Sequence record: PP107930.1
Reading direction: 5' to 3' (one strand)
Length of the DNA stretch: 53,383 nucleotides
Source: Escherichia phage FXie-2024a
Shown here: positions 1-53,383 of the stretch, piece after piece
Layout: every line of letters begins with the position of its first letter
How positions within the stretch are numbered: position 1 is the first letter of the stretch
The notes under the pieces: model-generated
Told to the model about the DNA's origin: nothing
Database searches by the model: none
The model's input: only the letters and a program-made list of their open reading frames with translations
Made by a program: the position numbers and the translations under genes

Positions 1-127
1 TTATAATATTGCCACAATTCTAGTCTCGTTAATATTGAACAAATTCGAGTCTCCAATATCGTAACAATTCTAGTCTCTTTAATTCTGTAGCAATATTCGA
101 AATAAAAAAAAAATTATAAAAAAAAAA
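1..127. repeat. Left copy of 127-bp terminal direct repeat
   Basis: Bases 1..127 are identical to 53257..53383. Contains internal sub-repeats (CAATTCTAGTCTC twice) and two A-runs. Could be a true terminal redundancy or an assembly overlap. Confidence 0.6.
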
Positions 128-170
128 TTATTTCATAGTCGGATTTCTGTTCGAACAAATTTCGGCGAGA

Positions 171-221
171 TACAGTTGACCGACCGTGAACGAATCTATA
201 TCCAGGTACAGTTGACCGACC
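171..221. repeat. Subterminal direct repeat, TACAGTTGACCGACC x2
   Basis: Perfect 15-bp copies at 171..185 and 207..221, just inside the left terminal repeat. Confidence 0.5.
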
Positions 222-400
222 ATGTACCATTTGGTTTTGAACTTTACGCATTCCTAATATTACTCTTAATATTGTAGCAATATTGGGAATAAGTAATATT
301 TAACTTACTTATTTTATTCTAGCTTAAAGAGAAACGACGCTAACGCATCGAATCTCTTCTCGCATATTAACTGGCAAACGTCAGCCTTCACCATATCCAA

Positions 401-1510
401 TCATAATTCAAATCCACCTAGAGCATCGGTATCAACTTCGGAATCAATCTGCCCGACAAGGTACGAACTAATCTCTGTTTCTTGTGGAGCAACTTGTACA
501 GCATCCGAATTCAACCATGCGTTAATCCAAGGAATCGGGTTAGTTGCACCTTTGAATGGAGCATCCAATCCAACAGCTTGCATACGAATATTCGTGATGT
601 ATTCCACATATCCAGACAAAATTTGCTTGTTTAAGCCAATCATTGAGCCATCTTTGAACAAATAATCAGCCCATTCTTTCTCTTGTTGGGCCACATTTTC
701 GAACATTTCTTGGCACTCTTGACGGCATTCTTTGGCAATTTCTGCCATTTCTGGGTCATCAACGCCGCTTGCAAGAAGGTTCAGCATGTGCTGAGTTCCA
801 GTCAAATGGAGTGCTTCATCACGAGCAATTAAGCGGATAATCTTGGCATTTCCTTCCATCAACTTACGTTCAGCGAAGGCAAATGAGCAAGCAAAGCTGA
901 CATAGAAGCGAATTGCTTCCAGTGCATTGATGGACATGAGGCATAAATATAGCTTCTTCTTAAGCTCATGCAGACTAACTCCGTTGTTGCCTTCTCCGTA
1001 GAGATGCCACAAGGAAGATAGTTCCTGAAGCTCGTCATAATATTGTGAGATGCCAATTGCACGAGAACGAATATGCTCATTCTCTACAATTTCATCAAAG
1101 ATGGCGCTTGGGTCTGTAACAATATTACGAATAATATGAGTGTAAGAACGGGAGTGAATTGTCTCTGAGAAGGACCAAGTTTCAATCCAAGTTTCCAGTT
1201 CAGGAATGCTCACAATTGGCAGCAAAACTGTAGTTGGTCCACGTCCCTGAATGGAATCAAGTAAGATTTGGTATCGTAAATTACTGGTGAAGATGTGTTT
1301 CTCACACTCAGGCAGACCAGCATAGTCAATTCGGTCCTGGCTAACATCAACCTCTTCAGGTCGCCAAAAGAATGATAACTGCTTCTCGATTAACTTCTCG
1401 AATATGCTGTACTTCTGTTGGTCATATCGAGCAACGTTAACGTTCTGACCAAAGAACATTGGTTCTAATAGTTGGTTATTCTTGGTTTGTGAAAAGGTAG
1501 TGTAAGCCAT
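401..1510 (-). CDS. nrdB: Ribonucleotide reductase class Ia beta (R2) subunit
   Basis: 369 aa, near full-length resemblance to E. coli NrdB as recalled from memory ([11 protein letters not shown]..., ferritin-like diiron core, C-terminal NrdA-binding tail). Confidence 0.9.
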
Positions 1511-2064
1511 TACAGATTTCCTAGATACTCATAGAATTTATGTCCACCATAGCGGCCCAGACCTTTGACATTCTTGAAGTTGCACTTCTCTGATGCTGTA
1601 CAAAAGTGAGTTGCTTTGGTGACAGAGGGTTGATTAAATAGTACAAAAGAGATTGCAACATTAATGGTGTCCAGAACTTGTTGTTGTTCCGTGGCATAAT
1701 TAATCTTTGCTACATGCTTCCATTGAGCATTCTTCTTCTTTGCTTCTCGTGTCCATGCAAATTGATTGCGTTGATAGACAACATTACAAACGGTGTTAGC
1801 GAATGGCTTCCCGAACTCTGTTCTATTACGGACGACATTAGCTACCAGAATCTTTCCATGTTTATCTTCACCACGAGCTTCGTACCAGATTACTTTAGTA
1901 TAGCATTCTAGCTCTTTGCGTTGTGAAGAAGATAGTTTCAGACTTCCATTTAAATAGGAATGACTTGCAAAATCTGTAATAGCAGAATTCACTGCCCCAA
2001 CCGAAGCTGGGGCGTTGATGTGAACTAAAGCTGTCAGAAGTGCAAGAACTTTGAATGATAGCAT
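1510..2064 (-). CDS. Cell wall hydrolase (SleB family) endolysin with N-terminal signal or signal-anchor
   Basis: 184 aa; hydrophobic N-terminus [24 protein letters not shown]; SleB-like motifs [17 protein letters not shown]. Confidence 0.6.
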
Positions 2065-2081
2065 TCGAGTTCCTTATCATT

Positions 2082-2423
2082 TCATCGTGCCTTCTTGAAC
2101 CACGTCAAAGGATTAAGTTGTTTGATTGCGCCAGAGAAACTTTCCCTGACAGTTGTAATAATGAGGTTAGCACCGATGACACCAATCACAATAGCCAATA
2201 CTAACTGCATAGTGACGTTAGTCGTGAAAGTCTCAAATGTGCCAGCGACCTGAAATGCAAACAGGCCGATTAAGCTGCATAGCGTCGCATCCAGCAACGC
2301 CTTGCTTAAACCCTCACTCTCGTATGCCCCACGGATTAAAGCCGTCAGGCCAGCCAGCAATCCATGCCAAACGCCATATTGGTGCATGAGGTCGAGAAAC
2401 ATCTGGATAGATAAGCGTTCCAT
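2082..2423 (-). CDS. Putative holin
   Basis: 113 aa with three hydrophobic helices and a charged C-terminus (KKAR), immediately upstream of the endolysin. Confidence 0.45.
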   Translation of the reverse strand: MERLSIQMFLDLMHQYGVWHGLLAGLTALIRGAYESEGLSKALLDATLCSLIGLFAFQVAGTFETFTTNVTMQLVLAIVIGVIGANLIITTVRESFSGAIKQLNPLTWFKKAR

Positions 2424-2430
2424 GATTTCC

Positions 2431-3477
2431 TTAAGCCACTCGTTTCCAGAGGGCGTAGTAGTGAACGGAGTTGGTTACATCAAATGCCGTACCGCTTCCG
2501 GTTGAGGTTGTGGTGTTATTATTTGGGCCACCTGTAGTGAGGGCAGTCCCACCAGTGTTAGCAGCACTAGAGCCACCTGACGTGCCTTTAAAGTTGGGCA
2601 AGTCTACCTGGTGGAAGTGTACCCCACTTTCGCTAGCCGTACCATCCATGTCATGGTAGTGGTCGCCAGCCCACTCAACGTTACGCGTACCCACAGAGCC
2701 AGAGTTGGAGCCAGCAAACAGTACAGGACTGACGTTAGCGTTGTTACCAAACGTAGCTGCGTGGGTGTGGTTCCCGTTAGTTGTGGTACGTCCCGTCACT
2801 GCGTGGGAGTGTGCACCGTTGGGCGTTGAGTTGTGAAGTGGATGCTTGTGGTCTATGGCATGAGTATGCGTCATAGAGTGGGTGTGAGAGGCAATACCGT
2901 GCGTGTGGTTCTGCATTCCGTGAGTGTGTCCAGGAATGTTTGGCACAGCAAGAGTTACAGTATCAGAGCCACCAGTTGAGCCAATCTGACCTTCGGTTGT
3001 ACCAGCTTCGGCAGAGGTAGCAGCACGGACAGAACGACCATCGACAATTTGTTCCCACACAGTTCCTGTGAAGGAGTTGTTTGGGTTGGTGGCATTCTCG
3101 AACTTTAACACAATTCCAATTGGGTAGATGGCGTTGTAGATATTGTTGGCATTAATCAGTTCTCTCCACGGGGTCCAAGTCCGGACCCCAGCTCCCTGGT
3201 CTTGAGAACGAATCCACATACGGAGGTTGCCGAAGTTTGTATATCTCTGTATACAGTTGTCAGAAGTACCGGCATGGGTGAGAAGAACTTCCAAGTTGCC
3301 AGCTTCGGCACCAGCAGGGTATCCATTTGCCACTGTTGCGTTTGCGTTCTGGTTCTGGGGGAACGTACCTACATTATCTCTTCCCCACATATCGTTGATG
3401 TTCTTGGTCCCCAAGGAATCTACACTTTTAGCATAGTGTTCCTGGACCAGCGCATCTAAAGAATAACCTTTAGCCAT
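2431..3477 (-). CDS. Tail fiber protein, distal tip with His-x-His repeats
   Basis: 348 aa; run of HTHGMQNHTHGIASHTHSMTHTHAIDHKH resembling metal-binding HxH motifs of T4-type fiber tips; Gly/Thr-rich C-terminus. Confidence 0.6.
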   Translation of the reverse strand: MAKGYSLDALVQEHYAKSVDSLGTKNINDMWGRDNVGTFPQNQNANATVANGYPAGAEAGNLEVLLTHAGTSDNCIQRYTNFGNLRMWIRSQDQGAGVRTWTPWRELINANNIYNAIYPIGIVLKFENATNPNNSFTGTVWEQIVDGRSVRAATSAEAGTTEGQIGSTGGSDTVTLAVPNIPGHTHGMQNHTHGIASHTHSMTHTHAIDHKHPLHNSTPNGAHSHAVTGRTTTNGNHTHAATFGNNANVSPVLFAGSNSGSVGTRNVEWAGDHYHDMDGTASESGVHFHQVDLPNFKGTSGGSSAANTGGTALTTGGPNNNTTTSTGSGTAFDVTNSVHYYALWKRVA

Positions 3478-3485
3478 TTTGAATC

Positions 3486-4868
3486 CTATAAAGTTGAAAC
3501 TTGCTCATCTGTCAGTGCAGAGTTCCACATTCTGAACGAGCGTAGTGCAAACTCGGAGCTTGTGGCACTCAACAGTGACCAAGCTGATAAAGTAGGTCTG
3601 CGGTTATTTATACCTAATGCTGGCAAAGTATGTTGGATAAGCAGAACACCATCTATGAATATTCTTGCATAACCCCCGGATACAACTACACAGACCCTAA
3701 ACCACTTCCCTGTTCCCGGGGCACCAATCACCTTGTAAGTGTTGTTCAATACACCGTCTTGCCTTCTGTATCGCAGAACTATTCCACCATCGTAGCAAAC
3801 CAAAACCTTAAGAACTTCCATACCAAATCCGCACTGCCAGTTCCCATCTGCTGTTCCAGTGTGTGAGATACGCTGAAAGTCTGCACAAATGGTAAATTTA
3901 CCATTTGTGTCTGCTATCTGAGTGTTATTGTACCAGTTAAACCCGTTGCCTGTGGGGTTCGCATAGGACAGCACCCCACCCAAAGCTTCGTTATAATTTG
4001 GTACGTGATCGAAAGAGTTAAACACGCCATTACCCCGAATAATGTTCAAAGATTTAATCAAGGACATTTCGTATGACGGAGGTACGTGTGCATAGTTTGG
4101 TTCTTGTGCAGCCTTCAAACCTGGGAAGGTAAGCTCTGTAACAATCTTAGACTTACTTGAAGTGGTTCCAGTCTCGGCAAATCCTGTTGTATCATTGATA
4201 CCTATCAGGTAGTTACCATTCTTCAACCACAATCCATCACCGCGCAGTATTTGAGCAGTCTTGGACTCGTTGAAGTATGCAGTTGGCATAGTCACCGGAC
4301 CAGTATATGTCCCGCCAGTAACAGGAACAGCACCAACCTGAACAGCAGTCAGTTTGTGTGGGTTGTTGTAATCTGTTACGTGGGCCTGTACAAGAGCACG
4401 GTAGCTTGCAACTAGTGAGTCCATTTCTGCTCGGTTATATGTTCCAACCTGTGCAGCAGTTACTTGGTGTGGGTTTGCTCGGTTTGCAATATGACTGTTA
4501 ATTGCAGATACAATAGAATCATAGTTTGCACGAGATACCTGAATGGCGCTCGGACTCCATTGAGATGGGTTGGCACTTGGTGCCAGAGTCTTGCTTGGGT
4601 TTGTTACAGTACAAACATAAATAGTTTTGTTTGTTTCGTCCCAAGCCAAACTGCCAACACCGTAAGAAACATCACCACCCCATTCGAAGATTCCACGCTC
4701 TGCCTGAGCAAGCATTGTGGTATCAACTTTGTATTGGAGATAGTTTAAAACTTGGTAGGTTGGTATTTCAGCAACCCAACCTTGGAGATACTTCGCATCT
4801 CCTGGGTCACGTCTGGCTACACTGTTATTTGAAGTCCATACGCGGTTTAGTTTAGGACGTAATGCCAT
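3486..4868 (-). CDS. Tail fiber protein
   Basis: 460 aa; fiber-type repeats (NPHQVTAAQVG, NPHKLTAVQVG, GGTYTGPVTM) shared with the adjacent 381-aa protein. Confidence 0.55.
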   Translation of the reverse strand: MALRPKLNRVWTSNNSVARRDPGDAKYLQGWVAEIPTYQVLNYLQYKVDTTMLAQAERGIFEWGGDVSYGVGSLAWDETNKTIYVCTVTNPSKTLAPSANPSQWSPSAIQVSRANYDSIVSAINSHIANRANPHQVTAAQVGTYNRAEMDSLVASYRALVQAHVTDYNNPHKLTAVQVGAVPVTGGTYTGPVTMPTAYFNESKTAQILRGDGLWLKNGNYLIGINDTTGFAETGTTSSKSKIVTELTFPGLKAAQEPNYAHVPPSYEMSLIKSLNIIRGNGVFNSFDHVPNYNEALGGVLSYANPTGNGFNWYNNTQIADTNGKFTICADFQRISHTGTADGNWQCGFGMEVLKVLVCYDGGIVLRYRRQDGVLNNTYKVIGAPGTGKWFRVCVVVSGGYARIFIDGVLLIQHTLPALGINNRRPTLSAWSLLSATSSEFALRSFRMWNSALTDEQVSTL

Positions 4869-6014
4869 TTATGGCCTCATTAGCATTGATTGTTGATATG
4901 CGGTAAGTGTTGGGTAACAAATAATCTCTTCCACATACACAGCATTTGTAAAGCTCATGTTGGTAAGAAGGGTATTCATTGATGTGTATCCAGCAGACGG
5001 GGCCATTATAGACCTTGCCATAATGGCATTGCCAGATGCATCTCTCCCATACATGATTACTGATGTTGGACAGCTTACGTCAAAGCCTGTGAAAGTTACT
5101 GTGTTGTCATCCACCTTAAGCCCACCAGAGTTATGGAATACTGGTGTCCCTGAGGTAAATATTTTCCACCCACGTACAGAATACCCATCGTTCAAACTCC
5201 TCGACATGTTCATTCTGAGGTATGGTGTGGGTAGTGCGAATCTGTTTCCCCAACGAATCTGGAACTCACTGTAGTTGAGTTCTGTCATCACTTGGTACTC
5301 CACACCTCCAACACTCCAGGCCACATTGCCGAGGGCATCAATAGATAGAACCAAGTTACCACTTCTGAATTCGACTCGTCCAGTAGTACCATCCATGCTT
5401 ATTTTCTTGTTCGCTGCAAGAAGCATCCCATCAAGGAAAGTTACAGGGCCAGTGAACGTACCACCAGATGTTGGAAGAGTCCCAACCTGTTCTGGAGTTT
5501 CCTGGTGAACCTTACCTTCCTGTAGCTTATGATGTATGATAGTCTGTGGGTCGGTTGGACTTCCGAAAGCAGTATCTATATACTCTTTAGTCCGACTTTT
5601 GTCGGTGAGCGTTTCCACAGTATCTTGGTGTGGGTTTGTTGCTGCCATATGATTATCATAAATAAGTTTCAATGCTGAAACATCATTCAGATAATCAACA
5701 GTCTTCATGTCTAGGATTTGTTCCCATCCAGAGGCAACCTTGATTTGCACAACACCATTAAGAACAGACACTGCACCAGTTTGATAAGTAACACTGCTAT
5801 CAAACTCTGCCACACCAGAGAAGAGTAAAGATATAATCTTTAAATCACTAATCTGGGAAAGGAAGTTTTGCCACTCATTTGGTGGCTTCTCGACTTCCCA
5901 GCCCATGTCTGCATATCGGTTTGCAACATAACTTATGTTTGTTGTGTCCAAATCAGGGTCAGCAACTTCACCGTCTTGCGCCCAAGGGAATTTAAATGTT
6001 AAACGATTAGCCAT
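4869..6014 (-). CDS. Tail fiber protein (proximal)
   Basis: 381 aa; shares NPHQ and GGTFTGPVTF motifs with the 460-aa fiber; follows baseplate genes. Confidence 0.5.
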   Translation of the reverse strand: MANRLTFKFPWAQDGEVADPDLDTTNISYVANRYADMGWEVEKPPNEWQNFLSQISDLKIISLLFSGVAEFDSSVTYQTGAVSVLNGVVQIKVASGWEQILDMKTVDYLNDVSALKLIYDNHMAATNPHQDTVETLTDKSRTKEYIDTAFGSPTDPQTIIHHKLQEGKVHQETPEQVGTLPTSGGTFTGPVTFLDGMLLAANKKISMDGTTGRVEFRSGNLVLSIDALGNVAWSVGGVEYQVMTELNYSEFQIRWGNRFALPTPYLRMNMSRSLNDGYSVRGWKIFTSGTPVFHNSGGLKVDDNTVTFTGFDVSCPTSVIMYGRDASGNAIMARSIMAPSAGYTSMNTLLTNMSFTNAVYVEEIICYPTLTAYQQSMLMRP

Positions 6015-6655
6015 TATGTCTCCGGCGGATAGTCTTTAGAACTGAACACCAGGTCGATAACGCCATTGTTATCTTTAAGTGTTACAGTGATTCCAACGGG
6101 TTTAAATCTCGGAATCATGTGGGCCAGCATAACCTTGTCAGCAACTGACAAACTCTCATGAACTATGTAATCCATGCGCTTAAACCCTTCCTTAATCTCA
6201 AGGTCTAAGTCACGTCCAATTATAAGTTCAAGGTAAGTTATGATTTGTTCAATGTTGCAGTTGCCAGTTATCTTCGTAATCCTGGCATGTATTGCATTCT
6301 TAAGTTGCTCATCAGTACGGACAAAGTCCCCAGAGTCTCTGTCGTAGTCTGACTTCAAGATGCCGCCAACATCAGGATTATTATCATCCCCAGCTGGAAA
6401 TGCAGATGGCTCACGGTAGAAGCCAAAGTACCCAAGTGGCTTGGCACCAATTATGACACGCTCAGTTCCGACAATGTATGCAATATCGTCAACCATTACG
6501 CCAAACGAATCTGCTAGGTAACGATACTTAACAGAATCGGACATGGCTTGTTTAACTTCAGCAAACTCTTCTATGAAGATTGAGATATATTTCTTTAAGT
6601 TTGGTGAGTTGTAATACTGAGATAACAACATCCCCAAGCCATGTTTAATAGCCAT
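6014..6655 (-). CDS. Baseplate or tail-fiber attachment protein
   Basis: 213 aa; position between the baseplate J-like gene and the fibers. Confidence 0.35.
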   Translation of the reverse strand: MAIKHGLGMLLSQYYNSPNLKKYISIFIEEFAEVKQAMSDSVKYRYLADSFGVMVDDIAYIVGTERVIIGAKPLGYFGFYREPSAFPAGDDNNPDVGGILKSDYDRDSGDFVRTDEQLKNAIHARITKITGNCNIEQIITYLELIIGRDLDLEIKEGFKRMDYIVHESLSVADKVMLAHMIPRFKPVGITVTLKDNNGVIDLVFSSKDYPPET

Positions 6656-6656
6656 G

Positions 6657-7814
6657 TTACACCGTTATGTCAGTGAATGTGATATTAGCTTCCAGACCTT
6701 GAGCACGTTTATCAATGTCGAGTTCTATTGTTGCAGTACTTGTCGGATTTGCAGACAGGCCAATGAACAATGATTCAACCTCAATATATTGTACGGCAGA
6801 CATAATTGGTCCAAACATGTTTGACCAAACTACATCATCGCCAGGTTGTAGGCTATTCAAGTAACTTATCGCAGCAGCCTGTAATCTTTGTGCAGCATCG
6901 TTGGAACTAATGTTTGCAGAAGCCCTGCGACGGAAAGTACCTTTGACAAAGATTGGAGTACGAACTGGACGACTAAACTTGATTGGGTGTGGGTAGCCAC
7001 GAGAGTCGTTGATTGTGATTTCAATGTCACCATGAGTAGGAACACCACCAGTTTTGGCATTATAAATGCGTCGAGCAATGTCGTTACTCGTGCCACCATC
7101 AACTACAACAAAGACAGTGCCTGGAGGCTGACTGCCAATAGCAGCATCGGTATCATTATCACGAACACGAATGTAATCAATATCGAGGTCAGCGAGTGAA
7201 GCATAGATGGCTTCTGCCGTTGTGGCCGAATTGACTGCCGTTGTTTTGTCACGGCGTGCTCGGAGTTCTGGGTCAGACTCATAGTCTATTCCTGTTGTCC
7301 CAATTGTTGGGTTGGTTACAGAAGTCCAACCTGCAATAGGAGTCAGAATGTTAATGATTGTGTCGGCAGCAATGTAGTATTCACCAGGTTCAGTTGCAAC
7401 AGCAGTAACATCACCAGGCAGGGTTACATCTGTATCCAGCCTGAATTGACGACTGCCATCACTTACAAGCGAGCCAGCAGGAACCAGAGTGCCAGCAGTA
7501 CCATCGCAATACACAGTTGCTTGGGATGGCTTATTAACATATCGCTTAGTATTGGTAAGTTCGCAAACATTATCAAGTCCGACTCCTTCAACAGCGCCAG
7601 GTCGATATGCGTTGAACACTTGCTGGGCTTGTTCCCAACACGATGCAATCTCGTCTGATACTATCCCGATAACCTGCCCATCTGGGGACTCAGGACTTAC
7701 ATCAAAGTTGGCACCAAACGCTGCAATGAATTTGTTATTAAGGCTTTTAACAACTTCTGTGACGGGCTTTCTTACAAACCCGTCCTCTGTTACACCATAT
7801 TGTATTGTAGCCAT
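6657..7814 (-). CDS. Baseplate J-like protein
   Basis: 385 aa; size and position match baseplate J family of contractile-tail phages. Confidence 0.5.
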   Translation of the reverse strand: MATIQYGVTEDGFVRKPVTEVVKSLNNKFIAAFGANFDVSPESPDGQVIGIVSDEIASCWEQAQQVFNAYRPGAVEGVGLDNVCELTNTKRYVNKPSQATVYCDGTAGTLVPAGSLVSDGSRQFRLDTDVTLPGDVTAVATEPGEYYIAADTIINILTPIAGWTSVTNPTIGTTGIDYESDPELRARRDKTTAVNSATTAEAIYASLADLDIDYIRVRDNDTDAAIGSQPPGTVFVVVDGGTSNDIARRIYNAKTGGVPTHGDIEITINDSRGYPHPIKFSRPVRTPIFVKGTFRRRASANISSNDAAQRLQAAAISYLNSLQPGDDVVWSNMFGPIMSAVQYIEVESLFIGLSANPTSTATIELDIDKRAQGLEANITFTDITV

Positions 7815-8161
7815 GTTACAGTTTCCGAAATATCGCCATAGTCAGAGATGGCTACGAATGAAATATTAAGTTGGCGAGTCCTGAAATCAGCATCAATGTC
7901 AATAGACAAGAGTTGCTGAACACCCTCAGTACCACGGATAATGTTTGCAACTGCCGACTCTATGTCAGATACACGGACCTGCTTAGTGAAAATGGATTCA
8001 TACCAAGGAAGACCAATAGTGTCATCCAAAGCCCACTCACCAAATAATGTCAACAGTCTGCACTTAACCAACTGGGCCACCTGAGCGGCCCCTGATATAC
8101 GTGTTGCACCACGCCCAATAATAATGTCGTGGTTTGAATCTAAAGCTAAATTACCAGCCAT
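7790..8161 (-). CDS. Baseplate wedge protein (GPW/gp25-like)
   Basis: 123 aa; small protein immediately upstream of the J-like gene. Confidence 0.45.
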   Translation of the reverse strand: MAGNLALDSNHDIIIGRGATRISGAAQVAQLVKCRLLTLFGEWALDDTIGLPWYESIFTKQVRVSDIESAVANIIRGTEGVQQLLSIDIDADFRTRQLNISFVAISDYGDISETVTWLQYNMV

Positions 8162-8976
8162 TATTTCATCGGCCCAACATCGCCGCCTTCTGGGTTAGTG
8201 TGGGTGTGACCATCAACCTTAATACCATTAAGAGTGAGGGAGCCAGTTTGAGTCATGTTGCCGTCCATCTTGAAGTTGCCAGTGAACGTTGCAGTAGAAC
8301 CATCTTTAGTTCCAGATACAGCCATGCCACCTAAAACAGTTAAGGATTTGGTGACTGTTGTGTCGCCGTCCAATGTAATCTGCGGCGCTTTAACTGTTGC
8401 TTGCGACGTAACTTCAATTAAAATCTCCGAATCTTTCGTGATTTGAATCTTGGCAGCACCCGTAATGATTTCAATTAAACCACTTGAGTGCATTGTCAGT
8501 CGCTGGCTTCTGTCTGCGTTACGAAGTTCTGTAACCTCGCCAGCAAATCCGGCAATAACTTTTGGAATTGGTTGAGTACCAATTGTGCATACGGCAGCAT
8601 TGTGTGAGAACAATTGGCTGAATGCTGGTGAAGGTCTTGAACCAATCATGCCAGCAACATCTTTGTTCTCTGATAACCAGTGGTCGATGCCACGTTGTGA
8701 GAAGTGTACATAACATGGAGTGCCATCAGGAACAGGGTGGGTTAAACTCCAACCACCACCCTGAATAAACTGAACAGGAACTCCCTGCAATCTCTGCTTA
8801 GGTTGTAATGTATATGCTTCTGCATAACCAACAAATAAGTTTTCAATTGCAAGCTGCACTTCACACGTTTGTGTTACGGCATCGAAATTGTAAATATGCC
8901 CTGGATAACTGGTATTAATATCTGGAGCATTTTGATTGTTGTTATGACTAGCCACGTTCAAGAACACTCGCATCAA
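8161..8976 (-). CDS. Baseplate spike or hub protein (gpV-like)
   Basis: 271 aa; beta-rich C-terminus with GHTHT motif; position in baseplate cluster. Confidence 0.45.
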   Translation of the reverse strand: MMRVFLNVASHNNNQNAPDINTSYPGHIYNFDAVTQTCEVQLAIENLFVGYAEAYTLQPKQRLQGVPVQFIQGGGWSLTHPVPDGTPCYVHFSQRGIDHWLSENKDVAGMIGSRPSPAFSQLFSHNAAVCTIGTQPIPKVIAGFAGEVTELRNADRSQRLTMHSSGLIEIITGAAKIQITKDSEILIEVTSQATVKAPQITLDGDTTVTKSLTVLGGMAVSGTKDGSTATFTGNFKMDGNMTQTGSLTLNGIKVDGHTHTNPEGGDVGPMK

Positions 8977-9316
8977 TAACGAACAGTGAGAGTTGCTTGT
9001 AGCTTACAACCTCTTGTCCAGGGAATACCGTATTTGTTGCATACATGTTCGGAAGTGGCGTCGAGTATTGTTCAAGAATATCAACACCACAACGGATAGG
9101 GATTCCGAATATTTTATTCGTTGCTCCCCAAGCCAAATCAAACATGTAGCAGTTCAAATACGAGTTTAAATAAAGGGCAGACATTTTAACTGTGACGCCA
9201 GAGAACTCAAAGGATACATCCTTGGAAACATCAAACGGGACAGTCTTCACATAGCCTGTGGGAAGTAGGCTAATGATTTCATTAAATGCCTGTGCTTGTG
9301 TTTCAGCGTTTGTCAC
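8948..9316 (-). CDS. Hypothetical tail/baseplate protein
   Basis: 122 aa ORF in the tail operon; overlaps neighbours in operon style. Confidence 0.35.
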   Translation of the reverse strand: MTNAETQAQAFNEIISLLPTGYVKTVPFDVSKDVSFEFSGVTVKMSALYLNSYLNCYMFDLAWGATNKIFGIPIRCGVDILEQYSTPLPNMYATNTVFPGQEVVSYKQLSLFVIDASVLERG

Positions 9317-10215
9317 AGGAGAACACCCTTAACAGAAGATATTGGAGAATTAAGTAACTCAAGTTTGCCCTTGAGGTTGGCAAGTTGTGTCACAGAAGAT
9401 ACACCAAATACATCACCCAATCCTGGGAGAGGGACGCCACCAAGCGCACCCATACCTAAGTTTGTTGCAGTCTTGGCAAAGTCGGAATAGTCGTACATTG
9501 ATTCCATTGCCTTTCTTGCTTCCACCGCCAAGGCATCCGTGCCTATTGTTTGAAGCTCCTCCAACAGAATCTCAACTGCCAGCATTGACGAAGTGTTCTT
9601 GTCGTGCTTCGCCTTAATGGACGTCACTACACAGTTCAGGTACGGGCCGAGTATTGTGGAAATGTAGAGCTTCTTTCCCGTTGTTCGGAAATTGTTAAAC
9701 AAATCGTAGGTTGATTGAATTCGGTTGCTTGTTTCAAATGTTGAAGCAACAGCGCCAATTGCACTACCCATAACAGACAAAGCTGGGGAGTTGAAGATTG
9801 CACCAGTTGCTACAGACAAGCCTTGTAGTGAAGCAGACCACATTGAAGAGTTTTGCATGTTGACAGCAACAGCAGTCAGCTTCAAGACCCGGTTCTGTTT
9901 AATAACATGGTCACTGACAAGAAAGTTAGAGCTTACAGGGAACTTGGTTACAGTTGATGCGGCTTCGTGTTCCTCACTAACCATTGCATCAAATTTAAAA
10001 GAACTAAAACTTTCTGGAAGAGAATCGCCAACAAGCGGGATACTTTCCAGTGCACGAGATATGCCACCAGTTATGCTACCAAGGAAAGAGTCATCATCTT
10101 CCTTTTGGTCAACTTCTCCGTTGGACCACATAATAATTGAAGGGTGATGCCCATAGCTAAAGTTCTTTAGAACACCAGACGCACTCTCAATTAAGTTTGT
10201 ATCGAAAATAGACAT
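9313..10215 (-). CDS. Hypothetical tail/baseplate protein
   Basis: 300 aa ORF in the tail operon; 4-nt overlap with the downstream gene. Confidence 0.4.
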   Translation of the reverse strand: MSIFDTNLIESASGVLKNFSYGHHPSIIMWSNGEVDQKEDDDSFLGSITGGISRALESIPLVGDSLPESFSSFKFDAMVSEEHEAASTVTKFPVSSNFLVSDHVIKQNRVLKLTAVAVNMQNSSMWSASLQGLSVATGAIFNSPALSVMGSAIGAVASTFETSNRIQSTYDLFNNFRTTGKKLYISTILGPYLNCVVTSIKAKHDKNTSSMLAVEILLEELQTIGTDALAVEARKAMESMYDYSDFAKTATNLGMGALGGVPLPGLGDVFGVSSVTQLANLKGKLELLNSPISSVKGVLL

Positions 10216-11309
10216 TAGAATGACTCCATAGCCATGCCACTATTGGCATACATTTCTTGCCACGCAGCCTCTTTACCACCCATCATAGTATTGCCACCGA
10301 TTATTGCAGTGATGGAAGTCTTATAATCGATGGCGTGTGTAGAACCTTTATGAACAACTTCCATGATGAAGTATTTATCTTCAACAGCCCAACGAAATAC
10401 TGATTGGTCAGTGTTGAGAACAATGCCATCACCTTGTATTGCAGTCACACCATTTGCAAGGAGTTTTGTTCCCAGAAGTGGTGACACATCCAGAATCATA
10501 CCTGGTTGGTATGTTGGGTTCAGGAAGGTGTTAAGTGTGTAGGTACAGATTCCAGCGACAGGGTTCCCAATAACGGAGTTGGCATCCAACTTGATTGGTT
10601 CACGGTCTTTGGACATTCTGTTTACTGCATCTTTATCCCCAAACGTATCTGGGAATATTTGAATCTCACCAGTGGTTACAGAGAACAGGAGATTGTACTC
10701 TCCTAACATTGCACGAAACTCAATCAAGAATGTATCATGGAACACACGACCACGAGGCATAACTTGATTCATTACTCCATCTTCTACTCCAAACGTGGAA
10801 ATGGTATTAAAGCCATAGTCCAAACACATAGAGCGAATAGCATCCTTCAAGGTTGACCCAGGGGGAATCGCTTTCATTTGGGAGAATTTAGTTGATGCAC
10901 CATACGCTTTCGAAATACAGAATAATTGCGTAACATGTTCAGGGGGCTTTCTATAGCCAACTGCGTTAGTAATTACACCAGAGAAAATCGTAGGTAGTGA
11001 AGTATTTACTTCGATAACATTGCTGGAAGATTCTGACCTTCGGTAGTTCTTAACGCCACCAGAAGAAGCACTACGTTCATCTTCCGCATACCCTGCACGA
11101 ATTTCGATATACATACCTCCGTAGGACTTATCCTGCAAGAACTTAACTTCTTCCAAAGACAAGTTGAACAGAGTTACGTTTGCCGTATCGGCGGGCCACC
11201 CAACAGTAGAGCGAACTTCGAAATCAATTCGATGTGATTTGAATATCGTTTGCACACTTGGGTCATCTTTACGAGAAACAATTATCTCAACTCTGCGCAT
11301 CCACGGCAT
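10215..11309 (-). CDS. Tail protein (hub or late-control-type)
   Basis: 364 aa ORF immediately downstream of the tape measure gene. Confidence 0.4.
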   Translation of the reverse strand: MPWMRRVEIIVSRKDDPSVQTIFKSHRIDFEVRSTVGWPADTANVTLFNLSLEEVKFLQDKSYGGMYIEIRAGYAEDERSASSGGVKNYRRSESSSNVIEVNTSLPTIFSGVITNAVGYRKPPEHVTQLFCISKAYGASTKFSQMKAIPPGSTLKDAIRSMCLDYGFNTISTFGVEDGVMNQVMPRGRVFHDTFLIEFRAMLGEYNLLFSVTTGEIQIFPDTFGDKDAVNRMSKDREPIKLDANSVIGNPVAGICTYTLNTFLNPTYQPGMILDVSPLLGTKLLANGVTAIQGDGIVLNTDQSVFRWAVEDKYFIMEVVHKGSTHAIDYKTSITAIIGGNTMMGGKEAAWQEMYANSGMAMESF

Positions 11310-11382
11310 TGCGATATACCTATTGAAATTAATACACGTTCAACTAATGTAAAAGGAAAGCTGGGGATTTCTCCCCAACTCC

Positions 11383-14300
11383 TTATCTTCTTTGTTGCGC
11401 ACCATTGTGCATGTTCATTTGCTGAGTCACAGTCTGACCGCCAGGAACAGCTACAGTGGCAGATGCAGTTTGGTTATTAACCTTCGCATCAATCTTCACG
11501 TTAACAGTGGTTTGAGTTTGACCATAGGAGATACCATTCCGTGTGAATCCAGTCGCACCTTCATCCAAGCCTTTGGAAGACTTAGCCCAATCACGATACG
11601 CTTTAACACGTTTCTGAGCCTGAGCCGGGACAGCACTGAGCCAATCCATTCCAAACTTATCGACAGCCTTGTCAACAGTTCCAGCACCATCCGTATAAGC
11701 AGCCATCGCTTTCTCATGGTCGCCACCGAATCGTTTATACATTGCATCATAGTATTCACGACCAACACGAGCATCCTCTTTAGGACTTCCGTCAGAAGGT
11801 TTGATTCCATAACCTGGGTCACGGGCAGTAGAAGGAAGAACCTGCATGATTCCACGAGCACCAGTTGGGCTTGTAACTCGTGTACCATCCTTGTTATATT
11901 CCTTGCCACCAGACTCTTCACCAGCAATGAAATCATAAACGTTTGCAGCAACTTGTCGGGCTTGACTGTAGCCAGAGTTAGCAGCACCAGCAGCAGTGCT
12001 TCCAGCTTCGAACAGTGCAGCACCATGAGATAACACACTTTGTGGCACGTTATACCCTGGCAGAAGCTGTGCGCGCTCCACCTGCAACATTTCTGACTGA
12101 GCCATACCTTCGGCAAAGTCGGAGTTTCTACCGCTTTCTACCACCGAACCTGCTCGCTCATGGCTGTATTCCGTGCGGTCGAAGGCACGGGCCATGCCAT
12201 CCAGCCCAGCCATCTGCGCAGCACCAGCGATACGGGCCTGACTCCAGCCACGTTCCTTGCCTCTTTCCTGCATGATGCGAGCGAGGGCCACAGGGTCGCC
12301 GCCAGTCGAGCGAATATCACCTATGGTGAGCAATCCCCTACTGCCACGAACAATGTTCACAGCGGCGCTGGGGTCGCCGTTAAGCATGGTGTTGTAGGCA
12401 CTATGTGTGGTTTGATTCAAACGGCTAGCTTGCTGGGAGTTTAGCCCCAACATTTCCAAGCCTTGTGACATGGAAGAGTATTCATTTGGATTAGCTACGC
12501 CAGCATCAAGAGATTGACCAATGTAGTCATTCATGAAGCCAGCAGCTTCGTTACCAATCTGAATTGCACCAATACCAACTGCCGCCATACGTCCAGCAGG
12601 AGTTGCCATCAATGCTTGCATCACACCGTTTGATGCAGAAGATAAACTCCCACCAGCGATGCCAGAAGCAAGTGCACCACCTGCCTTTCCGAAGTCATCA
12701 CTAAAGTTTCCACCCGCCGAGAAATATCCTCGACCACCGCCGCCACCACTGCCGCCACCATTTGCTGCATCGAAACGTTCCTGATTCCAACCAACAGTGG
12801 AATCTTGTTTGCCATCGAAATCGGCATCTACGCCAGAGATACCTTTCTGTTTGTTCTCTTCCTGAGCAGCTAAGATACCACGCTTAACAGAAAGGGCCAT
12901 TGAGTCATTACTTCCATCACCAACTGTGGCCGGGAAGTTCTGCTCGTGCATAACAAAGTTTGGTTTGTAGTCAGAAGTGCCGCCAGGATTTGGGTCGAAA
13001 GAAGAACGAGAACCAATGAATGGGTCTTCTGACGTACCAGCAGCAGGACTAAACCCACGATTAGAGCGTTGCTTAACATCCTTCCAGATGCCATCACCCA
13101 TCACTGCACTACGAGCACCAGCGACAAGTTCTTCTCGGTCTAGTGAAGGATTGTTTCTAACAAACTCTCGCCCAGCATCAAGGCGACCAAGCACAGAATC
13201 AAGACGATTTCGGTTTCTTTCGTACCATCCTTCGTCTTTCTCAATCCATTGCGAACGGGTTTCGTTGTTGATAGTTTGAGAGAACAGAGCGCGGTTACGA
13301 CCAGATACATGCATACCAAATTGAACTTGGTCCATGTAGTCTGGATGGTCGCCACTAAGAAGGTCAGCAAACTTACCAGCCCTTTGCGGATTCTTATGCT
13401 CCCAAATGGCGTCATCACCAATAAGGCCGTCAGGAGAATACATAAAGGCGGGATAGTTATCATTTGTTATAGCGCCAGTTTGAGCAATATTGAATCCAAA
13501 TTCCTTACTTACGCGAGCGCGTGCTTCTTCTTCCGTTCTGTGACCATCAGCGAACATCTTCTTAGTGAAATCGCTTGGCTCTTTACTTCTGGATATTCCA
13601 AGTTTGTCAACCATCCCAGCCCAAGGTCGGGTGTATGCGTTGTTACCAAGGAACGTACCAACTGTAGAGCCAGTTACGTCGTACTGCTTACGAAAGTCTA
13701 ACCACTCTTGACTACCTTGCTCAAGGTCATGGAACTTGACTGGGGACTCGGACTTTCCAGTTCCGTAGTCTGATACATCCCTGAATCCTGCACTATCCAT
13801 GTTTGCAATCGCAAGTTCTTCACGACGCATTCTAGCAGAGTTCCAGTTGGTTGCTTCACCAAGTTGTGCAGTAAACTCTGTAGAAGTTGATTGTGCATCC
13901 TTAACAATCTTCTGTGACGCAGACTTCATTTCTGGAATGCGAATAGGTTCAGCATCCATTTTGTCATAAGTGTTTTCGAGAATTGTTCGAACACTTGATG
14001 CAGAATATGAAGGTTCGTCAGCAAGCTCTGATTTAAGGTTGGCATACCCACTACGAGCTTCTTCCAAATCTGCATAACGAGTAGCAGAATCCATAATCAT
14101 GTCACGGTCAGATACTTCATGACGCGTGTTGTTCATTCCGGTTTTGCCAGAGTAAACTTTAGCAGCAGACTTAACAGCCTCGCTGATAGATGAATACAAT
14201 GCCTTGCTTGGTTCGCTCCAGCCAGTGCCACCAGTTAATGATGCAGTGAGTGAGTATTCTGGATTGATGCCAGAACCATAAGAACCAAGAGGTAAGCCAG

Positions 14301-15102
14301 ACGCGTTAAGAGGTTGGCGAGGATGTGAGATGCCAGAAACAATTGTCGGAGAACCAATTTGCGGAAGTGCATCCATGTATGAAATATGTGGAGCCGATTT
14401 ATTTCCTACATTAGAGGCAGCGGTATACCCAATCTCCTTAAAGGAGGGAGGCAACTCTTGTTCCAGACGTTTGGCAACTCGACTAATGTCTCTTGCGTAT
14501 AATTCATGACTTGCATATTTCTCACGGTCAACATACATGTGGGCCATGTAGTTATAAGAGTCAGCAATGTTTCCACGGTTGGTGGAGTATTCTGCCATAA
14601 TATCACCAGTGTAATGTCCTGGGATTTCCGGCATAATATCTTGATGCCCTTGCAAAGTATCTCGCATATAGGCATTAAGCATGTTGAAGTTGCCTTGCGG
14701 CAAGTCTGGATTGGCTTTCGGCATGTGCATCCACACATCATCTGTGTTGACACCAAGCCTCTCCATATATGCATGAACTGCTTCTACATGGTGTTGCGGA
14801 CCGTTCATTGCATTGTGAAACGCTTCTGTGTAACCAGCGCTTGAAAGCATCTGAGCTACATGAGCAGCGTCTGAAATCATGGATGAATCACCAAAAGATT
14901 CTGTATAAACTTCACCAGTGTCTTCGAATGTTCCACCCATTAATTCTGCATTTGTTTCCATCCATCCAGAAGCAGCACTCGCACTAAGTTGTTGAACCAT
15001 GTGCGACTTCTTCATACCAGCATGGAAAGTCAGACCGCTCTGTGCACCAAGAGCAATTAACTCGCTAGTGCCTAACTTCATTAAATCTTTTTGATTAGCC
15101 AT
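11383..15102 (-). CDS. Tail tape measure protein with lytic transglycosylase domain
   Basis: 1239 aa; largest ORF; SLT-like segment GIMQVLPSTARDPGYGIK near the N-terminus; Gly-rich linker; located after sheath, tube and chaperone. Confidence 0.7.
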   Translation of the reverse strand: MANQKDLMKLGTSELIALGAQSGLTFHAGMKKSHMVQQLSASAASGWMETNAELMGGTFEDTGEVYTESFGDSSMISDAAHVAQMLSSAGYTEAFHNAMNGPQHHVEAVHAYMERLGVNTDDVWMHMPKANPDLPQGNFNMLNAYMRDTLQGHQDIMPEIPGHYTGDIMAEYSTNRGNIADSYNYMAHMYVDREKYASHELYARDISRVAKRLEQELPPSFKEIGYTAASNVGNKSAPHISYMDALPQIGSPTIVSGISHPRQPLNASGLPLGSYGSGINPEYSLTASLTGGTGWSEPSKALYSSISEAVKSAAKVYSGKTGMNNTRHEVSDRDMIMDSATRYADLEEARSGYANLKSELADEPSYSASSVRTILENTYDKMDAEPIRIPEMKSASQKIVKDAQSTSTEFTAQLGEATNWNSARMRREELAIANMDSAGFRDVSDYGTGKSESPVKFHDLEQGSQEWLDFRKQYDVTGSTVGTFLGNNAYTRPWAGMVDKLGISRSKEPSDFTKKMFADGHRTEEEARARVSKEFGFNIAQTGAITNDNYPAFMYSPDGLIGDDAIWEHKNPQRAGKFADLLSGDHPDYMDQVQFGMHVSGRNRALFSQTINNETRSQWIEKDEGWYERNRNRLDSVLGRLDAGREFVRNNPSLDREELVAGARSAVMGDGIWKDVKQRSNRGFSPAAGTSEDPFIGSRSSFDPNPGGTSDYKPNFVMHEQNFPATVGDGSNDSMALSVKRGILAAQEENKQKGISGVDADFDGKQDSTVGWNQERFDAANGGGSGGGGGRGYFSAGGNFSDDFGKAGGALASGIAGGSLSSASNGVMQALMATPAGRMAAVGIGAIQIGNEAAGFMNDYIGQSLDAGVANPNEYSSMSQGLEMLGLNSQQASRLNQTTHSAYNTMLNGDPSAAVNIVRGSRGLLTIGDIRSTGGDPVALARIMQERGKERGWSQARIAGAAQMAGLDGMARAFDRTEYSHERAGSVVESGRNSDFAEGMAQSEMLQVERAQLLPGYNVPQSVLSHGAALFEAGSTAAGAANSGYSQARQVAANVYDFIAGEESGGKEYNKDGTRVTSPTGARGIMQVLPSTARDPGYGIKPSDGSPKEDARVGREYYDAMYKRFGGDHEKAMAAYTDGAGTVDKAVDKFGMDWLSAVPAQAQKRVKAYRDWAKSSKGLDEGATGFTRNGISYGQTQTTVNVKIDAKVNNQTASATVAVPGGQTVTQQMNMHNGAQQRR

Positions 15103-15270
15103 TGTCTTCTTCTACTGGTTCGAGTTTCTTACGCAAATCGAGAATGTCATGGAATAACAACAAATCTATTAAAGAATAAGTTCCATCTTGTAACTCACGA
15201 AGAGTACAGAGGGAACTATCTTCAATAATAGGACGATGCAGAAAATACTTTATGTCTGGGAACAGGGATA

Positions 15271-15729
15271 CTAAACTGTCTCCGGACTCGAATTCTTCTG
15301 CTCTGCCAGCTTGGATGCTTCCTCCGCCTCCAACCGTCTCTGTTCGTTGATTTCGAGCCCTTGCTTGAAAAAATCAAGGAAGTTTGCTTCAAGAACAAAT
15401 GCAAAGACGTGGCAAGATAACATTAATTCGCCGTTGAATTGCATATCATATAAAGCTGGTTTGATTTCTTGACCATCTTTAGACGACTGCATACTGATAA
15501 CACGTTTGAATAATTCTGTGAATACGGTATGCTCTACTTGCTGCATCAGGTAGATAATATCAGCGAAGTTATATTTGCCTTCGATGAATGGAAATACCCG
15601 AGAGCCAATCTTGCTTACCAACTCCGCGTGAAGAGACAGTGCAGCCGAAGCCGACAATTGTCGAACAACGACTAGCACTGGTTCACCTTTGGAGTTTGTG
15701 AATTCACGTTGTAGCAATTCACAAGCCAT
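15271..15729 (-). CDS. Tail assembly chaperone (putative)
   Basis: 152 aa acidic protein between the tube and tape measure genes. Confidence 0.4.
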   Translation of the reverse strand: MACELLQREFTNSKGEPVLVVVRQLSASAALSLHAELVSKIGSRVFPFIEGKYNFADIIYLMQQVEHTVFTELFKRVISMQSSKDGQEIKPALYDMQFNGELMLSCHVFAFVLEANFLDFFKQGLEINEQRRLEAEEASKLAEQKNSSPETV

Positions 15730-15744
15730 GATTACTCCAAATAA

Positions 15745-16200
15745 TTAAACGCCAATTTCAGGATAAGAACCAGTCTTAATCTGAAGACGTTCTACAAAGA
15801 TAGCCCACACGTTAGACGTGAAGCTAACGCCACGCTGGATAGCGGGCTGTTGCAGAATTGCGCCGTTAACACCGTTAACAAGAACATCACCCATCTTGTC
15901 AACAATCTGAATCTGGAGCGGAGTCCAAAGAGATTTGTTGCCAGATAAGCCAGTTGCTTGAGTGAGCTGAGCACGGTTGTACAGAATCTCGTTCCAGTCT
16001 GCGGTTTGCAGAAGAGGGAACGTGATAGTACCAGACAAGTCAGCCGTGGTAGCCACAGCCAACTTACCATATGCATCAATCACTGGCAGGTGTTGAGGTG
16101 CGTTACGACGAGCAGTGATGATGGCATTACCAGAAGTAAAACCATCTACACGAGCACCGTCGATAATGAGGTCGGTATTATAGAAAGAATATTGTTTCAC
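15745..16200 (-). CDS. Tail tube protein
   Basis: 151 aa ORF immediately downstream of the sheath-like gene. Confidence 0.5.
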   Translation of the reverse strand: MKQYSFYNTDLIIDGARVDGFTSGNAIITARRNAPQHLPVIDAYGKLAVATTADLSGTITFPLLQTADWNEILYNRAQLTQATGLSGNKSLWTPLQIQIVDKMGDVLVNGVNGAILQQPAIQRGVSFTSNVWAIFVERLQIKTGSYPEIGV

Positions 16201-16211
16201 TTATCGCACCC

Positions 16212-17660
16212 TTACTGAACGAAGTTGCCGGAGATAACTGCACCCTGCAATGCGCCAGAGCCAATTGCAATGAAGGAAGTACCTTCCCAGATTCGAGCAC
16301 CTTTCTGCGACTGCATCAGTGCCAAATCGGTAGACAATACTTTGTAACCATCTGCGTAGAAGGTTCCTTCGTTGTCATAACCTGGGGCGATTAAGCCATT
16401 GGTTACAGCCAGTTCCAGTGCCAGAGTTACTTGCTGGTTGACCAGAGCAACACCAGTGTCCGTCCAAGGAATCTTGGTAGTGGAGGTGTAGAACAGATTG
16501 AACACGTTCGCGCGAATCTTAGCAGTCAGCCAAGACACACCCTGAACAGTATCGAACCAAGTACCGTCAGCCATTTTGCCGTTGTAGAACATAGTGTTCC
16601 CACCAACGTTGATGAATGCGTTACCATTTACACGTTCGAGAGCAGCAAGCTGGTTCGGCGACAGGTCAGCAGTCTTGATAGCCGGACCTTGTTTGAATGC
16701 CAGAACAAGCGCAGAGTTTGCAACGTTAAAGTTGACAGTCGATGCACGACCCAGGATAGAGATTTCTGGATACTCGTCACCATTATCAGATGCATCATAA
16801 ACCAGCAGAGTACGCTGGAGGTTCTGTTCTTTGGCACGCTTGAAGCTGGAGTCTGCGCCAACAACAAGAATGTTCGGGTCATTATCGGCCCAACCAAACA
16901 CCTTCTCGTTTGCTTCTGCCCACTTAGCCACAGTCATCTGGTTATCGCCTGCAGCACTGCCGCGATATTTGCGGTCGATAGCTACGAAGAAGAAGTCGAA
17001 AGTTGAGTCCAGAATTGCAGACAGGTCAGAGCCGATAGACTTCTCGTCAATACCCTGAACAAATACAGGATTGGAAGCCGAATCCAGCTTGAATGCAGAA
17101 GCAGCAGAACCATACACACCACCGATTGAAGAGGTGCTTCCAGTGCTCATCGCAGAAATCTTGAACGTACCAGTGGTCTGGGACATAGTTGCTTCAATAC
17201 CAGCAGTTGCAAATGCAGCATTGACCATTGAGGCAACAGCATTAAAGTCGTTGGCAGAAGAGAAGTTGATAGGTGCAGTGCTTAAGTCTTTGCCATCAAT
17301 GTTGATAGAGATGACACCAGAAGTCAGTGCCTTAATCGTATCAAGGGTTGCAGCAGAGGATGCAGTCACAGTACCGTGAGTTGCAGGAACCGAAGTTTCA
17401 TTGGTAATTGCACCTACCAGGAAATACTTCGGAGTGGGTTTTTGAGAATACCACGCCAAAGCTGCATTATAAATTTCACCAGACGGGAAATCCGCAGACA
17501 CCGCAGCCATGCTCGTATATTGACGAACAGGAACTACTTCAGCAGCAGTCGGTGAAAACTCCTTCGAAAGAAAGAGTAGAGGACCAAAACCTTCCACAGC
17601 AACAGCGTTCGGACTAACCGCGATGTTAACTTGGATGATATCGGAAATTGGAATTGCCAT
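16212..17660 (-). CDS. Tail sheath protein
   Basis: 482 aa; size and position before the tube gene match a contractile sheath. Confidence 0.55.
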   Translation of the reverse strand: MAIPISDIIQVNIAVSPNAVAVEGFGPLLFLSKEFSPTAAEVVPVRQYTSMAAVSADFPSGEIYNAALAWYSQKPTPKYFLVGAITNETSVPATHGTVTASSAATLDTIKALTSGVISINIDGKDLSTAPINFSSANDFNAVASMVNAAFATAGIEATMSQTTGTFKISAMSTGSTSSIGGVYGSAASAFKLDSASNPVFVQGIDEKSIGSDLSAILDSTFDFFFVAIDRKYRGSAAGDNQMTVAKWAEANEKVFGWADNDPNILVVGADSSFKRAKEQNLQRTLLVYDASDNGDEYPEISILGRASTVNFNVANSALVLAFKQGPAIKTADLSPNQLAALERVNGNAFINVGGNTMFYNGKMADGTWFDTVQGVSWLTAKIRANVFNLFYTSTTKIPWTDTGVALVNQQVTLALELAVTNGLIAPGYDNEGTFYADGYKVLSTDLALMQSQKGARIWEGTSFIAIGSGALQGAVISGNFVQ

Positions 17661-18173
17661 TTAGATTCCCTTTATGAGGATGGGTTCGTTGCCATCATAG
17701 AATATGCCGCCAACACTGGCATCAGACATTGTACCGATTGGCATAACATCTTCACGAAGAACATTAAATTTCATTTGGATTCCTTCACGGAATTCCCAAT
17801 TCGTTTCAAGTGTTGTCGAGGCAAGATTCAATTGTGTTTTGTCCAGTGCAGCAAAGCCTTTGCTCTTAAGCATGGCCAGTACATCAGGACGGAAGAAGGA
17901 ATTATCAAACTTCACATACTCACTCCCGCGACGCGAGAAGAGAATATAGAAAGTCAGTATTCGAATTCCTCTTGTTACAAATACTTCCTCGCCATTACGA
18001 ACTTCGATACGAGTTTCATCGAAGCCAGGGTTAACAGATGACGCACATTTAATTGCGGCATAGTTATCGGCAGGTCGAGGTGCGTTTAATTGCATCTCAT
18101 AAGAGAAGCGTGGAATGCCAACGCAAACATCCACAATATCTTTCATTGCCTGAATGTCGTCGTCATAAGTCAT
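17661..18173 (-). CDS. Head-tail joining or tail terminator protein (putative)
   Basis: 170 aa ORF between head and tail modules. Confidence 0.35.
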   Translation of the reverse strand: MTYDDDIQAMKDIVDVCVGIPRFSYEMQLNAPRPADNYAAIKCASSVNPGFDETRIEVRNGEEVFVTRGIRILTFYILFSRRGSEYVKFDNSFFRPDVLAMLKSKGFAALDKTQLNLASTTLETNWEFREGIQMKFNVLREDVMPIGTMSDASVGGIFYDGNEPILIKGI

Positions 18174-18583
18174 TTCTCTAACTCCTTGGCAGCAATTACT
18201 TCATAAAAGCCAGCGGCATTGTAGTCAGAGACTGAGACAACTTTGTAGCGTATGCCGTAGATAATCAACACAGACTTCATCGGCATTTCGGTTCGGGAAT
18301 GTACTTGCATGAATGCTGGTTGGCGTTCACCAATTTCCGTGGCCTTCAATGTTTGACCACTTACACCAGAATCACGGTCGCCGTAAGGTATGGGAGTACA
18401 TCGGATTGGTTTGGCAGGTGCAAAAGTATCTCCTACCCAATTATTCTTATCGTCGTAATGCCCCTCTTGATAAACTTCGAGAAGCATTCGTGTTGTTGTG
18501 TAGCGATTAAATGCTCGACGTTGGTTAATCAAAACTGGAACCCAGGAGAAACCCTCGGCCCAGCAAATGCCATACGCCGCCAT
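18170..18583 (-). CDS. Head-tail connector or neck protein (putative)
   Basis: 137 aa ORF; 4-nt overlap with the downstream gene; true start may be internal. Confidence 0.35.
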   Translation of the reverse strand: MAAYGICWAEGFSWVPVLINQRRAFNRYTTTRMLLEVYQEGHYDDKNNWVGDTFAPAKPIRCTPIPYGDRDSGVSGQTLKATEIGERQPAFMQVHSRTEMPMKSVLIIYGIRYKVVSVSDYNAAGFYEVIAAKELEK

Positions 18584-18918
18584 TGAATGTAACGTTGTCC
18601 GTAGACAGTTGACATGAAATCTGCTTCAACATACGGAATCGTTGAAATGATTCGGTCGCTAAATTCTACCTGTACATCGTCAACATCTGTACGACTTACA
18701 GGCATTGCTGGCATAGCAGCATCACCAGGCATTAGGTCATCAATTGTTGCAGACCAATGCGCTACCAGTGATGCCATTGCAGGGTCATAAAACCCACACC
18801 AACGCGATTCGATTGTACCCATTAGAAGTTTTGCATCTTCAACTAAGATATCAAAACGGTCTTGGGTCATGTCAGCCATTGCCGGATAACGCTTAACCAA
18901 ATCGGTTAGTGTTATCAT
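18529..18918 (-). CDS. Head-tail adaptor protein (putative)
   Basis: 129 aa ORF downstream of the head genes. Confidence 0.35.
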   Translation of the reverse strand: MITLTDLVKRYPAMADMTQDRFDILVEDAKLLMGTIESRWCGFYDPAMASLVAHWSATIDDLMPGDAAMPAMPVSRTDVDDVQVEFSDRIISTIPYVEADFMSTVYGQRYIQWRRMAFAGPRVSPGFQF

Positions 18919-19359
18919 TTACGCCAACTTATCGTAGAGGGCCAGTTTAGCATCGTCGGACATGTCTTTAGTCGAGATACCATTTTCAGCGAGAACTTTC
19001 TCAACTTCTGGCATACCAACTTTAGCACGCTCAACAATAGAAAGAGTACCTTTCTTGATTGCTTCGAGGACCAGGTTTACTTTACGAGTTTCACCAGTAT
19101 TGTAATACTCTTTAATTACAAGAGCTTCCTTACCAGTCTTAACATCAGCACCGATGTTGGAGTCATCCAGCGGAACTACTTCTTCACGCATTACTTCAAC
19201 TTCAGTTACAGAAGAGGTCAGTGCTTTATACACTGGGTCATCCAGTTCTACAGTAGCGCCACCAGGAATGTGTACGAAATCCAGTACAGCCTGTCCAGCC
19301 TTGTCTTTCTTGTAGAAGAAGAATTGAAGGTTACGTGTTTCGTTGTTCTTAATCTGCAT
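18919..19359 (-). CDS. Hypothetical head/neck structural protein
   Basis: 146 aa ORF immediately after the capsid gene. Confidence 0.35.
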   Translation of the reverse strand: MQIKNNETRNLQFFFYKKDKAGQAVLDFVHIPGGATVELDDPVYKALTSSVTEVEVMREEVVPLDDSNIGADVKTGKEALVIKEYYNTGETRKVNLVLEAIKKGTLSIVERAKVGMPEVEKVLAENGISTKDMSDDAKLALYDKLA

Positions 19360-19370
19360 TACTATTTCTC

Positions 19371-19390
19371 TTAGAGTTGTGGGCGAGATT
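19371..19390 (-). terminator. GC-rich hairpin downstream of capsid gene
   Basis: GGGCGAGATTGCTCCCGCCC lies 18 nt after the capsid stop; no clear U-run, so possibly a stabilizer or attenuator. Confidence 0.3.
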
Positions 19391-19407
19391 GCTCCCGCCC
19401 TGATTTA

Positions 19408-20418
19408 TTAGATGCCGGAGTTGATGCTGATTGCAGCCGGATACATGGTCTGGAAGCCAGCGAAACGACCACGGCCAGGGACTTCATAAATCAGACCGTG
19501 CAGCTGAACTGGTTGCCAAGTCAGAGCCAGCGGCTCACGCAGACGGAAAGTACGGTTGCCCATTGCTTGACGGCATACAACTACGAAGCAGTCAGAACCT
19601 GCATCACCATGACCTTTAATCGCGTTCAGACCTTTAATCTTCTCGCGGGAGTTGATGAACTGGTTGTTGTCAATGAAGAACTGACCAATCGTCTTGTCAG
19701 ACTGTACAGAACGTGCAGTGTTGAAGATGTACTGTTCATGTTCAACAGGCATCCAGATTTCGTCAGGACGCATAATCTTCAGGGTAGAAGCATACATTGC
19801 AGACACAGCAGTGGTCAGGTCAGCAATAACTTCGGTCGGAGTCTTGTCAACCCACTTGGTAGAACCGCCAACAGCAGCAGCAGCTACAGTAGCTTTGGTA
19901 ATGTCTGGATTCTCGAAGAAGCCAACGAAGCCGTTAGCAGCATCGCCGTACCATGCAGCAGAGTTTACATACTGTTCGTAACCACGGATAGCAGCGTTTG
20001 CTTTACGAGTTTCCAGCGGCAGACCAGTTACAGCAGCAGCGGCAACTTCGTCAATGTCGTAGTCGAATGCAGTACCAACTGACTTAACAGTTACGCTGTA
20101 TTCTTTACCAGAAATGCTGGACTTCGGCAGGTCGGTTGCACGAGCGTTGATTACCTGTGCTTTACCAACATGGTTGTATGAACGGTAGGTCAGGGTGTTA
20201 ACACCTGGGCCGCCAGTTGTATCTACGCCGAAAGCTGCACGAGCTTCCAGTTCAGGATACAGGGTGTCGTAAGTTTGAGCTTCAATGAACTCAAGCTGAC
20301 GTTGAAAGAACACTGCGTCGTCGTCATTCAAAACAACGGTGCCAGAGTCCTGGATACGGGTGATGGCATCATTCAGTTCAAATTCAGAACCGTCGGCCAG
20401 TTTAATCATCTTTGGCAT
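19408..20418 (-). CDS. Major capsid protein
   Basis: 336 aa; size and position after scaffold and decoration-like genes. Confidence 0.6.
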   Translation of the reverse strand: MPKMIKLADGSEFELNDAITRIQDSGTVVLNDDDAVFFQRQLEFIEAQTYDTLYPELEARAAFGVDTTGGPGVNTLTYRSYNHVGKAQVINARATDLPKSSISGKEYSVTVKSVGTAFDYDIDEVAAAAVTGLPLETRKANAAIRGYEQYVNSAAWYGDAANGFVGFFENPDITKATVAAAAVGGSTKWVDKTPTEVIADLTTAVSAMYASTLKIMRPDEIWMPVEHEQYIFNTARSVQSDKTIGQFFIDNNQFINSREKIKGLNAIKGHGDAGSDCFVVVCRQAMGNRTFRLREPLALTWQPVQLHGLIYEVPGRGRFAGFQTMYPAAISINSGI

Positions 20419-20461
20419 TAAATTATTCCATTAGGCGCAGATTATTCTACGCCAATTAAAC

Positions 20462-21228
20462 TTAAGGGTGCGTAATGGTGATTGCTTTAGTAGCAGTTAC
20501 ACCAGATGCAGTCTTATGGGTTGCTTTGATTGTTGCAGAGGTCGCAGTACCAATCGTCGCAGTTGCAACAGTTACAGTACCATTGGCCGCCACAGAGACT
20601 CCAGTGACCGCTGGGTCAACAGTGAAGTTGTAGTCGCTAGCAACAGAGTTTGCAAACGTAAACAGTTTATCAACAGTTACGGTAGCATTTGTAGTTGAAG
20701 CATCAGCAGTCACAGCCGCCGCTACCGCAGTAACGGTTGGTGCTGGAGGTGGCGTTACGACTTTGGGACGACGTTAATCATGACCGGAACAACTTCACCA
20801 GCAGCAGCCGGATAACGAAGTGCAGTCAGGTTGGTTGCCTTAGTATAGCCAGCACCAACGCCACCGAATTGACCAGTAGCAGATACGCCAATGTTCTTAT
20901 CAGTGATTGCAGTTACCAGTTTGACCATGATTGGACCAGACAGCATAACGCCCAGAGGCCAGCCAGCTTTGATAGCAACAGTGCCATCGCCAGGACGGGT
21001 AGCAGATTCGAGGTTAATCTGGCGCATAGTAATGCCCAGAACAGTACCGTCAGAACCAATACCAGGCTTAACCTGATTGTCAGCAGTACCTTGAACAACG
21101 GCCAGACCAAAGTTTGCCATTTCTACTTCGGCATTGTAGGTCAGACGCTGGGAGTTAGTGGTAGCAAGACCGTACTGCTCACCCGCGTAAGCTGCACCAG
21201 TATTGATAGACCATTCTTGTTTTGGCAT
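20462..21228 (-). CDS. Putative -1 frameshift fusion: decoration-like protein plus Ig-like (Big_2-type) domain
   Basis: Slippery heptamer C_CCA_AAG at 20761..20767 (minus-strand reading). The -1 frame is open from there through a Pro/Ala/Thr linker (KVVTPPPAPTVTAVAAAV) into the 83-aa Ig-like ORF ending at 20462. Confidence 0.6.
20755..21228 (-). CDS. Head decoration-like structural protein (zero-frame product)
   Basis: 157 aa Gly/Ala/Val-rich protein between scaffold and capsid genes; ends with slippery CCCAAAG. Confidence 0.5.
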   Translation of the reverse strand: MPKQEWSINTGAAYAGEQYGLATTNSQRLTYNAEVEMANFGLAVVQGTADNQVKPGIGSDGTVLGITMRQINLESATRPGDGTVAIKAGWPLGVMLSGPIMVKLVTAITDKNIGVSATGQFGGVGAGYTKATNLTALRYPAAAGEVVPVMINVVPKS

Positions 21229-21237
21229 TGTATTACC

Positions 21238-22377
21238 TTATAAAGAGTTGAAGCGTTCTAAACGACGTTTGTTTGCTTCGTCTGAAATAGATACTTTAGG
21301 TTTGCTATCTTCAGCAGCCTTCTTAGCAGAGAACTGCATAGACTGGTTCAGGGCATCACCCAGAGTAATGGAATCGCAGTCTTCAAGTGCTGCATCGAAA
21401 CGAGCAGAGATATAATCTTCACTCTTATCGCTGAAGTCCTTGTCATGCAACTTATTAACTACAGCCAACTTAACTTGTGCATCGGTCTTGCCAGCAAAGT
21501 CTAGTTGTGAGAATTCGTCACCCAGGCGAGCAACATCAATTAACAGTGCAGTACGAGCAACCACACGCTTGTCTACCTCAGCCTGAATAGCTTCATCGGA
21601 TAGGCGTGCAGATTCAGCATCTGCCAGTTTCTGCTCAAGTGCAGTAACCTTGTCAATTGCAGCATCACGTTCTGCTTCAACTACATCAAACGTGGCTTTA
21701 TCTACGATGGCAATCTCTTCACCAGAGTCGCCGATACGAGTTGTTTGAGCACGGCCACGAACTACAATAGCAGCGTGGTTAGGGATGATGCGAACTTTAT
21801 CAAAGTCTGCATCTGCATCTTGGCTTACTGCCAGTTCTGCATTGTGCCCTAAAGAGATTTGGTCAACGCCAGAATCAACTAATCGAATGGCTTGCTCGTC
21901 ATTTAAAACGATTGATGCAGCCAAGAAAGAACCGTCAGCAACTGGACGACCTTCGATAAAGCCTTTCTGCAACTCTTTGTTGTTCTTAATGCTCACATCA
22001 TCTTTCGGATGGCCGATAGTTACCGGAATTGAGCGACAACCTTCGATGGTTGCTTCATCAAATAATACTTCCGGCTTGGTGCGAACACGGCAAATAGATT
22101 CTGGGTCCAAATGCTTAGCAATGTCACCTAATTCTTTTGCTTTGTACAGCATGATGCCAGTACGAGCAATGGTGCATTCTGCAATCATTTCGCCAGAGTC
22201 ACGTAAACGGCGAGTCGTAAGTGTTGCTTTATCCGTTAACAGGACAACTTCACTTACAGTATCTTCGTCGTTAAGCTGAACCAGGTTTTGGTTTTGCTTC
22301 ACTTGCGTTACCCTTTTGTATGTTTGGTGGTTTAGGATTTGGCTTACCAAGGTCACACGTCCCGAACACTCCTGCAT
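21238..22377 (-). CDS. Scaffolding protein or prohead protease (putative)
   Basis: 379 aa acidic, coiled-coil-rich protein between portal and capsid genes; annotated start overlaps the portal end, so the true start is probably internal. Confidence 0.45.
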   Translation of the reverse strand: MQECSGRVTLVSQILNHQTYKRVTQVKQNQNLVQLNDEDTVSEVVLLTDKATLTTRRLRDSGEMIAECTIARTGIMLYKAKELGDIAKHLDPESICRVRTKPEVLFDEATIEGCRSIPVTIGHPKDDVSIKNNKELQKGFIEGRPVADGSFLAASIVLNDEQAIRLVDSGVDQISLGHNAELAVSQDADADFDKVRIIPNHAAIVVRGRAQTTRIGDSGEEIAIVDKATFDVVEAERDAAIDKVTALEQKLADAESARLSDEAIQAEVDKRVVARTALLIDVARLGDEFSQLDFAGKTDAQVKLAVVNKLHDKDFSDKSEDYISARFDAALEDCDSITLGDALNQSMQFSAKKAAEDSKPKVSISDEANKRRLERFNSL

Positions 22378-23590
22378 GGAACATTACATCGTTTGCAACT
22401 TCGGTTGTTATGGTGCCATTGTTAACCAACAGGTCAACAGCGAATGCCAAATCTTTGGCTCGCTTCGCTTTCTCAACATTGGATTCAGGGAAGATGTCCA
22501 ACCATTCATAGTCGTATTCTTCAATGCCAAAGTGCGCCTGAACAATCTTGTCTACCACATCTAAACGAGGGTCGAAGACAGATGTTTGCAAGCCAGTCAA
22601 CAAGTCGATATAGTTTACGAGGTCAGATTCGCCCGTAGCATTCATACCGTCTGGAGATGCAGAAAGGAAACGTGTTGCCGGAATACCTACAGCAGCAGCT
22701 ACAATCTTCAAGTATTCCCAAATCAAGTCTTTCACACCAGATAGTGCAATTGATTTGGTGTCATATTTCTCAGTGTTGTCGAGAATTAAAACATTATAAA
22801 TACTCTTTGCCAGCTTCATGAGTTTGAAGCGTTTCATCACAGCAGCTTCACCTTCCGATGATGTAAGCAGAGATTGTAAACCTTCGACAGTTACCACATC
22901 AATTGTGGCTTCTTGAGCAAGGCTGGCAGCAGCAGCGGCAGTTGTGTAAAACTGGTCAATCGTTTTCAGCAACGGGATAAGTACCGAATCAGAGTACCAC
23001 ATGTTACGTTGAAATTCGAACAGTGGGAGTTCAGTACCCTCGAATCGAAGAAAACGAGTGTAATGGATATAGCCGGGATACCCAGCCAAAGTGTAGAACT
23101 CTGGCAAACCATAGTGAGGACTCAAGGGGTCCAGAACCATAGTCCCTGCGGCAAATAAGCGTGAGCGGTCAATAACTCTCATGGATTTAATACATCCAGT
23201 CTTCAAGTTATCCAGACGTAATGGCGTATCAAGTTTGCCCGTCCCTTTCAGGTCGAGCAGAACAAATGAAGTCCCGTACAGTCTGGCCCATTGATATGCT
23301 TCACGGAACAGTTTACGGATTCGAAGTTTCTTATCCGCTTTACGCCCTTCTTCAGAATCAATATGCCGCCACTTACGCGTCATGTCTTGAGGTATTACAG
23401 TGCAAACCTTCTGGCTTACCCAATCCTCGCGGAAGCGGTTCATCAGTTCGCGATAGTTCGCGTTCTTATTTGAGAAAGTCCACTGGTTAAAAGTAGACTT
23501 ATCCGCTTGACCTCCTAAACCTGTTACAAGGTTCTCAAGGCCATCTGTAACCTTTACGGTTAAATTATTCTTTTTATCTTTGGAAGCCAT
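22271..23590 (-). CDS. Portal protein
   Basis: 439 aa; position between large terminase and scaffold. Confidence 0.55.
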   Translation of the reverse strand: MASKDKKNNLTVKVTDGLENLVTGLGGQADKSTFNQWTFSNKNANYRELMNRFREDWVSQKVCTVIPQDMTRKWRHIDSEEGRKADKKLRIRKLFREAYQWARLYGTSFVLLDLKGTGKLDTPLRLDNLKTGCIKSMRVIDRSRLFAAGTMVLDPLSPHYGLPEFYTLAGYPGYIHYTRFLRFEGTELPLFEFQRNMWYSDSVLIPLLKTIDQFYTTAAAAASLAQEATIDVVTVEGLQSLLTSSEGEAAVMKRFKLMKLAKSIYNVLILDNTEKYDTKSIALSGVKDLIWEYLKIVAAAVGIPATRFLSASPDGMNATGESDLVNYIDLLTGLQTSVFDPRLDVVDKIVQAHFGIEEYDYEWLDIFPESNVEKAKRAKDLAFAVDLLVNNGTITTEVANDVMFHAGVFGTCDLGKPNPKPPNIQKGNASEAKPKPGSA

Positions 23591-23802
23591 TATTTCTTCC
23601 TTAAGATTGTTCCGTTACCTTTAACAATTTGAATATTGTCGGAGGTATGGATACGCAGATTAGATTCGTGTTTCAATTTAACACAATCATTTTCCACGGT
23701 TGATACAGCCTCAACCACGCAGAGAATGTTGCCATCCAAATCTTGAATCTGGAGGGAATTGTTCTTACGTGAGCGGGCATCTAAGCGAGTGATAACCGCC
23801 AT
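23590..23802 (-). CDS. Small hypothetical protein (about 70 aa)
   Basis: ATG at 23800..23802 sits one base after the terminase stop (23804..23806); the longer 120-aa frame overlaps the terminase. Confidence 0.35.
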   Translation of the reverse strand: MAVITRLDARSRKNNSLQIQDLDGNILCVVEAVSTVENDCVKLKHESNLRIHTSDNIQIVKGNGTILRKK

Positions 23803-23803
23803 A

Positions 23804-25849
23804 TTACATCCATGCCGAGTAGTTGGCACTTGGGCCGGAGAATTCGATTGCAACCATATCTGAGACGTTATCGACGCAATCGTCGTGCCCAGTACCGCTA
23901 CCCAAAGAAGTGAATCCAAGTATTTCACGTCTAACGTGGTCGATGTGTTCATGACCAGCAGGGAAGAATATTCTCTTTTGTGAGAAATATGGGATTGCGT
24001 TAAGGAATCGAGTTACCTTGTCGTTACCATTTACACCATCACGGGGTAGAGGTAAGACTCGGACACTCCCATCTCTAATAAATTGTTGGTTCAAGAATTG
24101 TCCAGCAGACTTATCTTCCATGTACAATGCACGAGGAATACAGCCTACACACTTCAAGTCCAACTTGTTGCATTTGTTCCAGAAGTCGATGATAGCAGTC
24201 TTGAGTTCTGGAGTTTCAAACTTACCAAGCATGATATCTAAACAATAAACATCTCGCTCTTTAGTCACGCCCCAATGCTTCAGGACCGAATAATCAGAAT
24301 AAGATTTGGCAGTTGATGCCGTATCCGCTGTGATAAAACTTCTGACTATGCGACTTCTGTCGAAAGCATCCGGTTCATACTCTTGCCACCAATCTTCTTT
24401 AACGAGGCCGTGGCCTTGTGCAGATGGGTCGCCAGCATACTGTGAATTGTATGTGTATGGGTTGGACTCTTTCATTGCCTCCAGAGAATCTAAACTCTTA
24501 CGTGAAGGCCACAATGCAGACTTCTCTTCCTTCCTATTCAAATCATACAGAATCGGGATAGCATGAGTGTAGTTCTGCTTCTTAATTAACTTGTCATACC
24601 ACTGAGCACTCCCAACTCCTTTCTCGATAATGGCTGGGATGTTGAGATAGTGGTACTTATCAGACGAGCCACCACGAAGTATATATCCAACTAAATCTTG
24701 GTCATGCACCCTCTGCATAATGATAACCATTGGTGTACGAGCACACTTAATTTGATTACCACGAGAGTCGGTTATGCAACCATCATTCGCAAGACGGGAC
24801 ATAAAGGTGTTATCGAATCGGTCGTTAATCTCCGCTCGAACTGTGTCTGAATATGCATCTTTAGGCTTGATTACGTCATCGACCACGAAGCAGCCGGAAT
24901 AGTTTGCAACCAACAGGCCAGCACCTTTACCAGTTAGTTTACCACCAGTAGGAACAGCGTGCATTACACCAGCTTTGGTCGTACCCCAACGCTCAAGAGA
25001 ACGTTTGTTCGGGTCTATTCTCACCTTCGGGAATATGCGTTGGAACAGTGGGTCCATCATTACTGCACGGATATAACCACTTGATTCAAGAACAACGTCT
25101 TCTGCATACGAGGTGATAATGTTATGGCTTGATTCATTGTGGCAAAATGAATACAAGGGCAATGCAATACTCATAAGCTGGGTCTTAGAGTGTCGTGGAG
25201 GAATGGTCACTATTAAGCGGTCAATCTCACCATCAACAACCTTCTGACCAACACTGAATATTACATCGTGAAAGTCTTGTGCCTGGAATGGGAATCCCAT
25301 TTGAATATGGAACTGCCATTTACCAAAGGCTTCGAAACTTTTCATCAAGATTTTGCGAACACGTTCTGCAACCTTGGCAGGGATTACAGTTGGGTCCACG
25401 TTGTGTGGGTCATGCAGAATCTTGTCTACAAGTTCTTCGGTGTTATCGTGTTCAGAGTTTGGCTCCTCTAATGTGGAACCTGCAACACGGTCAGTAACAC
25501 CTGCTTGAATACCTTTCTTCAACTCGTCTGCATAGGCAGTTGAGTCTTTCTTATCGCCAGAGCGAAGACGCTCAAGTTGTGCTTTGAAAACGGAACGAAG
25601 AACCGCATCGTTTTCCAGACCCTGGCCTTCTAACTCTGCTTGAATTTGTTCTTCATAGCTGTCAACTATTGCAGTATTTTCTGAAATATATCGACGGAGC
25701 AATGGCAAAGATAGAATACAGAATCTCTCTCTTGAGACTTTTAAAACGTCACCATAGTTCTTAACGAGATAGCTGGCAACTGTATCGTTAAACTCTGGTC
25801 CGAGGTCATCAGTCTTTGACATTGATTCGTTCTCTTTGGTTTTAATCAC
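23804..25849 (-). CDS. Terminase large subunit
   Basis: 681 aa; deviant Walker A-like PPRHSKT; C-terminal Asp-rich nuclease-like region (GHDDCVDNVSD); upstream of portal. Confidence 0.6.
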   Translation of the reverse strand: MIKTKENESMSKTDDLGPEFNDTVASYLVKNYGDVLKVSRERFCILSLPLLRRYISENTAIVDSYEEQIQAELEGQGLENDAVLRSVFKAQLERLRSGDKKDSTAYADELKKGIQAGVTDRVAGSTLEEPNSEHDNTEELVDKILHDPHNVDPTVIPAKVAERVRKILMKSFEAFGKWQFHIQMGFPFQAQDFHDVIFSVGQKVVDGEIDRLIVTIPPRHSKTQLMSIALPLYSFCHNESSHNIITSYAEDVVLESSGYIRAVMMDPLFQRIFPKVRIDPNKRSLERWGTTKAGVMHAVPTGGKLTGKGAGLLVANYSGCFVVDDVIKPKDAYSDTVRAEINDRFDNTFMSRLANDGCITDSRGNQIKCARTPMVIIMQRVHDQDLVGYILRGGSSDKYHYLNIPAIIEKGVGSAQWYDKLIKKQNYTHAIPILYDLNRKEEKSALWPSRKSLDSLEAMKESNPYTYNSQYAGDPSAQGHGLVKEDWWQEYEPDAFDRSRIVRSFITADTASTAKSYSDYSVLKHWGVTKERDVYCLDIMLGKFETPELKTAIIDFWNKCNKLDLKCVGCIPRALYMEDKSAGQFLNQQFIRDGSVRVLPLPRDGVNGNDKVTRFLNAIPYFSQKRIFFPAGHEHIDHVRREILGFTSLGSGTGHDDCVDNVSDMVAIEFSGPSANYSAWM

Positions 25850-26027
25850 AATCCACTAATGGCAAAGTTTGCACGGGATTAATGCGAATGATGCTGCCTA
25901 AACCAGAATCAGCCTTTAAGTACAGGCGGTTTAGTGGCATGTATGAATCACAGATAGGACATTGTTGCGTTATGAAATCATCTTCAGCAATTTCATAATG
26001 ACAGTTAGGACATTGTATTGTGCGCAT
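25842..26027 (-). CDS. Zinc-ribbon protein
   Basis: 61 aa with CPNC...CPIC. Confidence 0.4.
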   Translation of the reverse strand: MRTIQCPNCHYEIAEDDFITQQCPICDSYMPLNRLYLKADSGLGSIIRINPVQTLPLVDCD

Positions 26028-26081
26028 AAGCGACTCCGAATAAGATAGGAGGCCAGATAGCCTCCCTATTATGCGTGCCGC

Positions 26082-26411
26082 TTAATATTTAATATCGCTC
26101 CAGGCCATATCTTTATAGAAATCTTCAAGATATGCTTGGGTAGAACCAACAACCACCACAATCTTAAATGGCAGTATCAGCGGCTTAACAGCCGACATTA
26201 AATCTTCGCGCCCACGCTTGATACGTTCGACGTTCTTGATTGTGTTTTCACCACGAGGAAGCATGAAAACGATAACATCCGCACCTGTTTCGTTGCGAAC
26301 TGCAAGTGCACGGGTGAGATAAGTCCCGCCACCAGTGGAGGTGACTTTAGACTTGAGATATGCAAACTTAACTTTGCGGTTATTTACTACAACAGGTGAG
26401 GACAGTTTCAT
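26082..26411 (-). CDS. Hypothetical protein
   Basis: 109 aa ORF with STGGGT-containing segment; function unassigned. Confidence 0.4.
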   Translation of the reverse strand: MKLSSPVVVNNRKVKFAYLKSKVTSTGGGTYLTRALAVRNETGADVIVFMLPRGENTIKNVERIKRGREDLMSAVKPLILPFKIVVVVGSTQAYLEDFYKDMAWSDIKY

Positions 26412-26412
26412 T

Positions 26413-26769
26413 TCAGATAGGTTTCCAGGTAGTTACTGTAACTGTTTCGGTGACTTTGTGTACCTTAAAGATTTCACTTACAGAATCCCAATAGATGCCG
26501 TTAGAATAATCTTGAGTACACTCCATCATCCAAGTTCCTACAAGTTGCTCTGGAGTCAATGACGTACCTTTAAAGCAGTCAAGAATCTCCTTAGCCAATT
26601 CCAAGTCAATCTCCTGAATATACTTTACAAAGCATTCAGAGTATTTCCTGTGAACAGACTCAACTTCTGTAGGGTCTTCAAAGATATTACGAACAAAGGA
26701 TTTAAACTGCGCAGACGTAACATCTGCACCGTATTTTTTAATCTTCATTGGATGCTCCGCGAAGGCCAT
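26413..26769 (-). CDS. Hypothetical protein
   Basis: 118 aa ORF tightly packed between dUTPase and the 109-aa gene. Confidence 0.4.
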   Translation of the reverse strand: MAFAEHPMKIKKYGADVTSAQFKSFVRNIFEDPTEVESVHRKYSECFVKYIQEIDLELAKEILDCFKGTSLTPEQLVGTWMMECTQDYSNGIYWDSVSEIFKVHKVTETVTVTTWKPI

Positions 26770-27362
26770 TACTTATAAAGTTCAGCGCCGTGGGTGTGGG
26801 CACCGATTGAAGTTGTGCCTGAAACAAAGGCCGTTGTGCCTTCGCCAACGACAGAGAGGCTGTGTGAGTGTGAACCGTCAGGAATATGCGGCCTTTCATG
26901 TTGTCCAAGTTCCACACGACCAGTTGAGCCAAACCCACCTTCGCCACGACCAGTTGCATTCAGGCGGTCAACTTCAACGAAATGGTGTTGAGTAGCTTTA
27001 CTAACTTGCACCTGACAAATACGTTCACCTGGCTGAACCACAAAGGCTGTGTCCGAATCGTTGTGCAACTTAACCATAAGATTACCACGATAATCGGAGT
27101 CCAGAATTCCTGTACAGTTTGCCAGGCGAATACCAGACTTAAAGCCATGACCAGAACGGCTATGCACTTTGAGTTCGTATCCAATTGGAACCTCGAACTG
27201 GAGGCCAGTATCGAAAACAGCAGAGCAGCCGGGATTGATAACAACAGTGCTATCGGAGATAGTGCAAACGTCAGCAGCAGCAGCGCCAGCAGTAGCGTAC
27301 ACAGGTAATTTCGCATGAGGATGCACTCGCTTTACAGCAACAACTTGAGTCATACAAGACAT
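26769..27362 (-). CDS. dut: dUTP diphosphatase with C-terminal extension
   Basis: dUTPase motifs HSRSGHGFK, GILDSDYRGN, RGEGGFGSTGR; frame continues about 45 aa past the usual end. Confidence 0.8.
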   Translation of the reverse strand: MSCMTQVVAVKRVHPHAKLPVYATAGAAAADVCTISDSTVVINPGCSAVFDTGLQFEVPIGYELKVHSRSGHGFKSGIRLANCTGILDSDYRGNLMVKLHNDSDTAFVVQPGERICQVQVSKATQHHFVEVDRLNATGRGEGGFGSTGRVELGQHERPHIPDGSHSHSLSVVGEGTTAFVSGTTSIGAHTHGAELYK

Positions 27363-27364
27363 GA

Positions 27365-28093
27365 TTATTTCTCTACTTGATGAGTTACGCGCTCAATCCA
27401 GTTGAACACTTTGAATACAGAATCACCCACTTTACCATCAATTAGATGTTCATCCACTGTTACGCGGGTAGGTGTGTTTGGGAGTTCGATGTATCTGCGA
27501 GAATCGCCCTTGAAATCATAACCATCACGATGCAAACGCACAATGATAACAAAATCATAAGCAGACTCAATGGCAACGACTTCATCGCCAAAACCGCCAT
27601 CGGGATAAATGACATTAACAACGCCACCCATACGCCCCGTGAGTTCTTTAACACGAGCCGCTTCAACTTGACCAAAATAGTCTTGTCCGTGGCGAGGCTT
27701 ACATACATCTTCGCTAACATGAATAAGAGCTTGACGAGGTGTTCTGCCACCAAGACCTGCAAGGGAGATAGAGTCTTTGAGGTCACGGTCCGAAGCATAG
27801 TGAATAAACTTGTCCACATCGACTTGGAAGTGTTTGGCAGTGTGCTCATACAGTGCATCCTTAAACTGGTGTTTAATGAATTTGCGTCTGCCAAGGAAGT
27901 AGGGTTCCTCAGCAGCAACAATCTTATTTGCAATGGTGTCTTTACCACAGCCAGGAGGTCCATTAAGAATTACAGCTAGTCGCTTAATCAAAACTTTCCT
28001 CACTCTTGTCTGCACGTAAACGAACGAGTGACGGGAACCGGAACTTTCCAGCTTCTGTTTTCTCGCGATAACGAACTTGCATAATCGAACCAA
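27365..28093 (-). CDS. P-loop kinase, dNMP kinase-like
   Basis: Walker A GPPGCGKDT; annotated start overlaps the ligase end, so the true start is probably internal. Confidence 0.45.
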   Translation of the reverse strand: MVRLCKFVIARKQKLESSGSRHSFVYVQTRVRKVLIKRLAVILNGPPGCGKDTIANKIVAAEEPYFLGRRKFIKHQFKDALYEHTAKHFQVDVDKFIHYASDRDLKDSISLAGLGGRTPRQALIHVSEDVCKPRHGQDYFGQVEAARVKELTGRMGGVVNVIYPDGGFGDEVVAIESAYDFVIIVRLHRDGYDFKGDSRRYIELPNTPTRVTVDEHLIDGKVGDSVFKVFNWIERVTHQVEK

Positions 28094-28739
28094 TCAGCTC
28101 GTGACGGTGTTCCCACAACCACTTGCGAATCAATGGGTTAGACTCAGGAATACCGTGGTCTGCCAGACAATCTTTCACCATTGAACCAGCACTGCCGTAG
28201 TTCGAGGAAATAGAACCACACATACCTTTAAGAGCACCAGTACCTTCTTTCATACCAGTAATCTTTACATCGGCGTATTTGTATGGTACAATTTTCCACC
28301 ATTTACCTTTTGCATCACGGACAATAATACCTTCATGACCAAGCGCCAGATATTTATCCATCAATGCCTTAAGGTTTTCATTGCTTGGGTCCTTGCACCA
28401 GCCGATGTACAGGCGTGGGTCAACAGCACCATCGCTCAACTCGTAAACATTTTCTTGCGATAGCGGTACGGTCGGAGGGTCGATACGCCCAAGGATAGAT
28501 GAAGTCTCGTTCCAGGAACCGCGAAAGATTTCTGCATCTTTAAATTCGAGATGGTCGCAGTGAGGGAGAGGTTTAGAGTTGCGGCTCCATACCTTACCAG
28601 AAGCATTACGAATCGCTCGTATGCCGTCAATTTTGATGTACAGTTCACATCGACCACGAATAAGACAGTCTGGGTCTTCCCAATCATGTGCGTGGGCCTT
28701 TGTGTAGCGTGTACCATCGTCGAGGAGCTTAATAGACAT
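27984..28739 (-). CDS. ATP-dependent DNA ligase
   Basis: 251 aa; adenylation motif KIDGIR (KxDGxR). Confidence 0.65.
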   Translation of the reverse strand: MSIKLLDDGTRYTKAHAHDWEDPDCLIRGRCELYIKIDGIRAIRNASGKVWSRNSKPLPHCDHLEFKDAEIFRGSWNETSSILGRIDPPTVPLSQENVYELSDGAVDPRLYIGWCKDPSNENLKALMDKYLALGHEGIIVRDAKGKWWKIVPYKYADVKITGMKEGTGALKGMCGSISSNYGSAGSMVKDCLADHGIPESNPLIRKWLWEHRHELIGSIMQVRYREKTEAGKFRFPSLVRLRADKSEESFD

Positions 28740-29253
28740 TAAGATTCTTTCTCAGATATTCTCGAACAGCATTCTTGCGTCCGATTTTGGTTTTAGGAAC
28801 TGGCTCTATTTTGGCAAGATTGCACTTGGCAATTTGCTCTTCGTCAGTTAGTTTGGCAAATGCAATACACTTCTTCTCAATGACTGCATCACGACGTGAC
28901 ACACCATATCGTTCCATGTATGTGATAATGCTGTGACAATCTTTACACAGCAGTTCCAAATCTTCTGGCTGAACCAATAGTAGGTTGTCCACAAAGCGGT
29001 GTAAATCTTCCAACTTAAGGAGGCCACCAACTTGAACTTTGTGGTTTACTTCAATATCTTTGAGCTTATACAACTTCTTGCAATGGTAACATTGAATGTG
29101 GAAGATTGGTTTCTTTGAGTCACCGACCTTCAATGCAATGCGACGAGATTGTATCAGCGAAAGTTTGCTTGGGTGTTTAGACCAAACACTTCGAATAGCA
29201 GATTGGAGCCAAGATACGAACTTGGCTTCCGTTCCACAATAACCGTAAGCCAT
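28729..29253 (-). CDS. HNH endonuclease
   Basis: 174 aa; CYHC...EVNHK...CKDCH pattern. Confidence 0.6.
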   Translation of the reverse strand: MAYGYCGTEAKFVSWLQSAIRSVWSKHPSKLSLIQSRRIALKVGDSKKPIFHIQCYHCKKLYKLKDIEVNHKVQVGGLLKLEDLHRFVDNLLLVQPEDLELLCKDCHSIITYMERYGVSRRDAVIEKKCIAFAKLTDEEQIAKCNLAKIEPVPKTKIGRKNAVREYLRKNLNVY

Positions 29254-29264
29254 TTCAACTCCAA

Positions 29265-30302
29265 TTATTTCTGGAGGTACTCTTCTTGAGTGAGGATACG
29301 ATTCTCTTTAAGGTCAAAGTATTCGTTAATGTTCTTGTAATGCCACAAGCGAACACAATTTCCCTTTTCAACTTGATGGTGCATGTAAACAAGACGACCC
29401 ACTTTGAGCAGCTCCTGTTCCCAACCATCTCCGAAGCGCATAATAAATGCACCAATAACTTTCTTCAAACCTTCTGCATAGGAGGTTGTACCATCCAGCA
29501 TCTCGAATGAAGCAACTGCACCAACGCCATCACGACGGAAATAAGTTTCTCCGGCTTTGGCACCAGTTTTGTAAATCTTTTCTTCAAGAACACCGCAACC
29601 CATAACGTTATCCGTTGAGTCGCCAATAAGCAATTGATGCAGGAAGAATTTGGGGCCATTGCCTTTAACTTCTTTCTTCTTCGTTTTGCCATTGTCCTTG
29701 ATTATTAATTTGAGTTCACCATAATCTTTAGGGATTATAATTTTCTCACCAATGCCCTGGGTTTCACGTTCCCATTGGTAATGCTTGATTACCGGACCAA
29801 CACAACCGTTCTGCCCGATTTGGCGCAAGTCTTTGTCCAACGATGCAATCCAGACTTCATCATATGTGCACGGACCAATACGAGTGAGGCTCTTAATCTC
29901 ATTACGTTTACCCATTGTCATGTCGTATTCATGACGTGCGAATACTGCGAGAAGGTCATCTGCTTCCAGACCTTTCATCCACACACCGTTCCAAGCAACC
30001 ATGAGATGTGCTTTCGCATTCTTCAAGTTCTCTGGTCGCCAAACATTATCACGGTTGCCTTTGTAGTCTTCGGCAAGAACGTTACGCAATGTTTTGGATG
30101 GTGAAATGCAGGTAATTACTTCTGTGGCTCCTGCACGTTTCGCAAGGAATTCCATCTTGGAATCCATTGACATTTGAATCTTAGCAAAGTTAATATCTTC
30201 TGCATCTTTGCCGTATTCTTCAGCAGCACAGTGACTGAATGCAACCATGTCGCCGTCAACCAGCAACAATACTCGTTTCTTACTCACTTTGGTAAGCTCC
30301 AA
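29265..30302 (-). CDS. 5'-3' exonuclease (FEN-like)
   Basis: 345 aa; LLLVDGDMVAFS and LEADDLLA acidic clusters typical of FEN/Pol I 5'-nuclease fold. Confidence 0.7.
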   Translation of the reverse strand: MELTKVSKKRVLLLVDGDMVAFSHCAAEEYGKDAEDINFAKIQMSMDSKMEFLAKRAGATEVITCISPSKTLRNVLAEDYKGNRDNVWRPENLKNAKAHLMVAWNGVWMKGLEADDLLAVFARHEYDMTMGKRNEIKSLTRIGPCTYDEVWIASLDKDLRQIGQNGCVGPVIKHYQWERETQGIGEKIIIPKDYGELKLIIKDNGKTKKKEVKGNGPKFFLHQLLIGDSTDNVMGCGVLEEKIYKTGAKAGETYFRRDGVGAVASFEMLDGTTSYAEGLKKVIGAFIMRFGDGWEQELLKVGRLVYMHHQVEKGNCVRLWHYKNINEYFDLKENRILTQEEYLQK

Positions 30303-30334
30303 AATTAAAGGCTCCCGAAGGAGCCATATTACAG

Positions 30335-31201
30335 TTAGAACGGCATACCCGTACCGCCAGCAGCACCACCTTCAGCTTCACGCTGTGCTTTCGCAGCAGC
30401 TTGTGCTTCCAGTTCAGCTTTCATGGCTGCATCAACTTCTTCATCAGAAGCCTGATTCGGTACAGCACCATCATCAGCAGGTTTGCCACCTAACAGAGCA
30501 GACAGCTTGGTCTTGTAGAAATCAACACCGGAAGTAATACGGTTCTTGATTGCATACGGAGATTCGCCACCAGGCAGCTTGTTGAATACTTCCAGGTCTG
30601 GCTCAGACATGTCGAAGAAGACAGTCGGGTTCACCAGAGCTTTAGCTTCTTTCTTCTCTTTGGACTTCATCGGAGAGAAGGTAGCAACCTTGTTCGCAAC
30701 CTGACCAGCATTCTTGCCGGACTGCTTGGTGTATTGAACAATGCCAACAACCAGAGGTTCGGTCAACCAATCTGGAAGGTTCTTGGCAGGATGGCCCTGA
30801 ATACCTTGTTCCAGGTTAGGTTTAACTTCCAGTGCATCAATCGCTTTAGCGAATTTGTAGATGTGGGAGTTGTCACCCATGAAGCCATCGGCATTGTAGG
30901 TAAACTCAAAGTCAAACCAGCGTGGCTTGTCTTCAAGATTCTTCGCCATCATGATGCCGTCATCTTCGTCTGGGTCTTGAACCATGACCATTTTACCTTC
31001 GCCATCAACTTCTTTCATATACTCATCGAGCAGCTCGAAAGTAACCAGAAGTTTCAGAGACGGGGTAGGATATTTAGCAGAACCAGGCTGTAAGCCCAGG
31101 TCGATAATACGGCAAACACGAGCAGGATAACCACCCGCTTCCAGTAATGGTGCAGCAGAAGGAGTCTTGTTCGAGGCCAGGGTAGGAGCAGCAAATGCCA
31201 T
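30335..31201 (-). CDS. Hypothetical protein, possible ssDNA-binding or annealing protein
   Basis: 288 aa; acidic Ala-rich C-terminus ending in F; sits between DNA polymerase and exonuclease. Confidence 0.3.
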   Translation of the reverse strand: MAFAAPTLASNKTPSAAPLLEAGGYPARVCRIIDLGLQPGSAKYPTPSLKLLVTFELLDEYMKEVDGEGKMVMVQDPDEDDGIMMAKNLEDKPRWFDFEFTYNADGFMGDNSHIYKFAKAIDALEVKPNLEQGIQGHPAKNLPDWLTEPLVVGIVQYTKQSGKNAGQVANKVATFSPMKSKEKKEAKALVNPTVFFDMSEPDLEVFNKLPGGESPYAIKNRITSGVDFYKTKLSALLGGKPADDGAVPNQASDEEVDAAMKAELEAQAAAKAQREAEGGAAGGTGMPF

Positions 31202-31229
31202 TTTGAGTACCTTTAAGTTTCAGTTTTGG

Positions 31230-31502
31230 TTAATCGACTTGCAACATTGCAAGACGGAAGTCATATCCAACTAATGCTTCGGACAGCTCTTCAATTGAAG
31301 TTGTTGCCGAGATTAAAGTTTGGAGGTTTTTAAATGTCTCATCGTTAAATGCTTGAGACTGTGTGTCGGACGAATAGAATACTTTGTCCTTAATCTTTTC
31401 AAGGAACGCCATTACAGCGTCCTTTGCGAGAACTTCGGAATCGGTAGCAAACATATGGTGCTCTGATTCCTGCACATCAAAAATAGAATATACAGTTTGC
31501 AT
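31230..31502 (-). CDS. Hypothetical protein
   Basis: 90 aa ORF directly downstream of the DNA polymerase gene. Confidence 0.4.
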   Translation of the reverse strand: MQTVYSIFDVQESEHHMFATDSEVLAKDAVMAFLEKIKDKVFYSSDTQSQAFNDETFKNLQTLISATTSIEELSEALVGYDFRLAMLQVD

Positions 31503-33436
31503 TAGTGAATCTCTGCGTAGTTATCGCCAAATTGTACATCACATGCACAATCACGATTGAGTTTAAGTTCTTTGTTGGTCCGGTCCATTGCTTCATTAAG
31601 CAAGTCCGTCCACAAATCACGGAAACCTTTCTTAACTTGGAGAATCAATTCATCATGGAATTGTCCAGACAGAAGCGGGTCACAGCCCCAACGTTCATTA
31701 CAAATTGCGATAATGTTGTTACACCAAATATCAAACACATATGCACCAGTACCCTGACACAATGTGGAGAAGCGGTCTTTCTCTGTACGCAATGAATACC
31801 AGAATTTGTTTACTGGATTCTGTTGCCACATCTGACCATCAACTGTGATAACTTTAGTGTTAGCAGCAATTTCTTTGATGGACCAGTTCAAGTCCCAATA
31901 TGCTTTATGCAGTCGTGCAGCAGTGGCCTGGTCACAGTCAGCAGAACGGGCAACTGTTGGAATACCAGCACCATACTGACAAGCATAGTTTGTGGTCTTA
32001 AACATTGGACGTTGCTTACATTTCTGTATGCCGTCTTTGTGGTCCTGAGATTCTTTCTCTGTGATAAATCCACCGATTACGCCAATTGCAAGGTGGGCAT
32101 CATAGTCTGGTGCCAACTGCTTCTTAACATATTCAGGGTCATACATCCATTGGAAGTGGTGTTTACAACGGTCTTCCAAGGAACACAAGTCAGAACCTAA
32201 CTGTTCGTAGTCTTCGCGAAACGCTTCCAACATTGAACGCAGTTCTTCACCGCCAAATACACGAATAGAAGGGAGGTTAACAAGTTCGCGATGTTTAAGG
32301 CGTAAAGTATTGGTAAGGCCACCGCATCGTGCAGTAAGGTATCCGTCTTCATCGACGTCGCGAAGAAAACCATTAACAACAGAGAGACGGTGTTTATACA
32401 CGCCCATCCCAATAAGATGTTGAATACCAGATTCGGGGTTTCTTTCTGCCAACTTATGGAGGCTTGGACATATTTCAGGATTGCCATCTTCATCCTTAAC
32501 AGTGATTTGAGGAATCTGGCGAGTCTCACCTGTTTCCTTGTTGCGGTCGAACTTAAATGTTTCTGGCACCCAGCCTAAGCTGAACAACCAATCTTTAATC
32601 TGTACGTGAGAACCGGCGTTTGGTTCTTTATAACCCTTCAAGACTTTGATAGCTAAGTCTGGGTCTTTCCAGTCTAAACCGTTTGCATCACAAACAGCTT
32701 TCCACTTAATACCAGTGGAAGACAATTGTCCGTTTAGCTTGTGGCATTTAGCTGGACGGGTCTTGATTACATATTCAGGAATACGTGGCATTGATGCTTC
32801 CAATGCGTCCGTCTTCTCTTTAATCATTGGTTCCAGCTTGGCCTTAAATGCCAATGCCTTCTCGATGTTCAACTTCCAACGAGTACGTTGCTGAATAACC
32901 TGTTGGCGAGCTTTCGTCATCAAGTATTCAATGAAGCGTTTGACTTCAGATGGAGTCTTATAAATCTTGAGTAACTGGATGTACTGTTGTTCCCACAATT
33001 TGTGCTGAATCTTACAGTCTTCCAGTACACGATGGTTGTATTCTTCTTGTGTTTGGTTTTCCCAATCATCAATGACTGGTTTAGGCACACCAAACTCTTC
33101 ACCATAACCTTCAAGTCCATGCTTAACACGACGAGGTTGGAGATACCAACTGATAAATAGCGTATCAATCAGAGTACATTTTGAAACGTCATAACCAAGG
33201 AACTTCAATGCTTCAAAGTCAAAGGTTGCGCCGTTGTGCATGATTAGTGTTGGACCTGTGTCCAGAAAGTCTTGAATGGATTTTCGTTGCGTCCACTCAA
33301 TTACAGTTTCTTCACGAGTTTGAACATCAATGTATCCAATGTTGTGAAGACGTGGTGCAGCCTGTTTCTTCATCTGCTCCAACAAACCAGTTGTTTCAAT
33401 GTCACTGGCATACATATTTTCCCAAGGATACAACAC
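31502..33436 (-). CDS. DNA polymerase, family A, with 3'-5' exonuclease domain
   Basis: 644 aa; exo motif DIETTGL; motif B-like KTTNYACQYGAG; motif C-like QFHDELILQV. Confidence 0.75.
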   Translation of the reverse strand: MLYPWENMYASDIETTGLLEQMKKQAAPRLHNIGYIDVQTREETVIEWTQRKSIQDFLDTGPTLIMHNGATFDFEALKFLGYDVSKCTLIDTLFISWYLQPRRVKHGLEGYGEEFGVPKPVIDDWENQTQEEYNHRVLEDCKIQHKLWEQQYIQLLKIYKTPSEVKRFIEYLMTKARQQVIQQRTRWKLNIEKALAFKAKLEPMIKEKTDALEASMPRIPEYVIKTRPAKCHKLNGQLSSTGIKWKAVCDANGLDWKDPDLAIKVLKGYKEPNAGSHVQIKDWLFSLGWVPETFKFDRNKETGETRQIPQITVKDEDGNPEICPSLHKLAERNPESGIQHLIGMGVYKHRLSVVNGFLRDVDEDGYLTARCGGLTNTLRLKHRELVNLPSIRVFGGEELRSMLEAFREDYEQLGSDLCSLEDRCKHHFQWMYDPEYVKKQLAPDYDAHLAIGVIGGFITEKESQDHKDGIQKCKQRPMFKTTNYACQYGAGIPTVARSADCDQATAARLHKAYWDLNWSIKEIAANTKVITVDGQMWQQNPVNKFWYSLRTEKDRFSTLCQGTGAYVFDIWCNNIIAICNERWGCDPLLSGQFHDELILQVKKGFRDLWTDLLNEAMDRTNKELKLNRDCACDVQFGDNYAEIH

Positions 33437-33502
33437 AGTATGGCTCCAATGGATTTAAGGAGGGCCGCGCTGGTGGGCGAACCATGCAGCGCAGCAGCTC
33501 TG

Positions 33503-35266
33503 TTATTGGTGTGGACCGTTCTTCTTAGTAAGTTGAACAATCTCTTTAGTTTCGAACAGCGAGTCTTCCCAAGAACGTTGAATGATTCGACCTGAGTCTG
33601 TGTCATAGTACGTCTTGAAGCCTTCTGTTTTACCACTCTTACGAGCTTTGATGGAACGAATAATAGAACAGTTTGGGTCTACTGCCTGACTATTACGTTC
33701 AAAGCCAAACATACCATGAGAATACTTAGCAGCAGCACGAGAGCCAGTAAAGTCTGACTTCTTGATACGTCCACCATCTTCATGAGGTCGCTGACCTTTT
33801 GCCACAGGGTTAAGGTGCGACAGAATATTAACGTGGAACTGGTACTGGTCTGCTAACTTTGTAATGTCTGCATACAGCTTACCTAAGAAGTCGTTCTTCT
33901 CTGAGGCAGAAATCCCTTCCGATAAGTAGGTTAAGTTATCAAGAACAAACATATCAATGTCTGGACCAATCTGACGAAGAATCGTCTTCAACCCATCCCA
34001 AGTTTCATAAGGGTCTTCTCCAGCTTGCTTGCGGTCCCAAATCTCCATGTTACGAAGCATCTTCGCAGCAGTTTGACGGAACTTCACTTCATCGTATCGA
34101 GGGTCTTCACGAGTAAACGCAGGTTCCCAATACGGCAAGTTGTCATTAAGGCCAGCCATACGGCGTAATGTTTCCGCAGGAGTTTCTTCCATGTATGCAG
34201 TAAACACTCCCCAATCATGCTGAATAATATTGTGATGCACAATCTGACGAGAAAGTGTAGTCTTACCACCACCTTCTGCACCACCGATTGAGATAACTTC
34301 GGCACGACGTTGACCAAACATTAAGTCGGTTAACTTAGTCCAGGGATAGTCCACACCCTGTTCAACTTCGTCATCAAGCTCTTCCATAAGAAGTTCTTTA
34401 TCGACAAGAGCTGTGGGCAGAGGTCGGGCAGCACGGAATACAACAGCAGATTGAGTAGCTTTAAGCAAGCCACGCTTCAGACAATCGTTGGCATCATTAG
34501 CTGGAAGAGTTGCAATCATTGCACCAGGCAACAATCGGCACGCTTCCTTAGCAGCTTTACGCCCAGGTTCATCATCATCAAATACGATAACAACCTGCTC
34601 CCAACGTTGCTTAATTTCTTCTGCAACTGGTGACAAACATTTGTGTACGGAATCGCTTCCATCACTCAAACTAATTACAGCAAAATCCAAATCTTCATAT
34701 GCACCACCACGGTTCATGGTCTTCAAGATTTGACGCAATGCGATACAGTCTTCTTCACCTTCTGTGATGAACAGTGTCTTACCGCCAATTGCTTTTGCGG
34801 CCATCCAGTTGTAAGGGTCGTTACCCTGGGTGTCGCCAACCGACCACATAACTTTCTTGTTCAGAAGTTTAATCTTCCAACGAACAAGTTTACCATTTTT
34901 GGTGTAGCCATGTGCCAGAGCATTTGGAGTCTTTCCATCATACTCTGAATACAGAAGTCGGACACCAGCAGCTTTCCAGAAATCTGGTTCAATACTGCGA
35001 TGGTCTAAATCAAACGGAGGACAAGCAGTGACTTCATCAATTTCTTCCTGAATTTCTTCTGGAGTTTTGACTTTAATCTCTGGAATGTTCTCCGGATTAT
35101 TGCCATAAGGATTTGGTACTAGAACGCCACATGCAAAGCAGTAACCAGAAAAGTTCTTATTACCAGCTTCATCGACATTCAACCAAACCTGTAAAGACTT
35201 GCCAGATGTGGATTTACAGTCTGGTACATCGTGCTTAATCTTAGCCACACATTGCTTGACGTTCAT
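33503..35266 (-). CDS. Primase-helicase (T7 gp4-like)
   Basis: 587 aa; N-terminal Cys-rich zinc-binding region; helicase Walker A GGAEGGGKTT. Confidence 0.75.
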   Translation of the reverse strand: MNVKQCVAKIKHDVPDCKSTSGKSLQVWLNVDEAGNKNFSGYCFACGVLVPNPYGNNPENIPEIKVKTPEEIQEEIDEVTACPPFDLDHRSIEPDFWKAAGVRLLYSEYDGKTPNALAHGYTKNGKLVRWKIKLLNKKVMWSVGDTQGNDPYNWMAAKAIGGKTLFITEGEEDCIALRQILKTMNRGGAYEDLDFAVISLSDGSDSVHKCLSPVAEEIKQRWEQVVIVFDDDEPGRKAAKEACRLLPGAMIATLPANDANDCLKRGLLKATQSAVVFRAARPLPTALVDKELLMEELDDEVEQGVDYPWTKLTDLMFGQRRAEVISIGGAEGGGKTTLSRQIVHHNIIQHDWGVFTAYMEETPAETLRRMAGLNDNLPYWEPAFTREDPRYDEVKFRQTAAKMLRNMEIWDRKQAGEDPYETWDGLKTILRQIGPDIDMFVLDNLTYLSEGISASEKNDFLGKLYADITKLADQYQFHVNILSHLNPVAKGQRPHEDGGRIKKSDFTGSRAAAKYSHGMFGFERNSQAVDPNCSIIRSIKARKSGKTEGFKTYYDTDSGRIIQRSWEDSLFETKEIVQLTKKNGPHQ

Positions 35267-35270
35267 TTAT

Positions 35271-35921
35271 TTATTCCTGGTTGGTCAGAGCCTTCCAACA
35301 AATTGGGAACAGTTCTGACATAATTTTATTCACTTCTTCCGCAAACAAGCGAACTTCATATTGCGCATGTTCGGAGGAACGTTGATTATACATAGATGCC
35401 CAGCCATAAAGTGAGCCAGTCCAAATCCATTCAGTCATCATGGATTGTGGAAGAACCATGCGAGCTTGCTCTGGGGCAATCCCCAAACCAATTAACGTTT
35501 CATACTCTGCAATGCAAGCCTTGTTGTGGCTTTCCATGCGATAATGAATGTCATCAGCAAAATCTTGCGGCAACGGTTGTGCAGTCTGAGTCATCAACTT
35601 CTCAGGACGACCGAATACAACACCTGGTACAAAGCATTCAATCGAGATTGCTTCACCATCTTTGTAACGACGGCTAACCTCATTCCAACTAAAGCCAGTT
35701 TGGTGTTTGCCAAGCTGACGTGCAATGAAGATTGGGGCCTTGCAGCGAAGAGTTACCTGTGCGTGACGAAATGGAGTAATGTGCTTATGCTTTGCAAGAA
35801 ACTCAATCAGCTTCTCGTCTCGCAAGGACATTTCATGCGACTCTGCACCATAGGAAACTCGTGCAGCATTAACAGTTGTAAGGTCGTCGCCCATGCGGTC
35901 GACAAGTGTTGCAGTAATCAT
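35271..35921 (-). CDS. ThyX-family protein with altered nucleotide-binding motif
   Basis: 216 aa; aligns along its length with flavin-dependent thymidylate synthase as recalled (AARVSY, KAPIFIARQ, SEHAQYE), but the RHR motif reads KHQ. Confidence 0.65.
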   Translation of the reverse strand: MITATLVDRMGDDLTTVNAARVSYGAESHEMSLRDEKLIEFLAKHKHITPFRHAQVTLRCKAPIFIARQLGKHQTGFSWNEVSRRYKDGEAISIECFVPGVVFGRPEKLMTQTAQPLPQDFADDIHYRMESHNKACIAEYETLIGLGIAPEQARMVLPQSMMTEWIWTGSLYGWASMYNQRSSEHAQYEVRLFAEEVNKIMSELFPICWKALTNQE

Positions 35922-35977
35922 TTGCTCTCCGGTTCATATGGTGGGAGATTAATTAGCTCCGCACCATAACAATGGTA

Positions 35978-36208
35978 TTATTTTAATGACGCCTGGATTT
36001 CTTTCATAGACGCATTTAGTACAGAACGCTTTTCATATTCGCGTTGATTGTACGTGTTTGTCAGTGCTTCCGCAGCTTCTATTGACAAGATTGCAAAACC
36101 ACCAAAGGCATTGCGAACTTCTTCAATATCCATGTGCAGGACTTCACTTGTGATTTGGCTTGCTATTACGGCCTTATAAATCTCTTCGGCAATTTCAGCA
36201 GTTTTCAT
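35978..36208 (-). CDS. Hypothetical protein
   Basis: 76 aa ORF. Confidence 0.4.
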   Translation of the reverse strand: MKTAEIAEEIYKAVIASQITSEVLHMDIEEVRNAFGGFAILSIEAAEALTNTYNQREYEKRSVLNASMKEIQASLK

Positions 36209-36605
36209 GTTTCTCTCCAGTTAAAATTTAAGTAAGTGTCCTGACGTGAACTGTTACAAAACACTTATTAAATTTGATTCGAACCGCCCAAGTGAATCAG
36301 CCTTGTTTATGGGGGACCATCGGGGAAAAGTATAAACCCGCTTAATGCTCGCATCATGTTTGAACATTAAGAACCCTCGACTTGCATATTTCATGTGTAT
36401 AGGAACATAGTCTGGATTTTGAATCCAGCTAACTTCGGATGAGGAGTAACCCAAATAAAAGCCTGAACTTTCTTTCTGCACAACACAATCAGCGCAACTA
36501 AGCCGTATCGCTACGGTATGCCAGACGCTCGCTTGAGCCTTTTGAACAGAGGCATAACTGTTGGAGGAAAATGGTAGCCGATACGTTGGCCAGACGCTGT
36601 GATAT

Positions 36606-36806
36606 TTAACAAGGGTCACTATCAGGTTCTGTCAACTTCTTGCGAAGGAATGTGTCTTCTGCGTTATACAGAAATGCGTAATAAAGCTGCTTTGCCTTAT
36701 GTCGGCTACAACCTAGAGCTACCTGAATTTCTTGATACTGATATGTACGCACCTCATTATTAATGATTGCGTTACGAATGATTGCACGAATGCTAATTTT
36801 GTCCAT
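36606..36806 (-). CDS. Hypothetical small protein
   Basis: 66 aa ORF preceded by AAGGTAG ribosome-binding site. Confidence 0.3.
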   Translation of the reverse strand: MDKISIRAIIRNAIINNEVRTYQYQEIQVALGCSRHKAKQLYYAFLYNAEDTFLRKKLTEPDSDPC

Positions 36807-37417
36807 AGAAGACTACCTTATATGTGATTGAGGTTGCGGCCTTTACGCGGCCAACGTGCCATTAATGCTGGCAAGACAGAGCTAACGTTCTCAAGCACTT
36901 TGGCGAGGATGTTCTCGGACACTGTTTTAGGAAGTGACCACCTGAACGTCTCGTGTTCATTACGTTGACTTTACGGAGTCATCGGAGCTTCGTTCTCAAG
37001 CACGCCGTTTTCTTCTTTGGCCGGAGTCAAGCCGCAAGCCTTTGTCTCGGTGGACTAACCTTCTCACACTAACGATGTGTAGCGGGACGTTCCAATCCTA
37101 GGAGGCAGCAATTTTAATTGTTATGCCCAGAGCAACGTGCGGGCTTTCACCGACTTCCTCGAAAGGTTGGGTTCACGTTATTTATAGTCGCGCATCCCAC
37201 TCGACTGCCAAATGTTGTTGATGCGATGGCGAGCATTTGTTTCACTGTACTTGTTTATAGATGCAACAGGCTCATCTTGTTCACTCACTGTCGGGTAAGT
37301 TTAGAACACTTTTGTGCCCACGTTTCATTGTGGACTAAAATCTGTGTTTTGGTTTCGCGTGACAAAACTTTTACTTCTGCAACATCCAAATAGATTGGTT
37401 GTGCAATCAAGCAGTAG

Positions 37418-37654
37418 TCACTTACGAACCCACTTTGAGAGCAACTCGTTATCGACATTGCTATCAGAACTGCTGCTAACTTCTTTCTGAACATGCGATT
37501 TAATCTCGATAGATTCTTTTAACGAATCGAATTGCTTCTCTTTGGCTTCCTGACGCTCCTCGGCTTTGCCTGAGCTTTTGCCTTTGAGGAACACTGCAAG
37601 GAGAATGCCCAATGCAGTCAAGACGCCAAGAAAGATTGACTTAAGCTGTTGCAT
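37418..37654 (-). CDS. Small membrane protein (N-terminal TM helix plus charged tail)
   Basis: 78 aa; hydrophobic IFLGVLTALGILLAVFL then a Lys/Glu-rich region. Confidence 0.45.
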   Translation of the reverse strand: MQQLKSIFLGVLTALGILLAVFLKGKSSGKAEERQEAKEKQFDSLKESIEIKSHVQKEVSSSSDSNVDNELLSKWVRK

Positions 37655-37661
37655 GAATCAC

Positions 37662-37802
37662 CTTAGATGGCGCACGCACCACTTGAGCAGTCGTTATCAC
37701 CAGCACCAGGAACGATTGCTTCTTCGTCCTGCTTCTTCTTGAGTTCTTCAATTGCTTCTTCGGCAGCACCGAAGTCCAAATTGTCTAATGCATCAAAATC
37801 CA
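37662..37802 (-). CDS. Unlisted 46-aa acidic peptide
   Basis: ATG at 37800..37802 to TAA at 37662..37664; MDFDALDNLDFGAAEEAIEELKKK...DCSSGACAI; between the tRNA-like element and the membrane-protein gene. Confidence 0.25.
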
Positions 37803-37831
37803 TGAGGACTCCATGTTTGTTGTTGAGAGTG

Positions 37832-37924
37832 GCGGACGAGGTTGGGTTCGAACCAACGACACATCTGTCTTACAGATTGCTCTACCTGACTAAGCTCTGG
37901 AGCAGACCTTCTGAGCTACTCGTC
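37832..37924 (-). tRNA. tRNA-like element with non-canonical D region
   Basis: 7-bp acceptor pairing (GGACGAG / CTCGTCC), canonical T arm GTTGG-TTCGAAC-CCAAC, discriminator G and encoded CCA. About 93 nt; D and anticodon arms do not fold canonically. Confidence 0.4.
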
Positions 37925-38305
37925 CAGAATAAGGTGGGGGGTTTTGGTAACGCAGGTTTTCCCAAACTGCGAGGCTTGTAGCAAGACAGTCGCATTACTT
38001 TGCGAATGCCAGCAGGATTGATGGTCCGACCGTCTTTGCTTAGGCAACCTGATTTAATCTACCTTTGTAGATACCATCGGTTAGAGTAGTTTATTTCCAT
38101 GCTCAGGGCAATTCACTTATGCGAATTAGGTTACGCAGTGCAGCTTCGAAGTCACTGCCACAGGTTTGAGGTTTCCTGTGTGGAGGGAAATCCAGAGGAG
38201 CACTTCCTCAAGGAGTTACGTTTCATATTGGCATAGCTTCTCACACTAAACCAATTGAAGACATTCCAGTGTGCTCGTCCGTCCTCTAGAAATATCCAAC
38301 TGCAT

Positions 38306-38465
38306 AATTAAGTTTGTACTCTGTCACATCCCCACGCGCACTGAGGGACTTAAGCCTGCATTGCATCGCAGAATACAAATTGATAATTAAGTTTGTACTC
38401 TGTCACACTGCATCGCCAAGATGTGCAGCCTAAGGTTATCGGTTCATCGCAGAATACAAATTAAT
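38306..38465 (-). repeat. Tandem pair of ~80-bp imperfect palindromic elements
   Basis: Two adjacent units with conserved ends (AAGTTTGTACTCTGTCACA ... CATCGCAGAATACAAATT) that are inverted repeats of each other, enclosing different ~45-nt cores. Confidence 0.5.
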
Positions 38466-38635
38466 TATTGCTCCGATTTATTAATCACATCTCGAAGCCA
38501 CAATGCGCCAAATTTGGTTACATGGGATTGGAAGACCACGGAGAGAACTTAAATCTAATTAAGCTGCAACTCGCATTTCAGAATCATTTGCACTTGTGTT
38601 TAGTGTTTAAAACAGTCGCATAATAACGAAATGAA

Positions 38636-38691
38636 AACTACTTCAATAACACCACTCGTAAGTAATGTTATTGAAGCCCTCTCGTAAGAGG
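38636..38691 (-). terminator. Putative intrinsic terminator (double hairpin)
   Basis: Immediately after the stop of the 38703..39041 gene: CCTCT-TACG-AGAGG hairpin, then a 10-bp stem CTTCAATAAC / GTTATTGAAG, then a U-rich tract. Confidence 0.4.
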
Positions 38692-38702
38692 ACTCCATTG
38701 TC

Positions 38703-39041
38703 TTAGAATACCGGAGCTTCTTCAACAGCAGCTTCGGCAGCTTCGGCAACACTTGCGTCAGCAACTTTAGCTTCTTTCGGAGTGTCGAACGCAACACGTT
38801 CAACTTCAGGACAACCAGCTTCAACCCACGGCAGGTAGAATGCCAGGAAGGATGCAACGGTGTTGCTCTGCATGGAGCGAGAACGGTCAACCAGTTTCAT
38901 GGTGTTAGCAAATGCTTCAACAGCTGCGTCGATTTTAGCACCGTTTTCCAGTTTAAAATCGTGTGCGTTACATTCTGCTTCGCTCAGGAACAGGGAACCA
39001 TCGTTAGCTTCGTACTGGGTTACGGTTACAATCTTAGCCAT
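38703..39041 (-). CDS. Hypothetical acidic protein
   Basis: 113 aa from MAKIVTV (ATG 39039..39041) with AAGGT ribosome-binding site; the annotated longer start overlaps an upstream motif. Confidence 0.45.
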   Translation of the reverse strand: MAKIVTVTQYEANDGSLFLSEAECNAHDFKLENGAKIDAAVEAFANTMKLVDRSRSMQSNTVASFLAFYLPWVEAGCPEVERVAFDTPKEAKVADASVAEAAEAAVEEAPVF

Positions 39042-39116
39042 TTGTATATACCTTATATTAAATAGTTTTGCACGCCACGGTGACGTGACTGTAGATAGAT
39101 TAAAGAGCCTTTCTCT

Positions 39117-39134
39117 TTTCACATCCAATTAATG
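39117..39134 (-). promoter_or_regulatory. Copy of recurrent 18-bp motif, about 76 nt upstream of the 38703..39041 gene
   Basis: Plus strand TTCACATCCAATTAATGT. Confidence 0.35.
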
Positions 39135-39164
39135 TGTCAGGACTGCTCTGATTTAACAAACAAC

Positions 39165-39839
39165 TCAATACATATTGAATCGTTCGATTGATTTAATCAC
39201 TAAATCCTTTGTCTCAGCGACAGTGAGTTCAGTTGTAATCGAGTCGTCAATGCCCTCGATTTGAATTGCAACAAAACGTCCCACACCTGTTACAGTCATG
39301 CGGTTGGTTCGGTCACGGATAATCACACCAGCTTCACCCTCAACAGCACGAAGCAGTTTCCAACGAAGTGTGCGATTCGGCACAGCAAAGCCCTTTGTCG
39401 AGAACAACTCTTTCATGAGTTCCCCAAGGCAAACAGCTTCAATGTTCATTCCTCTTCCAACTAATTCTTGCAACAGGCACAATGTCAACATTTCTAAATT
39501 GTTGAAGTGTCCAGCGCGCTCCAGATTAAAGAACTCTGGAGGAACAGTTGAGCGGGATTTAACAGCTTGCTTATATGCACGTTCTTCTTCTTGTGCAGCA
39601 AGCATGAGCATCTCTGGTTTGATGTATTTCATCGCAGAGAAGCCAGCGCGAGTGGCTTTAATGATTCGGCAAGCCTCTTTCATTTTGTAGCGTTGCCACT
39701 CACCGCGTTTAGATTCTGGATTAAAATGGACCCACATGATGATAACATCTTCCTTGGCAAGATAGACGGCATCATTATCATTGAGCCACTGCTTGCACGT
39801 AGAAAGTGCAATTTCTTTGTCATCATCATGATAAGACAT
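39165..39839 (-). CDS. Hypothetical protein
   Basis: 224 aa early ORF. Confidence 0.45.
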   Translation of the reverse strand: MSYHDDDKEIALSTCKQWLNDNDAVYLAKEDVIIMWVHFNPESKRGEWQRYKMKEACRIIKATRAGFSAMKYIKPEMLMLAAQEEERAYKQAVKSRSTVPPEFFNLERAGHFNNLEMLTLCLLQELVGRGMNIEAVCLGELMKELFSTKGFAVPNRTLRWKLLRAVEGEAGVIIRDRTNRMTVTGVGRFVAIQIEGIDDSITTELTVAETKDLVIKSIERFNMY

Positions 39840-39841
39840 TA

Positions 39842-40237
39842 TTAATGGCCTTGTAAGATTCGGTGATTTGCTTCTTCAGCAGGAATTCCCATATCAACTA
39901 ATTTCACCAAGCACTGCGAAATACGCTCTTGCGCCACTTTCTCAATGGTTTGGTAATCTTCGTTGTTTACTCCCAACACATTCTTGGCATGAATGAGTGT
40001 GGTCATAAGGCCATGACCTAAAGCAATGGCTTGCATTGCCTGGAGTTCAAAGTTAATCGTGATGCCAGCCAACTCATGTTCCTGGTCGGCAGCAGATTTG
40101 ATTTCACGAATTTGTTTGCGAAGCTTTTGCTTCAATGTTTTGCGAGCCACTAAAATAGTTCTCCATAAACTCGTTGATTTGACGTCCACTCGCGTGTTGC
40201 AATTTGAATGGACTTGTTTGGGCCGTGGTAGAAACAT
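39842..40237 (-). CDS. Hypothetical protein
   Basis: 131 aa early ORF; annotated start overlaps the upstream gene, so the true start is probably internal. Confidence 0.35.
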   Translation of the reverse strand: MFLPRPKQVHSNCNTRVDVKSTSLWRTILVARKTLKQKLRKQIREIKSAADQEHELAGITINFELQAMQAIALGHGLMTTLIHAKNVLGVNNEDYQTIEKVAQERISQCLVKLVDMGIPAEEANHRILQGH

Positions 40238-40491
40238 CTTTTTATTTCACCGAGGCTGAACTTTGGACCATCTTCGAGAATATATTTAATATCATATTCC
40301 CAAAAACCATCTTTGTGAGACTTACTCAAATAGTTTAATTTAGATGTGCCATTGTAATACCATGACCCACCAATAAGTACGAAGTGTAGTGTTTCTTCAA
40401 CATTATCACTAAAAGCTCTTTCAACATTTCTTAACGTCAAAACTTTAGCAGAATGCTTACGAACCATTTTGCAACTCCTTAATTTTGGCAA
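40150..40491 (-). CDS. Hypothetical protein
   Basis: 113 aa early ORF. Confidence 0.35.
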   Translation of the reverse strand: MPKLRSCKMVRKHSAKVLTLRNVERAFSDNVEETLHFVLIGGSWYYNGTSKLNYLSKSHKDGFWEYDIKYILEDGPKFSLGEIKRCFYHGPNKSIQIATREWTSNQRVYGELF

Positions 40492-40666
40492 TTAAGTCGC
40501 GCATAATTTTGGGTCCAATAGCCAAGTCACCAGTCATGTCACCAATGTCACTGCCTATTGCTTCCGCATTCATCTCCCAACCTTCAATAAGTTCTAACAA
40601 TTCTTCAATTGTGTAGCCTTTAAACTGAAAGTTTTCGTGATTAATTACACCATATTTTTGAACCAT
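40457..40666 (-). CDS. Hypothetical protein
   Basis: About 70 aa from MVQKYGV (ATG 40664..40666) with GGAGAG ribosome-binding site; the annotated longer N-terminus runs into the ORF-free structured region. Confidence 0.4.
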   Translation of the reverse strand: MVQKYGVINHENFQFKGYTIEELLELIEGWEMNAEAIGSDIGDMTGDLAIGPKIMRDLIAKIKELQNGS

Positions 40667-41310
40667 AGGAACTCTCCAATTTTCGATTCGGTGTTTGTGA
40701 CTTCTCTTCTCATCTTTTGGCCTATGAAACAGGCCACAGAGTAGCGCAGGAAGGCCGAAAATCGGACCACTGCCTACCGTTTGTGTCAATTCTGGATAAC
40801 TGCATTGGCGAAGGGTTACTCCCGTTAGGGTGCGACCCGCGCATCATAACTGCATAGCAGTCTGGCAAGCTGCGGAGGTCACAGAGGCTTTGCAACCCTT
40901 CCCAATACATTCACCCAACCTACCCGCTTTGGTATAGCTGGCGGCGCGGTTTTGTGCGGATTATGCCACTCTAAGCCCTGTTTGCCCGACTTCCTCGGAG
41001 CACCAGCAGCTTGTGGCACAAACCTATTTTCGAATGACTAACATAAGCATGAGGCACAACCCTCTAATTATTCAGCCCTAACAGCTTGCTTATTCAGTAC
41101 CAATTCATCCCAATACATCGCTATAACAAGTGAACAGCTTTCTGCGAAGAAGTATTCCGGCCCTTTGGCCTATGTTAAAAGTTAAATGTATGTGATGGAA
41201 ACATTCCATCGAAAAGAACTTTGTAGAACGAATCGAACGTTCTCACACGCCCTGGTACCAGACGGACTACCTAGTTACAAAGTTCTTATCTGATGTTGTT
41301 TCAATTCCAA

Positions 41311-41487
41311 CTAATGTCGAATGTCTTTCTTGCAAACAGGACAAGTGATAAATCTATATGCGAAATATCCTCGGTCATTCTTCCCTGTGTATATCTTTAA
41401 GTCTGAGAATTCATAAGACACAACAGAAGCACATAACCGACATTGGCGTGTGAAGGTTACTGTATCTTTTTCCAGAACTTTAATCAT
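41311..41487 (-). CDS. Zinc-ribbon protein
   Basis: 58 aa from MIKVLEKD; CRLC...CPVC; ribosome-binding GGAG lies inside the upstream 18-bp motif copy. Confidence 0.45.
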   Translation of the reverse strand: MIKVLEKDTVTFTRQCRLCASVVSYEFSDLKIYTGKNDRGYFAYRFITCPVCKKDIRH

Positions 41488-41713
41488 TTCATCTCCAATT
41501 AATGTTTCAGAATTATTCCAATATTCCAAATAAAAAGAATAATAAGAATAAATTAAATAAATGAAGAAAGTGCTTGACACCCATTTGGCGATAAGTGTAT
41601 AATGCCTTTCTTCCCTAAGAGGTCAGAATCAAATCCCACTAATGTTTCAGAATTACGCCGAAGGCCAATGCGAGCACAAAACCCGCTTGGCACTTCGACG
41701 GAACAGCTTGGAA

Positions 41714-41956
41714 CTATTCCAGAACCTTCCAGTCAGAGTCGAATAACTCCTTTGGTCGTGTGTAAATAGTAGAGGAATCAATACTCAAGAAAGTATGATT
41801 CCCATACTTCTTAACTTCCTGGTAAGCAAACCCATCTACCCAACTGCCGCAATGAGTTTTAATCTTTGTAGGCCCAAGAATACGATAGAAAGTGTTTCGA
41901 GGCTGGTGGTGGACAATCAATCCAGCCTCCAGCTCAGCAATATTTAAATCACGCAT
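41714..41956 (-). CDS. Hypothetical protein
   Basis: 80 aa early ORF. Confidence 0.4.
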   Translation of the reverse strand: MRDLNIAELEAGLIVHHQPRNTFYRILGPTKIKTHCGSWVDGFAYQEVKKYGNHTFLSIDSSTIYTRPKELFDSDWKVLE

Positions 41957-42566
41957 TTAAGAACAACACTCCTTCAGAGAAGATGTAGTCGCTGCCGAAG
42001 TCTTTTACAATTGCATCCCAATCAATGTACGGTGCAAGGCGGTCTGGAATATCCAGTGCTTCACTTTGCTTGAAGTAGTCTGCAATTGAGTCACAACGAG
42101 TAATGAACATGTCGTTCAAACTGTTCACAGTGAAAATATCAATTTCACCACTACGGAATGCAGCAAGAATTAAATCCAAGTCAGTGTCAACAAGTAGTTC
42201 ATTGAATTTATCATACTTGCGAATACTGAATAGGCCATTAGCAAAGCAAACTTCGGTAACATCTTCTTCGTTTGATTCAATTACGTCATGTGTACCGTCT
42301 TCTGGATAATCAATGCCGTATTCTTCATGCAAATACTCCCGCATGTCGAAATCATAGTGACGCCAAGACAGGCCATCAATCCACGCATCTACAAATTCAG
42401 AATTAGTTTCGCCTGTGTAGAAACGAACCAATAAGGTTTCATCTCTACGCCAGGACTTTAGCTGTTCTACTGCTTTAGTAATGTTATCGTTTTGCATTGA
42501 GTTTCTCCCACATACCTTGAAGTTCCGCATTAAGGATTTTGAGCTGTTCGATTCGCTCTTTTCCAC
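41949..42566 (-). CDS. Highly acidic protein (possible DNA mimic)
   Basis: 205 aa with dense Asp/Glu; early-region position. Confidence 0.4.
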   Translation of the reverse strand: MEKSESNSSKSLMRNFKVCGRNSMQNDNITKAVEQLKSWRRDETLLVRFYTGETNSEFVDAWIDGLSWRHYDFDMREYLHEEYGIDYPEDGTHDVIESNEEDVTEVCFANGLFSIRKYDKFNELLVDTDLDLILAAFRSGEIDIFTVNSLNDMFITRCDSIADYFKQSEALDIPDRLAPYIDWDAIVKDFGSDYIFSEGVLFLNA

Positions 42567-42774
42567 CCTTTACTAATATGTCTAAGATGGCGGTCTTCTC
42601 TTCGTATGTTACCGGATAGCAACAACCATCAACCGAAATCTCGTACCTTAGATTTCGAGAATCGTACACATAGTTTGACAAATGCTGGTGCAGTTCTGCC
42701 TCTGCACGAGACGTACGCGCTTGCATACGCTCTAACTCTTTCGGTATTTCCTGATATTCCATCGGATGCTCCAT
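42484..42774 (-). CDS. Hypothetical protein
   Basis: 96 aa early ORF. Confidence 0.35.
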   Translation of the reverse strand: MEHPMEYQEIPKELERMQARTSRAEAELHQHLSNYVYDSRNLRYEISVDGCCYPVTYEEKTAILDILVKGGKERIEQLKILNAELQGMWEKLNAKR

Positions 42775-42782
42775 TGATGAAG

Positions 42783-43199
42783 TTATGCTGGAAGTTCGAA
42801 GTGTGGCATATCAATCAGCTTCTTCTTACCTGGTGCGAGTGGTGGATACGGCTGATTTTCATCAATACGGCTCCAGTTTCCACCCCAACGAATGGTAATT
42901 CCAAGCTCTTTTGCAGCCTTGAACATGTGATGAGCTAAAACTTTGAATCGTTCGAGGTCATTCCAGTCAATTGGATATGGTGCAATGTCCAAAGCATTGC
43001 CTGACATGTGTCGGCTAACTGAAACTTTGGTTGCACCCTTCTTTAACAGCTCTTGCTGACGTTCATAGGAGCGTAAACCTTCAAGAACAGTTACATCAAA
43101 CGGCATTGTTTCACATGCACGCTTGAAAACCGCCACTAATGAAGGATTTACACCCTTTAATCTGTCAAGCGAGCGTTGGCCCAACTTAACATTAGACAT
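42783..43199 (-). CDS. Peptidase M15-like peptidoglycan peptidase
   Basis: 138 aa; VSRHMSGNALDIAP and C-terminal DMPHFEL resemble zinc D,D- or L,D-peptidase motifs. Confidence 0.55.
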   Translation of the reverse strand: MSNVKLGQRSLDRLKGVNPSLVAVFKRACETMPFDVTVLEGLRSYERQQELLKKGATKVSVSRHMSGNALDIAPYPIDWNDLERFKVLAHHMFKAAKELGITIRWGGNWSRIDENQPYPPLAPGKKKLIDMPHFELPA

Positions 43200-43458
43200 T
43201 GCTCAGCTCCTGGTCTAGTGTGGCTTGCAAAGTTTTCAGTAAACTCTCATAACTGGCGACTCGCTGTTCCAGTTCAGCCAAACGTTGGTCCTGAATCTCA
43301 ATAAACTGCTTGCGATTCATGGTAAACCAAATATTGTCTGTGAATAGTGAGATTTCCTCACCAGAGGGAAGTTCTTTAAGAACGCTAACACGTACAGAAT
43401 GTGTTGCAAGCTCTTTCTTTGCTGCCGCAAGGCGGTCTGCAAGTTCTTCAACTTTCAT
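43192..43458 (-). CDS. Hypothetical coiled-coil protein
   Basis: 88 aa; heptad-like Leu/Glu pattern. Confidence 0.4.
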   Translation of the reverse strand: MKVEELADRLAAAKKELATHSVRVSVLKELPSGEEISLFTDNIWFTMNRKQFIEIQDQRLAELEQRVASYESLLKTLQATLDQELSNV

Positions 43459-43697
43459 CGGAAGTTATTACCCTGTGGGTTGATGGTTAATTTAAAAGAA
43501 ACACGCTCTTTATTGATTGATGTGCTACCTTCAACGGTTGCTTCAAACAATACTGCGGTTGCTTTCCCTACACGCTCCAAATATTTTACAACTCGGTCGT
43601 GTATTACTGACCAATGGCGGTATTCGCAATTGGATTCGAGTAAGTATGGTACTCCATCAATGGTAAATTCGGCTGACGTCATTTTCTCTCCAAACAT
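43455..43697 (-). CDS. Hypothetical protein
   Basis: 80 aa; 4-nt overlap with the downstream gene. Confidence 0.4.
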   Translation of the reverse strand: MFGEKMTSAEFTIDGVPYLLESNCEYRHWSVIHDRVVKYLERVGKATAVLFEATVEGSTSINKERVSFKLTINPQGNNFR

Positions 43698-44020
43698 CTT
43701 AAACTATGTTGAGGCTGGTGGGCCTTATAGAAGTCATAATCGCGATAAATTTGCAGGAATAGCGAGCCATGATGGTCCATACCCATAACTGCAAGTTTGC
43801 TATTGACTATGTTGAATAGGTGGATGGTGTTTGAATCTCCACTTTCCGGAACTTCAACCCAAGTACCTGGCTCAAATGTGATTGATGCTACAATAGGCCT
43901 GTTTTCAAACTGGTCTAAAGTTACATCAAAGCCGTCACAACCAAATTTAACCTGTTTGGCTTCAGATTTAAAGGTTAAGACGCCGAAAAAGACAACTAAG
44001 AAGATATAAAACGTTTTCAT
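43679..44020 (-). CDS. Secreted or periplasmic small protein
   Basis: 113 aa; N-terminal signal-like MKTFYIFLVVFFGVLTFKSEA. Confidence 0.45.
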   Translation of the reverse strand: MKTFYIFLVVFFGVLTFKSEAKQVKFGCDGFDVTLDQFENRPIVASITFEPGTWVEVPESGDSNTIHLFNIVNSKLAVMGMDHHGSLFLQIYRDYDFYKAHQPQHSLRCLERK

Positions 44021-44250
44021 TTAAACCTCAAGCAATTAATAATTAATCGAGGCCACTCGAAGTGGAATGACCTCTGTTAATTACTGCTGGTTATTTTGCA
44101 TAACACACTGCGCACTTTCAACAACAAGTTTGCCATTTGCTTTTATGTTGTTAATTTGTTGTACGCACTCTTGATGGGAGATGTTTGGCACAACTGCCGT
44201 AGTCAACATATCCGAATAAGTTGCTGATAATATTAACAATAGTGTATACA

Positions 44251-45168
44251 TTACAGCTTCTTAGTCAGTTCAGACGCTTTGCTGTAGGCAACTTCCATTT
44301 CGTCTCGCGTTACCTTAACAACTGTTGCCTTATCAACACGAAACGATGTTTTTGCTACGGCAATCTTGCCATCTTCTCCTGGCTCAAGCAGGATTGCTTC
44401 TAGCATTTGTTCCAGCTTTTGCAGAAGAATACGTTGTGCTTCGATTGCATTTTGAATATTTAATGTTTCCATTACTGCTTTTACCTTTCTCGAATAAGTT
44501 CCATATAATGTCAGGAGCACTTGCAAACCTTTTACACCATCATGGTCAATATTGACTTTATTGTATTTGGAGTACGGATGCTTGTACGTAGTTGTAACAG
44601 TTGCCCAATTGCCCTTATACCAAATAACATCACCAACTTCTACATCAGCACCTTTAACATCCTCTTCGTCTGAGAATGGTTTCACTGCTTCTTCATATGG
44701 AAGGAATGTTGGATTTATTTGAGTATCGAACTTCACTGTGGGAGTTTCCTGTGCTGGTGGCGTATTAACAATGTGGACTATGCGGTTGGGTGAAAAGTCA
44801 AAGTATCCTGTTACATGGGTTAATCGAACTACATTTTCAGGTATTTCCCCAAGGTCTTTAACTTCCTTTATCTCAAAGAATCTGATTCCGTAAGATAAGA
44901 TGTTTCCAGGTCGTACTTCATGCGCCAATACTGCACGGGTTGTGGTAGGCTTTGTAAAAGATTCTGTAGTGGGACGTTTTTCCAATACTCTGACTATACG
45001 GCCCAACTCAAAATTAAAGAATCCGCCAGAGTATTGTAGCTGAACTACATCACTAAGTCTGTTGATGTGTACAATCGGATACCCTCTACCATCATGAAAT
45101 ACAATGTCGCCAGTTTTAACCAAGTTGGCAGGTATTTCGACAACCTTATTGTCCATGATATTCCTCAC
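44251..45168 (-). CDS. Hypothetical protein with internal repeats
   Basis: 305 aa; repeated beta-hairpin-like segments (GDIVFHDGRGYPIVHI, NRIVHIV, GDVIWYKGNWATV). Confidence 0.45.
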   Translation of the reverse strand: MRNIMDNKVVEIPANLVKTGDIVFHDGRGYPIVHINRLSDVVQLQYSGGFFNFELGRIVRVLEKRPTTESFTKPTTTRAVLAHEVRPGNILSYGIRFFEIKEVKDLGEIPENVVRLTHVTGYFDFSPNRIVHIVNTPPAQETPTVKFDTQINPTFLPYEEAVKPFSDEEDVKGADVEVGDVIWYKGNWATVTTTYKHPYSKYNKVNIDHDGVKGLQVLLTLYGTYSRKVKAVMETLNIQNAIEAQRILLQKLEQMLEAILLEPGEDGKIAVAKTSFRVDKATVVKVTRDEMEVAYSKASELTKKL

Positions 45169-45277
45169 GCATTGCTGAACAGTGTTTGCATACCCAAATG
45201 GTTACATAATCGTTTTCGTGTGAAATTTCCCAATTATGTAGCCCTATAAAACATAAAATTTTCATAGGGCATCTCCA

Positions 45278-45655
45278 TTAAAACGGAATGTCGTCGTCGA
45301 AGTCTTTCGGCTCATTTGGGTTGTATGTAGAATTACCCTGGGATTGCTGAGCAGGAGCTTGCTGTTGCTGAGTTGGCTGCTGACGTGGCTGTTGCTGTTG
45401 AGCGGCAGCTTGAGGTTGAGCTTTGGCTTTAGCTTTCTCTTCACGCTTACGCATCATTTCGTCAACTTGTTCCTGAGTCATGATGGTGAGTGCCAACGAG
45501 GTAAATTCGGTGTTGCCAGCTTTCTTATTCCAGCCAGACACCCAATACCAGATACCTTCTACGTTAATGCGGCCACGAACGTCTGGATGATTTTCAGCTT
45601 TCTTAAAGCCATTGGAACCTAGAATACCAGTGTTTAAATCGTTAAATTGTGCCAT
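45278..45655 (-). CDS. Small SSB-like protein with E. coli SSB C-terminal tail
   Basis: 125 aa; Gln/Pro/Ala-rich linker and terminal DFDDDIPF, matching the last eight residues of E. coli SSB as recalled. Confidence 0.55.
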   Translation of the reverse strand: MAQFNDLNTGILGSNGFKKAENHPDVRGRINVEGIWYWVSGWNKKAGNTEFTSLALTIMTQEQVDEMMRKREEKAKAKAQPQAAAQQQQPRQQPTQQQQAPAQQSQGNSTYNPNEPKDFDDDIPF

Positions 45656-45729
45656 GATTAAATTCTCTTTAAGTTAATTACAGTTTAAGTTTCAGTGACA
45701 TTGCTAACCACGGAATAGCTTTGTCTCTC

Positions 45730-45747
45730 TTCAAATCCAACTAATGT
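45730..45747 (-). promoter_or_regulatory. Copy of recurrent 18-bp motif, about 75 nt upstream of the SSB-like gene
   Basis: Plus strand TTCAAATCCAACTAATGT. Confidence 0.35.
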
Positions 45748-45789
45748 TAGATTAATCATGGACACCTACAGAAGATGCCCATTGTTAAT

Positions 45790-45972
45790 TTAACAGGATT
45801 TACAATATTTGGTAAAACTCCTGCGCAATTTGCGGATTTGCTTTTTGGTTGGCTTTACTGGAAGGTGTATTACCTGACAATTGTCTAAGTATGAGTTTCC
45901 AAAAGACTCTCTAAACCACAACGTCCAACCAGCCTCACCAACGGTATTATATAAACGAGTGGATATAATCAT
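45790..45972 (-). CDS. Hypothetical small protein
   Basis: 60 aa basic ORF. Confidence 0.3.
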   Translation of the reverse strand: MIISTRLYNTVGEAGWTLWFRESFGNSYLDNCQVIHLPVKPTKKQIRKLRRSFTKYCKSC

Positions 45973-46259
45973 TACATCACCTTTGAGATAGGAATTGGGT
46001 CTATTGATGATTCAGGTTTATACCAACTAACTTCACCAGAATCTTTCACAAGTTCCCAATTATCGGAGAATGTACGATAAGATAAATTGCGGTTATCATC
46101 ATTAACGACAAAACCCAAAGGAGATTGAATATACGCACCGAGTGTACCGTTGTTACGAGGAACTCCGTCACCACGACCTGCGACGATTTTGTACTTCTTA
46201 CCGTAGGTAAAGCTGTAATTAGTTTTACCAACATAACGCAAAATTGAATTCTTGTTCAT
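45972..46259 (-). CDS. Hypothetical protein
   Basis: 95 aa early ORF. Confidence 0.4.
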   Translation of the reverse strand: MNKNSILRYVGKTNYSFTYGKKYKIVAGRGDGVPRNNGTLGAYIQSPLGFVVNDDNRNLSYRTFSDNWELVKDSGEVSWYKPESSIDPIPISKVM

Positions 46260-46489
46260 TGCTTTAATTTCTCCAAAGCGGATAATACGGAATCGCCAGA
46301 ACCACTAATTACAAGCGTTTCTCCTGGAAGATTGTAAGAGATATAAGAGAACGTCCATTTTACAATAGTTCTCTGATATGATGAACTGTATCTATCAGAC
46401 AATTCAATATCTTGTCTTGCATCGTTTAGCAAGAACTCCTGCCCATTGATGGACAATCTCTTAAACATTTCGATATAATTCTTACCCAC
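46256..46489 (-). CDS. Hypothetical protein
   Basis: 77 aa; 4-nt overlap with the downstream gene. Confidence 0.4.
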   Translation of the reverse strand: MGKNYIEMFKRLSINGQEFLLNDARQDIELSDRYSSSYQRTIVKWTFSYISYNLPGETLVISGSGDSVLSALEKLKQ

Positions 46490-46772
46490 ACTTCACCTTC
46501 TCCCATTTGGATAATCCACCTTCAAGACTGAAGATGCGGTTACAACCAGAATCATCTTTAATGACGAACTGAGTTCCTGTTAACTGGATTGGCTCAAGAG
46601 AGCCAAACAAAACTTTAGGCTTTGATAAGCTGGTGGCAAGAACAACATAGGCTTTGCTTGGGCAAATATCAAAAGCAAAGTCACGAGTATAGACTAAGTC
46701 ACCAACTTTCAAATATGCTGGCAAGATACGACCTGTGGCTGGGTCACGTTGTAAACGAGTACACTGTTTCAT
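46482..46772 (-). CDS. Hypothetical protein
   Basis: About 97 aa from MKQCTRL (ATG 46770..46772, GGAG ribosome-binding site); the annotated longer start overlaps the upstream hairpin. Confidence 0.4.
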   Translation of the reverse strand: MKQCTRLQRDPATGRILPAYLKVGDLVYTRDFAFDICPSKAYVVLATSLSKPKVLFGSLEPIQLTGTQFVIKDDSGCNRIFSLEGGLSKWEKVKCG

Positions 46773-46802
46773 AAATGCTCCAAGTTGATTAATAATATTC
46801 AG

Positions 46803-46829
46803 CAACCACTCTCATTACAAAAGTGGTTG
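46803..46829 (-). terminator. Hairpin downstream of paralog A
   Basis: CAACCACT / AGTGGTTG stem 6 nt after the stop at 46836; same element repeated at 47101..47127. Confidence 0.35.
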
Positions 46830-46835
46830 AGGAAA

Positions 46836-47072
46836 TTATTTAACTTCTTCCCACACAAACAGGAATCCAACTACAGGCACATTTTCACCAATATTCCAAT
46901 ACGGACGGCCACGCCCATTGCTTCGCATTCGATTCCCACTATTGGTTATAGTAATGTATGGCTGTAATTCACCATTTACTTCAAGGTCAATCAAATCACC
47001 CTCAAGTTCATCTCCAACCTGAACTGATTTAGAACCTATTGGTGCTTTAATACAAACAAACTTCTTTGCCAT
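46836..47072 (-). CDS. Small paralogous protein A (78 aa)
   Basis: Shares PYWNIGE...VP...W.EEVK C-terminus with the 83-aa neighbour. Confidence 0.5.
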   Translation of the reverse strand: MAKKFVCIKAPIGSKSVQVGDELEGDLIDLEVNGELQPYITITNSGNRMRSNGRGRPYWNIGENVPVVGFLFVWEEVK

Positions 47073-47100
47073 TTTTGATACTCCGATTAATAATATTCAG

Positions 47101-47127
47101 CAACCACTCTCGCTATAAGAATGGTTG
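47101..47127 (-). terminator. Hairpin downstream of paralog B
   Basis: CAACCACT / ATGGTTG stem with the same flanks as 46803..46829. Confidence 0.35.
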
Positions 47128-47133
47128 AGGAAA

Positions 47134-47385
47134 TTATTTAACTTCTTCCCAGGTCCAAATACTACCTTTTAATGGGACTTTTTCGCCAATGTTCCAATAG
47201 GGTCTGCCATTGACAGCCATTCGGTTTCCAACATCCGAAATAATTATTCGAGTGTCGATTCCGTGTTTTCGCTGTATGTTGATAAGTTCTCCTTCAATCA
47301 CATCTCCAACTTTTGGAGTATGTTCGGATGAAGAGGTTGATTTCACACATTTAAACTTTGTCATTGCAATAAACCTTGTTCGCAA
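47134..47385 (-). CDS. Small paralogous protein B (83 aa)
   Basis: Paralog of 46836..47072 (KFKCV, VGNRMAVNGRPYWNIGEKVP, WTWEEVK). Confidence 0.5.
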   Translation of the reverse strand: MRTRFIAMTKFKCVKSTSSSEHTPKVGDVIEGELINIQRKHGIDTRIIISDVGNRMAVNGRPYWNIGEKVPLKGSIWTWEEVK

Positions 47386-47588
47386 ATGTCTGCAAACTCC
47401 GCACGATGGTCACGCTGCCATGTCCAGAATGCACCATTCATCGGAACGACAGCACCTTTACGGAATGCCGGAGAAATGCTTTCAGCAGATTTGGTTACTT
47501 TAAATTCCAAAGGCGAAATAGCTTCACCTTCAATGATTAAGCCAACTGGAACGTAGTCTTTGTTGGAAGCAACACATTTAAATTTCAT
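47361..47588 (-). CDS. Small paralogous protein C (75 aa)
   Basis: KFKCV start and W.W motif suggest a distant third paralog. Confidence 0.4.
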   Translation of the reverse strand: MKFKCVASNKDYVPVGLIIEGEAISPLEFKVTKSAESISPAFRKGAVVPMNGAFWTWQRDHRAEFADICEQGLLQ

Positions 47589-47590
47589 GG

Positions 47591-47773
47591 TTATCCTCTT
47601 GGTGGAATATTTCCACTGTTATCTATAAGTTTACCGCGATAAATATTTAAACCACAATCTACACAGAATGCGTTATCCAGAACTACGGGACCATACATTC
47701 CCACAGCTTCATGAGCCACATGGTCTACATTATTGCTGCCACACTTTGGGCAAACAACATCATCCTCATTCAT
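47591..47773 (-). CDS. Zinc-ribbon protein
   Basis: 60 aa; CPKC...CVDC. Confidence 0.4.
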   Translation of the reverse strand: MNEDDVVCPKCGSNNVDHVAHEAVGMYGPVVLDNAFCVDCGLNIYRGKLIDNSGNIPPRG

Positions 47774-48038
47774 GGTATAAAACTCCTAATTCAGATTTGA
47801 GGTTAAATTCACGAAAGAAATCCATTGTTACAAAACGGATTTTACCTTCATCATCAACTACGTTACAGGAGATTTCGGAGTGGACCATACGGCCCAACTT
47901 CAAAGCAACTTCTGACAGGTTTGCTTCACCAGTGCCAGAAATTACTTCATAGATTTTATATGGAGTAAAGCCGCTTAAAGAGTTATTACGGCTTGGGACA
48001 ATCATCATTCCGGTCTTAGTAGCCATAATAACTCCCAA
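47766..48038 (-). CDS. Hypothetical protein
   Basis: 90 aa early ORF. Confidence 0.4.
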   Translation of the reverse strand: MGVIMATKTGMMIVPSRNNSLSGFTPYKIYEVISGTGEANLSEVALKLGRMVHSEISCNVVDDEGKIRFVTMDFFREFNLKSELGVLYHE

Positions 48039-48041
48039 TTG

Positions 48042-48338
48042 TTATTTGGTTGGAGGTGTTAGCCTTTCGATTTCTTCAAGTGCATCTGCAAGCCGTTGTT
48101 GCAAATTGTTTCGGTCTTCTTGCAGAGCATCGTAAGATTTCTGGAACTCAATCAACACGTCTGCTCGACGGTCTGATTCAGTTTGTAAGTCATACACTTG
48201 CCTTTCAAGTACATTGATGTGCTCACCAGCCAAAGCCAGAATTGCAACATCAACACGCATTGAGGTGAGAATGTCGGGATTGCTTGGAATCGAATTCTTA
48301 GCAACGTTCGTTACATCAAGGAATTTCTGAATTGACAT
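48042..48338 (-). CDS. Hypothetical coiled-coil protein
   Basis: 98 aa; coiled-coil-like C-terminal half. Confidence 0.4.
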   Translation of the reverse strand: MSIQKFLDVTNVAKNSIPSNPDILTSMRVDVAILALAGEHINVLERQVYDLQTESDRRADVLIEFQKSYDALQEDRNNLQQRLADALEEIERLTPPTK

Positions 48339-48433
48339 TGAATTACCTTATTAAAAGATTAAGAAGCTGCCCACAACGAGCAGCACCAGAGGGAACATCA
48401 GAATACAGAATACGAGCTTCTTTACAATATCCA

Positions 48434-48610
48434 TTATTTCACCAGGAAGTAGAGAACAATAGCAACACCAACACATGCAATGATTGTTGGCATATAATTA
48501 TCAATTTTACGATATTGACGTTCGACTGGCTTCTTGCCTTTGATGGCATCCATCAGTTCTTGATGATTAATTTGCTGCATGAATGTGTTGAATTGCTGGT
48601 CATTCATCAT
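48434..48610 (-). CDS. Small tail-anchored membrane protein
   Basis: About 58 aa from MMNDQQ; C-terminal TM helix IIACVGVAIVLYFLV; ATGA-type overlap with the upstream ORF. Confidence 0.4.
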   Translation of the reverse strand: MMNDQQFNTFMQQINHQELMDAIKGKKPVERQYRKIDNYMPTIIACVGVAIVLYFLVK

Positions 48611-48789
48611 TTGTTCCTTAACTTTACATTCTTCCCAACAAGTGCACAATCTTTAAGCCATCGTGTTTTTAGACTTGCTGGGAACCAAGTTTTAAATTCT
48701 TCGGAGTAAACCTTTGTGAAATGGAACTCTGGTGTGGTCAGTATGAGCATCCCACCACCAGTTCTTAGTAGCAGATTCTCATAACTCAC
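48607..48789 (-). CDS. Hypothetical small protein
   Basis: 60 aa; stop overlaps the next start. Confidence 0.3.
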   Translation of the reverse strand: MSYENLLLRTGGGMLILTTPEFHFTKVYSEEFKTWFPASLKTRWLKDCALVGKNVKLRNK

Positions 48790-48950
48790 TTAATACTCCA
48801 AATATCCATAAATTGATTTAATGCGTCTTGCCACTTCACGAGCAGGCATACGTGGATTGGCCTCTTTAGCCATTTTCTTCAAACGTTTGTTTGAGCCACC
48901 GTAGGCAACAGCGTAAACACAGGATTTAAAAGATTTGAAATGAGATAGTT

Positions 48951-49139
48951 TCATTTTGCTTCCAGAATTTGATTTAATCCACTGAACACGATTTCTTCAT
49001 GTTCGTCAGTTGTACATGCGTTGATGTACTCAAAGTCATAGCCAACAAACTTCTCCGCCCACTCCTGTAAACGAAGTAAAGAATTGAAGTATAACCTTTG
49101 CTCTACACCATTTAATTTGAAGAAGACGATGAAGTCCAT
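48951..49139 (-). CDS. Hypothetical small protein
   Basis: 62 aa early ORF. Confidence 0.35.
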   Translation of the reverse strand: MDFIVFFKLNGVEQRLYFNSLLRLQEWAEKFVGYDFEYINACTTDEHEEIVFSGLNQILEAK

Positions 49140-49140
49140 A

Positions 49141-49383
49141 TTAACCTCTTACTTTCAGGAAATCTGGATGTGCGGCAGTTGCCACAACTTTGTGATGTTT
49201 GTCATTCTGGATTGCTTGCCAAACATATTCAGGATATGCGGCATTATTCCACACCAGCTTGTTTTCGTAAATTGATGTATAAGATATTAAGTCTGCCAAC
49301 ATTATTGCTCTGGTTTCAGTATTAACCAAAGCATGAGAAACAACACCATCACGATTGATGTATTGATACAGTGCATAATTCAT
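49141..49383 (-). CDS. Hypothetical protein
   Basis: 80 aa early ORF. Confidence 0.4.
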   Translation of the reverse strand: MNYALYQYINRDGVVSHALVNTETRAIMLADLISYTSIYENKLVWNNAAYPEYVWQAIQNDKHHKVVATAAHPDFLKVRG

Positions 49384-49632
49384 TTAGAATCCCTCGTTAT
49401 ACCCAGCAGTGTTACGAAGAGTCACTTCAACATCTTCGTCATCAGGAATTAATTCGACTTCAATATTGACAACAATATTGTCACTAAAAGTACATGCCTT
49501 ACTTGAATCAAAGAACTTTACAGCATTGTACTTATCTGACTCATTTACTTTAATCCACTTCACAGAACGAACAGTGAAGATTTGACCATCTTGCAGGTCT
49601 TTGAAACAAGCAGCTTTAATCACAGTATCCAT
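49384..49632 (-). CDS. First early protein after the iteron region
   Basis: About 82 aa from MDTVIK (ATG 49630..49632) with GGAG ribosome-binding site; preceded by a long hairpin leader. Confidence 0.4.
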   Translation of the reverse strand: MDTVIKAACFKDLQDGQIFTVRSVKWIKVNESDKYNAVKFFDSSKACTFSDNIVVNIEVELIPDDEDVEVTLRNTAGYNEGF

Positions 49633-49656
49633 TTTATTCTCCAAAGTTAAAGGAAA

Positions 49657-49722
49657 ACTCCCTACAGAACGATTGTGGAGGTCTTGTCTTACCTCAATCC
49701 ACCTTAAAGTTGTAGGGAGTAT
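49657..49722 (-). promoter_or_regulatory. Structured leader hairpin before the first early gene
   Basis: 10-bp inverted repeat ACTCCCTACA / TGTAGGGAGT enclosing an inner stem, followed by a U-run, a ribosome-binding site and the ATG. Confidence 0.35.
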
Positions 49723-49779
49723 GTGACACAACAAGTGCCGAAAACTACAATGATTAGCTTGGAGACATAATCTCTCTAA

Positions 49780-50650
49780 AATCTGTCACAGAATTTACAG
49801 AGATTTGGTCTTATTCACATGCAACTAATGATAAATGAACATGCTTAATTGCAACTAATTCATCTGCCAAATAGACGAATTTTGTCACAATCAAACATGC
49901 ATCATTAATTATAGGTTTACACCTATCTTGGAATGTATTTGGCACATCAAGAAGTGGCGCAATAGGTACGGAAAACCGACCATGTACAGCATAATAAAAC
50001 CAATTAAATAAAGGGTTTTATCCCAATATTGTCACAATATTTACATGCGATGATAAAGCCTTCGCTTGGCTGGAAGCCAGTATTCATGCGGGTTGCAAGA
50101 ATATTGGGTCATTGCTGATACAGCTATTACATGCGAAATTGGCACAAATACTGTTACAAAATTAACATGCCAGATTGGCAGACGATTGTATCTTCGAGGT
50201 GATTAGTCCTCTAACAATTCTGCCACATTCCAACATGCCAATTTGTAGCAATATTTACATGCCATACTGCGACGCAATTGTCACAATATTTGTTGCTCAA
50301 AATCGGGGCGGCTTCTGCGTGCAAACGAGAGGCTTAGTCCGACTTCTTCTCTTCTTTCGATTTCTGATTGAAAGAAAGAAGCATGTCCAAAAGTTCCAAT
50401 ATTACCAAAGTTATCTCCCGGCTTGTGGGTGGGCCTTTATAATAGGAGATGGAGCAATATTGTCGCAATTGAACATGCCATAGGTGAAGTACAAGTTTCG
50501 GATAGATATTCCTACTCTGTGTCATGGTTGCTGGAACTATAGGTGGCCTACCTAGGGAGTTCAATGATTGCCACATCATTACAACACTGTAACTCAAAGC
50601 TGACATGCTGAATGTTTCTAGAATGATTCAACATTACATGCGGAATATTT
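49780..50650. repeat. Iteron-like repeat cluster (candidate origin or promoter array)
   Basis: ORF-free ~0.9 kb with about 10 to 12 copies of a 18-19 bp motif near TTGTCACAATATTTACATGC (examples 49882..49900, 50029..50048, 50151..50170, 50221..50238, 50243..50262, 50460..50478). Confidence 0.55.
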
Positions 50651-50721
50651 CTCCGTATTCTTTTACTTCACATCCAACTAATGTAAGAGTTGTGTAACGA
50701 TATTGAAGACAGCTCTTAAAT

Positions 50722-50752
50722 TAATTGAAACAAGAAAAGGGAGCCGAAGCTC
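50722..50752 (-). terminator. Intrinsic terminator after the RNA polymerase operon
   Basis: Minus strand reads GGGAGCTTCGGCTCCC followed by TTTTCTTGTTTC, just after the 66-aa ORF stop at 50760. Confidence 0.5.
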
Positions 50753-50759
50753 CCAAGTA

Positions 50760-50960
50760 TCAGAACGGTATCTCTGTATCAAAGTACCCAGAATTGTGTA
50801 AGAATGAGTGCAATAATACATGCGATTCTTGCTTATATTCTGCTAACAATTCTAAGAAGTCTTTAGTCTCCTCCACTGTAGGACGAGATAAGTTGCTCAT
50901 GTCACAGGTGTGATGAGGATTGAAACAGTTTTCGATTTGATTGATTTGTTGAATGTTCAT
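50760..50960 (-). CDS. Hypothetical small protein
   Basis: 66 aa ORF immediately downstream of the RNA polymerase gene. Confidence 0.4.
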   Translation of the reverse strand: MNIQQINQIENCFNPHHTCDMSNLSRPTVEETKDFLELLAEYKQESHVLLHSFLHNSGYFDTEIPF

Positions 50961-51009
50961 TATAAGTCTCCAAGTTTGTGGTCATCCTTGACCCAATTAG
51001 TGTCACTGA

Positions 51010-52950
51010 TTATTGACAGAAGTAGTAAGCGTGTTCGCTCATCAGAAGCTCTTCAGTTACGATGTTCTCGTGATACATCTGAATGCCGCCAAGTTGCTTA
51101 GACAGATTCTCGAATTGATTGTTGGTTACAAAGATTTCAACATATGCTGCACGAATAACTTCCATCATACGTGGAGCATCAGCTAAGCAGCAACGGAAAC
51201 AATCATGGATTGAAGTGAAGCCACGAAGACCAGCTTCTTTAGCTTTAACTGCAACAGTACGAGCAACAAGTGCATCAATACCTTGAATGTAGTTAACAAC
51301 GAAGGTGCGTTTAAATTCTTCCTTAGTTGGATTGGATTCACGAATGGTCCAAGGCTTGTTCTCCTGAATCTGGCCAAAGATAACACGAGTTTGGCTGTCA
51401 ACACGGATGCTGAATGCCTCACAGATTTCACGAGATGGGAAGCAAGGCTTCATTACAACCTGACCATCAGTGTGACGATATGTGATGTACTCTTTGTTGA
51501 GTTCAACACAACGGTTGTATGCAGCATCAGCAGCTTTCTCGATGAACATGTTAATCTTAGCACCCAATGCGTTATGGATTGCTTCTACACACAGTTCAGC
51601 AAATGCCTCAGCTTTCTCCATAGGAATCTGGAGAGATGCAGTCATGTATGCAATGAAGTCAGAAGAACCAGTCAATGCAGCTTTACCACCACCGTATTGA
51701 ATAGCCATATACGGAGTTTTGATAAACTTACGACCAGCTTTCGGATTCAAGAATTCATCCATGATTTCAGGAGATGGTTTCATTGAAGAACGGTCGAGCA
51801 GCTTCAACAGTTCACGAAGACTCAACTGGTATGGGTCAGATGCTTTAGTCTCAGAATCAACCAGACCTGTTGCACGAGCCATTTCCATGTTACCAGCAAT
51901 GAATGCCAGATATTGAGTACCAGAACATTTAGCATCTAAACCAAAGCCTACACGAGAATCGCACTCACCTGTAGTCTCAAACTTGAACCAATCCAGAGCC
52001 AGACGAACATAAGTGAATGGCTTAGAAGGACGTTCAGATTTGTCCATGTTCATCATGCGAGCAAGTGAACCAGCTGGATTTGATGCAACATAAGTTAATC
52101 GCTTAGCAGAAGCCCATTCACCACCAGAAATATCTTCCAGCTCTGCCATGAACATGTTGTATGCAATGGTAGTAGAACCATCTTCGTTAAACTTCTTAAC
52201 GATGTTCTCAACATTGTGAGAATACAAGCAACGAGCAAAGTCAGATGATTGTGGGTTAGGACCAGCACATGCTACATGATACAGACGACCACGGTTATCA
52301 GCAAAGTAGTCAGAGTACAGTGTATCCTGAGTCATCATTGCTACAGCATTGTTCCAAACATGGAGTTCAGTCTGGATTGCTTCTGGCATCTGCAAGCCAC
52401 CATAAGTACGCTGCTCAATCATGGACTGGATGATGCGAACCATCTCAGTCTCCACATGGTACTCAGTATCTTGCAGGAATTCGATTGCAGCTTTCAGAGT
52501 CTTGGATGGCTTAACTTTGCCACCTTTAACGAAAGGCTTGCGACGAGATTCAGTGGTAACACGCTCAGTGAATGGCACTGAGGTATCTTTGGTTGTAACC
52601 AGCTCAACCCATGCATCAGTTTGTTGGAACGACTTATCTTCGTTCATGGTGATGAAGCCAAAGTGTTTAGCCAGACCAATCAGGTTGATAGCTGGGTCAA
52701 CATAGTGCATTGCTTTCAAATCGTTGTTATAACGGTTGGCATCAGCAATAGAAGCAGAAGCCAGTTCAACCATCGAGATGGCAGGTACAACATCGTCACG
52801 AGTGAAAGACGTCATCATCTTGAAGATGGCTAACGCAGCAATAGCACAAGTCTGAGGCTGCATATAGTTCTGTTTCTCTTTGGCACGGTATACCAGAGCA
52901 GTGATAGCAGGAACAACGGATTTGATAGTTTGAGTAGAGATAGTAGTCAT
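51010..52950 (-). CDS. Single-subunit DNA-dependent RNA polymerase, compact form
   Basis: 646 aa from MTTIST (GGAG ribosome-binding site). T7-RNAP-like motifs: DNRGRLY, motif A GLDAKCSG, motif B KTPYMAIQYGGGK, motif C SIHDCF. N-terminal domain much shorter than T7 RNAP. Confidence 0.8.
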   Translation of the reverse strand: MTTISTQTIKSVVPAITALVYRAKEKQNYMQPQTCAIAALAIFKMMTSFTRDDVVPAISMVELASASIADANRYNNDLKAMHYVDPAINLIGLAKHFGFITMNEDKSFQQTDAWVELVTTKDTSVPFTERVTTESRRKPFVKGGKVKPSKTLKAAIEFLQDTEYHVETEMVRIIQSMIEQRTYGGLQMPEAIQTELHVWNNAVAMMTQDTLYSDYFADNRGRLYHVACAGPNPQSSDFARCLYSHNVENIVKKFNEDGSTTIAYNMFMAELEDISGGEWASAKRLTYVASNPAGSLARMMNMDKSERPSKPFTYVRLALDWFKFETTGECDSRVGFGLDAKCSGTQYLAFIAGNMEMARATGLVDSETKASDPYQLSLRELLKLLDRSSMKPSPEIMDEFLNPKAGRKFIKTPYMAIQYGGGKAALTGSSDFIAYMTASLQIPMEKAEAFAELCVEAIHNALGAKINMFIEKAADAAYNRCVELNKEYITYRHTDGQVVMKPCFPSREICEAFSIRVDSQTRVIFGQIQENKPWTIRESNPTKEEFKRTFVVNYIQGIDALVARTVAVKAKEAGLRGFTSIHDCFRCCLADAPRMMEVIRAAYVEIFVTNNQFENLSKQLGGIQMYHENIVTEELLMSEHAYYFCQ

Positions 52951-53006
52951 TTGTAAGTCTCCAAGATTGTGTATGATTTGAATGAAACGGATTATAATAG
53001 CGTAGC

Positions 53007-53024
53007 CATTACACAATTCACGTC
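53007..53024 (-). promoter_or_regulatory. Copy of recurrent 18-bp motif, about 60 nt upstream of the RNA polymerase ATG
   Basis: Plus strand TTCACGTCCAACTAATAT; family consensus TTCACATCCAACTAATGT. Confidence 0.35.
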
Positions 53025-53181
53025 CAACTAATATCACAAACCTGTGCCATTGTTACAACAGCACGGAGACTTTGACCTTGACTCATAAGCGAAGCGCCTA
53101 ACTTGGTGTTGATTGAAAGCCGATAGGCTGTAGGAAAAAGTTGGGGTAGGGACCGTATTTTAAGTCCGATAGGACGTTGGG

Positions 53182-53240
53182 CTTCCCCTCCTCGGAGATA
53201 AAAATTTTAAAATAATAATGTTACAACTTCCCCTCCTCGC
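53182..53240. repeat. Subterminal direct repeat, CTTCCCCTCCTCG x2
   Basis: Perfect 13-bp copies at 53182..53194 and 53228..53240, just inside the right terminal repeat. Confidence 0.5.
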
Positions 53241-53256
53241 CGTCCCAAAAATAAAA

Positions 53257-53383
53257 TTATAATATTGCCACAATTCTAGTCTCGTTAATATTGAACAAAT
53301 TCGAGTCTCCAATATCGTAACAATTCTAGTCTCTTTAATTCTGTAGCAATATTCGAAATAAAAAAAAAATTATAAAAAAAAAA
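53257..53383. repeat. Right copy of 127-bp terminal direct repeat
   Basis: Identical to 1..127; the window ends exactly at the repeat end. Confidence 0.6.

What the first reader, a model, noticed from the sequence alone, without database searches (positions are those of the whole stretch)
37832..37924. tRNA-like gene with a non-canonical D region
A perfect 7-bp acceptor helix, a canonical T arm, a discriminator base and an encoded CCA are present, but the element is about 93 nt long. Either the D loop carries an insertion of about 22 nt (class I reading, anticodon loop GTAAGAC) or there is a long variable arm ATCTGT-AAG-ACAGAT with a poorly paired D stem (class II reading, possible CAG anticodon). 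It could be a functional unusual tRNA, a tRNA-derived small RNA or a decayed tRNA.
Basis: seen in the sequence. Interest (0 to 1): 0.5.

Follow-up and report, generated by a model that had tools for sequence, protein, structure and literature searches.

The report
Phage tRNA-shaped RNA without fixed anticodon
The element is real: it is the so-called tRNA-Arg gene of phiEcoM-GJ1-like coliphages, but it keeps the tRNA body while its 'anticodon' drifts freely, so it is more likely a tRNA mimic than a codon reader, and it lies next to an unannotated RNA that resembles the tag-coding part of tmRNA.

Summary
On the minus strand at 37925..37830 lies a 96-nt gene with a perfect 7-bp acceptor stem, a canonical T arm, discriminator G and CCA. 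Rfam's tRNA model scores it 39.2 bits (threshold 29), but only with relaxed filters; ARAGORN finds nothing. The window is a Carltongylesvirus (Chaseviridae). The same gene is annotated 'tRNA-Arg, may contain an intron' in phiEcoM-GJ1.

Among 28 relatives the tRNA core barely varies (pi 0-0.02). The loop triplet (UCG, AAG here, CGA, UAG), the tip of the D-loop insert, the discriminator and the CCA vary at about the neutral rate (pi 0.15-0.25). The 'anticodon' arm is only 15 nt (5 bp plus a 5-nt loop), and the D loop is 30 nt. Sister genera carry, at the same locus, tRNA-shaped RNAs whose central arm has no anticodon loop.

Best reading: a selected, non-decoding tRNA-like RNA. A true tRNA (Arg-UCG in most relatives, AAG here) remains a serious rival; a pseudogene is unlikely.

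About 630 nt upstream lies a conserved, covariation-supported RNA. It carries a start-less frame ANDSEMRVAA-stop and a pseudoknot, like the coding part of tmRNA, and occurs in several phage families. A functional link between the two RNAs is unproven.

The parts
37830..37925 (-). Whole tRNA-shaped gene, 96 nt including the encoded CCA. It is the orthologue of phiEcoM-GJ1 gt01, annotated 'tRNA-Arg'.
   Evidence: Rfam tRNA 39.2 bits at 37833..37925. Orthologue annotation. 28 homologues.
37919..37925 (-). Acceptor stem 5' strand GGACGAG. It pairs with 37834..37840.
   Evidence: 7 of 7 Watson-Crick pairs. Paired in 14 of 14 distinct sequences, with G-C to G-U at one pair. 4 of 7 pairs are changed on both sides in the Erwinia phage Y2 homologue.
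37883..37912 (-). 30-nt D loop between the D stem strands GCUC (37913..37916) and GAGC (37879..37882). It holds two GG motifs and an insert of about 20 nt.
   Evidence: The Rfam alignment places a 24-nt insertion after G18G19. The D stem is invariant in 14 of 14 sequences. Phage SA91KD lacks 6 nt of this loop.
37894..37903 (-). Mini-hairpin inside the D-loop insert: GCU-CCAG-AGC, or alternatively UCUG-CUC-CAGA.
   Evidence: Two insert types exist (GCU/AGC and GCA/UGC), with one pair changed on both sides (U-A to A-U). Diversity of the insert is pi 0.15.
37863..37877 (-). 15-nt hairpin in the anticodon-arm position: AUCUG-UAAGA-CAGAU (5 bp plus a 5-nt loop, or 6 bp plus the triloop AAG).
   Evidence: The stem is invariant. 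The loop (37868..37872) is variable in 4 of 5 columns, pi 0.167. Variants are UUCGA, UAAGA, UCGAA and UUAGG. UCGAA is the exact reverse complement of UUCGA.
37841..37857 (-). T arm GUUGG-UUCGAAC-CCAAC, preceded by the variable loop GUGUC (37858..37862).
   Evidence: Canonical in the Rfam alignment. Invariant except T-loop position 60. The T/C variant of this arm (UUCGAAU, as in most relatives) is identical to the arm in Erwinia phage Y2.
37830..37840 (-). Acceptor 3' strand CUCGUCC, discriminator G (37833) and CCA (37830..37832).
   Evidence: Among relatives the discriminator is A or G and the tail is CCA, CCC or CUC, with pi 0.245.
37951..37971 (-). Near-invariant leader hairpin CGCAG-UUUGGGAAAAC-CUGCG. 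It is followed by UUACCA and a variable C-rich leader of about 18 nt.
   Evidence: pi 0.024, against 0.24 for the leader proper. Retained in PYps3T, which lacks the tRNA-like gene.
38470..38591 (-). Neighbouring tmRNA-like coding RNA; its link to the tRNA-like gene is not shown. Parts: start-less tag frame ANDSEMRVAA plus stop (38591..38559); stop-codon hairpin (38567..38545); pseudoknot (38540-36/38525-21 and 38531-28/38511-08); hairpin with the invariant loop GAUGUGAUUAAUAAA (38498..38470).
   Evidence: Sub-threshold Rfam tmRNA_permuted and alpha_tmRNA hits.

Best explanation
The element is a tRNA-shaped RNA gene that is kept by selection but does not work as an ordinary codon-reading tRNA.

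Shown:
- It is conserved across Carltongylesvirus-like phages.
- It keeps the features that build the tRNA L-shape: U8, A14, G15-C48, G18G19, A21, G46, the T loop, and the acceptor, D and T stems.
- Its 'anticodon' arm is 2 nt short.
- The triplet, the discriminator and the CCA evolve at about the neutral rate.
- The D loop carries a plastic hairpin-containing insert of about 20 nt.
- Sister genera have, at the same locus, tRNA-shaped RNAs whose central arm is a long helix without an anticodon loop.

Inferred:
- It is transcribed on the minus strand inside a long phage-polymerase transcript. No promoter-like site lies close upstream.
- It is cut out by the host tRNA-processing enzymes: RNase P at G37925, then 3' trimming and CCA repair.
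- It acts through its tRNA-like body as a tRNA mimic.

The most plausible target is the ribosome-rescue (tmRNA-SmpB) pathway, because the same non-coding cassette begins with a tmRNA-like tag-template RNA. It could act as an acceptor-type partner of that RNA, or as a competitor of the kind reported for the TLD-only tmRNA of mycobacteriophage DS6A. That last step is a hypothesis.
For: (1) tRNA fold. Rfam tRNA scores 39.2 bits against 29. All 25 pairs of the class I structure are paired in 14 distinct sequences, with one compensatory pair.

(2) Pattern of constraint in 28 sequences. Stems and core have pi 0-0.02. The loop has 0.167 (4 of 5 columns vary), the insert 0.15, positions 73-76 0.245, the flanking leader 0.24 and trailer 0.21, and third codon positions of the next ORF 0.153.

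(3) Four loop triplets sit on an otherwise identical body: UCG, AAG, CGA and UAG. The TH29 variant is the exact inversion of the common loop. The AAG allele occurs in three phages with different flanks and an intact body.

(4) The arm is 15 nt: 5 bp plus a 5-nt loop.

(5) Neither GG motif is followed by A20, which is the main ArgRS determinant in E. coli according to my own knowledge. The window also has A35 instead of C35.

(6) Gene callers disagree. They give Arg (tRNAscan-SE, in others' annotations), Leu-CAG or Ser-GCU (ARAGORN), or nothing (PMC6753284).

(7) Erwinia phage Y2 and coliphage 4HA13 have, at the same locus, cloverleaf-like RNAs. They have an acceptor stem, a T arm (identical in Y2 to the UUCGAAU form found in most relatives of the window) and a CCA or CCC tail. 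Their central arm is long and has no 7-nt loop.

(8) Context. A tag-template RNA lies upstream in every genome examined. A TLD-only phage RNA that inhibits tmRNA is on record (PMC4131195, PMC11915505).
Against: tRNAscan-SE-based annotations call the majority allele tRNA-Arg(UCG). CGA and CUU codons are about 1.6-1.8 times more frequent in this phage than in E. coli (the host values are from memory). This fits the classical codon-supply role for the UCG and AAG alleles.

The U at loop position 1 and the purine at position 5 are kept as in U33/R37, and the UAG variant carries G37, as real tRNA-Leu does.

There is no G3:U70 pair, so alanine charging as in tmRNA is excluded.

No covariation links the element's variable tips to the upstream RNA. 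PYps3T, 4T and 16T keep the tag RNA but lack the element (PMC8762354), so the two are not obligate partners.

No expression, processing or charging data exist.
Confidence: 0.5

Rival explanations
1. It is a genuine decoding class I tRNA with an expanded D loop. Ancestrally it was tRNA-Arg(UCG), supplying the CGA codon that E. coli reads poorly. The window's allele has switched to anticodon AAG (Leu, CUU). In use, the G-C pair closing the loop opens to give a 7-nt loop G-U-NNN-R-C.
For: The Rfam tRNA hit is above threshold. Relatives are annotated tRNA-Arg by tRNAscan-SE (PMC6266442). All tertiary-interaction nucleotides are present. 22 of 28 copies carry UCG. CGA is at 6.4 per 1000 and CUU at 17.5 per 1000 in the phage, against about 3.6 and 11 in E. 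coli. The loop keeps U33 and R37. A73/G73 are both acceptable for Arg (own knowledge).
Against: The anticodon arm is 2 nt short. A G32-C38 pair would be nearly unique among tRNAs (own knowledge). A20 is absent. The same body carries four different triplets for three amino acids. Of the relevant synthetases only ArgRS reads the anticodon, and the body lacks the class II features that LeuRS and SerRS recognise. One variant is a simple loop inversion. The triplet evolves at the neutral rate while no other 'null' mutation is seen. Homologues in sister genera have no anticodon loop. An engineered D-loop insertion in E. coli tRNA-Tyr was not stably expressed (PMC5397188).
Confidence: 0.25
2. It is a class II tRNA-Leu(CAG). 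The hairpin GCUUA-GUCAGGU-AGAGC is the anticodon arm and AUCUGU-AAG-ACAGAU is a long variable arm. Free variation of that arm's loop would then be expected.
For: The segment lengths fit a class II tRNA. The loop GUCAGGU is invariant in 27 of 28 copies and resembles the E. coli tRNA-Leu(CAG) loop UUCAGGU (own knowledge). ARAGORN calls the GJ1 and SKA49 copies Leu(cag). Variable-arm loops are normally unconstrained.
Against: The D stem has only 2-3 bp, shifted by one position, and breaks in the second insert type. Pair 31-39 is A.A in every copy. Overall 95.6% of cells pair and there are no compensatory changes, against 100% with one for class I. SA91KD lacks the CAG. G73 in the window conflicts with the A73 requirement of LeuRS (own knowledge). 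CUG is used less by the phage than by the host. Infernal's best parse is class I.
Confidence: 0.06
3. It is only a cis-acting processing signal. A tRNA-like fold recruits RNase P and 3' processing to cut the long phage transcript between the upstream non-coding RNAs and the downstream mRNA (small ORF and spanins). The released RNA has no function of its own.
For: No promoter-like site lies within about 1.2 kb upstream. The element sits 26 nt before the start codon of the next ORF. In other phage families canonical tRNA genes of several different specificities follow the homologous tag RNA at 15-550 nt, which suggests that any tRNA may serve. The triplet, discriminator and CCA are unconstrained.
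Against: RNase P needs little more than the acceptor and T arms (own knowledge). Yet the D stem, both GG motifs, the hairpin stem and the variable loop are invariant. Phages that lack the element are viable and keep the same flanks.
Confidence: 0.12
4. It is a decaying tRNA pseudogene.
For: The D loop and anticodon loop are non-canonical. The gene is absent from some relatives (PMC8762354). Many copies lack CCA.
Against: About 75 structural positions show 3 variable columns, whereas 24 of 46 neighbouring third codon positions vary. There are no stem-breaking changes in 28 copies, and compensatory changes occur within and between genera.
Confidence: 0.03

Closest known systems
phiEcoM-GJ1 gt01, 'tRNA-Arg, may contain an intron' (NC_010106 14456..14550), and the 95-bp 'tRNA-Arg' of phage ST32
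   Same: It is the orthologous gene. It sits at the same position between the gp29-like gene and the spanins. The acceptor 5' strand, D stem, hairpin stem and T arm match, apart from single T/C differences at T-loop position 60 and at one acceptor 3'-strand position (G-C to G-U) (PMC6266442).
   Different: The window has the loop UAAGA (triplet AAG) where those phages have UUCGA (UCG). It also has the other D-insert type (GCUCCAGAGCUU rather than GCAUUGUGCUC). The literature treats the gene as an ordinary tRNA for 'arginine or leucine' (PMC8762354) and has not examined its structure or variation.
TLD-only tmRNA of mycobacteriophage DS6A, and engineered tRNA-like-domain RNAs that inhibit tmRNA
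   Same: Both are small phage-encoded RNAs with an acceptor stem, a T arm and a CCA-type end but no decoding function. The proposed action is as a tRNA/tmRNA mimic (PMC4131195, PMC11915505).
   Different: There is no detectable sequence relationship and no Rfam tmRNA hit on the element. There is no G3:U70. The element keeps a D stem and a short central hairpin. No SmpB binding or inhibition has been shown.
Two-piece (permuted) tmRNA of alpha- and beta-proteobacteria and cyanobacteria
   Same: In both, a coding RNA with a start-less Ala-initiated tag frame and pseudoknot is separate from an acceptor-type RNA. The upstream phage RNA gives weak alpha_tmRNA and tmRNA_permuted hits over the tag region.
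   Different: In two-piece tmRNA the acceptor stem is formed between the two pieces and carries G3:U70. Here the tRNA-like RNA closes its own acceptor stem, and no pairing or covariation with the coding RNA was found. The scores are far below the gathering threshold (18.8-34 bits against 47).
Phage T4 stable RNAs 'species 1 and 2' (RNA C and D) in the tRNA gene cluster (own knowledge)
   Same: They are phage-encoded, tRNA-processed RNAs with tRNA-like ends, and no decoding role is known for them.
   Different: There is no sequence relationship. The T4 RNAs are longer (about 120-140 nt) and were not compared here.
Archaeal tRNAs with introns at non-canonical positions such as the D loop
   Same: Both have an extra hairpin-containing segment inside the D loop. 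Metagenome contigs with TAGCTCAGAAGG + hairpin + GGTAGAGC and further insertions look like this kind (L146/L155, L150, L152).
   Different: Those inserts are removed by the archaeal splicing endonuclease at bulge-helix-bulge motifs. E. coli and this phage have no such enzyme (own knowledge; annotation), and the insert is too short for a self-splicing intron.

Membership tests
Canonical decoding tRNA (bacterial or phage, class I) | 7-bp acceptor stem, discriminator, and a 3' CCA that is encoded or addable | tested here: met
   GGACGAG/CUCGUCC, then G and CCA. Paired in 14 of 14 distinct relatives.
Canonical decoding tRNA (bacterial or phage, class I) | T arm of 5 bp plus a 7-nt loop with T54-Psi55-C56 and A58, and core nucleotides U8, A14, G15-C48, G18G19, A21 | tested here: met
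   GUUGG-UUCGAAC-CCAAC. All core nucleotides can be read directly.
Canonical decoding tRNA (bacterial or phage, class I) | D loop of about 7-11 nt | tested here: not met
   The loop is 30 nt. Rfam places a 24-nt insertion.
Canonical decoding tRNA (bacterial or phage, class I) | Anticodon arm of 5 bp plus a 7-nt loop (17 nt) | tested here: not met
   The arm is 15 nt: AUCUG-UAAGA-CAGAU. The model's loop is shortened by 2 nt in the alignment.
Canonical decoding tRNA (bacterial or phage, class I) | Anticodon conserved among orthologues | tested here: not met
   Four triplets occur in 28 copies. Loop pi is 0.167, against 0-0.02 for the body.
Canonical decoding tRNA (bacterial or phage, class I) | Recognised by standard detectors | tested here: inconclusive
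   Rfam scores 39.2 bits (above 29), but only with relaxed filters. ARAGORN finds none in the window and gives Leu, Ser or nothing in relatives. tRNAscan-SE could not be run here.
tRNA-Arg (E. coli ArgRS identity set: A20, C35, U/G36, A/G73; own knowledge) | A20 in the D loop | tested here: not met
   Both GG motifs are followed by U (AGAAGGU and CAGGUA).
tRNA-Arg (E. coli ArgRS identity set: A20, C35, U/G36, A/G73; own knowledge) | C35 | tested here: not met
   The window triplet is AAG. C35 is present in the 22 of 28 relatives that carry UCG.
Class II tRNA-Leu(CAG) | A paired D stem and a 5-bp anticodon stem flanking a 7-nt loop, A73, and presence in all orthologues | tested here: not met
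   The D stem has 2-3 bp and breaks in insert type 2. Pair 31-39 is A.A in every copy that has it. The window has G73. The CAG is deleted in SA91KD.
tmRNA tRNA-like domain | G3:U70 alanine identity pair | tested here: not met
   A3-U70 in the window. G-C or C-G at 3:70 in the Y2 and 4HA13 homologues.
tmRNA tRNA-like domain | Acceptor stem plus T arm plus NCCA end, with no anticodon loop | tested here: inconclusive
   The acceptor stem, T arm and end are met. The central arm has no 7-nt loop in any genus. However, a tRNA-type D stem is present and no tmRNA model matches.
tmRNA tRNA-like domain | Physical link (covalent or base-paired) to a tag-coding domain, and SmpB binding | tested here: inconclusive
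   The tag RNA lies 633 nt upstream on the same strand. No covariation with it was found, and it persists in phages that lack the element. SmpB binding cannot be tested with these tools.
tmRNA mRNA-like domain (this concerns the neighbouring RNA, not the element) | Start-less reading frame that begins with an Ala codon after an A-rich stretch, ends in A-A or V-A plus a stop codon held in a hairpin, and is followed by a pseudoknot | tested here: met
   10 distinct tags seen: AN(D/E)xxxxx(A/V)A in every case, 10 codons each. An in-frame stop or an indel lies just upstream. The pseudoknot is 100% paired, with 3 of 4 pairs covarying.
tmRNA mRNA-like domain (this concerns the neighbouring RNA, not the element) | Rfam tmRNA gathering score, or an ARAGORN tmRNA call with a complete tRNA-like domain | tested here: not met
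   tmRNA_permuted scores 18.8-34.1 bits against 47. alpha_tmRNA scores 13.7-22.6 against 50. ARAGORN reports no tmRNA.

The most novel reading that the evidence does not exclude
The tRNA-shaped RNA and the tag-template RNA at the other end of the same 884-nt non-coding cassette are the two halves of a split, phage-encoded trans-translation system, or of an antagonist of the host one. A self-contained acceptor-type RNA without an anticodon would work with, or compete against, a separate coding RNA that adds or mimics an ssrA-like degradation tag (ANDSEMRVAA). Related cassettes exist in Chaseviridae, Ackermannviridae and 46-49-kb siphoviruses of enterobacteria.
Probability: 0.2. Interest if true: 0.85.

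Novelty: new variant of a known kind. Interest (0 to 1): 0.6.

Why it matters
Phage tRNA genes are usually read as codon supplements or, more recently, as replacements for tRNAs destroyed by host defences. Here a gene that has been deposited as 'tRNA-Arg' (or Leu, or nothing) since 2008 keeps the tRNA body under selection while the anticodon, discriminator and CCA drift. Sister genera have replaced the anticodon arm altogether.

If the non-decoding reading is right, this is a case of a virus using the tRNA shape for something other than decoding. It would also warn against counting such genes in codon-usage studies.

The neighbouring RNA may matter more. It is a covariation-supported RNA with an ssrA-like tag frame and a pseudoknot. 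It was unannotated as an RNA in every GenBank record I inspected (a few place hypothetical-protein CDSs over it), and it is shared by several families of enterobacterial phages. If it is used in trans-translation, it would make phage manipulation of ribosome rescue and ClpXP tagging directly testable in E. coli.

Tried and rejected
Rejected: about 20 nt is too short for self-splicing, and neither host nor phage is known to have a splicing endonuclease (annotation).

Class II Leu(CAG) reading. Tested and disfavoured.

Pseudogene. Rejected on conservation.

Host origin. There was no blastn match of the element or of the 775-nt upstream region in 5,426 E. coli genomes.

Canonical ancestor. A 'de-inserted' 75-nt version finds only generic class I phage tRNAs (Phe, Lys, Ile and others) at 76-79% identity. 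Pattern scans of IMG/VR, JGI metagenomes and GTDB gave only family members, plus one probably coincidental tRNA-Tyr in Verticiella and one unrelated jumbo-phage locus.

Partner pairing. No column in 1 kb upstream or 60 nt downstream covaries with the insert type or the loop variant.

Thermodynamics. Unconstrained MFE folds of the central region are ambiguous, and the class I and class II structures differ by about 1 kcal/mol.

tRNA- or tmRNA-related proteins. Eight neighbouring ORFs gave no SmpB hit in Pfam, PHROGs gave only spanins and unknowns, and the annotation of a relative shows no RNA ligase, Pnkp or CCA enzyme.

T7 class II pause motif ATCTGTT inside the hairpin. It occurs 4 times in the window against 11 expected and is absent from the window's own allele. 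Not pursued.

Complete tRNA-like domain for the tag RNA. None was found in any of the phage groups by eye, ARAGORN or Rfam.
Full report
1. What is there

On the minus strand, window 37925..37830 reads GGACGAG UA GCUC AGAAGGUCUGCUCCAGAGCUUAGUCAGGUA GAGC A AUCUG UAAGA CAGAU GUGUC GUUGG UUCGAAC CCAAC CUCGUCC G CCA. It is 93 nt to the discriminator and 96 nt with CCA.

The acceptor stem is a perfect 7 bp and the T arm is canonical. The nucleotides that build the tRNA core are all present: U8, A14, G15-C48, G18G19, A21, G46, T54-Psi55-C56 and A58. Two things are abnormal. The D loop has 30 nt, and the arm in the anticodon position has 15 nt (5 bp plus a 5-nt loop) where a tRNA has 17.

ARAGORN finds no tRNA in the window. 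Rfam with default filters finds nothing. With permissive filters the tRNA model matches end to end at 39.2 bits (gathering score 29; E = 8e-5 for the whole window). The alignment has a 24-nt insertion in the D loop and a loop 2 nt short.

2. Whose gene it is

The window is about 90% identical to phiEcoM-GJ1-like myoviruses (Chaseviridae, Carltongylesvirus). The orthologous gene of phiEcoM-GJ1 is annotated 'tRNA-Arg, may contain an intron' and is 95 nt long. ST32 is reported to have a 95-bp tRNA-Arg (PMC6266442). Ecp_YSF and Pel53 carry 71-nt tRNAscan-SE calls that start inside the D loop. The Mangalitsa paper reports 0 tRNAs with ARAGORN (PMC6753284). The PYps paper speaks of a tRNA 'for arginine or leucine' and notes that PYps3T, 4T and 16T lack exactly this gene (PMC8762354). 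I confirmed that absence. ARAGORN run here gives Leu(cag) for GJ1 and SKA49, Ser(gct) for SA91KD, and nothing for the others. The gene is therefore known, but it has never been called consistently and, as far as I could find, never analysed.

3. Variation in 28 copies (14 distinct)

I extracted the element from 25 further GenBank phages, one IMG/VR contig and two metagenome contigs; with the window's own copy that makes 28.

The body is almost invariant. All the variation falls in four places.
- The 5-nt loop is UUCGA in 22 copies, UAAGA in the window, TH26 and PYps16N, UCGAA in TH29, and UUAGG in Bp7 and JL1.
- The tip of the D insert comes in two types, GCUCCAGAGCUU and GCAUU-GUGCUC. There is also one point variant, and SA91KD has a 6-nt deletion.
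- The discriminator is A or G.
- The 3' tail is CCA, CCC or CUC.

Nucleotide diversity makes the same point. It is 0-0.02 in stems and core, 0.167 in the loop, 0.15 in the insert and 0.245 at positions 73-76. The leader has 0.24, the trailer 0.21, and third codon positions of the adjacent ORF 0.153.

The tRNA body is therefore under purifying selection, which excludes a pseudogene. The parts that define a decoder evolve like neutral sequence. The TH29 loop is the exact reverse complement of the common one, which is what a single inversion inside the perfect palindrome AUCUGU-NNN-ACAGAU would produce. The AAG allele occurs in three phages with different leaders and different T-loop position 60, always with an intact body. 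It is therefore not a fresh null allele.

4. Which fold

For the class I structure, 100% of pair cells are paired and one pair of the insert mini-hairpin is changed on both sides (U-A to A-U). That structure uses the D stem GCUC(10-13)/GAGC(44-47), the mini-hairpin in the insert, the short hairpin and the T arm.

The class II/CAG reading gives 95.6% paired cells and no double changes. Its D stem breaks in insert type 2 and it has a constant A.A mismatch. SA91KD lacks its 'anticodon' altogether.

A third possibility exists. The second GCUY could pair with GAGC to give a perfectly canonical D arm with loop AGUCAGGUA. Infernal's local alignment chooses this in Bp7, but it cannot form in SA91KD.

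Energies do not discriminate between the readings. Class I is the only reading that fits every member.

5. Is it a decoder?

Against decoding:
- The loop is 2 nt short.
- The triplet drifts.
- Four triplets for three amino acids sit on one body. That body lacks A20 and, in the window, C35, which are the ArgRS determinants in E. coli by my own knowledge. It also lacks class II features for LeuRS or SerRS.
- The discriminator drifts.

For decoding:
- U and a purine flank the triplet, as U33 and R37 do in a tRNA.
- The UAG variant has G at position 37.
- The phage uses CGA at 6.4 per 1000 and CUU at 17.5 per 1000, above E. coli's roughly 3.6 and 11 (host values from memory).

The strongest evidence comes from sister genera. 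Erwinia phage Y2 (Loessnervirus) has, at the same locus, a 116-nt RNA with an 8-bp acceptor stem and a T arm identical to the UUCGAAU form of this element's T arm. Against the window, 4 of the 7 aligned acceptor pairs are changed on both sides. It also has a D-like hairpin and a central arm of 6 + 8 bp capped by a 13-nt loop. Coliphage 4HA13 (Sabourvirus) has two such RNAs, ending in ACCA and UCCA. One contains the hairpin UCUGC-CUC-GCAGA, which resembles the window's insert UCUG-CUC-CAGA. None of these has a 7-nt anticodon loop, and neither ARAGORN nor Rfam reports any of them.

The family is thus defined by the acceptor stem, a D-like arm, the T arm and a CCA-type end, and not by an anticodon. 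I put about 0.5 on a non-decoding tRNA-like RNA and about 0.25 on a true class I tRNA.

6. Context

Transcription runs on the minus strand. Downstream lie a 46-aa acidic ORF (37803..37663) and then the i- and o-spanins.

For about 880 nt upstream there is no conserved ORF. Relatives differ by 1-2-nt indels, and the small ORFs annotated there differ from record to record. Even so, blocks of this region are more conserved than codon third positions. No sigma-70-like site was found nearby, and the nearest matches to the phage promoter motif are at 39124..39133 and 39456..39465. The element must therefore be excised from a long transcript; this is an inference.

An exact 11-nt repeat, ATGGAGTCCTC, occurs only twice in the window, at 38698..38688 and 37814..37804. 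It brackets the whole non-coding cassette.

7. The neighbour

Weak Rfam tmRNA hits drew attention to window 38591..38559, which reads GCA AAU GAU UCU GAA AUG CGA GUU GCA GCU UAA, that is ANDSEMRVAA-stop. The E. coli ssrA tag is ANDENYALAA (own knowledge).

- The frame is present in all 28 genomes. In the window, GJ1, TH26, Pel53 and TH25 an in-frame UAA lies five codons upstream with no start codon between.
- Sequence conservation begins exactly at the GCA codon.
- The block downstream is shared with unrelated phages: 46-49-kb siphoviruses of Klebsiella, Salmonella, Shigella, E. coli, Aeromonas and Vibrio, Ackermannviridae, and other Chaseviridae.
- All of these carry a 10-codon frame of the same kind with different codons: ANEEVYLAVA, ANEEMYLAVA, ANDDAVLMAA, ANDDQFLAVA, ANDEQFLAVA, ANDTEFKAAA, ANDDVVLMAA, ANDSEVLMAA and ANDNEMRAAA. 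In one of them (L178) a 1-nt indel lies just upstream.
- On 13 diverse sequences, 93% of cells are paired for a structure made of an outer helix around the stop codon, a pseudoknot and a hairpin with the invariant loop GAUGUGAUUAAUAAA. 15 of 20 pairs are changed on both sides and 0 of 500 shuffles reach these values. The pseudoknot stem (CCAA/CCGA/CCAG/UCGA with UUGG/UCGG/CUGG/UCGA) is 100% paired.
- Rfam tmRNA_permuted and alpha_tmRNA match at 14-34 bits, below their thresholds. ARAGORN reports no tmRNA, and I found no complete tRNA-like domain.
- In the other phage families, canonical tRNA genes (Arg-UCU, Met, Ser, Thr, Asn, Gly, Ile) or odd tRNA-like modules follow on the same strand.

Phage tmRNAs are on record for mycobacteriophages and Bacillus phage G. 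The DS6A form is a tRNA-like domain only, and such a molecule inhibits tmRNA, perhaps by titrating SmpB (PMC4131195, PMC11915505). My literature searches found no description of this RNA in coliphages.

8. Are the two linked?

For a link: they share a cassette, and both resemble halves of tmRNA.

Against a link:
- There is no G3:U70.
- No covariation connects the element's variable tips to the upstream kilobase.
- The tag RNA persists in PYps3T and PYps16T, which lack the element.
- No SmpB-like protein is encoded nearby.

I rate a functional partnership or antagonism at about 0.2.

9. Verdict

The gene is already deposited as a tRNA in relatives, but its anatomy and evolution are not those of an ordinary tRNA. 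I class it as a new variant of a known kind (phage tRNA-like RNA) of moderate to high interest. The adjoining tmRNA-like RNA is the more novel lead.

Noticed in passing
window 38470..38650 (minus strand); homologues in L001, L128-L145, L164, L165, L171, L176, L178, L179, L182, L183, L191, L193, L200, L203, L208, L216, L219, L222, L223: A structured RNA, never annotated as an RNA in the GenBank records inspected (most annotate nothing there; a few place hypothetical-protein CDSs over it), with a start-less 10-codon frame that resembles the ssrA tag (ANDSEMRVAA here; 9 other variants elsewhere). The stop codon sits in a hairpin. A pseudoknot with covariation follows, and then a hairpin with the invariant loop GAUGUGAUUAAUAAA. 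It is shared by Chaseviridae, Ackermannviridae and 46-49-kb enterobacterial siphoviruses. No tRNA-like domain was found for it, and its Rfam tmRNA hits are below threshold.
   Followed up: partly
L222 ~1690-1805 (Erwinia phage Y2); L223 ~2451-2551 and ~2557-2665 (coliphage 4HA13): Unannotated tRNA-shaped RNAs with an acceptor stem, a D-like hairpin, a long central arm without an anticodon loop, a T arm and a CCC, ACCA or UCCA tail. They sit at the locus that corresponds to the window element. ARAGORN and Rfam do not report them.
   Followed up: partly
window 38688..38698 and 37804..37814 (minus strand): The exact 11-nt direct repeat ATGGAGTCCTC occurs only twice in the window. It brackets the whole 884-nt non-coding cassette (tag RNA ... 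tRNA-like gene). The downstream copy includes the ribosome-binding site of the 46-aa ORF. It may be the footprint of a cassette insertion.
   Followed up: partly
window ~38300..38460 (minus strand): A tandem duplication of a module of about 80 nt (AAUUUGUAUUCUGCGAUG ... GUGACAGAGUACAAACUUAAUUAU). Its ends can form a 10-bp helix (UUGUAUUCUG/CAGAGUACAA). Most relatives have one copy. In the siphovirus contigs, 19-bp hairpins (ACAACAGGUAAGAGCAUUG ... CAGUGCUCUUUCCGUUGU) separate the RNA modules in a similar way, which suggests RNase III-type processing sites.
   Followed up: no
window 37951..37971 (minus strand): A near-invariant hairpin, CGCAG-UUUGGGAAAAC-CUGCG, followed by UUACCA, lies 19-45 nt upstream of the element. 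It is retained in PYps3T, which lacks the element, and is found elsewhere in the Erwinia phage Y2 genome (L222 ~2660-2700). Its function is unknown.
   Followed up: no
L182 ~2960-3090; L200 4429..4516 (minus strand); L193; L165 1375-1510: The tRNA arrays of the 46-49-kb siphovirus contigs contain further non-canonical tRNA-like modules. Examples are acceptor-type helices GUUGUGG/CCACAAC around long inserts, and an 88-nt Rfam tRNA hit of 38.9 bits with an 11-nt loop. ARAGORN does not call them.
   Followed up: no
L146/L155, L150, L152 (metagenome contigs): tRNA-like genes with a GC-rich hairpin inserted after AGAAGG in the D loop. In L155 there are further insertions in the anticodon and T regions. 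They look like multi-intron archaeal tRNAs and are unrelated to the phage family. Rfam and ARAGORN do not call them.
   Followed up: partly
window 38640..38677 (minus strand) and 38600..38696: A 17-bp terminator-like hairpin followed by AGUUUUCAUU lies after the gp29-like gene. It overlaps a possible 32-codon ORF (MESSYERASITLLTSGVIEVVFISLLCDCFKH). The AGUUUUC motif also begins the conserved 5' part of the tag RNA in other phages, where a sigma-70-like promoter precedes it (L165, L176, L200, L203).
   Followed up: no
L131 (PP952070.1): A record named 'Staphylococcus phage Pel53' (host Staphylococcus hyicus) is about 91% identical to this coliphage family across the locus. The host label looks doubtful.
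   Followed up: no
whole window: The T7 class II pause motif ATCTGTT occurs 4 times against 11.2 +/- 3.4 expected, and only twice on the transcribed strand. The majority allele of the element's hairpin contains it; the window's allele (ATCTGTA) does not.
   Followed up: no

What the first reader, a model, noticed from the sequence alone, without database searches (positions are those of the whole stretch)
38306..38465. Two tandem ~80-bp palindromic elements in the ORF-poor block beside the tRNA-like gene
Each unit has the same ends, which are inverted repeats of one another (11-bp stem allowing one G-U pair), around a different ~45-nt core. This looks like paired hairpin RNAs, for example processing sites or small structured RNAs, or a paired operator. 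The block sits between the early genes and the replication module.
Basis: seen in the sequence. Interest (0 to 1): 0.5.

Follow-up and report, generated by a model that had tools for sequence, protein, structure and literature searches.

The report
Tandem structured RNA hairpin cassettes
Two back-to-back ~85-nt hairpin RNAs with the same long closing stem but different interiors sit in an untranslated stretch upstream of a tRNA gene in a phiEcoM-GJ1-like coliphage; they are real, conserved and undescribed, and most likely mark sites where the long phage transcript is cut, but their function has not been shown.

Summary
Window 38304-38470 holds two tandem units. Each has arms AAUAAUUAAUUUGUAUUCUG / CAGAGUACAAACUUAAUUAU around a different 45- or 47-nt core.

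The window is essentially a whole Carltongylesvirus genome (Chaseviridae), with its genes and promoter-like motifs on the minus strand. The units lie in a ~780-nt ORF-free stretch between a gp29 homologue and an odd tRNA.

Relatives usually carry one unit. Three core types exist, and copy number varies between one and two.

In 17 distinct units the arms and an inner hairpin covary: 6 pairs have double changes against 2.1 in shuffles (0/500). All wobble positions are G·U on the minus strand, 9 helix columns against 0 genuine A·C. The structure is therefore read in the transcript, not in duplex DNA.

There is no Rfam match, no host or plasmid copy, no promoter match and no terminator tail.

My best reading is a set of exchangeable structured-RNA modules. 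Their ~19-bp A/U-rich closing helix, about 23 stacked positions, would be a double-strand-specific (RNase III-type) processing stem in the gp29-tRNA-replication transcript. The RNA structure is well supported. The processing step is inferred, and the role of the cores is unknown. This is a modestly novel, unannotated RNA motif.

The parts
38304..38470 (-). Whole array of two stem-closed RNA units. They are transcribed right to left, so the core-2 unit comes first on the RNA.
38383..38470 (-). Unit A, upstream on the RNA, core-2 type. Its only other occurrence in the collections searched is as the sole unit of phage BSBP01.
   Evidence: (z = -3.5)
38450..38470 (-). Unit A 5' arm of closing helix P1 (RNA CAAUAAUUAAUUUGUAUUCUG)
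38403..38449 (-). Unit A core (47 nt), including the inner hairpin P3 at 38407-38429 (GCUGCA / UGCAGU, 11-nt loop)
38383..38402 (-). Unit A 3' arm of P1. Its outer 7 nt (38383-38389) double as the outer 5' arm of unit B.
38304..38389 (-). Unit B, downstream on the RNA, core-1 type, the common type in relatives
   Evidence: 104 bits
38369..38389 (-). Unit B 5' arm of P1. The outer part is weakened by the tandem junction (C.A and U.U).
38324..38368 (-). Unit B core (45 nt), with mini-helix P2 and inner hairpin P3 at 38328-38349 (GUCCCU / GGGGAU, 10-nt loop)
38304..38323 (-). Unit B 3' arm of P1 (RNA CAGAGUACAAACUUAAUUAU)
38640..38677 (-). Context: 17-bp hairpin plus U-rich tail just after gp29 (terminator-like). 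It belongs to a second stem-closed cassette family (UUCAAU...AUUGAAG) whose interior is 4 nt here and roughly 45-65 nt in relatives.
37833..37925 (-). Context: tRNA with a 24-nt D-loop insertion, at the downstream end of the same ORF-free stretch
39119..39135 (-). Context: nearest upstream copy of the phage promoter-like motif ACATTAATTGGATGTGA. None lies between it and the units.
38703..39041 (-). Context: gp29 homologue (phrog_17419, unknown function), the last coding gene before the ORF-free stretch

Best explanation
Each unit is a structured RNA module read on the minus (transcribed) strand.

A ~19-bp A/U-rich closing helix (11 bp, a bulged C, then 8 bp) continues through a 2x2 internal loop and two more pairs. 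It then stacks on a 6-bp hairpin with a 10-12-nt loop. A ~15-nt side loop sits on the 5' strand.

The units are co-transcribed with gp29, the tRNA and the downstream replication genes, because no promoter-like site lies between them.

I infer that the closing helix is cut by a double-strand-specific endoribonuclease, most likely host RNase III. The helix has about 23 stacked positions, with its only internal G-C pair roughly at the centre. Cutting would separate the gp29 message from the tRNA-bearing RNA and release a ~60-nt hairpin RNA from each unit. This is the same logic as the RNase III sites that punctuate T7 transcripts (established knowledge, not tested here).

The arms are constant and the cores interchangeable. 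Three core types occur, in one or two copies per phage. The tandem pair in this window is best explained as a core-2 cassette and a core-1 cassette joined by recombination within the shared AT-rich arms.

Shown: the repeat anatomy, its conservation, RNA-level covariation, strand polarity and the cassette-like variation. Inferred: transcription through the element, RNase III cleavage, and any role of the cores. The stated confidence is for the processing mechanism; for 'structured RNA on the minus strand' alone I would give about 0.85.
For: Identity and context: (GJ1-like phage; every annotated gene in the GJ1 record lies on one strand, and the matching window genes are on the minus strand).

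Anatomy.

Covariation: one search gives 95.7% of cells paired and 6 pairs with double changes against 2.1 +/- 1.0 in shuffles (0/500). Slid controls pair only 31-42% of cells. RNAalifold recovers the same helices unaided.

Specific compensations: TH26 in P1; TH25, TH37 and L011 in P3 (GUCCUA/UAGGAU); C-G to U-A in P2.

Strand: 60 G.U cells against 3 A.C cells, and 9 helix columns with G.U against none with a genuine A.C. The two single-sided changes in the 11-bp stem both give wobble pairs (Pel53 U.G, Mangalitsa G.U).

No promoter inside the ORF-free stretch.

Cassette behaviour.

Compatibility with RNase III: the enzyme accommodates about 22 bp. In vivo double-cut sites lie a median of 58 nt apart, and the pairs between the cuts are usually G-C (PMC6212723). 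Here the central G-C pair, alignment columns 14/77, has its two strands about 62 nt apart.

Other long closing stems of about 15-21 bp around roughly 45-65-nt interiors occur in the same ORF-free stretch and in other Chaseviridae.
Against: No transcript or cleavage data exist for any Carltongylesvirus, so both transcription and cleavage are inferred.

RNase III needs no sequence conservation. A processing-only role therefore does not explain why the inner hairpin covaries, or why CGAUG, CUUARG and GUGA are kept in two core types.

The fold of unit B alone is no better than its shuffles (z = -0.3).

The relatives are close, so most stem columns never vary (11 of 19 in P1). The double changes in P1's 11-bp inner stem come from a single lineage, TH26.

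Concerted evolution of DNA inverted repeats could mimic arm covariation. It would not, however, explain the retained U/C asymmetry or the inner-hairpin changes.

I could not score the helix against the published RNase III pair preferences, because the supplementary table is not held.
Confidence: 0.45

Rival explanations
1. The cores are the functional part. They would be small trans-acting or decoy RNAs, for example regulators of host or competitor-phage RNAs or sponges for a host nuclease or defence protein. The constant stem would serve only as a scaffold or release signal. This reading is compatible with processing but places the function in the cargo.
For: The inner hairpin and junction nucleotides are conserved and covary. 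Three alternative cores occur at one locus in near-identical phages, and copy number varies. Core 3 carries an inverted copy of the core-2 hairpin 5' strand and loop, which would give at least 10 nt of perfect complementarity between the two RNAs (10-nt perfect match, significant alignment, 0/300 shuffles).
Against: No complementarity to the phage's own transcripts exceeds that of shuffled cores. There is no detectable match to E. coli genomes or plasmids, although short targets are below what BLAST can detect. No Rfam family matches, CRISPR repeat families included. Nothing shows that the RNAs are stable.
Confidence: 0.2
2. The units act as RNA structure without cleavage. They could be barriers to exonucleases that stabilise the upstream gp29 message, or pause or termination/attenuation signals for the phage or host polymerase.
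For: The neighbouring hairpin at 38640-38677 is terminator-like. In SA91KD, a small hairpin immediately upstream of the unit, overlapping the start of its 5' arm, was annotated as a terminator by WebGeSTer. Long stems are common in this ORF-free stretch.
Against: The terminator scan finds nothing at the units. The outer stem is pure A/U and no U-tract follows it. In the GJ1 record no annotated promoter lies between the one upstream of gp29 and one inside gp38, so the replication genes depend on transcription passing through this region and strong termination here is unlikely.
Confidence: 0.15
3. This is a DNA-level element. The inverted repeats would be protein-binding half-sites (operator), part of a replication origin, or targets or hot spots for recombination or homing endonucleases. 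The RNA fold would be incidental.
For: The arms are AT-rich palindromes lying between the early and replication modules. Indel breakpoints between phages fall at the arms. This ORF-free stretch accepts inserted genes: an immunity gene in Mangalitsa and an HNH endonuclease in Pel53. An unrelated viral contig shows iteron-like TTTGTAAT arrays.
Against: All imperfections in the helices are G.U on the transcribed strand, which means C.A on the other strand (9 columns against 0). Covariation extends to an inner hairpin and a 2-bp helix that are not part of the palindrome. The motif occurs nowhere else in the genome. There is no GC-skew inflection here and no promoter motif.
Confidence: 0.1
4. The tandem pair is a neutral by-product. 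Palindrome-mediated unequal recombination duplicated a hairpin, and neither the second copy nor the cores have a function.
For: Most relatives manage with one unit. Neighbouring modules of this ORF-free stretch are freely lost in SA91KD, BSBP01 and TH26. The units share arm sequence at the junction.
Against: At least one unit is present in all 45 related records. Structure-preserving substitutions indicate purifying selection on the fold. The second copy is not a duplicate but a different, independently occurring core type.
Confidence: 0.1

Closest known systems
RNase III processing signals of phage T7/T3 transcripts (R0.3 ... R18.5); from established knowledge, not re-examined here
   Same: Both occur in a phage with a single-subunit T7-like RNA polymerase and long one-strand polycistronic transcripts. 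Both are irregular long hairpins placed between cistrons. The helix length is about two turns. The strands at the helix centre are about 62 nt apart, which falls within the range of E. coli in-vivo RNase III targets (PMC6212723).
   Different: There is no sequence similarity and no Rfam model to test against. Here the closing stem is one uninterrupted ~19-bp helix with a branched, variable interior. The units occur as interchangeable cassettes and in tandem. Cleavage has not been demonstrated.
Intervening sequences (IVS) of enterobacterial 23S rRNA helices 25/45, excised by RNase III (from memory)
   Same: Both have a long conserved stem with a variable distal part, replacing what is elsewhere a short loop. 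Presence or absence and type vary between close relatives.
   Different: IVS lie inside rRNA genes. These units lie in a phage intergenic leader upstream of a tRNA. There is no sequence relation.
Stable RNAs of unknown function co-transcribed with tRNAs in the phage T4 tRNA cluster (species 1 and 2; from memory)
   Same: Both are small structured non-coding RNAs encoded next to phage tRNA genes, in one precursor that must be processed.
   Different: The T4 RNAs are tRNA-like at their ends and are single genes. These units have a 19-bp closing helix, no tRNA features and a variable interior.
PeSL 'promoter-early stem-loop' cassettes that flank shuffled modules in T4-type phages (from memory)
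   Same: Both are short conserved regulatory stem sequences that coincide with the breakpoints of module gain, loss and exchange between related phages.
   Different: PeSLs are direct repeats that contain a sigma-70 promoter and flank protein genes. Here the repeats are inverted, contain no promoter and enclose 45-82 nt of non-coding RNA.
Large ornate RNAs found beside tRNAs in phages and prophages (GOLLD, ROOL)
   Same: Both involve an ORF-free, structure-rich RNA region adjacent to a tRNA in a phage genome.
   Different: No Rfam match appears at the gathering or the permissive threshold. This stretch is a string of independently gained and lost modules, not one large fold.

Membership tests
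RNase III processing site (E. coli / T7 type) | About 20-22 bp of stacked double-stranded RNA | tested here: met
   P1 has 11 + 8 bp with one bulged C, followed by a 2x2 loop and 2 more pairs, giving about 23 positions. The required size is taken from PMC6212723.
RNase III processing site (E. coli / T7 type) | Paired positions between the two cuts, usually G-C; the two cuts tens of nt apart on the strand | tested here: inconclusive
   The only internal G-C pair of P1, alignment columns 14/77, lies near the centre with its strands about 62 nt apart; the published median is 58. The cut positions are unknown, and the pair-preference table was not available.
RNase III processing site (E. coli / T7 type) | rnc-dependent cleavage leaving 2-nt 3' overhangs | not testable with these tools
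   No RNA-end data exist for this phage genus.
Intrinsic (rho-independent) terminator | G+C-rich stem followed directly by a U-tract | tested here: not met
   The scan finds a site at 38677-38640 but none at the units. The outer stem is A/U only and is followed by GCAGUUGG or CAAUUUG.
Phage (GJ1-type) promoter | Match to ACATTAGTTGGATGTGA | tested here: not met
   Ten sites score 24-33 bits, all on the minus strand. The look-alike AGTTGGAT at 38294-38301 scores below 8 bits and is absent in SA91KD, BSBP01 and TH26.
Palindromic operator / duplex-DNA protein site | Symmetry that is equivalent on both strands | tested here: not met
   Imperfections are G.U on one strand only: 60 G.U cells against 3 A.C cells. 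Standard pairing is 96% on the minus strand against 84% on the plus strand. Protein binding itself is not testable here.
CRISPR mini-array / repeat-like anti-CRISPR RNA | Direct repeats matching a host CRISPR repeat family and flanking spacers | tested here: not met
   No CRISPR-DR family matches the units even at E <= 10. The constant parts are inverted, not direct, and the resemblance to I-E and I-F repeats seen by eye does not survive the variants.
MITE / mobile palindromic element | Many dispersed copies with terminal inverted repeats in host or phage genomes | tested here: not met
   The element occupies one locus per phage. It has no match in E. coli genomes or plasmids. The ten bacterial-genome hits to one arm all lack the second arm.
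tRNA or tRNA-like gene | Cloverleaf with T-arm and anticodon arm | tested here: not met
   ARAGORN finds none. The Rfam tRNA model hits only 37833-37925.
Type III toxin-antitoxin RNA repeats | Tandem direct repeats of one whole unit next to an endoribonuclease toxin gene | tested here: not met
   Only the arms repeat and the cores differ. The neighbours are unknown-function or lysis genes with no matching family in PHROGs or Pfam.

The most novel reading that the evidence does not exclude
The locus would be an exchange site for small-RNA cassettes. A fixed, nuclease-recognised stem presents interchangeable ~45-82-nt RNAs that closely related phages swap, stack or flip. The cargoes would act in phage-host or phage-phage conflict. 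The complementarity of at least 10 nt between the core-2 loop and a core-3 hairpin would then be either an RNA-RNA interaction between co-infecting phages or the trace of cargo inversion between the arms.
Probability: 0.12. Interest if true: 0.7.

Novelty: new variant of a known kind. Interest (0 to 1): 0.4.

Why it matters
Carltongylesviruses are being isolated as biocontrol and therapy candidates, yet about 0.8-1.4 kb between gp29 and the tRNA is either left blank or filled with spurious 'hypothetical proteins'.

Showing that this stretch encodes structured RNAs on the transcribed strand corrects those annotations. It also gives concrete, testable processing sites for a phage family whose transcription signals are still called unidentified (PMC12842549).

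If the stems are RNase III sites, the family extends the T7 paradigm of host-nuclease punctuation of phage transcripts to myoviruses. If the cores have their own activity, the constant-stem, variable-cargo layout would be a compact system for studying how phages exchange small RNAs.

Tried and rejected
- **Known RNA families.** Rfam gave nothing for the units, either at gathering scores over the whole window or at E <= 10 over 37780-38720. The only real hit is the tRNA.
- **tRNA remnants.** ARAGORN finds none.
- **Promoter next to the element.** AGTTGGAT at 38294-38301 looked like the GJ1 promoter core. It fails a weight matrix built from the ten good sites and is deleted in three relatives.
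- **Host origin or MITE.** There is no match in E. coli genomes or plasmids. Arm matches in bacterial genomes and most metagenome contigs are single chance arms.
- **Wider homologues.** A covariance model of the unit finds nothing in four more distant Chaseviridae loci. Two loose arm patterns against viral contigs returned almost only chance matches. The one tandem-looking case (L091/L095) is an unrelated array of TTTGTAAT iterons.
- **Antisense targets in the phage.** The longest complementarity of each core to minus-strand RNA is no better than for shuffled cores.
- **CRISPR-repeat mimicry.** This was considered by eye for both cores and dropped. No CRISPR-DR hit appears, and the resemblance is lost in the variants.
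- **Replication origin.** There is no skew inflection.
- **Coding potential.** Minus-strand ORFs in the ORF-free stretch are 43 aa or shorter and are not conserved. GJ1 gp30 has no intact ORF at the corresponding position in this window.
- **RNase III pair-preference scoring.** The table is not held.
- **The original GJ1 paper.** It could not be read.
- **Neighbouring proteins.** They give no functional clue.

Full report
**What the window is.**
The 921 bases around the finding match 78 phage records. The best matches are phiEcoM-GJ1 and its relatives at about 90% identity (Chaseviridae, genus Carltongylesvirus). In the GJ1 record every annotated gene lies on one strand, and the homologous window genes near the finding are on the minus strand.

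The finding lies in a ~780-nt stretch with no conserved ORF. On one side is the gp29 homologue (38703-39041, minus strand). On the other is an unusual tRNA (37833-37925, minus strand).

**The observation.**
It is confirmed. AATTAAGTTTGTACTCTG occurs exactly twice in 53 kb, against 0.05 expected. Its 11-nt core TTTGTAYTCTG occurs four times with no mismatch, in alternating orientation at 38313, 38369, 38392 and 38450. Periods are 79-81 nt.

Read on the minus strand, each unit is 5'-(C)AAUAAUUAAUUUGUAUUCUG-core-CAGAGUACAAACUUAAUUAU-3'. The array therefore spans 38304-38470.

The single 'G-U' is a G.U only on the minus strand. On the plus strand the same position is a C.A mismatch.

**Comparison with relatives.**
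Forty-five phage records contain the element. Nearly all have one unit with the 45-nt 'core 1'.
- BSBP01 has one unit with 'core 2', the 47-nt core of the window's upstream unit.
- Flopper, Bp7 and Bp10 have a core-1 unit followed by a unit with an unrelated 82-nt 'core 3'.
- The core-2 plus core-1 combination in this window was not seen elsewhere.

The arms are thus constant, while the interior and the copy number vary, like alleles of a cassette. Cores 1 and 2 share the junction nucleotides CGAUG and GUGA, a CUUARG motif, and a 6-bp hairpin with a 10-12-nt loop in the same position. Every stem position of that hairpin differs between the two core types.

Alignment of the whole intergenic region shows that it is built of modules that come and go, with breakpoints at hairpin arms. 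A second family, UUCAAU...AUUGAAG, is a plain 17-bp terminator-like hairpin in this window (38640-38677). In relatives the same stem encloses roughly 45-65 nt, sometimes in tandem.

**Is the fold real, and on which strand?**
I aligned 17 distinct units. The helices I proposed are paired in 95.7% of cells. Six pairs show changes on both sides, against 2.1 +/- 1.0 in shuffles (0 of 500). Sliding the partners drops pairing to 31-42%. RNAalifold, given no structure, returns the same closing helix, a two-pair extension (columns 24-67 and 25-66) and the inner hairpin.

The clearest cases are these:
- TH26 has arms UAUCUUG/CAAGGUA in place of UAUUCUG/CAGAGUA, which is two compensatory swaps.
- TH25, TH37 and L011 have the inner hairpin GUCCUA/UAGGAU in place of GUCCCU/GGGGAU.
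- A C-G to U-A switch occurs in a 2-bp helix.

Every imperfection is a wobble on the minus strand. There are 60 G.U cells against 3 A.C cells, and those three come from misalignment of core 2 or from the tandem junction. Nine helix columns carry G.U and none carries a genuine A.C. The same pairs read on the plus strand would be 84% standard instead of 96%.

This asymmetry, and covariation in helices that are not part of the palindrome, argue for an RNA made from the minus strand. They argue against a duplex-DNA site.

Caveats apply. The phages are close relatives and most columns never vary. The double changes in P1's 11-bp inner stem come from one lineage. Unit B folded alone is not better than its shuffles (z = -0.3; unit A z = -3.5).

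**Is it transcribed?**
There are no RNA data for this genus. A motif annotated in the GJ1 record as a putative phage promoter (consensus ACATTAGTTGGATGTGA) occurs ten times in the window, always on the minus strand. A weight matrix built from these sites finds none between 39119-39135, upstream of gp29, and 31261-31277. The sigma-70 scan finds nothing in 37600-39300.

The tRNA and the replication genes therefore appear to depend on transcription that runs through the units. This is an inference.

**What it is not.**
- No Rfam family matches, at either threshold.
- It is not a tRNA.
- It is not a terminator: the stem is A/U-rich with no U-tract, and the scan finds none.
- It is not a promoter.
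- It is not a host-derived or dispersed mobile element.
- It is not a CRISPR-like repeat.
- It is not an origin as judged by skew.
- It is not coding.
- The cores have no better antisense match in the phage than shuffled cores.

**Most likely mechanism.**
The constant part is a helix of about two turns. It has 19 bp, a 2x2 loop and 2 more pairs, giving ~23 stacked positions, and it then stacks on the inner hairpin. Its only internal G-C pair is near the middle, and the two strands there are ~62 nt apart.

E. coli RNase III accommodates ~22 bp. It cuts both strands with a 2-nt offset, prefers G-C between the cuts, and has a median of 58 nt between cuts in vivo (PMC6212723). T7, the archetype of phages with this kind of RNA polymerase, relies on RNase III to cut its polycistronic RNAs (established knowledge).

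I therefore propose that the units are processing stems. They would separate the gp29 message from the tRNA-bearing RNA, and each would release a ~60-nt hairpin RNA. The tandem pair would arise by recombination within the shared AT-rich arms.

I put about 0.85 on 'structured RNA on the minus strand' and about 0.45 on the processing mechanism. What the cores do is unknown. Their conserved junctions and covarying hairpin suggest they are more than spacers, so a cargo function is the main rival and may coexist with processing.

**An unexplained detail.**
Core 3 contains UCGCCAAGAUUGGUGCA. This is the reverse complement of the 5' strand and loop of the core-2 hairpin (UGCAC..AUCUUGGCGA), and no shuffle in 300 scored as well. 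It could be an inversion of the cargo between the inverted arms, or a real RNA-RNA complementarity between cassettes carried by different phages. I could not tell which.

**Novelty and verdict.**
I found no description of the element. The ST32 paper does not mention it, the GJ1 paper could not be read, and the records either leave it blank or overlay small ORFs.

In kind it is a phage intergenic processing-type hairpin, a known category. The constant-stem, variable-core, variable-copy layout is unusual. I rate it a new variant of a known kind, with interest 0.4.

Noticed in passing
window 37833-37925 (-): The tRNA has a 24-nt insertion in the D-loop (Rfam tRNA 39.2 bits; ARAGORN misses it). 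Its presumed anticodon triplet differs between near-identical phages: UCG (Arg) in most, AAG in this window and TH26, UAG in Bp7. SA91KD has a shorter insertion. ARAGORN instead reads the GJ1 and ST32 copies as a long-variable-arm tRNA-Leu(CAG). On that reading the variable triplet would sit in a variable-arm loop. Either way the identity of this tRNA is unsettled.
   Followed up: partly
window 38640-38677 (-), and L010 3432-3521, L013 3420-3520, L014: There is a second stem-closed cassette family, UUCAAU...AUUGAAG followed by UAGUUUUC. Here it is a plain 17-bp hairpin with a UACG loop (terminator-like, with two U.G pairs on the minus strand). In relatives the same stem encloses roughly 45-65 nt, sometimes two units in tandem joined by UUAU.
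   Followed up: partly
window 38046-38082 (-): A long hairpin, AACCGAUGGUAUCUAC-AAAG-GUAGAUUAAAUCAGGUU, lies upstream of the tRNA. It has several compensatory changes in L011 (UUCCAC/GUGGAA, AAU/AUU) and flopper. The whole gp29-tRNA gap looks like a string of structured RNAs.
   Followed up: partly
window 11334, 31261, 39119, 41301, 41489, 41629, 45731, 49815, 50668, 53018 (all -): There are ten copies of ACATTAGTTGGATGTGA-like sequence, all on the transcribed strand, against 0.26 expected. They correspond to the 'putative phage promoters' of the GJ1 record, while the ICTV profile states that Chaseviridae promoters are not yet identified.
   Followed up: partly
window 52951-53076, 49847-49962, 50018-50112, 41207-41294 (-): Other 88-126-nt structures with 15-23-nt inverted-repeat arms closing 50-80-nt interiors occur in the ORF-poor early region. 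One of them encloses a promoter-like motif (53018-53034), and another starts just downstream of one (41301-41317).
   Followed up: no
L014 2936-3060 and L041 (flopper, Bp7) versus window 38407-38429: Core 3 of the flopper and Bp7 cassette contains the reverse complement of the core-2 hairpin 5' strand and loop (17 aligned nt with a 2-nt gap, 0/300 shuffles). This is either an inversion or an inter-cassette complementarity.
   Followed up: partly
L010 about 4165-4500 (Mangalitsa); L052 1476-1916 (Pel53): Protein genes have been inserted into the same ORF-free stretch: a gene annotated 'superinfection immunity protein' directly after the unit in Mangalitsa, and an HNH endonuclease between gp29 and the unit in Pel53. 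Pel53 is recorded as a Staphylococcus hyicus phage although it is about 90% identical to these coliphages over the region compared.
   Followed up: no
window 38271-38552 (+); records of 2KOFFS, BSBP01, Ecp_YSF, ST32: Small plus-strand or minus-strand ORFs overlapping the units are annotated as hypothetical proteins in several relatives. They are not conserved across the unit-number variants and are probably annotation artefacts. GJ1 gp30 has no intact ORF at the corresponding position in this window.
   Followed up: partly
L091 556-800 (reverse strand), L095: An unrelated 47.6-kb viral contig carries about ten TTTGTAAT/ATTACAAA repeats in both orientations within 300 nt. It looks like an iteron or operator array and is not homologous to the finding.
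   Followed up: no

What the first reader, a model, noticed from the sequence alone, without database searches (positions are those of the whole stretch)
39117..53024. Recurrent oriented 18-bp motif upstream of early genes, candidate phage promoter
At least eight copies of TTCACATCCAACTAATGT-like sequence (minus-strand reading ACATTAGTTGGATGTGAA), all in the same orientation, at 39117, 41300, 41488, 41628, 45730, 49814, 50665 and 53007. Several lie 60 to 76 nt upstream of start codons, including the RNA polymerase gene itself. A phage with its own single-subunit RNA polymerase is expected to carry a conserved promoter of this length. One copy (41488) supplies the ribosome-binding site of the adjacent gene, so the motif may have more than one role.
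Basis: partly seen in the sequence, partly recalled or inferred. Interest (0 to 1): 0.6.

Follow-up and report, generated by a model that had tools for sequence, protein, structure and literature searches.

The report
Putative phage RNA polymerase promoters
The repeated 18-base motif is real and is most likely the promoter read by this phage's own T7-like RNA polymerase. The same motif was already annotated as a putative promoter in the related phage phiEcoM-GJ1 in 2008, so this is a sound rediscovery that still lacks experimental proof.

Summary
The window is a complete genome of a phiEcoM-GJ1/ST32-like myophage (Chaseviridae, Carltongylesvirus-like), given as its reverse complement, so all genes lie on the minus strand.

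The motif aCATTAGTTGGAnnTGAA (gene strand) occurs exactly 10 times, always on the gene strand. About 0.07 copies are expected by chance.

Eight copies are fully intergenic, one overlaps only the last 7 bases of a small ORF, and one lies inside the 3' end of a gene. Five sit just after stable hairpins. The genome encodes a 646-aa RNA polymerase with a T7 RNA polymerase fold.

The motif is conserved, on the gene strand only (54 to 0), in all six genera of the subfamily Cleopatravirinae. In all seven genomes compared it sits upstream of ssb. It is absent from a Nefertitivirinae phage whose polymerase is only about 35% identical.

GenBank records EF460875 (phiEcoM-GJ1, 2008) and OL960574 already annotate these sites as putative phage promoters. 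I found no experimental validation, and the 2022 ICTV profile calls the family's promoters unidentified.

Possibly new points: a copy upstream of the polymerase gene, an inferred start at the invariant G16, and motif copies that bracket swappable mini-cassettes.

Verdict: promoter reading supported, already known, low to moderate interest.

The parts
53017..53034 (-). Motif copy ATATTAGTTGGACGTGAA, 66 nt upstream of the RNA polymerase ATG. Not annotated in phiEcoM-GJ1. It lies inside the predicted direct terminal repeat, about 130 nt from the physical left end.
50667..50684 (-). Perfect-consensus copy ACATTAGTTGGATGTGAA (equivalent to GJ1 'phage promoter 1'), 55 nt after an intrinsic terminator. 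Homology to GJ1 and to Mangalitsa resumes exactly at its 5' edge.
49814..49831 (-). Copy TCATTAGTTGCATGTGAA (GJ1 promoter 2), 7 nt after a long hairpin and 181 nt before the next gene (ATG 49632).
45730..45747 (-). Copy ACATTAGTTGGATTTGAA (GJ1 promoter 3), 74 nt upstream of ssb. A copy sits in this position in all seven Cleopatravirinae genomes compared (six genera).
41628..41645 (-). Copy ACATTAGTGGGATTTGAT (GJ1 promoter 4), 10 nt after a very stable hairpin.
41488..41505 (-). Copy ACATTAATTGGAGATGAA. It is the left bracket of a 188-nt cassette, and its variable positions spell GGAGA, the ribosome-binding site of the 58-aa ORF that starts at the very next base.
41300..41317 (-). Copy ACATTAGTTGGAATTGAA (GJ1 promoter 5). 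It is the right bracket of the cassette and contains the cassette ORF's TAG stop codon. At least 390 nt of gene-free, well conserved sequence follows.
39118..39135 (-). Copy ACATTAATTGGATGTGAA (GJ1 promoter 7), 76 nt upstream of ATG 39041.
31260..31277 (-). Copy GCATTAGTTGGATATGAC (GJ1 promoter 8). It lies inside the last 48 nt of the small gene after DNA polymerase and 58 nt upstream of ATG 31201.
11333..11350 (-). Copy ACATTAGTTGAACGTGTA (GJ1 promoter 9). It abuts a terminator hairpin after the 1239-aa tail gene and is 23 nt upstream of the baseplate-hub gene (ATG 11309). The terminator-then-motif arrangement is kept across genera.
25845..25862 (-). Weak candidate eleventh site CCATTAGTGGATTGTGAT (11.6 bits), about 31 nt upstream of the large terminase start. 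Weak sites occupy the same place in Faunus, 4HA13 and Myduc.
51010..52950 (-). Gene for the 646-aa single-subunit RNA polymerase, the enzyme presumed to read the motif.
50739..50754 (-). Intrinsic terminator GGGAGCTTCGGCTCCC followed by a T run, between the 66-aa gene and motif copy 50667.
41311..41487 (-). 58-aa four-cysteine ORF (phrog_2834). This is the cassette between two motif copies; it is present in some relatives and absent or replaced in others.
11353..11384 (-). Terminator hairpin immediately upstream of motif copy 11333.

Best explanation
The motif is the promoter of the phage-encoded T7-like single-subunit RNA polymerase.

Proposed sequence of events (inferred, by analogy with T7): host RNA polymerase first expresses the 646-aa phage polymerase. 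That enzyme then binds the asymmetric double-stranded element aCATTAGTTGGAnnTGAA, probably through the beta-ribbon at residues 506-537, which occupies the place of T7's specificity loop. It then transcribes leftward in window coordinates. Transcripts run through blocks of genes until hairpin terminators, several of which sit directly upstream of the next motif copy.

I infer that initiation is at the invariant G at motif position 16, giving RNAs that begin 5'-GAA.

The ten copies (twelve per virion if the terminal repeat is duplicated) would drive these genes or regions:
- the polymerase gene itself;
- a roughly 1-kb gene-poor region;
- the small-gene cluster that starts at ATG 49632;
- ssb and the genes downstream of it;
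- a variable slot that holds a small cassette;
- the gene block that starts at ATG 39041;
- the genes after DNA polymerase, starting at ATG 31201;
- the baseplate genes.

What is shown: the sequence, its statistics, its positions, its conservation and the polymerase fold. What is inferred: binding, the start site and the timing.
For: - Ten copies against 0.07 expected, all on the gene strand, with a clean score gap.
- Eight copies are fully non-coding and one more overlaps only a stop codon, against about 18% non-coding sequence (P about 1.5e-6).
- An intrinsic terminator or stable hairpin lies just upstream of 5 of the 10 copies.
- The polymerase matches Pfam RNA_pol. The AlphaFold model has pLDDT 90.8, and its best structural matches are T7 RNA polymerase structures at probability 1.0.
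- In seven Cleopatravirinae genomes there are 54 strong sites on the gene strand and none on the other. There are none in the Nefertitivirinae phage pAh6-C.
- Copies sit in syntenic positions upstream of ssb, downstream of the polymerase gene and upstream of the baseplate hub. The copy near the polymerase gene sits at different distances from a conserved neighbouring element in different genera, which argues that the motif is selected in its own right.
- The putative specificity ribbon (FSIRVDSQTRVIFGQ) is nearly invariant across the genera that share the motif core.
- A logo of 35 sites from five other genera shows conservation only across positions 1-18, with G10 and G16 invariant and nothing conserved downstream.
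- Earlier annotators reached the same reading independently (PMC6989608 for PP101).
Against: - There are no experimental data. [quoted passage not shown]
- The motif shows no significant similarity to the T7, T3, SP6 or K11 promoter consensus, so the analogy rests on architecture, not homology.
- No strong copy precedes the major capsid gene or most late genes. Late expression would therefore need very long transcripts, weak sites or another mechanism.
- Copy 41488 abuts an ATG, so a transcript started there would lack a normal leader.
- The weight matrix was trained on the window's own sites, which makes the within-window score gap partly circular. The mismatch search and the other genera are independent of it.
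Confidence: 0.8

Rival explanations
1. The motif is the binding site of another phage- or host-encoded DNA-binding protein, such as a regulator of host-polymerase transcription or a replication or packaging factor, and is not recognised by the phage polymerase itself.
For: Short conserved intergenic repeats can be operator-type sites. No strong copy precedes the capsid gene. The ICTV profile treats the promoters as unidentified.
Against: The element has no dyad symmetry. It is strictly co-oriented with transcription: 54 to 0 across seven genomes. Its length and information content match single-subunit polymerase promoters. It follows terminators. No sigma-70 -10 or -35 element is conserved beside it for a regulator to act on.
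Confidence: 0.08
2. The motif acts at the RNA level, as a processing, stability, antitermination or translation signal within longer transcripts.
For: Strand specificity and intergenic position fit an RNA element as well as a promoter. One copy does supply a Shine-Dalgarno sequence. Conserved hairpins lie nearby.
Against: The motif has no significant or conserved secondary structure: z-scores run from -2.4 to +0.2, and the weak ACAU/AUGU pairing is broken at the variable positions. The distance to the next start codon ranges from 0 to more than 390 nt. The order terminator-then-motif suits restarting transcription, not processing it.
Confidence: 0.06
3. The motif is a host sigma-70 (or alternative sigma) promoter element.
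For: TTGGAT inside the motif loosely resembles a -35 hexamer. Near the polymerase gene, a possible extended -10 (TGTGATATT) overlaps the motif copy (my reading of the sequence; not tested further).
Against: Nothing is conserved at the distance where a -10 would lie. The consensus sigma-70 scan finds no enrichment in the region, 33 sites against 36.9 expected, and no scan hit overlaps a motif copy. The motif is confined to phages that carry this polymerase type.
Confidence: 0.03
4. The motif is chiefly a recombination or insertion target, and its spread reflects cassette mobility rather than regulation.
For: Inserts in the 41488/41300 slot are always bracketed by full motif copies, with at least four states among eight genomes. 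Homology breaks fall exactly on motif edges.
Against: Copies upstream of essential, non-mobile genes (ssb, the baseplate hub) are conserved in place across six genera. Recombination between dispersed promoter copies is an expected by-product, as shown for PeSLs in T4-type phages (PMC2839356).
Confidence: 0.03

Closest known systems
Putative phage promoters 1-9 of Escherichia phage phiEcoM-GJ1 (GenBank EF460875; Jamalludeen et al. 2008, Appl Environ Microbiol 74:516), re-annotated in vB_EcoM_SA91KD (OL960574). Eight consensus promoters were also proposed for Pectobacterium phage PP101 (PMC6989608).
   Same: Same core sequence (ACATTAGTTGGATGTGAA), same strand and same syntenic positions. Window sites 50667, 49814, 45730, 41628, 41300, 39118, 31260 and 11333 correspond to GJ1 promoters 1-5 and 7-9.
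   Different: The window has an extra copy, 41488, that comes with a cassette GJ1 lacks. The copy upstream of the polymerase gene (53017; GJ1 position 571) is present in GJ1 but not annotated there. GJ1 'promoter 6', which lies inside a gene, scores only 9.6 bits here (39450) and is probably kept by the protein sequence. None of these sites has been tested experimentally.
Promoters of T7-group phages (T7, T3, SP6, K11; Autographiviridae), read by single-subunit RNA polymerases
   Same: A 17-23 bp asymmetric element. Multiple copies co-oriented with the genes. Intergenic placement, often after terminators. A polymerase with the same fold, including a beta-ribbon where T7 has its specificity loop. 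An invariant G where initiation would be expected. One copy close to the genome's left end, comparable to T7's left-end promoter (phi-OL). The T7 details are from my own knowledge.
   Different: No significant sequence similarity: the best ungapped match is 7-8 of 14-17 bases, and 57-87% of shuffles do as well. The polymerase is about 240 aa shorter than T7's (646 against 883 aa); about 165 of the missing residues come from the N-terminal promoter-binding region. The host phage is a myovirus. Strong copies cluster in the first 14 kb, and late-region copies are the most degenerate, which is the reverse of T7, where the late (class III) promoters are the ones that match the consensus.
PeSLs (promoter-early stem-loops), the mobile regulatory cassettes of T4-type phages (Arbiol et al. 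2010, PMC2839356; PMC4122927)
   Same: Dispersed copies of a promoter element, often paired with a stem-loop, flank small non-essential ORFs. They also mark the junctions of insertions, deletions and replacements between close relatives.
   Different: PeSLs contain sigma-70-type early promoters, and both their promoter and terminator activity and their mini-circle formation were shown experimentally. Here the element is a presumed phage-polymerase promoter and the shuffling is inferred from eight genomes only.

Membership tests
phiEcoM-GJ1-type putative phage promoter (Chaseviridae, Cleopatravirinae) | Match to the annotated 20-mer consensus (nnACATTAGTTGGATGTGAA) | tested here: met
   The ten window sites have 0-3 mismatches to the 18-mer. 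The annotated GJ1 features carry the same core.
phiEcoM-GJ1-type putative phage promoter (Chaseviridae, Cleopatravirinae) | Same gene-strand orientation and syntenic positions as in phiEcoM-GJ1 | tested here: met
   Whole-genome alignment places eight window sites at GJ1 promoters 1-5 and 7-9.
phiEcoM-GJ1-type putative phage promoter (Chaseviridae, Cleopatravirinae) | The genome belongs to the clade and encodes the clade's polymerase | tested here: met
   87-91% nucleotide identity to Carltongylesvirus genomes. The polymerase is 92-98% identical to theirs.
Single-subunit (T7-like) RNA polymerase promoter, as a functional class | A T7-like single-subunit RNA polymerase is encoded in the same genome | tested here: met
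   PF00940 at E = 6.7e-18. Model pLDDT 90.8. Foldseek top hits are T7 RNA polymerase at probability 1.0 and TM about 0.6.
Single-subunit (T7-like) RNA polymerase promoter, as a functional class | A conserved asymmetric element of about 17-23 bp in multiple copies, co-oriented with the genes and mostly intergenic | tested here: met
Single-subunit (T7-like) RNA polymerase promoter, as a functional class | Transcription starts at a fixed position in or at the 3' end of the element | not testable with these tools
   Indirect only: G16 is invariant in all 45 sites examined and nothing downstream is conserved. 5'-end mapping is needed.
Single-subunit (T7-like) RNA polymerase promoter, as a functional class | Specific recognition and initiation by the cognate polymerase without host factors | not testable with these tools
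   In vitro transcription with the purified enzyme is needed. No such data turned up in the literature searches.
T7-group promoter sequence family (T7, T3, SP6, K11 consensus) | Sequence similarity to the 23-bp consensus (for example the CACTATAG core) | tested here: not met
   The best ungapped matches are no better than shuffled controls. The consensus sequences were taken from my own knowledge.
PeSL-like mobile regulatory cassette | Repeated promoter elements at the junctions of insertions, deletions and replacements between close relatives | tested here: met
   One slot has at least four states among eight genomes, each bracketed by motif copies. Homology breaks fall on motif edges. Only two loci were examined.
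PeSL-like mobile regulatory cassette | A composite of promoter plus stem-loop terminator | tested here: inconclusive
   Stable hairpins precede 5 of the 10 copies but are not part of a fixed repeat unit. The copies that flank the cassette have no hairpin of their own.
PeSL-like mobile regulatory cassette | Recombination between copies that yields excised mini-circles | not testable with these tools
   PCR or sequencing across the predicted circle junctions in infected cells or virions is needed.

The most novel reading that the evidence does not exclude
Besides being promoters, the dispersed motif copies may serve as portable recombination junctions that move small promoter-led gene cassettes in and out of Chaseviridae genomes. 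That would be a PeSL-like modular shuffling system built on a phage-polymerase promoter instead of a sigma-70 promoter.

The slot at window 41505-41300 holds at least four different contents among eight related genomes, and each insert is bracketed by full motif copies. In this genome the left copy has also been altered at its two variable positions so that it supplies the cassette gene's ribosome-binding site.
Probability: 0.35. Interest if true: 0.45.

Novelty: already known. Interest (0 to 1): 0.27.

Why it matters
If the motif is confirmed, it would fill the gap the ICTV profile states for Chaseviridae (promoters 'not yet identified'). It would also define a promoter and polymerase pair that differs in sequence from T7, T3 and SP6, with a polymerase about 240 aa smaller than T7's. 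Such a pair could be useful as an independent expression system alongside the existing ones.

Confirmation would also allow a transcription map for a phage group that is used in biocontrol of E. coli, Erwinia and Pectobacterium. As a discovery, though, it repeats an in-silico prediction that has been in GenBank since 2008, so the gain from this window alone is small.

Tried and rejected
It is uninformative, apart from multi-copy contigs of Chaseviridae size.
- Sequence search of the polymerase against PDB chains found nothing with one sequence and only weak T7 matches with a 7-sequence profile. The fold comparison was needed.
- The Rfam gathering-threshold search and ARAGORN on the whole window found nothing.
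- The 2008 phiEcoM-GJ1 paper and the 2011 Y2 paper are not held in the library. The prior prediction is therefore documented from GenBank feature tables, not from the papers' text.
- Literature searches for the motif string returned only unrelated primer sequences.
- I looked for covariation between the promoter and the polymerase specificity loop. Both are nearly invariant within Cleopatravirinae, so only co-conservation can be claimed.
- De novo repeat discovery found no second motif family of comparable strength that could serve late genes.
- The 90-aa ORF at 50337-50606, 60 nt downstream of copy 50667, has no PHROG match and poor conservation. I treated it as probably non-coding.

Full report
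**What the window is.** Megablast of 39000-53383 hits Escherichia phages Mangalitsa, ST32, SKA49 and phiEcoM-GJ1 and their relatives at 87-91% identity. These belong to Chaseviridae, Cleopatravirinae, Carltongylesvirus by the taxonomy lines. Alignment to phiEcoM-GJ1 is collinear over the whole window in reverse-complement orientation, so all genes are on the minus strand. The two window ends overlap by an exact 127 bp, so this is a circularised assembly of a genome of about 53,256 bp. The minus-strand ORF 52950-51010 encodes a 646-aa protein. It matches Pfam RNA_pol PF00940 and is 92-98% identical to the annotated RNA polymerases of Carltongylesvirus phages.

**The observation.** TTCACATCCAACTAATGT with up to 3 mismatches gives 10 matches, all in one orientation. 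Chance expectation is 0.07, and 0 of 100 shuffles reach 10. Read on the gene strand, the element is aCATTAGTTGGAnnTGAA. A weight matrix built from these sites scores them at 22.9-29.9 bits. The next best position on the gene strand scores 11.7 and the best on the opposite strand 13.1. That gap is partly circular, because the matrix was trained on the same sites, but the mismatch search is independent of it.

With a heuristic gene map, eight copies are fully non-coding, one overlaps only the last 7 bases (the stop codon) of a small ORF, and one lies in the last 48 nt of a gene. Given about 18% non-coding sequence, at least nine of ten falling outside genes has P about 1.5e-6. Leaders from the motif end to the next credible start are 66 nt (polymerase), 74 (ssb), 76, 58, 23, 140, 181, 0 and at least 390 nt.

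**Prior knowledge.** GenBank EF460875 (phiEcoM-GJ1) carries nine regulatory features labelled 'putative phage promoter 1-9'. Their sequences are this motif. Eight of them map onto window sites 50667, 49814, 45730, 41628, 41300, 39118, 31260 and 11333. Record OL960574 (vB_EcoM_SA91KD) annotates the same sites as 'similar to promoter of phiEcoM-GJ1 (Jamalludeen N, et al., 2008; Appl. Environ. Microbiol. 74, 516-25)'. The PP101 paper hypothesises eight consensus promoters for the phage polymerase in that group, shown only in a figure (PMC6989608). [quoted passage not shown] My literature searches found no transcript mapping or biochemical test. The finding is therefore an independent rediscovery of a published but unvalidated prediction.

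**Tests of the promoter reading.**

- *The enzyme.* An AlphaFold model built on 49 homologs is confident (pLDDT 90.8, pTM 0.87). Its best structural matches are T7 RNA polymerase structures, followed by mitochondrial RNA polymerases (probability 1.0, TM about 0.6). A profile alignment anchors residues 153-253 and 563-611 to T7 residues 317-454 and 791-839. About 165 N-terminal residues of T7 therefore have no counterpart. The model has a four-strand beta-ribbon at 506-537, between the conserved YGGG and HDCF motifs. By my knowledge of T7, that is where the specificity loop lies.
- *Conservation.* Scanning whole or near-whole genomes of phiEcoM-GJ1, Faunus, 4HA13, PP101, Y2 and Myduc finds 5-10 strong sites each (polymerases 66-93% identical to the window's). 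The total is 54 on the gene strand and 0 on the other. There are none in the Nefertitivirinae phage pAh6-C, whose polymerase is about 35% identical.
- *Synteny.* A copy lies 31-74 nt upstream of ssb in all seven genomes. A terminator hairpin followed by a motif-like sequence precedes the baseplate-hub gene in all of them. A copy precedes the polymerase gene region. In window, GJ1 and Faunus, the polymerase-proximal copy lies upstream of a conserved GGCTACGC element. In PP101, Y2 and Myduc it lies downstream of that element. The motif is therefore kept independently of its flanks.
- *Extent.* A logo of 35 sites from the five genera that were not used to build the matrix shows information only at positions 1-18, with a weak T at -4. 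G10 and G16 are invariant and nothing downstream is conserved. There is thus no sigma-70 -10 partner, and the sigma-70 scan shows no enrichment.
- *RNA structure.* Folding six copies with flanks gives no significant or shared structure.
- *Context.* An intrinsic terminator (50754-50739) and other stable hairpins (z from -2.8 to -6.5) end 0-55 nt upstream of five copies. SA91KD's annotators also placed terminators directly before four of the homologous promoters.
- *The recognition ribbon.* The ribbon sequence FSIRVDSQTRVIFGQ is almost invariant in the genera that share the CATTAGTTG core. This is co-conservation, not covariation.

**Inferred mechanism.** The phage polymerase binds the duplex element and initiates within it. 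G16 is invariant in all 45 sites examined. It is preceded by the most variable, AT-leaning positions (12-15) and followed by A-rich sequence. The base after the motif is not conserved. I therefore infer that +1 is G16, giving RNAs that begin 5'-GAA, as SP6 transcripts do (the SP6 detail is my own knowledge). This is an inference, not a result.

The motif has no significant similarity to the T7, T3, SP6 or K11 consensus. It is a distinct promoter sequence with a T7-like architecture. No strong copy precedes the major capsid gene. A covarying hairpin sits there instead. A weak syntenic site lies upstream of the large terminase (window 25845). Late expression is therefore not fully explained.

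**The ribosome-binding-site remark and the cassette.** Copy 41488 reads ACATTAATTGGAGATGAA followed by ATG. The two normally variable positions give GGAGA, placed 4-8 nt before a 58-aa four-cysteine ORF that belongs to phrog_2834. Alignment to GJ1 stops exactly at the 3' end of this copy and resumes exactly at the 5' end of copy 41300. GJ1 has a single copy there.

Among eight genomes this slot takes several forms:
- empty in GJ1 and Bp10;
- this 188-nt cassette in the window and Mangalitsa;
- a 323-nt version in PYps16N;
- an unrelated 137-nt insert in ST32 and SA91KD;
- replaced by other sequence in PYps3T.

Every insert is bracketed by full motif copies, and the right junction is always the motif followed by GAAACAACATCAGATAA. 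Homology to both GJ1 and Mangalitsa also resumes exactly at the 5' edge of copy 50684-50667. This resembles the PeSL-mediated modular shuffling described for T4-type phages (PMC2839356). It is suggestive but rests on only two loci. If +1 is G16, a transcript from copy 41488 would have a 3-nt leader. The ORF is more plausibly translated from read-through RNA started at copy 41628.

**Genome ends.** Mangalitsa's PhageTerm-predicted terminal repeat (1-3234) maps to window 53163 down to about 50337. Similar repeats are annotated in 4HA13 and Myduc. If the same holds here, the polymerase gene and copies 53017 and 50667 lie in the repeat and occur twice per virion, and copy 53017 is about 130 nt from the physical left end. 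Its position and the possibility of polymerase autoregulation recall T7's left-end promoter (my own knowledge). This copy is present but unannotated in GJ1 (position 571).

**Verdict.** The promoter interpretation is well supported by sequence evidence (confidence about 0.8) but remains unproven. It is already in the public record for close relatives, so novelty is low. Interest is low to moderate, lifted slightly by the testable start-site prediction, the small divergent polymerase and the cassette-junction pattern.

Noticed in passing
window 41300-41505 (compare L001, L010, L132-L136): A variable slot bracketed by motif copies. Among eight related genomes it is empty, or holds a 188-nt cassette with a 58-aa Cys4 ORF (phrog_2834), a 323-nt version, an unrelated 137-nt insert, or a replacement. 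The right junction is always the motif followed by GAAACAACATCAGATAA.
   Followed up: partly
window 49790-50300: Six to eight copies of a roughly 19-nt repeat (GCATGTAAATATTGTGACA-like) in a gene-poor stretch of about 1 kb between motif copies 50667 and 49814. The repeats begin just past the terminal-repeat boundary mapped from Mangalitsa (about 50337). They could be origin, packaging or repeat-boundary signals, or host promoters.
   Followed up: partly
window 1-127 and 53257-53383: The two ends of the window are identical over 127 bp, which is an artefact of circularising the assembly. Unique length is about 53,256 bp. By homology, the true left end would be near window 53163, with a terminal repeat of about 2.8 kb that contains the RNA polymerase gene.
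   Followed up: partly
window 41097-41300: A gene-free stretch downstream of motif copy 41300 is 93% identical to GJ1, which is more conserved than the neighbouring genes. It has a perfect 12-bp stem (AAGAACTTTGTA / TACAAAGTTCTT) around a sequence that resembles a tRNA T-arm (GAACGTTCGATTCGTTC). ARAGORN and Rfam find nothing. It may be a small RNA or a tRNA remnant.
   Followed up: partly
window 45751-45789, 41650-41708, 49839-49900: Very stable hairpins without clear U-tracts end 7-10 nt upstream of three motif copies. The one before ssb shows compensatory changes across genera (GGTACA/TGTACC, GGTGCA/TGCACC, CTGTGTA/TACACAG). They could be terminators for the phage polymerase or RNA-stabilising or processing hairpins.
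   Followed up: partly
window about 20425-20460 (upstream of the major capsid gene, ATG 20418): No motif copy precedes the capsid gene. Instead a covarying GGCG...CGCC hairpin sits just before its ribosome-binding site in five genera. High capsid expression may depend on RNA processing or stability.
   Followed up: no
window 45680-45700 and about 31215-31235: A shared leader element, CTGAAACTTAAA, lies between the motif and the ribosome-binding site of ssb and of the gene at 31201. The ssb copy is conserved in most of the other genera; the 31201 copy is seen in close form only in GJ1. It may be a translational enhancer.
   Followed up: no
window about 53028-53070: A possible sigma-70 extended -10 promoter (TTGTAA, 17 nt, then TGTGATATT) overlaps the 5' end of the polymerase-proximal motif copy. 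It falls below the scan tool's threshold. If the terminal-repeat mapping is right, it could be what expresses the left-end polymerase gene early.
   Followed up: no
L009 (Aeromonas phage pAh6-C) 23700-28900: This Nefertitivirinae phage lacks the motif. It has a family of short hairpin repeats, RGCTCTNNCGAGCC followed by RMAAG, clustered downstream of its 843-aa polymerase gene. These are candidates for its own promoters or terminators.
   Followed up: no
proteins P0074, P0079, P0107, P0117: Homologs of this polymerase (36-52% identical) occur on contigs of chromosome size or of 137-240 kb from Hafnia alvei, Lelliottia, Pseudomonas brenneri and P. laurylsulfatiphila. This suggests integrated or resident relatives of a phage family described as strictly lytic.
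   Followed up: no
window 39450-39467: The counterpart of GJ1 'phage promoter 6' lies inside the 224-aa gene (phrog_13087) and scores only 9.6 bits here. Similar in-gene sequences in PP101 and Myduc score 17.4 bits and encode the same peptide (LVGRGMN), so the protein sequence may explain the conservation.
   Followed up: partly

What the first reader, a model, noticed from the sequence alone, without database searches (positions are those of the whole stretch)
40667..41299. 630-bp ORF-free, GC-rich, structured region inside the early operon
In a genome that is otherwise tightly packed, this stretch has no credible ORF. It is visibly more GC-rich than its surroundings and contains many local inverted repeats, including the palindrome GAACGTTC. 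It shares a word, ACGTTCTCA, with the other ORF-poor block (36886 and 36979). A copy of the 18-bp motif overlaps the stop codon of the gene at its upstream edge. A structured non-coding RNA or a long regulatory leader is likely.
Basis: seen in the sequence. Interest (0 to 1): 0.55.

Follow-up and report, generated by a model that had tools for sequence, protein, structure and literature searches.

The report
New large structured phage RNA
The gene-free stretch is a real, previously undescribed ~650-base folded RNA that is conserved across a whole subfamily of E. coli, Yersinia, Erwinia, Pectobacterium, Proteus and Aeromonas phages; its job is unknown, but it sits in phages that are easy to study.

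Summary
Window 40667-41311 has no conserved ORF and lies on the minus strand, the same strand as all neighbouring genes. It starts at a copy of the phage-promoter motif that overlaps the stop codon of the upstream gene. It ends at the ribosome-binding site of the next gene.

The window is a Carltongylesvirus-like phage (Chaseviridae, Cleopatravirinae). The sense-strand RNA folds far better than shuffled sequence (z = -7.4; antisense -1.7).

Covariation supports the fold:
- In 18 relatives, 98.6% of cells are paired and 28 of 168 pairs show compensatory double changes. Shuffles give 12.1 ± 2.0 and slid controls 3-6.
- Across genera, 17 of 27 and 17 of 37 pairs covary.
- Hairpin tips are swapped wholesale while helix bases and junctions stay fixed.

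The RNA is more conserved (83-94% nt) than the next protein (54-63% aa). Versions occur in all six Cleopatravirinae genera examined.

Nothing in Rfam 15 matches. E. coli genomes give no match, representative bacterial genomes give only chance hits, and the searched literature does not mention it.

It is modular. Genes or HNH endonuclease ORFs sit between or inside its modules in three phages, and the flanking genes vary. That argues against a gene-specific leader. Function is unknown.

The parts
40667..41311 (-). Whole structured non-coding RNA region (~645 nt), read 41311 -> 40667. The 5' end is inferred from the promoter motif and could lie up to ~15 nt further in.
   Evidence: Fold z = -7.37; 168-pair consensus with 28 covarying pairs; 43 phage records align over at least 80% of the query, at 83-94% identity.
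41300..41317 (-). Phage-promoter motif ACATTAGTTGGAATTGAA. It overlaps the TAG stop (41313-41311) of the upstream gene.
   Evidence: Nine copies of the ACATTARTTGGA core in the window, all on the minus strand, against 0.8 expected. Extended consensus ACATTAGTTGGAnnTGAA. The same 20-mer is annotated as a putative phage promoter in phiEcoM-GJ1 and SA91KD.
41494..41514 (-). Second tandem promoter copy, in front of the 58-aa gene.
   Evidence: Exact match.
41634..41654 (-). Third tandem promoter copy. Three copies within 350 bp is the densest cluster in the window.
41198..41302 (-). 5' long hairpin. Its distal part, including the hairpin GAACG-UUCGAUU-CGUUC at 41225-41243 that holds the GAACGTTC palindrome, is swapped between phages.
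   Evidence: Helices 2-6 have 12 pairs with double changes. phiA050 and 4HA13 have entirely different sequences with the same pairing.
41194..41210 (-). Local hairpin GAUGGAA-UGU-UUCCAUC. GAUG can instead pair with the 5' CAUC (41292-41295), so two mutually exclusive pairings are possible.
   Evidence: Sequence versions GAUGG/CCAUC, GAUAGC/GCUAUC and GGUGGA/UCCACC in L008, Fifi44/Y2 and Myduc. Seen in sequence only; not tested statistically.
41174..41183 (-). Conserved single-stranded linker AACUUUUAAC.
   Evidence: Present in window, L008, Fifi44, Faunus and Myduc.
41030..41103 (-). Core three-way junction: closing stem, hairpin AGCU-GUUAG-GGCU, junction strand GAAUAAUUA, hairpin GAGG...CCUC. 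This is the most conserved element.
   Evidence: 17 of 37 pairs covary across genera. The motif is present in all six Cleopatravirinae genera examined.
40958..41024 (-). Hairpin B (GGUUUGUGCC...GGCAUAAUCC), capped by a G-R-R-A-G pentaloop hairpin at 40985-40999.
   Evidence: Helices 15-16 are 99-100% paired. The cap stem changes compensatorily: CCGA/UCGG, CUGA/UCAG, UGAA/UUCA.
40792..40918 (-). Big hairpin. The basal helix has 26 pairs. The variable tip (40835-40879) exists in at least four unrelated versions.
   Evidence: Helix 19 is 100% paired. Across genera, 10 of 19 basal pairs covary. Tip variants are seen.
40740..40783 (-). Invariant CAAACG followed by a hairpin.
   Evidence: CAAACG is invariant in 13 sequences from many genera. 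In helix 2, 5 of 6 pairs covary and 98.7% of cells are paired.
40714..40739 (-). Last hairpin (GGCCU...AGGCC). No U-run follows it, so it does not look like a terminator.
   Evidence: helix 25.
40696..40701 (-). Invariant GUCACA near the 3' end.
   Evidence: Invariant in alignment A3. A second copy lies in the 5' hairpin loop of the Loessnervirus/L008 versions.
40664..40680 (-). Shine-Dalgarno region (AUUGGAGAG) and AUG of the downstream gene. AGUUCC (40668-40673) can pair with the 5' GGAAUU (41303-41308).
   Evidence: Helix 1 is 99% paired but almost invariant (no compensatory change), so it is uninformative. It is absent in Faunus.
41311..41487 (-). Upstream 58-aa CxxC...CxxC gene (phrog_2834). 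It is optional: other phages have a ~130-nt non-coding module or nothing in its place.

Best explanation
This is the gene for a large (~645 nt) modular structured RNA of a family not yet described. The RNA itself is the functional product.

Shown:
- It is read on the same strand as the neighbouring genes.
- It begins at a phage-promoter motif, the last of three tandem copies.
- It folds into a 5' module (long hairpin, UUUUAAC linker, three-way junction, hairpin B) and a 3' module (26-bp helix, CAAACG hairpin, GUCACA).
- Both modules are maintained by compensatory substitutions across Cleopatravirinae phages.
- It has no terminator-like 3' end.

Inferred:
- The phage's T7-like RNA polymerase transcribes it at high level at the switch from early to middle genes.
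- It is co-transcribed with the downstream genes and then cut away from them, most plausibly by host RNase III at the 26-bp helix.
- It then acts as a free, abundant RNA (scaffold or decoy for a host or phage factor). It is not a switch for one particular gene.
For: Strand-specific stability: z = -7.37 sense against -1.66 antisense. Homologues have a lower MFE on the sense strand (-267 vs -233 and -218 vs -175 kcal/mol). Many invariant G-U pairs appear; these would be C-A mismatches on the other strand.

Covariation: 28 of 168 pairs have double changes, against 12.1 ± 2.0 in shuffles (0 of 500 reach it) and 3-6 in slid controls. Across genera, 17 of 27 pairs covary with a score of 0.558 against 0.265, and 17 of 37 in the core.

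Constraint: RNA identity is 83-94% nt, while the adjacent 106-aa protein is 54-63% identical in the same phages.

Autonomy: the downstream gene differs between phages (MVQKYG.., MIRKHSAKV.., MFKRFAQ.., MSKQAIP.., MSTEKTC..). The upstream gene is present, replaced or absent.

Modularity: a gene separates the modules in Myduc. An HNH ORF separates them in Papaline. A PHROG 'endonuclease' ORF replaces much of the 3' module in GJ1.

Promoters: three motif copies lie within 350 bp just upstream.

No terminator-like site at the 3' end. No Rfam family.
Against: There are no expression data. Promoters of Chaseviridae have not been mapped experimentally (ICTV profile, PMC12842549), so the 5' end is inferred. 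RNase III processing and a trans function are inference only.

Each module ends immediately upstream of a start codon in every phage seen. This also fits a generic 5'-UTR role.

phiEcoM-GJ1 propagates with the big hairpin destroyed, so at least that part is dispensable in the laboratory. No partner protein could be identified; all neighbours are PHROGs of unknown function.
Confidence: 0.6

Rival explanations
1. Generic cis-acting leader. The structured region is the 5' untranslated part of the first middle-gene transcript. It works only in cis: it protects fast, ribosome-free phage-polymerase transcripts from RNase E and Rho, provides RNase III processing sites like those between T7 genes, and/or tunes translation of whichever gene follows.
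For: There is no terminator between the RNA and the next gene. The 3' end abuts a conserved Shine-Dalgarno region and AUG in every phage. In Myduc each module sits directly in front of a gene. The 5' GGAAUU can pair with AGUUCC between the ribosome-binding site and the AUG (helix 1).
Against: About 650 nt with a conserved three-way junction and invariant single-stranded motifs (GAAUAAUUA, CAAACG, GUCACA) is far more than stabilising hairpins need. Known T7 RNase III sites are single irregular hairpins (my own knowledge). The downstream gene is not conserved. Helix 1 shows no covariation and is absent in Faunus.
Confidence: 0.25
2. Replication-origin RNA. The tandem phage promoters and the AT-rich repeats mark the origin, as in T7. 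The structured transcript would be a pre-primer whose fold controls R-loop formation or primer maturation, as ColE1 RNA II does.
For: Layout: phage promoter, conserved sigma-70 promoter, AT-rich repeats (TTATTCTTATT, TGGAATATTGGAATAAT), phage promoter, then the RNA. The same layout occurs in Faunus, phiA050, L008, Fifi44 and Y2. The phage encodes a T7-like RNA polymerase, a primase/helicase and a DNA polymerase. T7 uses polymerase transcripts from tandem promoters at its origin (my own knowledge).
Against: No origin has been mapped in this family. Genes and HNH ORFs can be inserted within the element. The conserved sigma-70 promoter points away from the RNA, so there is no overlapping antisense regulator of the RNA I type. 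Covariation runs right up to the next gene's ribosome-binding site, which fits an RNA that persists rather than one consumed as a primer.
Confidence: 0.08
3. Anti-defence decoy RNA. An abundant structured RNA that titrates or misleads a host nuclease or immune sensor.
For: It lies two genes downstream of the anti-restriction gene, in the host-takeover part of the genome. Hairpin tips are exchanged wholesale between closely related phages, the kind of turnover expected in arms-race loci. It is dispensable in part in GJ1.
Against: It has no similarity to any E. coli sequence and matches no known RNA family, including tRNA, CRISPR repeats and toxin-antitoxin RNAs. The invariant core is conserved across hosts as different as Escherichia, Erwinia, Proteus and Aeromonas. 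That fits a conserved target better than a strain-specific defence.
Confidence: 0.05
4. Not an RNA gene. Either a decayed or unrecognised protein-coding gene, or a self-splicing intron or mobile element.
For: Several GenBank records annotate small CDSs here. An endonuclease ORF sits inside the element in GJ1 and Papaline, as happens in group I introns.
Against: No ORF is conserved in frame, and indels are not in threes. Substitutions are compensatory in helices. No Rfam intron, ribozyme or RNase P model matches even at E <= 10. There are no flanking exons: the upstream gene ends with its own stop codon or is absent, and the downstream gene varies.
Confidence: 0.02

Closest known systems
Large 'ornate' bacterial and phage non-coding RNAs (GOLLD, ROOL, OLE)
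   Same: Size class (over 500 nt). Many helices and multi-way junctions held by covariation. Conserved single-stranded junction sequences. No coding capacity. GOLLD and ROOL are also associated with phages, and their function is unknown (PMC12286853, listed; details from my own knowledge).
   Different: No sequence or structure match to any of them: Rfam 15 gives 0 hits at gathering score and nothing relevant at E <= 10. This RNA is found in virulent Gammaproteobacteria phages that have their own RNA polymerase. It is not next to tRNA clusters (no tRNAs in the window). Self-assembly into oligomers has not been tested.
T7-group intergenic RNase III processing hairpins and 5' leaders
   Same: Phage with a T7-like RNA polymerase. 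Structured untranslated RNA directly behind phage promoters and in front of genes. Contains a long, nearly perfect helix (26 pairs) of the kind RNase III cuts.
   Different: T7 sites are single hairpins of roughly 50-60 nt (my own knowledge). Here about 645 nt form at least ten helices, with a conserved three-way junction and invariant unpaired motifs.
ColE1 RNA II / T7 origin transcripts
   Same: A long structured transcript next to an AT-rich region and tandem promoters. Comparable length (RNA II is about 550 nt, my own knowledge).
   Different: No overlapping antisense RNA, no mapped origin, and coding genes are tolerated inside the element in some phages.
Group I introns carrying homing-endonuclease ORFs
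   Same: A structured RNA of several hundred nt in a phage, with an HNH or other endonuclease ORF inside it in some genomes.
   Different: No exons to join, no match to the group I model, and the ORFs lie between or in place of modules rather than in a peripheral loop of an intact core.

Membership tests
Any Rfam 15 family (incl. GOLLD, ROOL, OLE, group I/II introns, RNase P, 6S, tmRNA, tRNA, riboswitches, small ribozymes) | Match to the family covariance model at its gathering score | tested here: not met
   0 matches in the whole window. 0 matches in 13 homologous loci, 69.8 kb. At E <= 10 there were only two chance hits, to eukaryotic families. ARAGORN found no tRNA or tmRNA.
Group I intron | Inserted in a gene, so that removal joins two exons into one reading frame or functional RNA | tested here: not met
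   The upstream gene ends with its own TAG. It is replaced by non-coding DNA or absent in SA91KD, TH37 and MLP1. The downstream gene differs between phages.
Group I intron | Internal homing-endonuclease ORF (optional feature) | tested here: inconclusive
   Present only in GJ1 (phrog_2340 endonuclease) and Papaline (HNH-like CxxC...HH motif seen). Absent from the window.
Gene-specific cis-regulatory leader (riboswitch or attenuator type) | Constant association with the same downstream gene or pathway | tested here: not met
   At least six unrelated N-termini follow the element in different phages.
Gene-specific cis-regulatory leader (riboswitch or attenuator type) | Expression platform: a terminator, or a helix that hides the ribosome-binding site, with an alternative pairing | tested here: inconclusive
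   No terminator-like site at the 3' end. A 6-bp helix next to the AUG is almost invariant (no compensatory change), hence uninformative. A possible alternative pairing exists in the 5' module only.
ColE1 RNA II-like replication pre-primer | Antisense RNA overlapping its 5' region | tested here: not met
   The only conserved opposite-strand promoter (41574-41603, + strand) lies upstream and fires away from the RNA.
ColE1 RNA II-like replication pre-primer | Located at the replication origin, with its 3' end used as a primer | not testable with these tools
   No origin has been mapped for Chaseviridae. This needs marker-frequency or 2-D gel data.
Large ornate non-coding RNA (descriptive class, not a homology family) | Over 500 nt, non-coding, many covariation-supported helices and junctions, conserved beyond one genus | tested here: met
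   645 nt; 168 predicted pairs, 28 covarying; cross-genus covariation; six genera.
Large ornate non-coding RNA (descriptive class, not a homology family) | Accumulates as a discrete RNA; forms a defined tertiary or quaternary structure | not testable with these tools
   Needs Northern blots or RNA-seq, and cryo-EM or SAXS.

The most novel reading that the evidence does not exclude
This would be a new class of large, highly expressed phage RNA with a function of its own. It would be made by a T7-like polymerase at the early-to-middle switch and released from the transcript. It would then act in trans, as a scaffold, a decoy for a host or phage factor, or a replication pre-primer. It would also be the first such large structured RNA carried by easily engineered virulent coliphages; one carrier, phage flopper, grows on E. 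coli K-12 MG1655.
Probability: 0.35. Interest if true: 0.85.

Novelty: new variant of a known kind. Interest (0 to 1): 0.7.

Why it matters
Large structured non-coding RNAs with rich covariation are rare, and the function of most of them (GOLLD, ROOL and others) is still unknown. One reason is that they occur in organisms that are hard to manipulate.

This one sits in virulent phages of E. coli, including a phage isolated on K-12 MG1655. Deletion, compensatory mutagenesis, rnc mutants, RNA end mapping and pull-downs are all routine there.

The finding also corrects annotation. Many GenBank records place spurious small CDSs over the region, and GJ1's inserted endonuclease is labelled 'SbcC'. 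Finally, it points to the early/middle boundary of Chaseviridae, with tandem promoters, AT-rich repeats and a conserved host-type promoter, as a regulatory hub that nobody has studied.

Tried and rejected
1. Known RNA family. Rfam at gathering score on the window and on 13 homologous loci, plus permissive mode on the region, gave nothing. ARAGORN gave nothing.

2. Protein-coding. No ORF is conserved in frame.

3. Host mimic or prophage remnant. No blastn match in 5,426 E. coli genomes.

4. Wider distribution. The core motif scanned against IMG/VR gave only Chaseviridae-like contigs (one of them a new lineage, L008) plus chance hits. The metagenome scan gave two close relatives and three chance hits. 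The scan of 185,579 genomes gave 36 hits. None extends beyond the pattern, and by eye most lie in what look like coding sequences. A 15-mer scan (CAGCGGAGAATCCGC) was too unspecific and was wasted.

5. Kissing or pseudoknot interaction between the GUUAG loop of the core hairpin and the UUUUAAC linker. It was attractive by eye (Faunus UUUGG/CCAAA, 4HA13 GAUAG/UUAUC). However, the best complementarity is no better than in shuffled linkers (p about 0.4-1.0), so it was dropped.

6. tRNA-like element. The hairpin GAACG-UUCGAUU-CGUUC resembles a T-arm, but it is missing from the Pel53/Faunus-type versions and no tRNA model matches, so it is not a defining feature.

7. RNase P-like GAGGAAGUC. This is just the loop of a small covarying hairpin.

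8. The second ORF-free block as a paralogue. It has no fold signal on either strand.

9. Nefertitivirinae. No match and no comparable gap in Vibrio phage VPs20. Only one genome was examined.

10. I did not build a covariance model, because only loci already fetched could have been searched with it.

Full report
WHAT THE WINDOW IS. BLAST of the region against phage genomes finds 50 records, all Chaseviridae, subfamily Cleopatravirinae, most of them Carltongylesvirus (phiEcoM-GJ1, ST32, SA91KD, Mangalitsa, Yersinia PYps phages). The window holds a T7-like RNA polymerase, primase/helicase, DNA polymerase and terminase, all on the minus strand. It is essentially a whole genome in reverse orientation. 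The genes flanking the finding are also on the minus strand, so I describe the element 5'->3' from 41311 down to 40667.

CHECK OF THE OBSERVATION. The gap is real. The upstream gene is a 58-aa CxxC...CxxC protein (41487-41311) that ends with TAG at 41313-41311. The next gene starts with ATG at 40666. No ORF longer than 62 aa overlaps the gap.
- GC enrichment is real only for 40700-41000 (0.538, top 1% of 300-nt windows). The whole gap is 0.470 against 0.437 for the window.
- GAACGTTC is at 41235. ACGTTCTCA is at 41237 and 36885.
- The '18-bp motif' is ACATTAGTTGGAnnTGAA. Its ACATTARTTGGA core has nine copies in the window, all on the minus strand, against 0.8 expected.
- One copy (41317-41300) overlaps the stop codon. 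Two more lie at 41514-41494 and 41654-41634. Three copies within 350 bp is the densest cluster in the genome.
- The same 20-mer is annotated as a putative phage promoter in phiEcoM-GJ1 and SA91KD. The ICTV profile notes that promoters of this family have not been identified experimentally (PMC12842549).

IT IS A STRUCTURED RNA ON THE SENSE STRAND. The minus-strand RNA folds to -222.7 kcal/mol against -192.4 ± 4.1 for dinucleotide shuffles (z = -7.37). The plus strand gives z = -1.66. Homologues from Aeromonas phage phiA050 and Erwinia phage Faunus give z = -6.7 and -4.3 on the sense strand. Their MFEs are 34-43 kcal/mol lower than on the antisense strand.

An alignment of 18 distinct Carltongylesvirus-type sequences (A1) gives an RNAalifold consensus of 168 pairs in 26 helices. 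On it:
- 98.6% of cells are standard pairs.
- 28 pairs carry changes on both sides, against 12.1 ± 2.0 in column shuffles (0 of 500 reach it) and 3-6 when partners are slid by 1-3 columns.
- The covariation score is 0.135, against 0.078 for shuffles and 0.015-0.040 for slid controls.
- Many pairs are invariant G-U. These would be mismatches on the other strand.

Between close relatives whole hairpin tips are replaced by unrelated sequences that still form hairpins, while helix bases and junctions stay invariant. Examples are A1 columns 38-95, 235-300, 465-512 and 570-605. This is the pattern expected of a functional RNA with neutral or fast-evolving periphery.

NOT CODING. Short ORFs recur only where the sequence is almost invariant. 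Their ends and frames differ between phages. Indels against other genera are 1-2 nt. The small 'hypothetical proteins' annotated over the region in PYps3T, PYps23T, PYps16N, 4HA13 and Fifi44 have no counterpart in other records.

CONSERVATION BEYOND THE GENUS. The same synteny holds in every lineage: anti-restriction gene, a small gene, an AT-rich region with promoters, the non-coding stretch, then the next operon. It is found in:
- Sabourvirus 4HA13 (823 nt), Faunusvirus Faunus (643 nt) and Aeromonas phage phiA050 (727 nt)
- IMG/VR contigs L008 and L051
- Loessnervirus Fifi44, Aioli, Y2 and Papaline
- Suwonvirus PP101 and Myducvirus Myduc

Cross-genus alignments show heavy covariation. In the core three-way junction, 17 of 37 pairs covary (A2). 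In the base of the big hairpin and the CAAACG hairpin, 17 of 27 pairs covary, 90.3% of cells are paired against 74.5% in shuffles, and the score is 0.558 against 0.265, with 0 of 500 shuffles reaching it on all five measures (A3). For example, the first hairpin reads AGAACUUUGUA/UACAAAGUUCU in the window and CUGUGGGUGCUCU/AGAGUGCCCCACAG in phiA050.

Invariant unpaired motifs across genera are GGGCUGA(A)UAAUU in the junction, CAAACG and GUCACA.

The RNA is better conserved than its neighbours. It shows 83-94% nt identity in 43 full-length matches. The 106-aa protein downstream is 54-63% identical in most of the same phages. phiA050 keeps 76% nt identity in the core, while its anti-restriction protein is 35% identical.

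One Nefertitivirinae genome (Vibrio phage VPs20) shows neither a match nor a comparable gap.

ANATOMY (window coordinates).
- 5' module: long hairpin 41302-41198; local hairpin 41210-41194; linker AACUUUUAAC 41183-41174; small hairpins; three-way junction 41103-41030; hairpin B 41024-40958, capped by a GRRAG pentaloop.
- 3' module: big hairpin 40918-40792, with a 26-pair basal helix and a variable tip; CAAACG plus hairpin 40783-40740; last hairpin 40739-40714; GUCACA 40701-40696.
- Then come the ribosome-binding site and the AUG.

The two modules are separable. Myduc has a 74-aa gene between them. Papaline has an HNH-type ORF there, followed by a promoter-like motif and an intact 3' module. 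In phiEcoM-GJ1, a 133-aa ORF replaces the region from after hairpin B to the 3' strand of the big hairpin. It is annotated 'SbcC', matches PHROG 2340 'endonuclease', and has CxxC...HH motifs. In Loessnervirus and L008 a promoter-like CAUUAGUUGGA sits at the start of the 3' module.

WHAT IT IS NOT. Rfam 15 gives no hit at gathering score in the window or in 13 homologous loci, and only two chance hits at E <= 10. ARAGORN finds nothing. There is no similarity to any of 5,426 complete E. coli genomes. The core motif occurs in representative bacterial and archaeal genomes only as matches that do not extend beyond the pattern. Full-text searches for Chaseviridae or Carltongylesvirus with non-coding RNA or transcriptomics, and for lists of large phage RNAs, turn up no description of it.

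HOW IT PROBABLY WORKS.
Shown: it is a sense-strand RNA structure under purifying selection. It is autonomous with respect to its neighbours, because the downstream and upstream genes vary. It is preceded by the densest promoter-motif cluster in the genome. It is not followed by a terminator-like site.

Inferred: the phage polymerase makes large amounts of a transcript that begins with this RNA and continues into the next genes. The 26-pair helix is a plausible RNase III site that would separate a 5' RNA of about 400+ nt from the mRNA. The released RNA would then act in trans. I put 0.6 on this overall picture, about 0.9 on 'functional structured RNA of a new family', and about 0.4 on the stand-alone, trans-acting part.

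Rivals:
- A generic cis-acting leader for stability, processing or translation (0.25). It is favoured by the fact that every module ends just before a start codon.
- An origin pre-primer (0.08). It is suggested by the T7-like layout of tandem promoters and AT-rich repeats.
- An anti-defence decoy (0.05). It is suggested by the location and the swapped tips.
- Coding gene or intron (0.02).

COMPARISON WITH KNOWN SYSTEMS. In size, complexity and phage association it resembles the large ornate RNAs (GOLLD, ROOL, OLE), but it is not homologous to them. In position it resembles T7 intergenic RNase III hairpins, but it is ten times larger and has a conserved junction core. It fails the tests for a group I intron (no exons, no core match) and for a gene-specific riboswitch-type leader (the downstream gene is not constant). 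I therefore file it as a new family within the descriptive class of large structured non-coding RNAs.

VERDICT. It is a real, family-wide, undescribed structured RNA. The function is open. Interest 0.7.

Noticed in passing
window 36807-37284 (minus-strand sense): Second ORF-free block, between a lipoprotein-like (o-spanin-like) gene and the gene starting MDKISIRAI. It has no fold signal on either strand (z = +0.77 and -0.22). Yet patches are extremely conserved across genera: 94.9% with Sabourvirus 4HA13 over 214 nt, and 91-97% over 38-55 nt with Loessnervirus and Pantoea phages. It shares CGAGGAAGTCGG (37150 and 40986) and TGAGAACG words with the big RNA. It may be a DNA-level or protein-binding element.
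   Followed up: partly
window 41515-41605, promoter at 41574-41603 (+ strand): A perfect sigma-70 promoter (TTGACA-18-TATAAT, 12 of 12) points against the direction of all genes. It sits in AT-rich repeats (TTATTCTTATT, TGGAATATTGGAATAAT) between two phage-promoter motifs. The same arrangement is visible in Faunus, phiA050, L008, Fifi44 and Y2. The layout is reminiscent of the T7 primary origin, or it could drive a small antisense RNA.
   Followed up: partly
L003 1584-1985 (phiEcoM-GJ1 11029-11430); L042 ~1875-2250 (Papaline): Endonuclease ORFs are inserted into the RNA region. The GJ1 ORF is annotated 'putative exonuclease SbcC' but matches PHROG 2340 'endonuclease' and has HNH-like motifs. 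It replaces the 5' strand of the big hairpin. Papaline has an independent HNH-type ORF at the module boundary.
   Followed up: partly
L001 ~3395-3530 (SA91KD), L024 8160-8300, L051 100-240, L033 330-400; compare L005 1765-1850: An extra non-coding module of about 130 nt, flanked by two promoter motifs (GAGUCCACUGCA...AAGUCUGGACAACUUGG), takes the place of the window's 58-aa gene in several phages. A related sequence forms the tip of the first hairpin in Aeromonas phage phiA050. It looks like a mobile RNA module.
   Followed up: no
window 41194-41210 with 41292-41295; L008, L040, L043, L174: GAUGG can pair either with an upstream CAUC (closing the long 5' hairpin) or with a downstream CCAUC (local hairpin). 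All three segments change together in other genera: CUAUC/GAUAG/CUAUC in Loessnervirus and CCAUCCC/GGGAUGG/CCAUC in L008. This could be a conformational switch. It has not been tested statistically.
   Followed up: partly
PP952070.1 (L035): 'Staphylococcus phage Pel53', with host given as Staphylococcus hyicus, is a typical Carltongylesvirus-like genome: 87.5% identity in the RNA and 93% in the RNA polymerase. The host label looks doubtful.
   Followed up: no
L002 1788-2096, L037 607-903, L038 908-1051, L004 1312-1847, L040 1499-1663: Several GenBank records annotate short 'hypothetical protein' CDSs inside the RNA region. They are not conserved between phages and are probably spurious.
   Followed up: yes
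window 40457-40666 (minus): The 69-aa gene MVQKYG.. (phrog_21299) right after the RNA is present or absent between close relatives. The breakpoint is exactly at the conserved AAAUUGGAGAGUUCCUAUG junction. Where the gene is missing, the RNA is fused directly to the MIRKHSAKV.. gene.
   Followed up: partly
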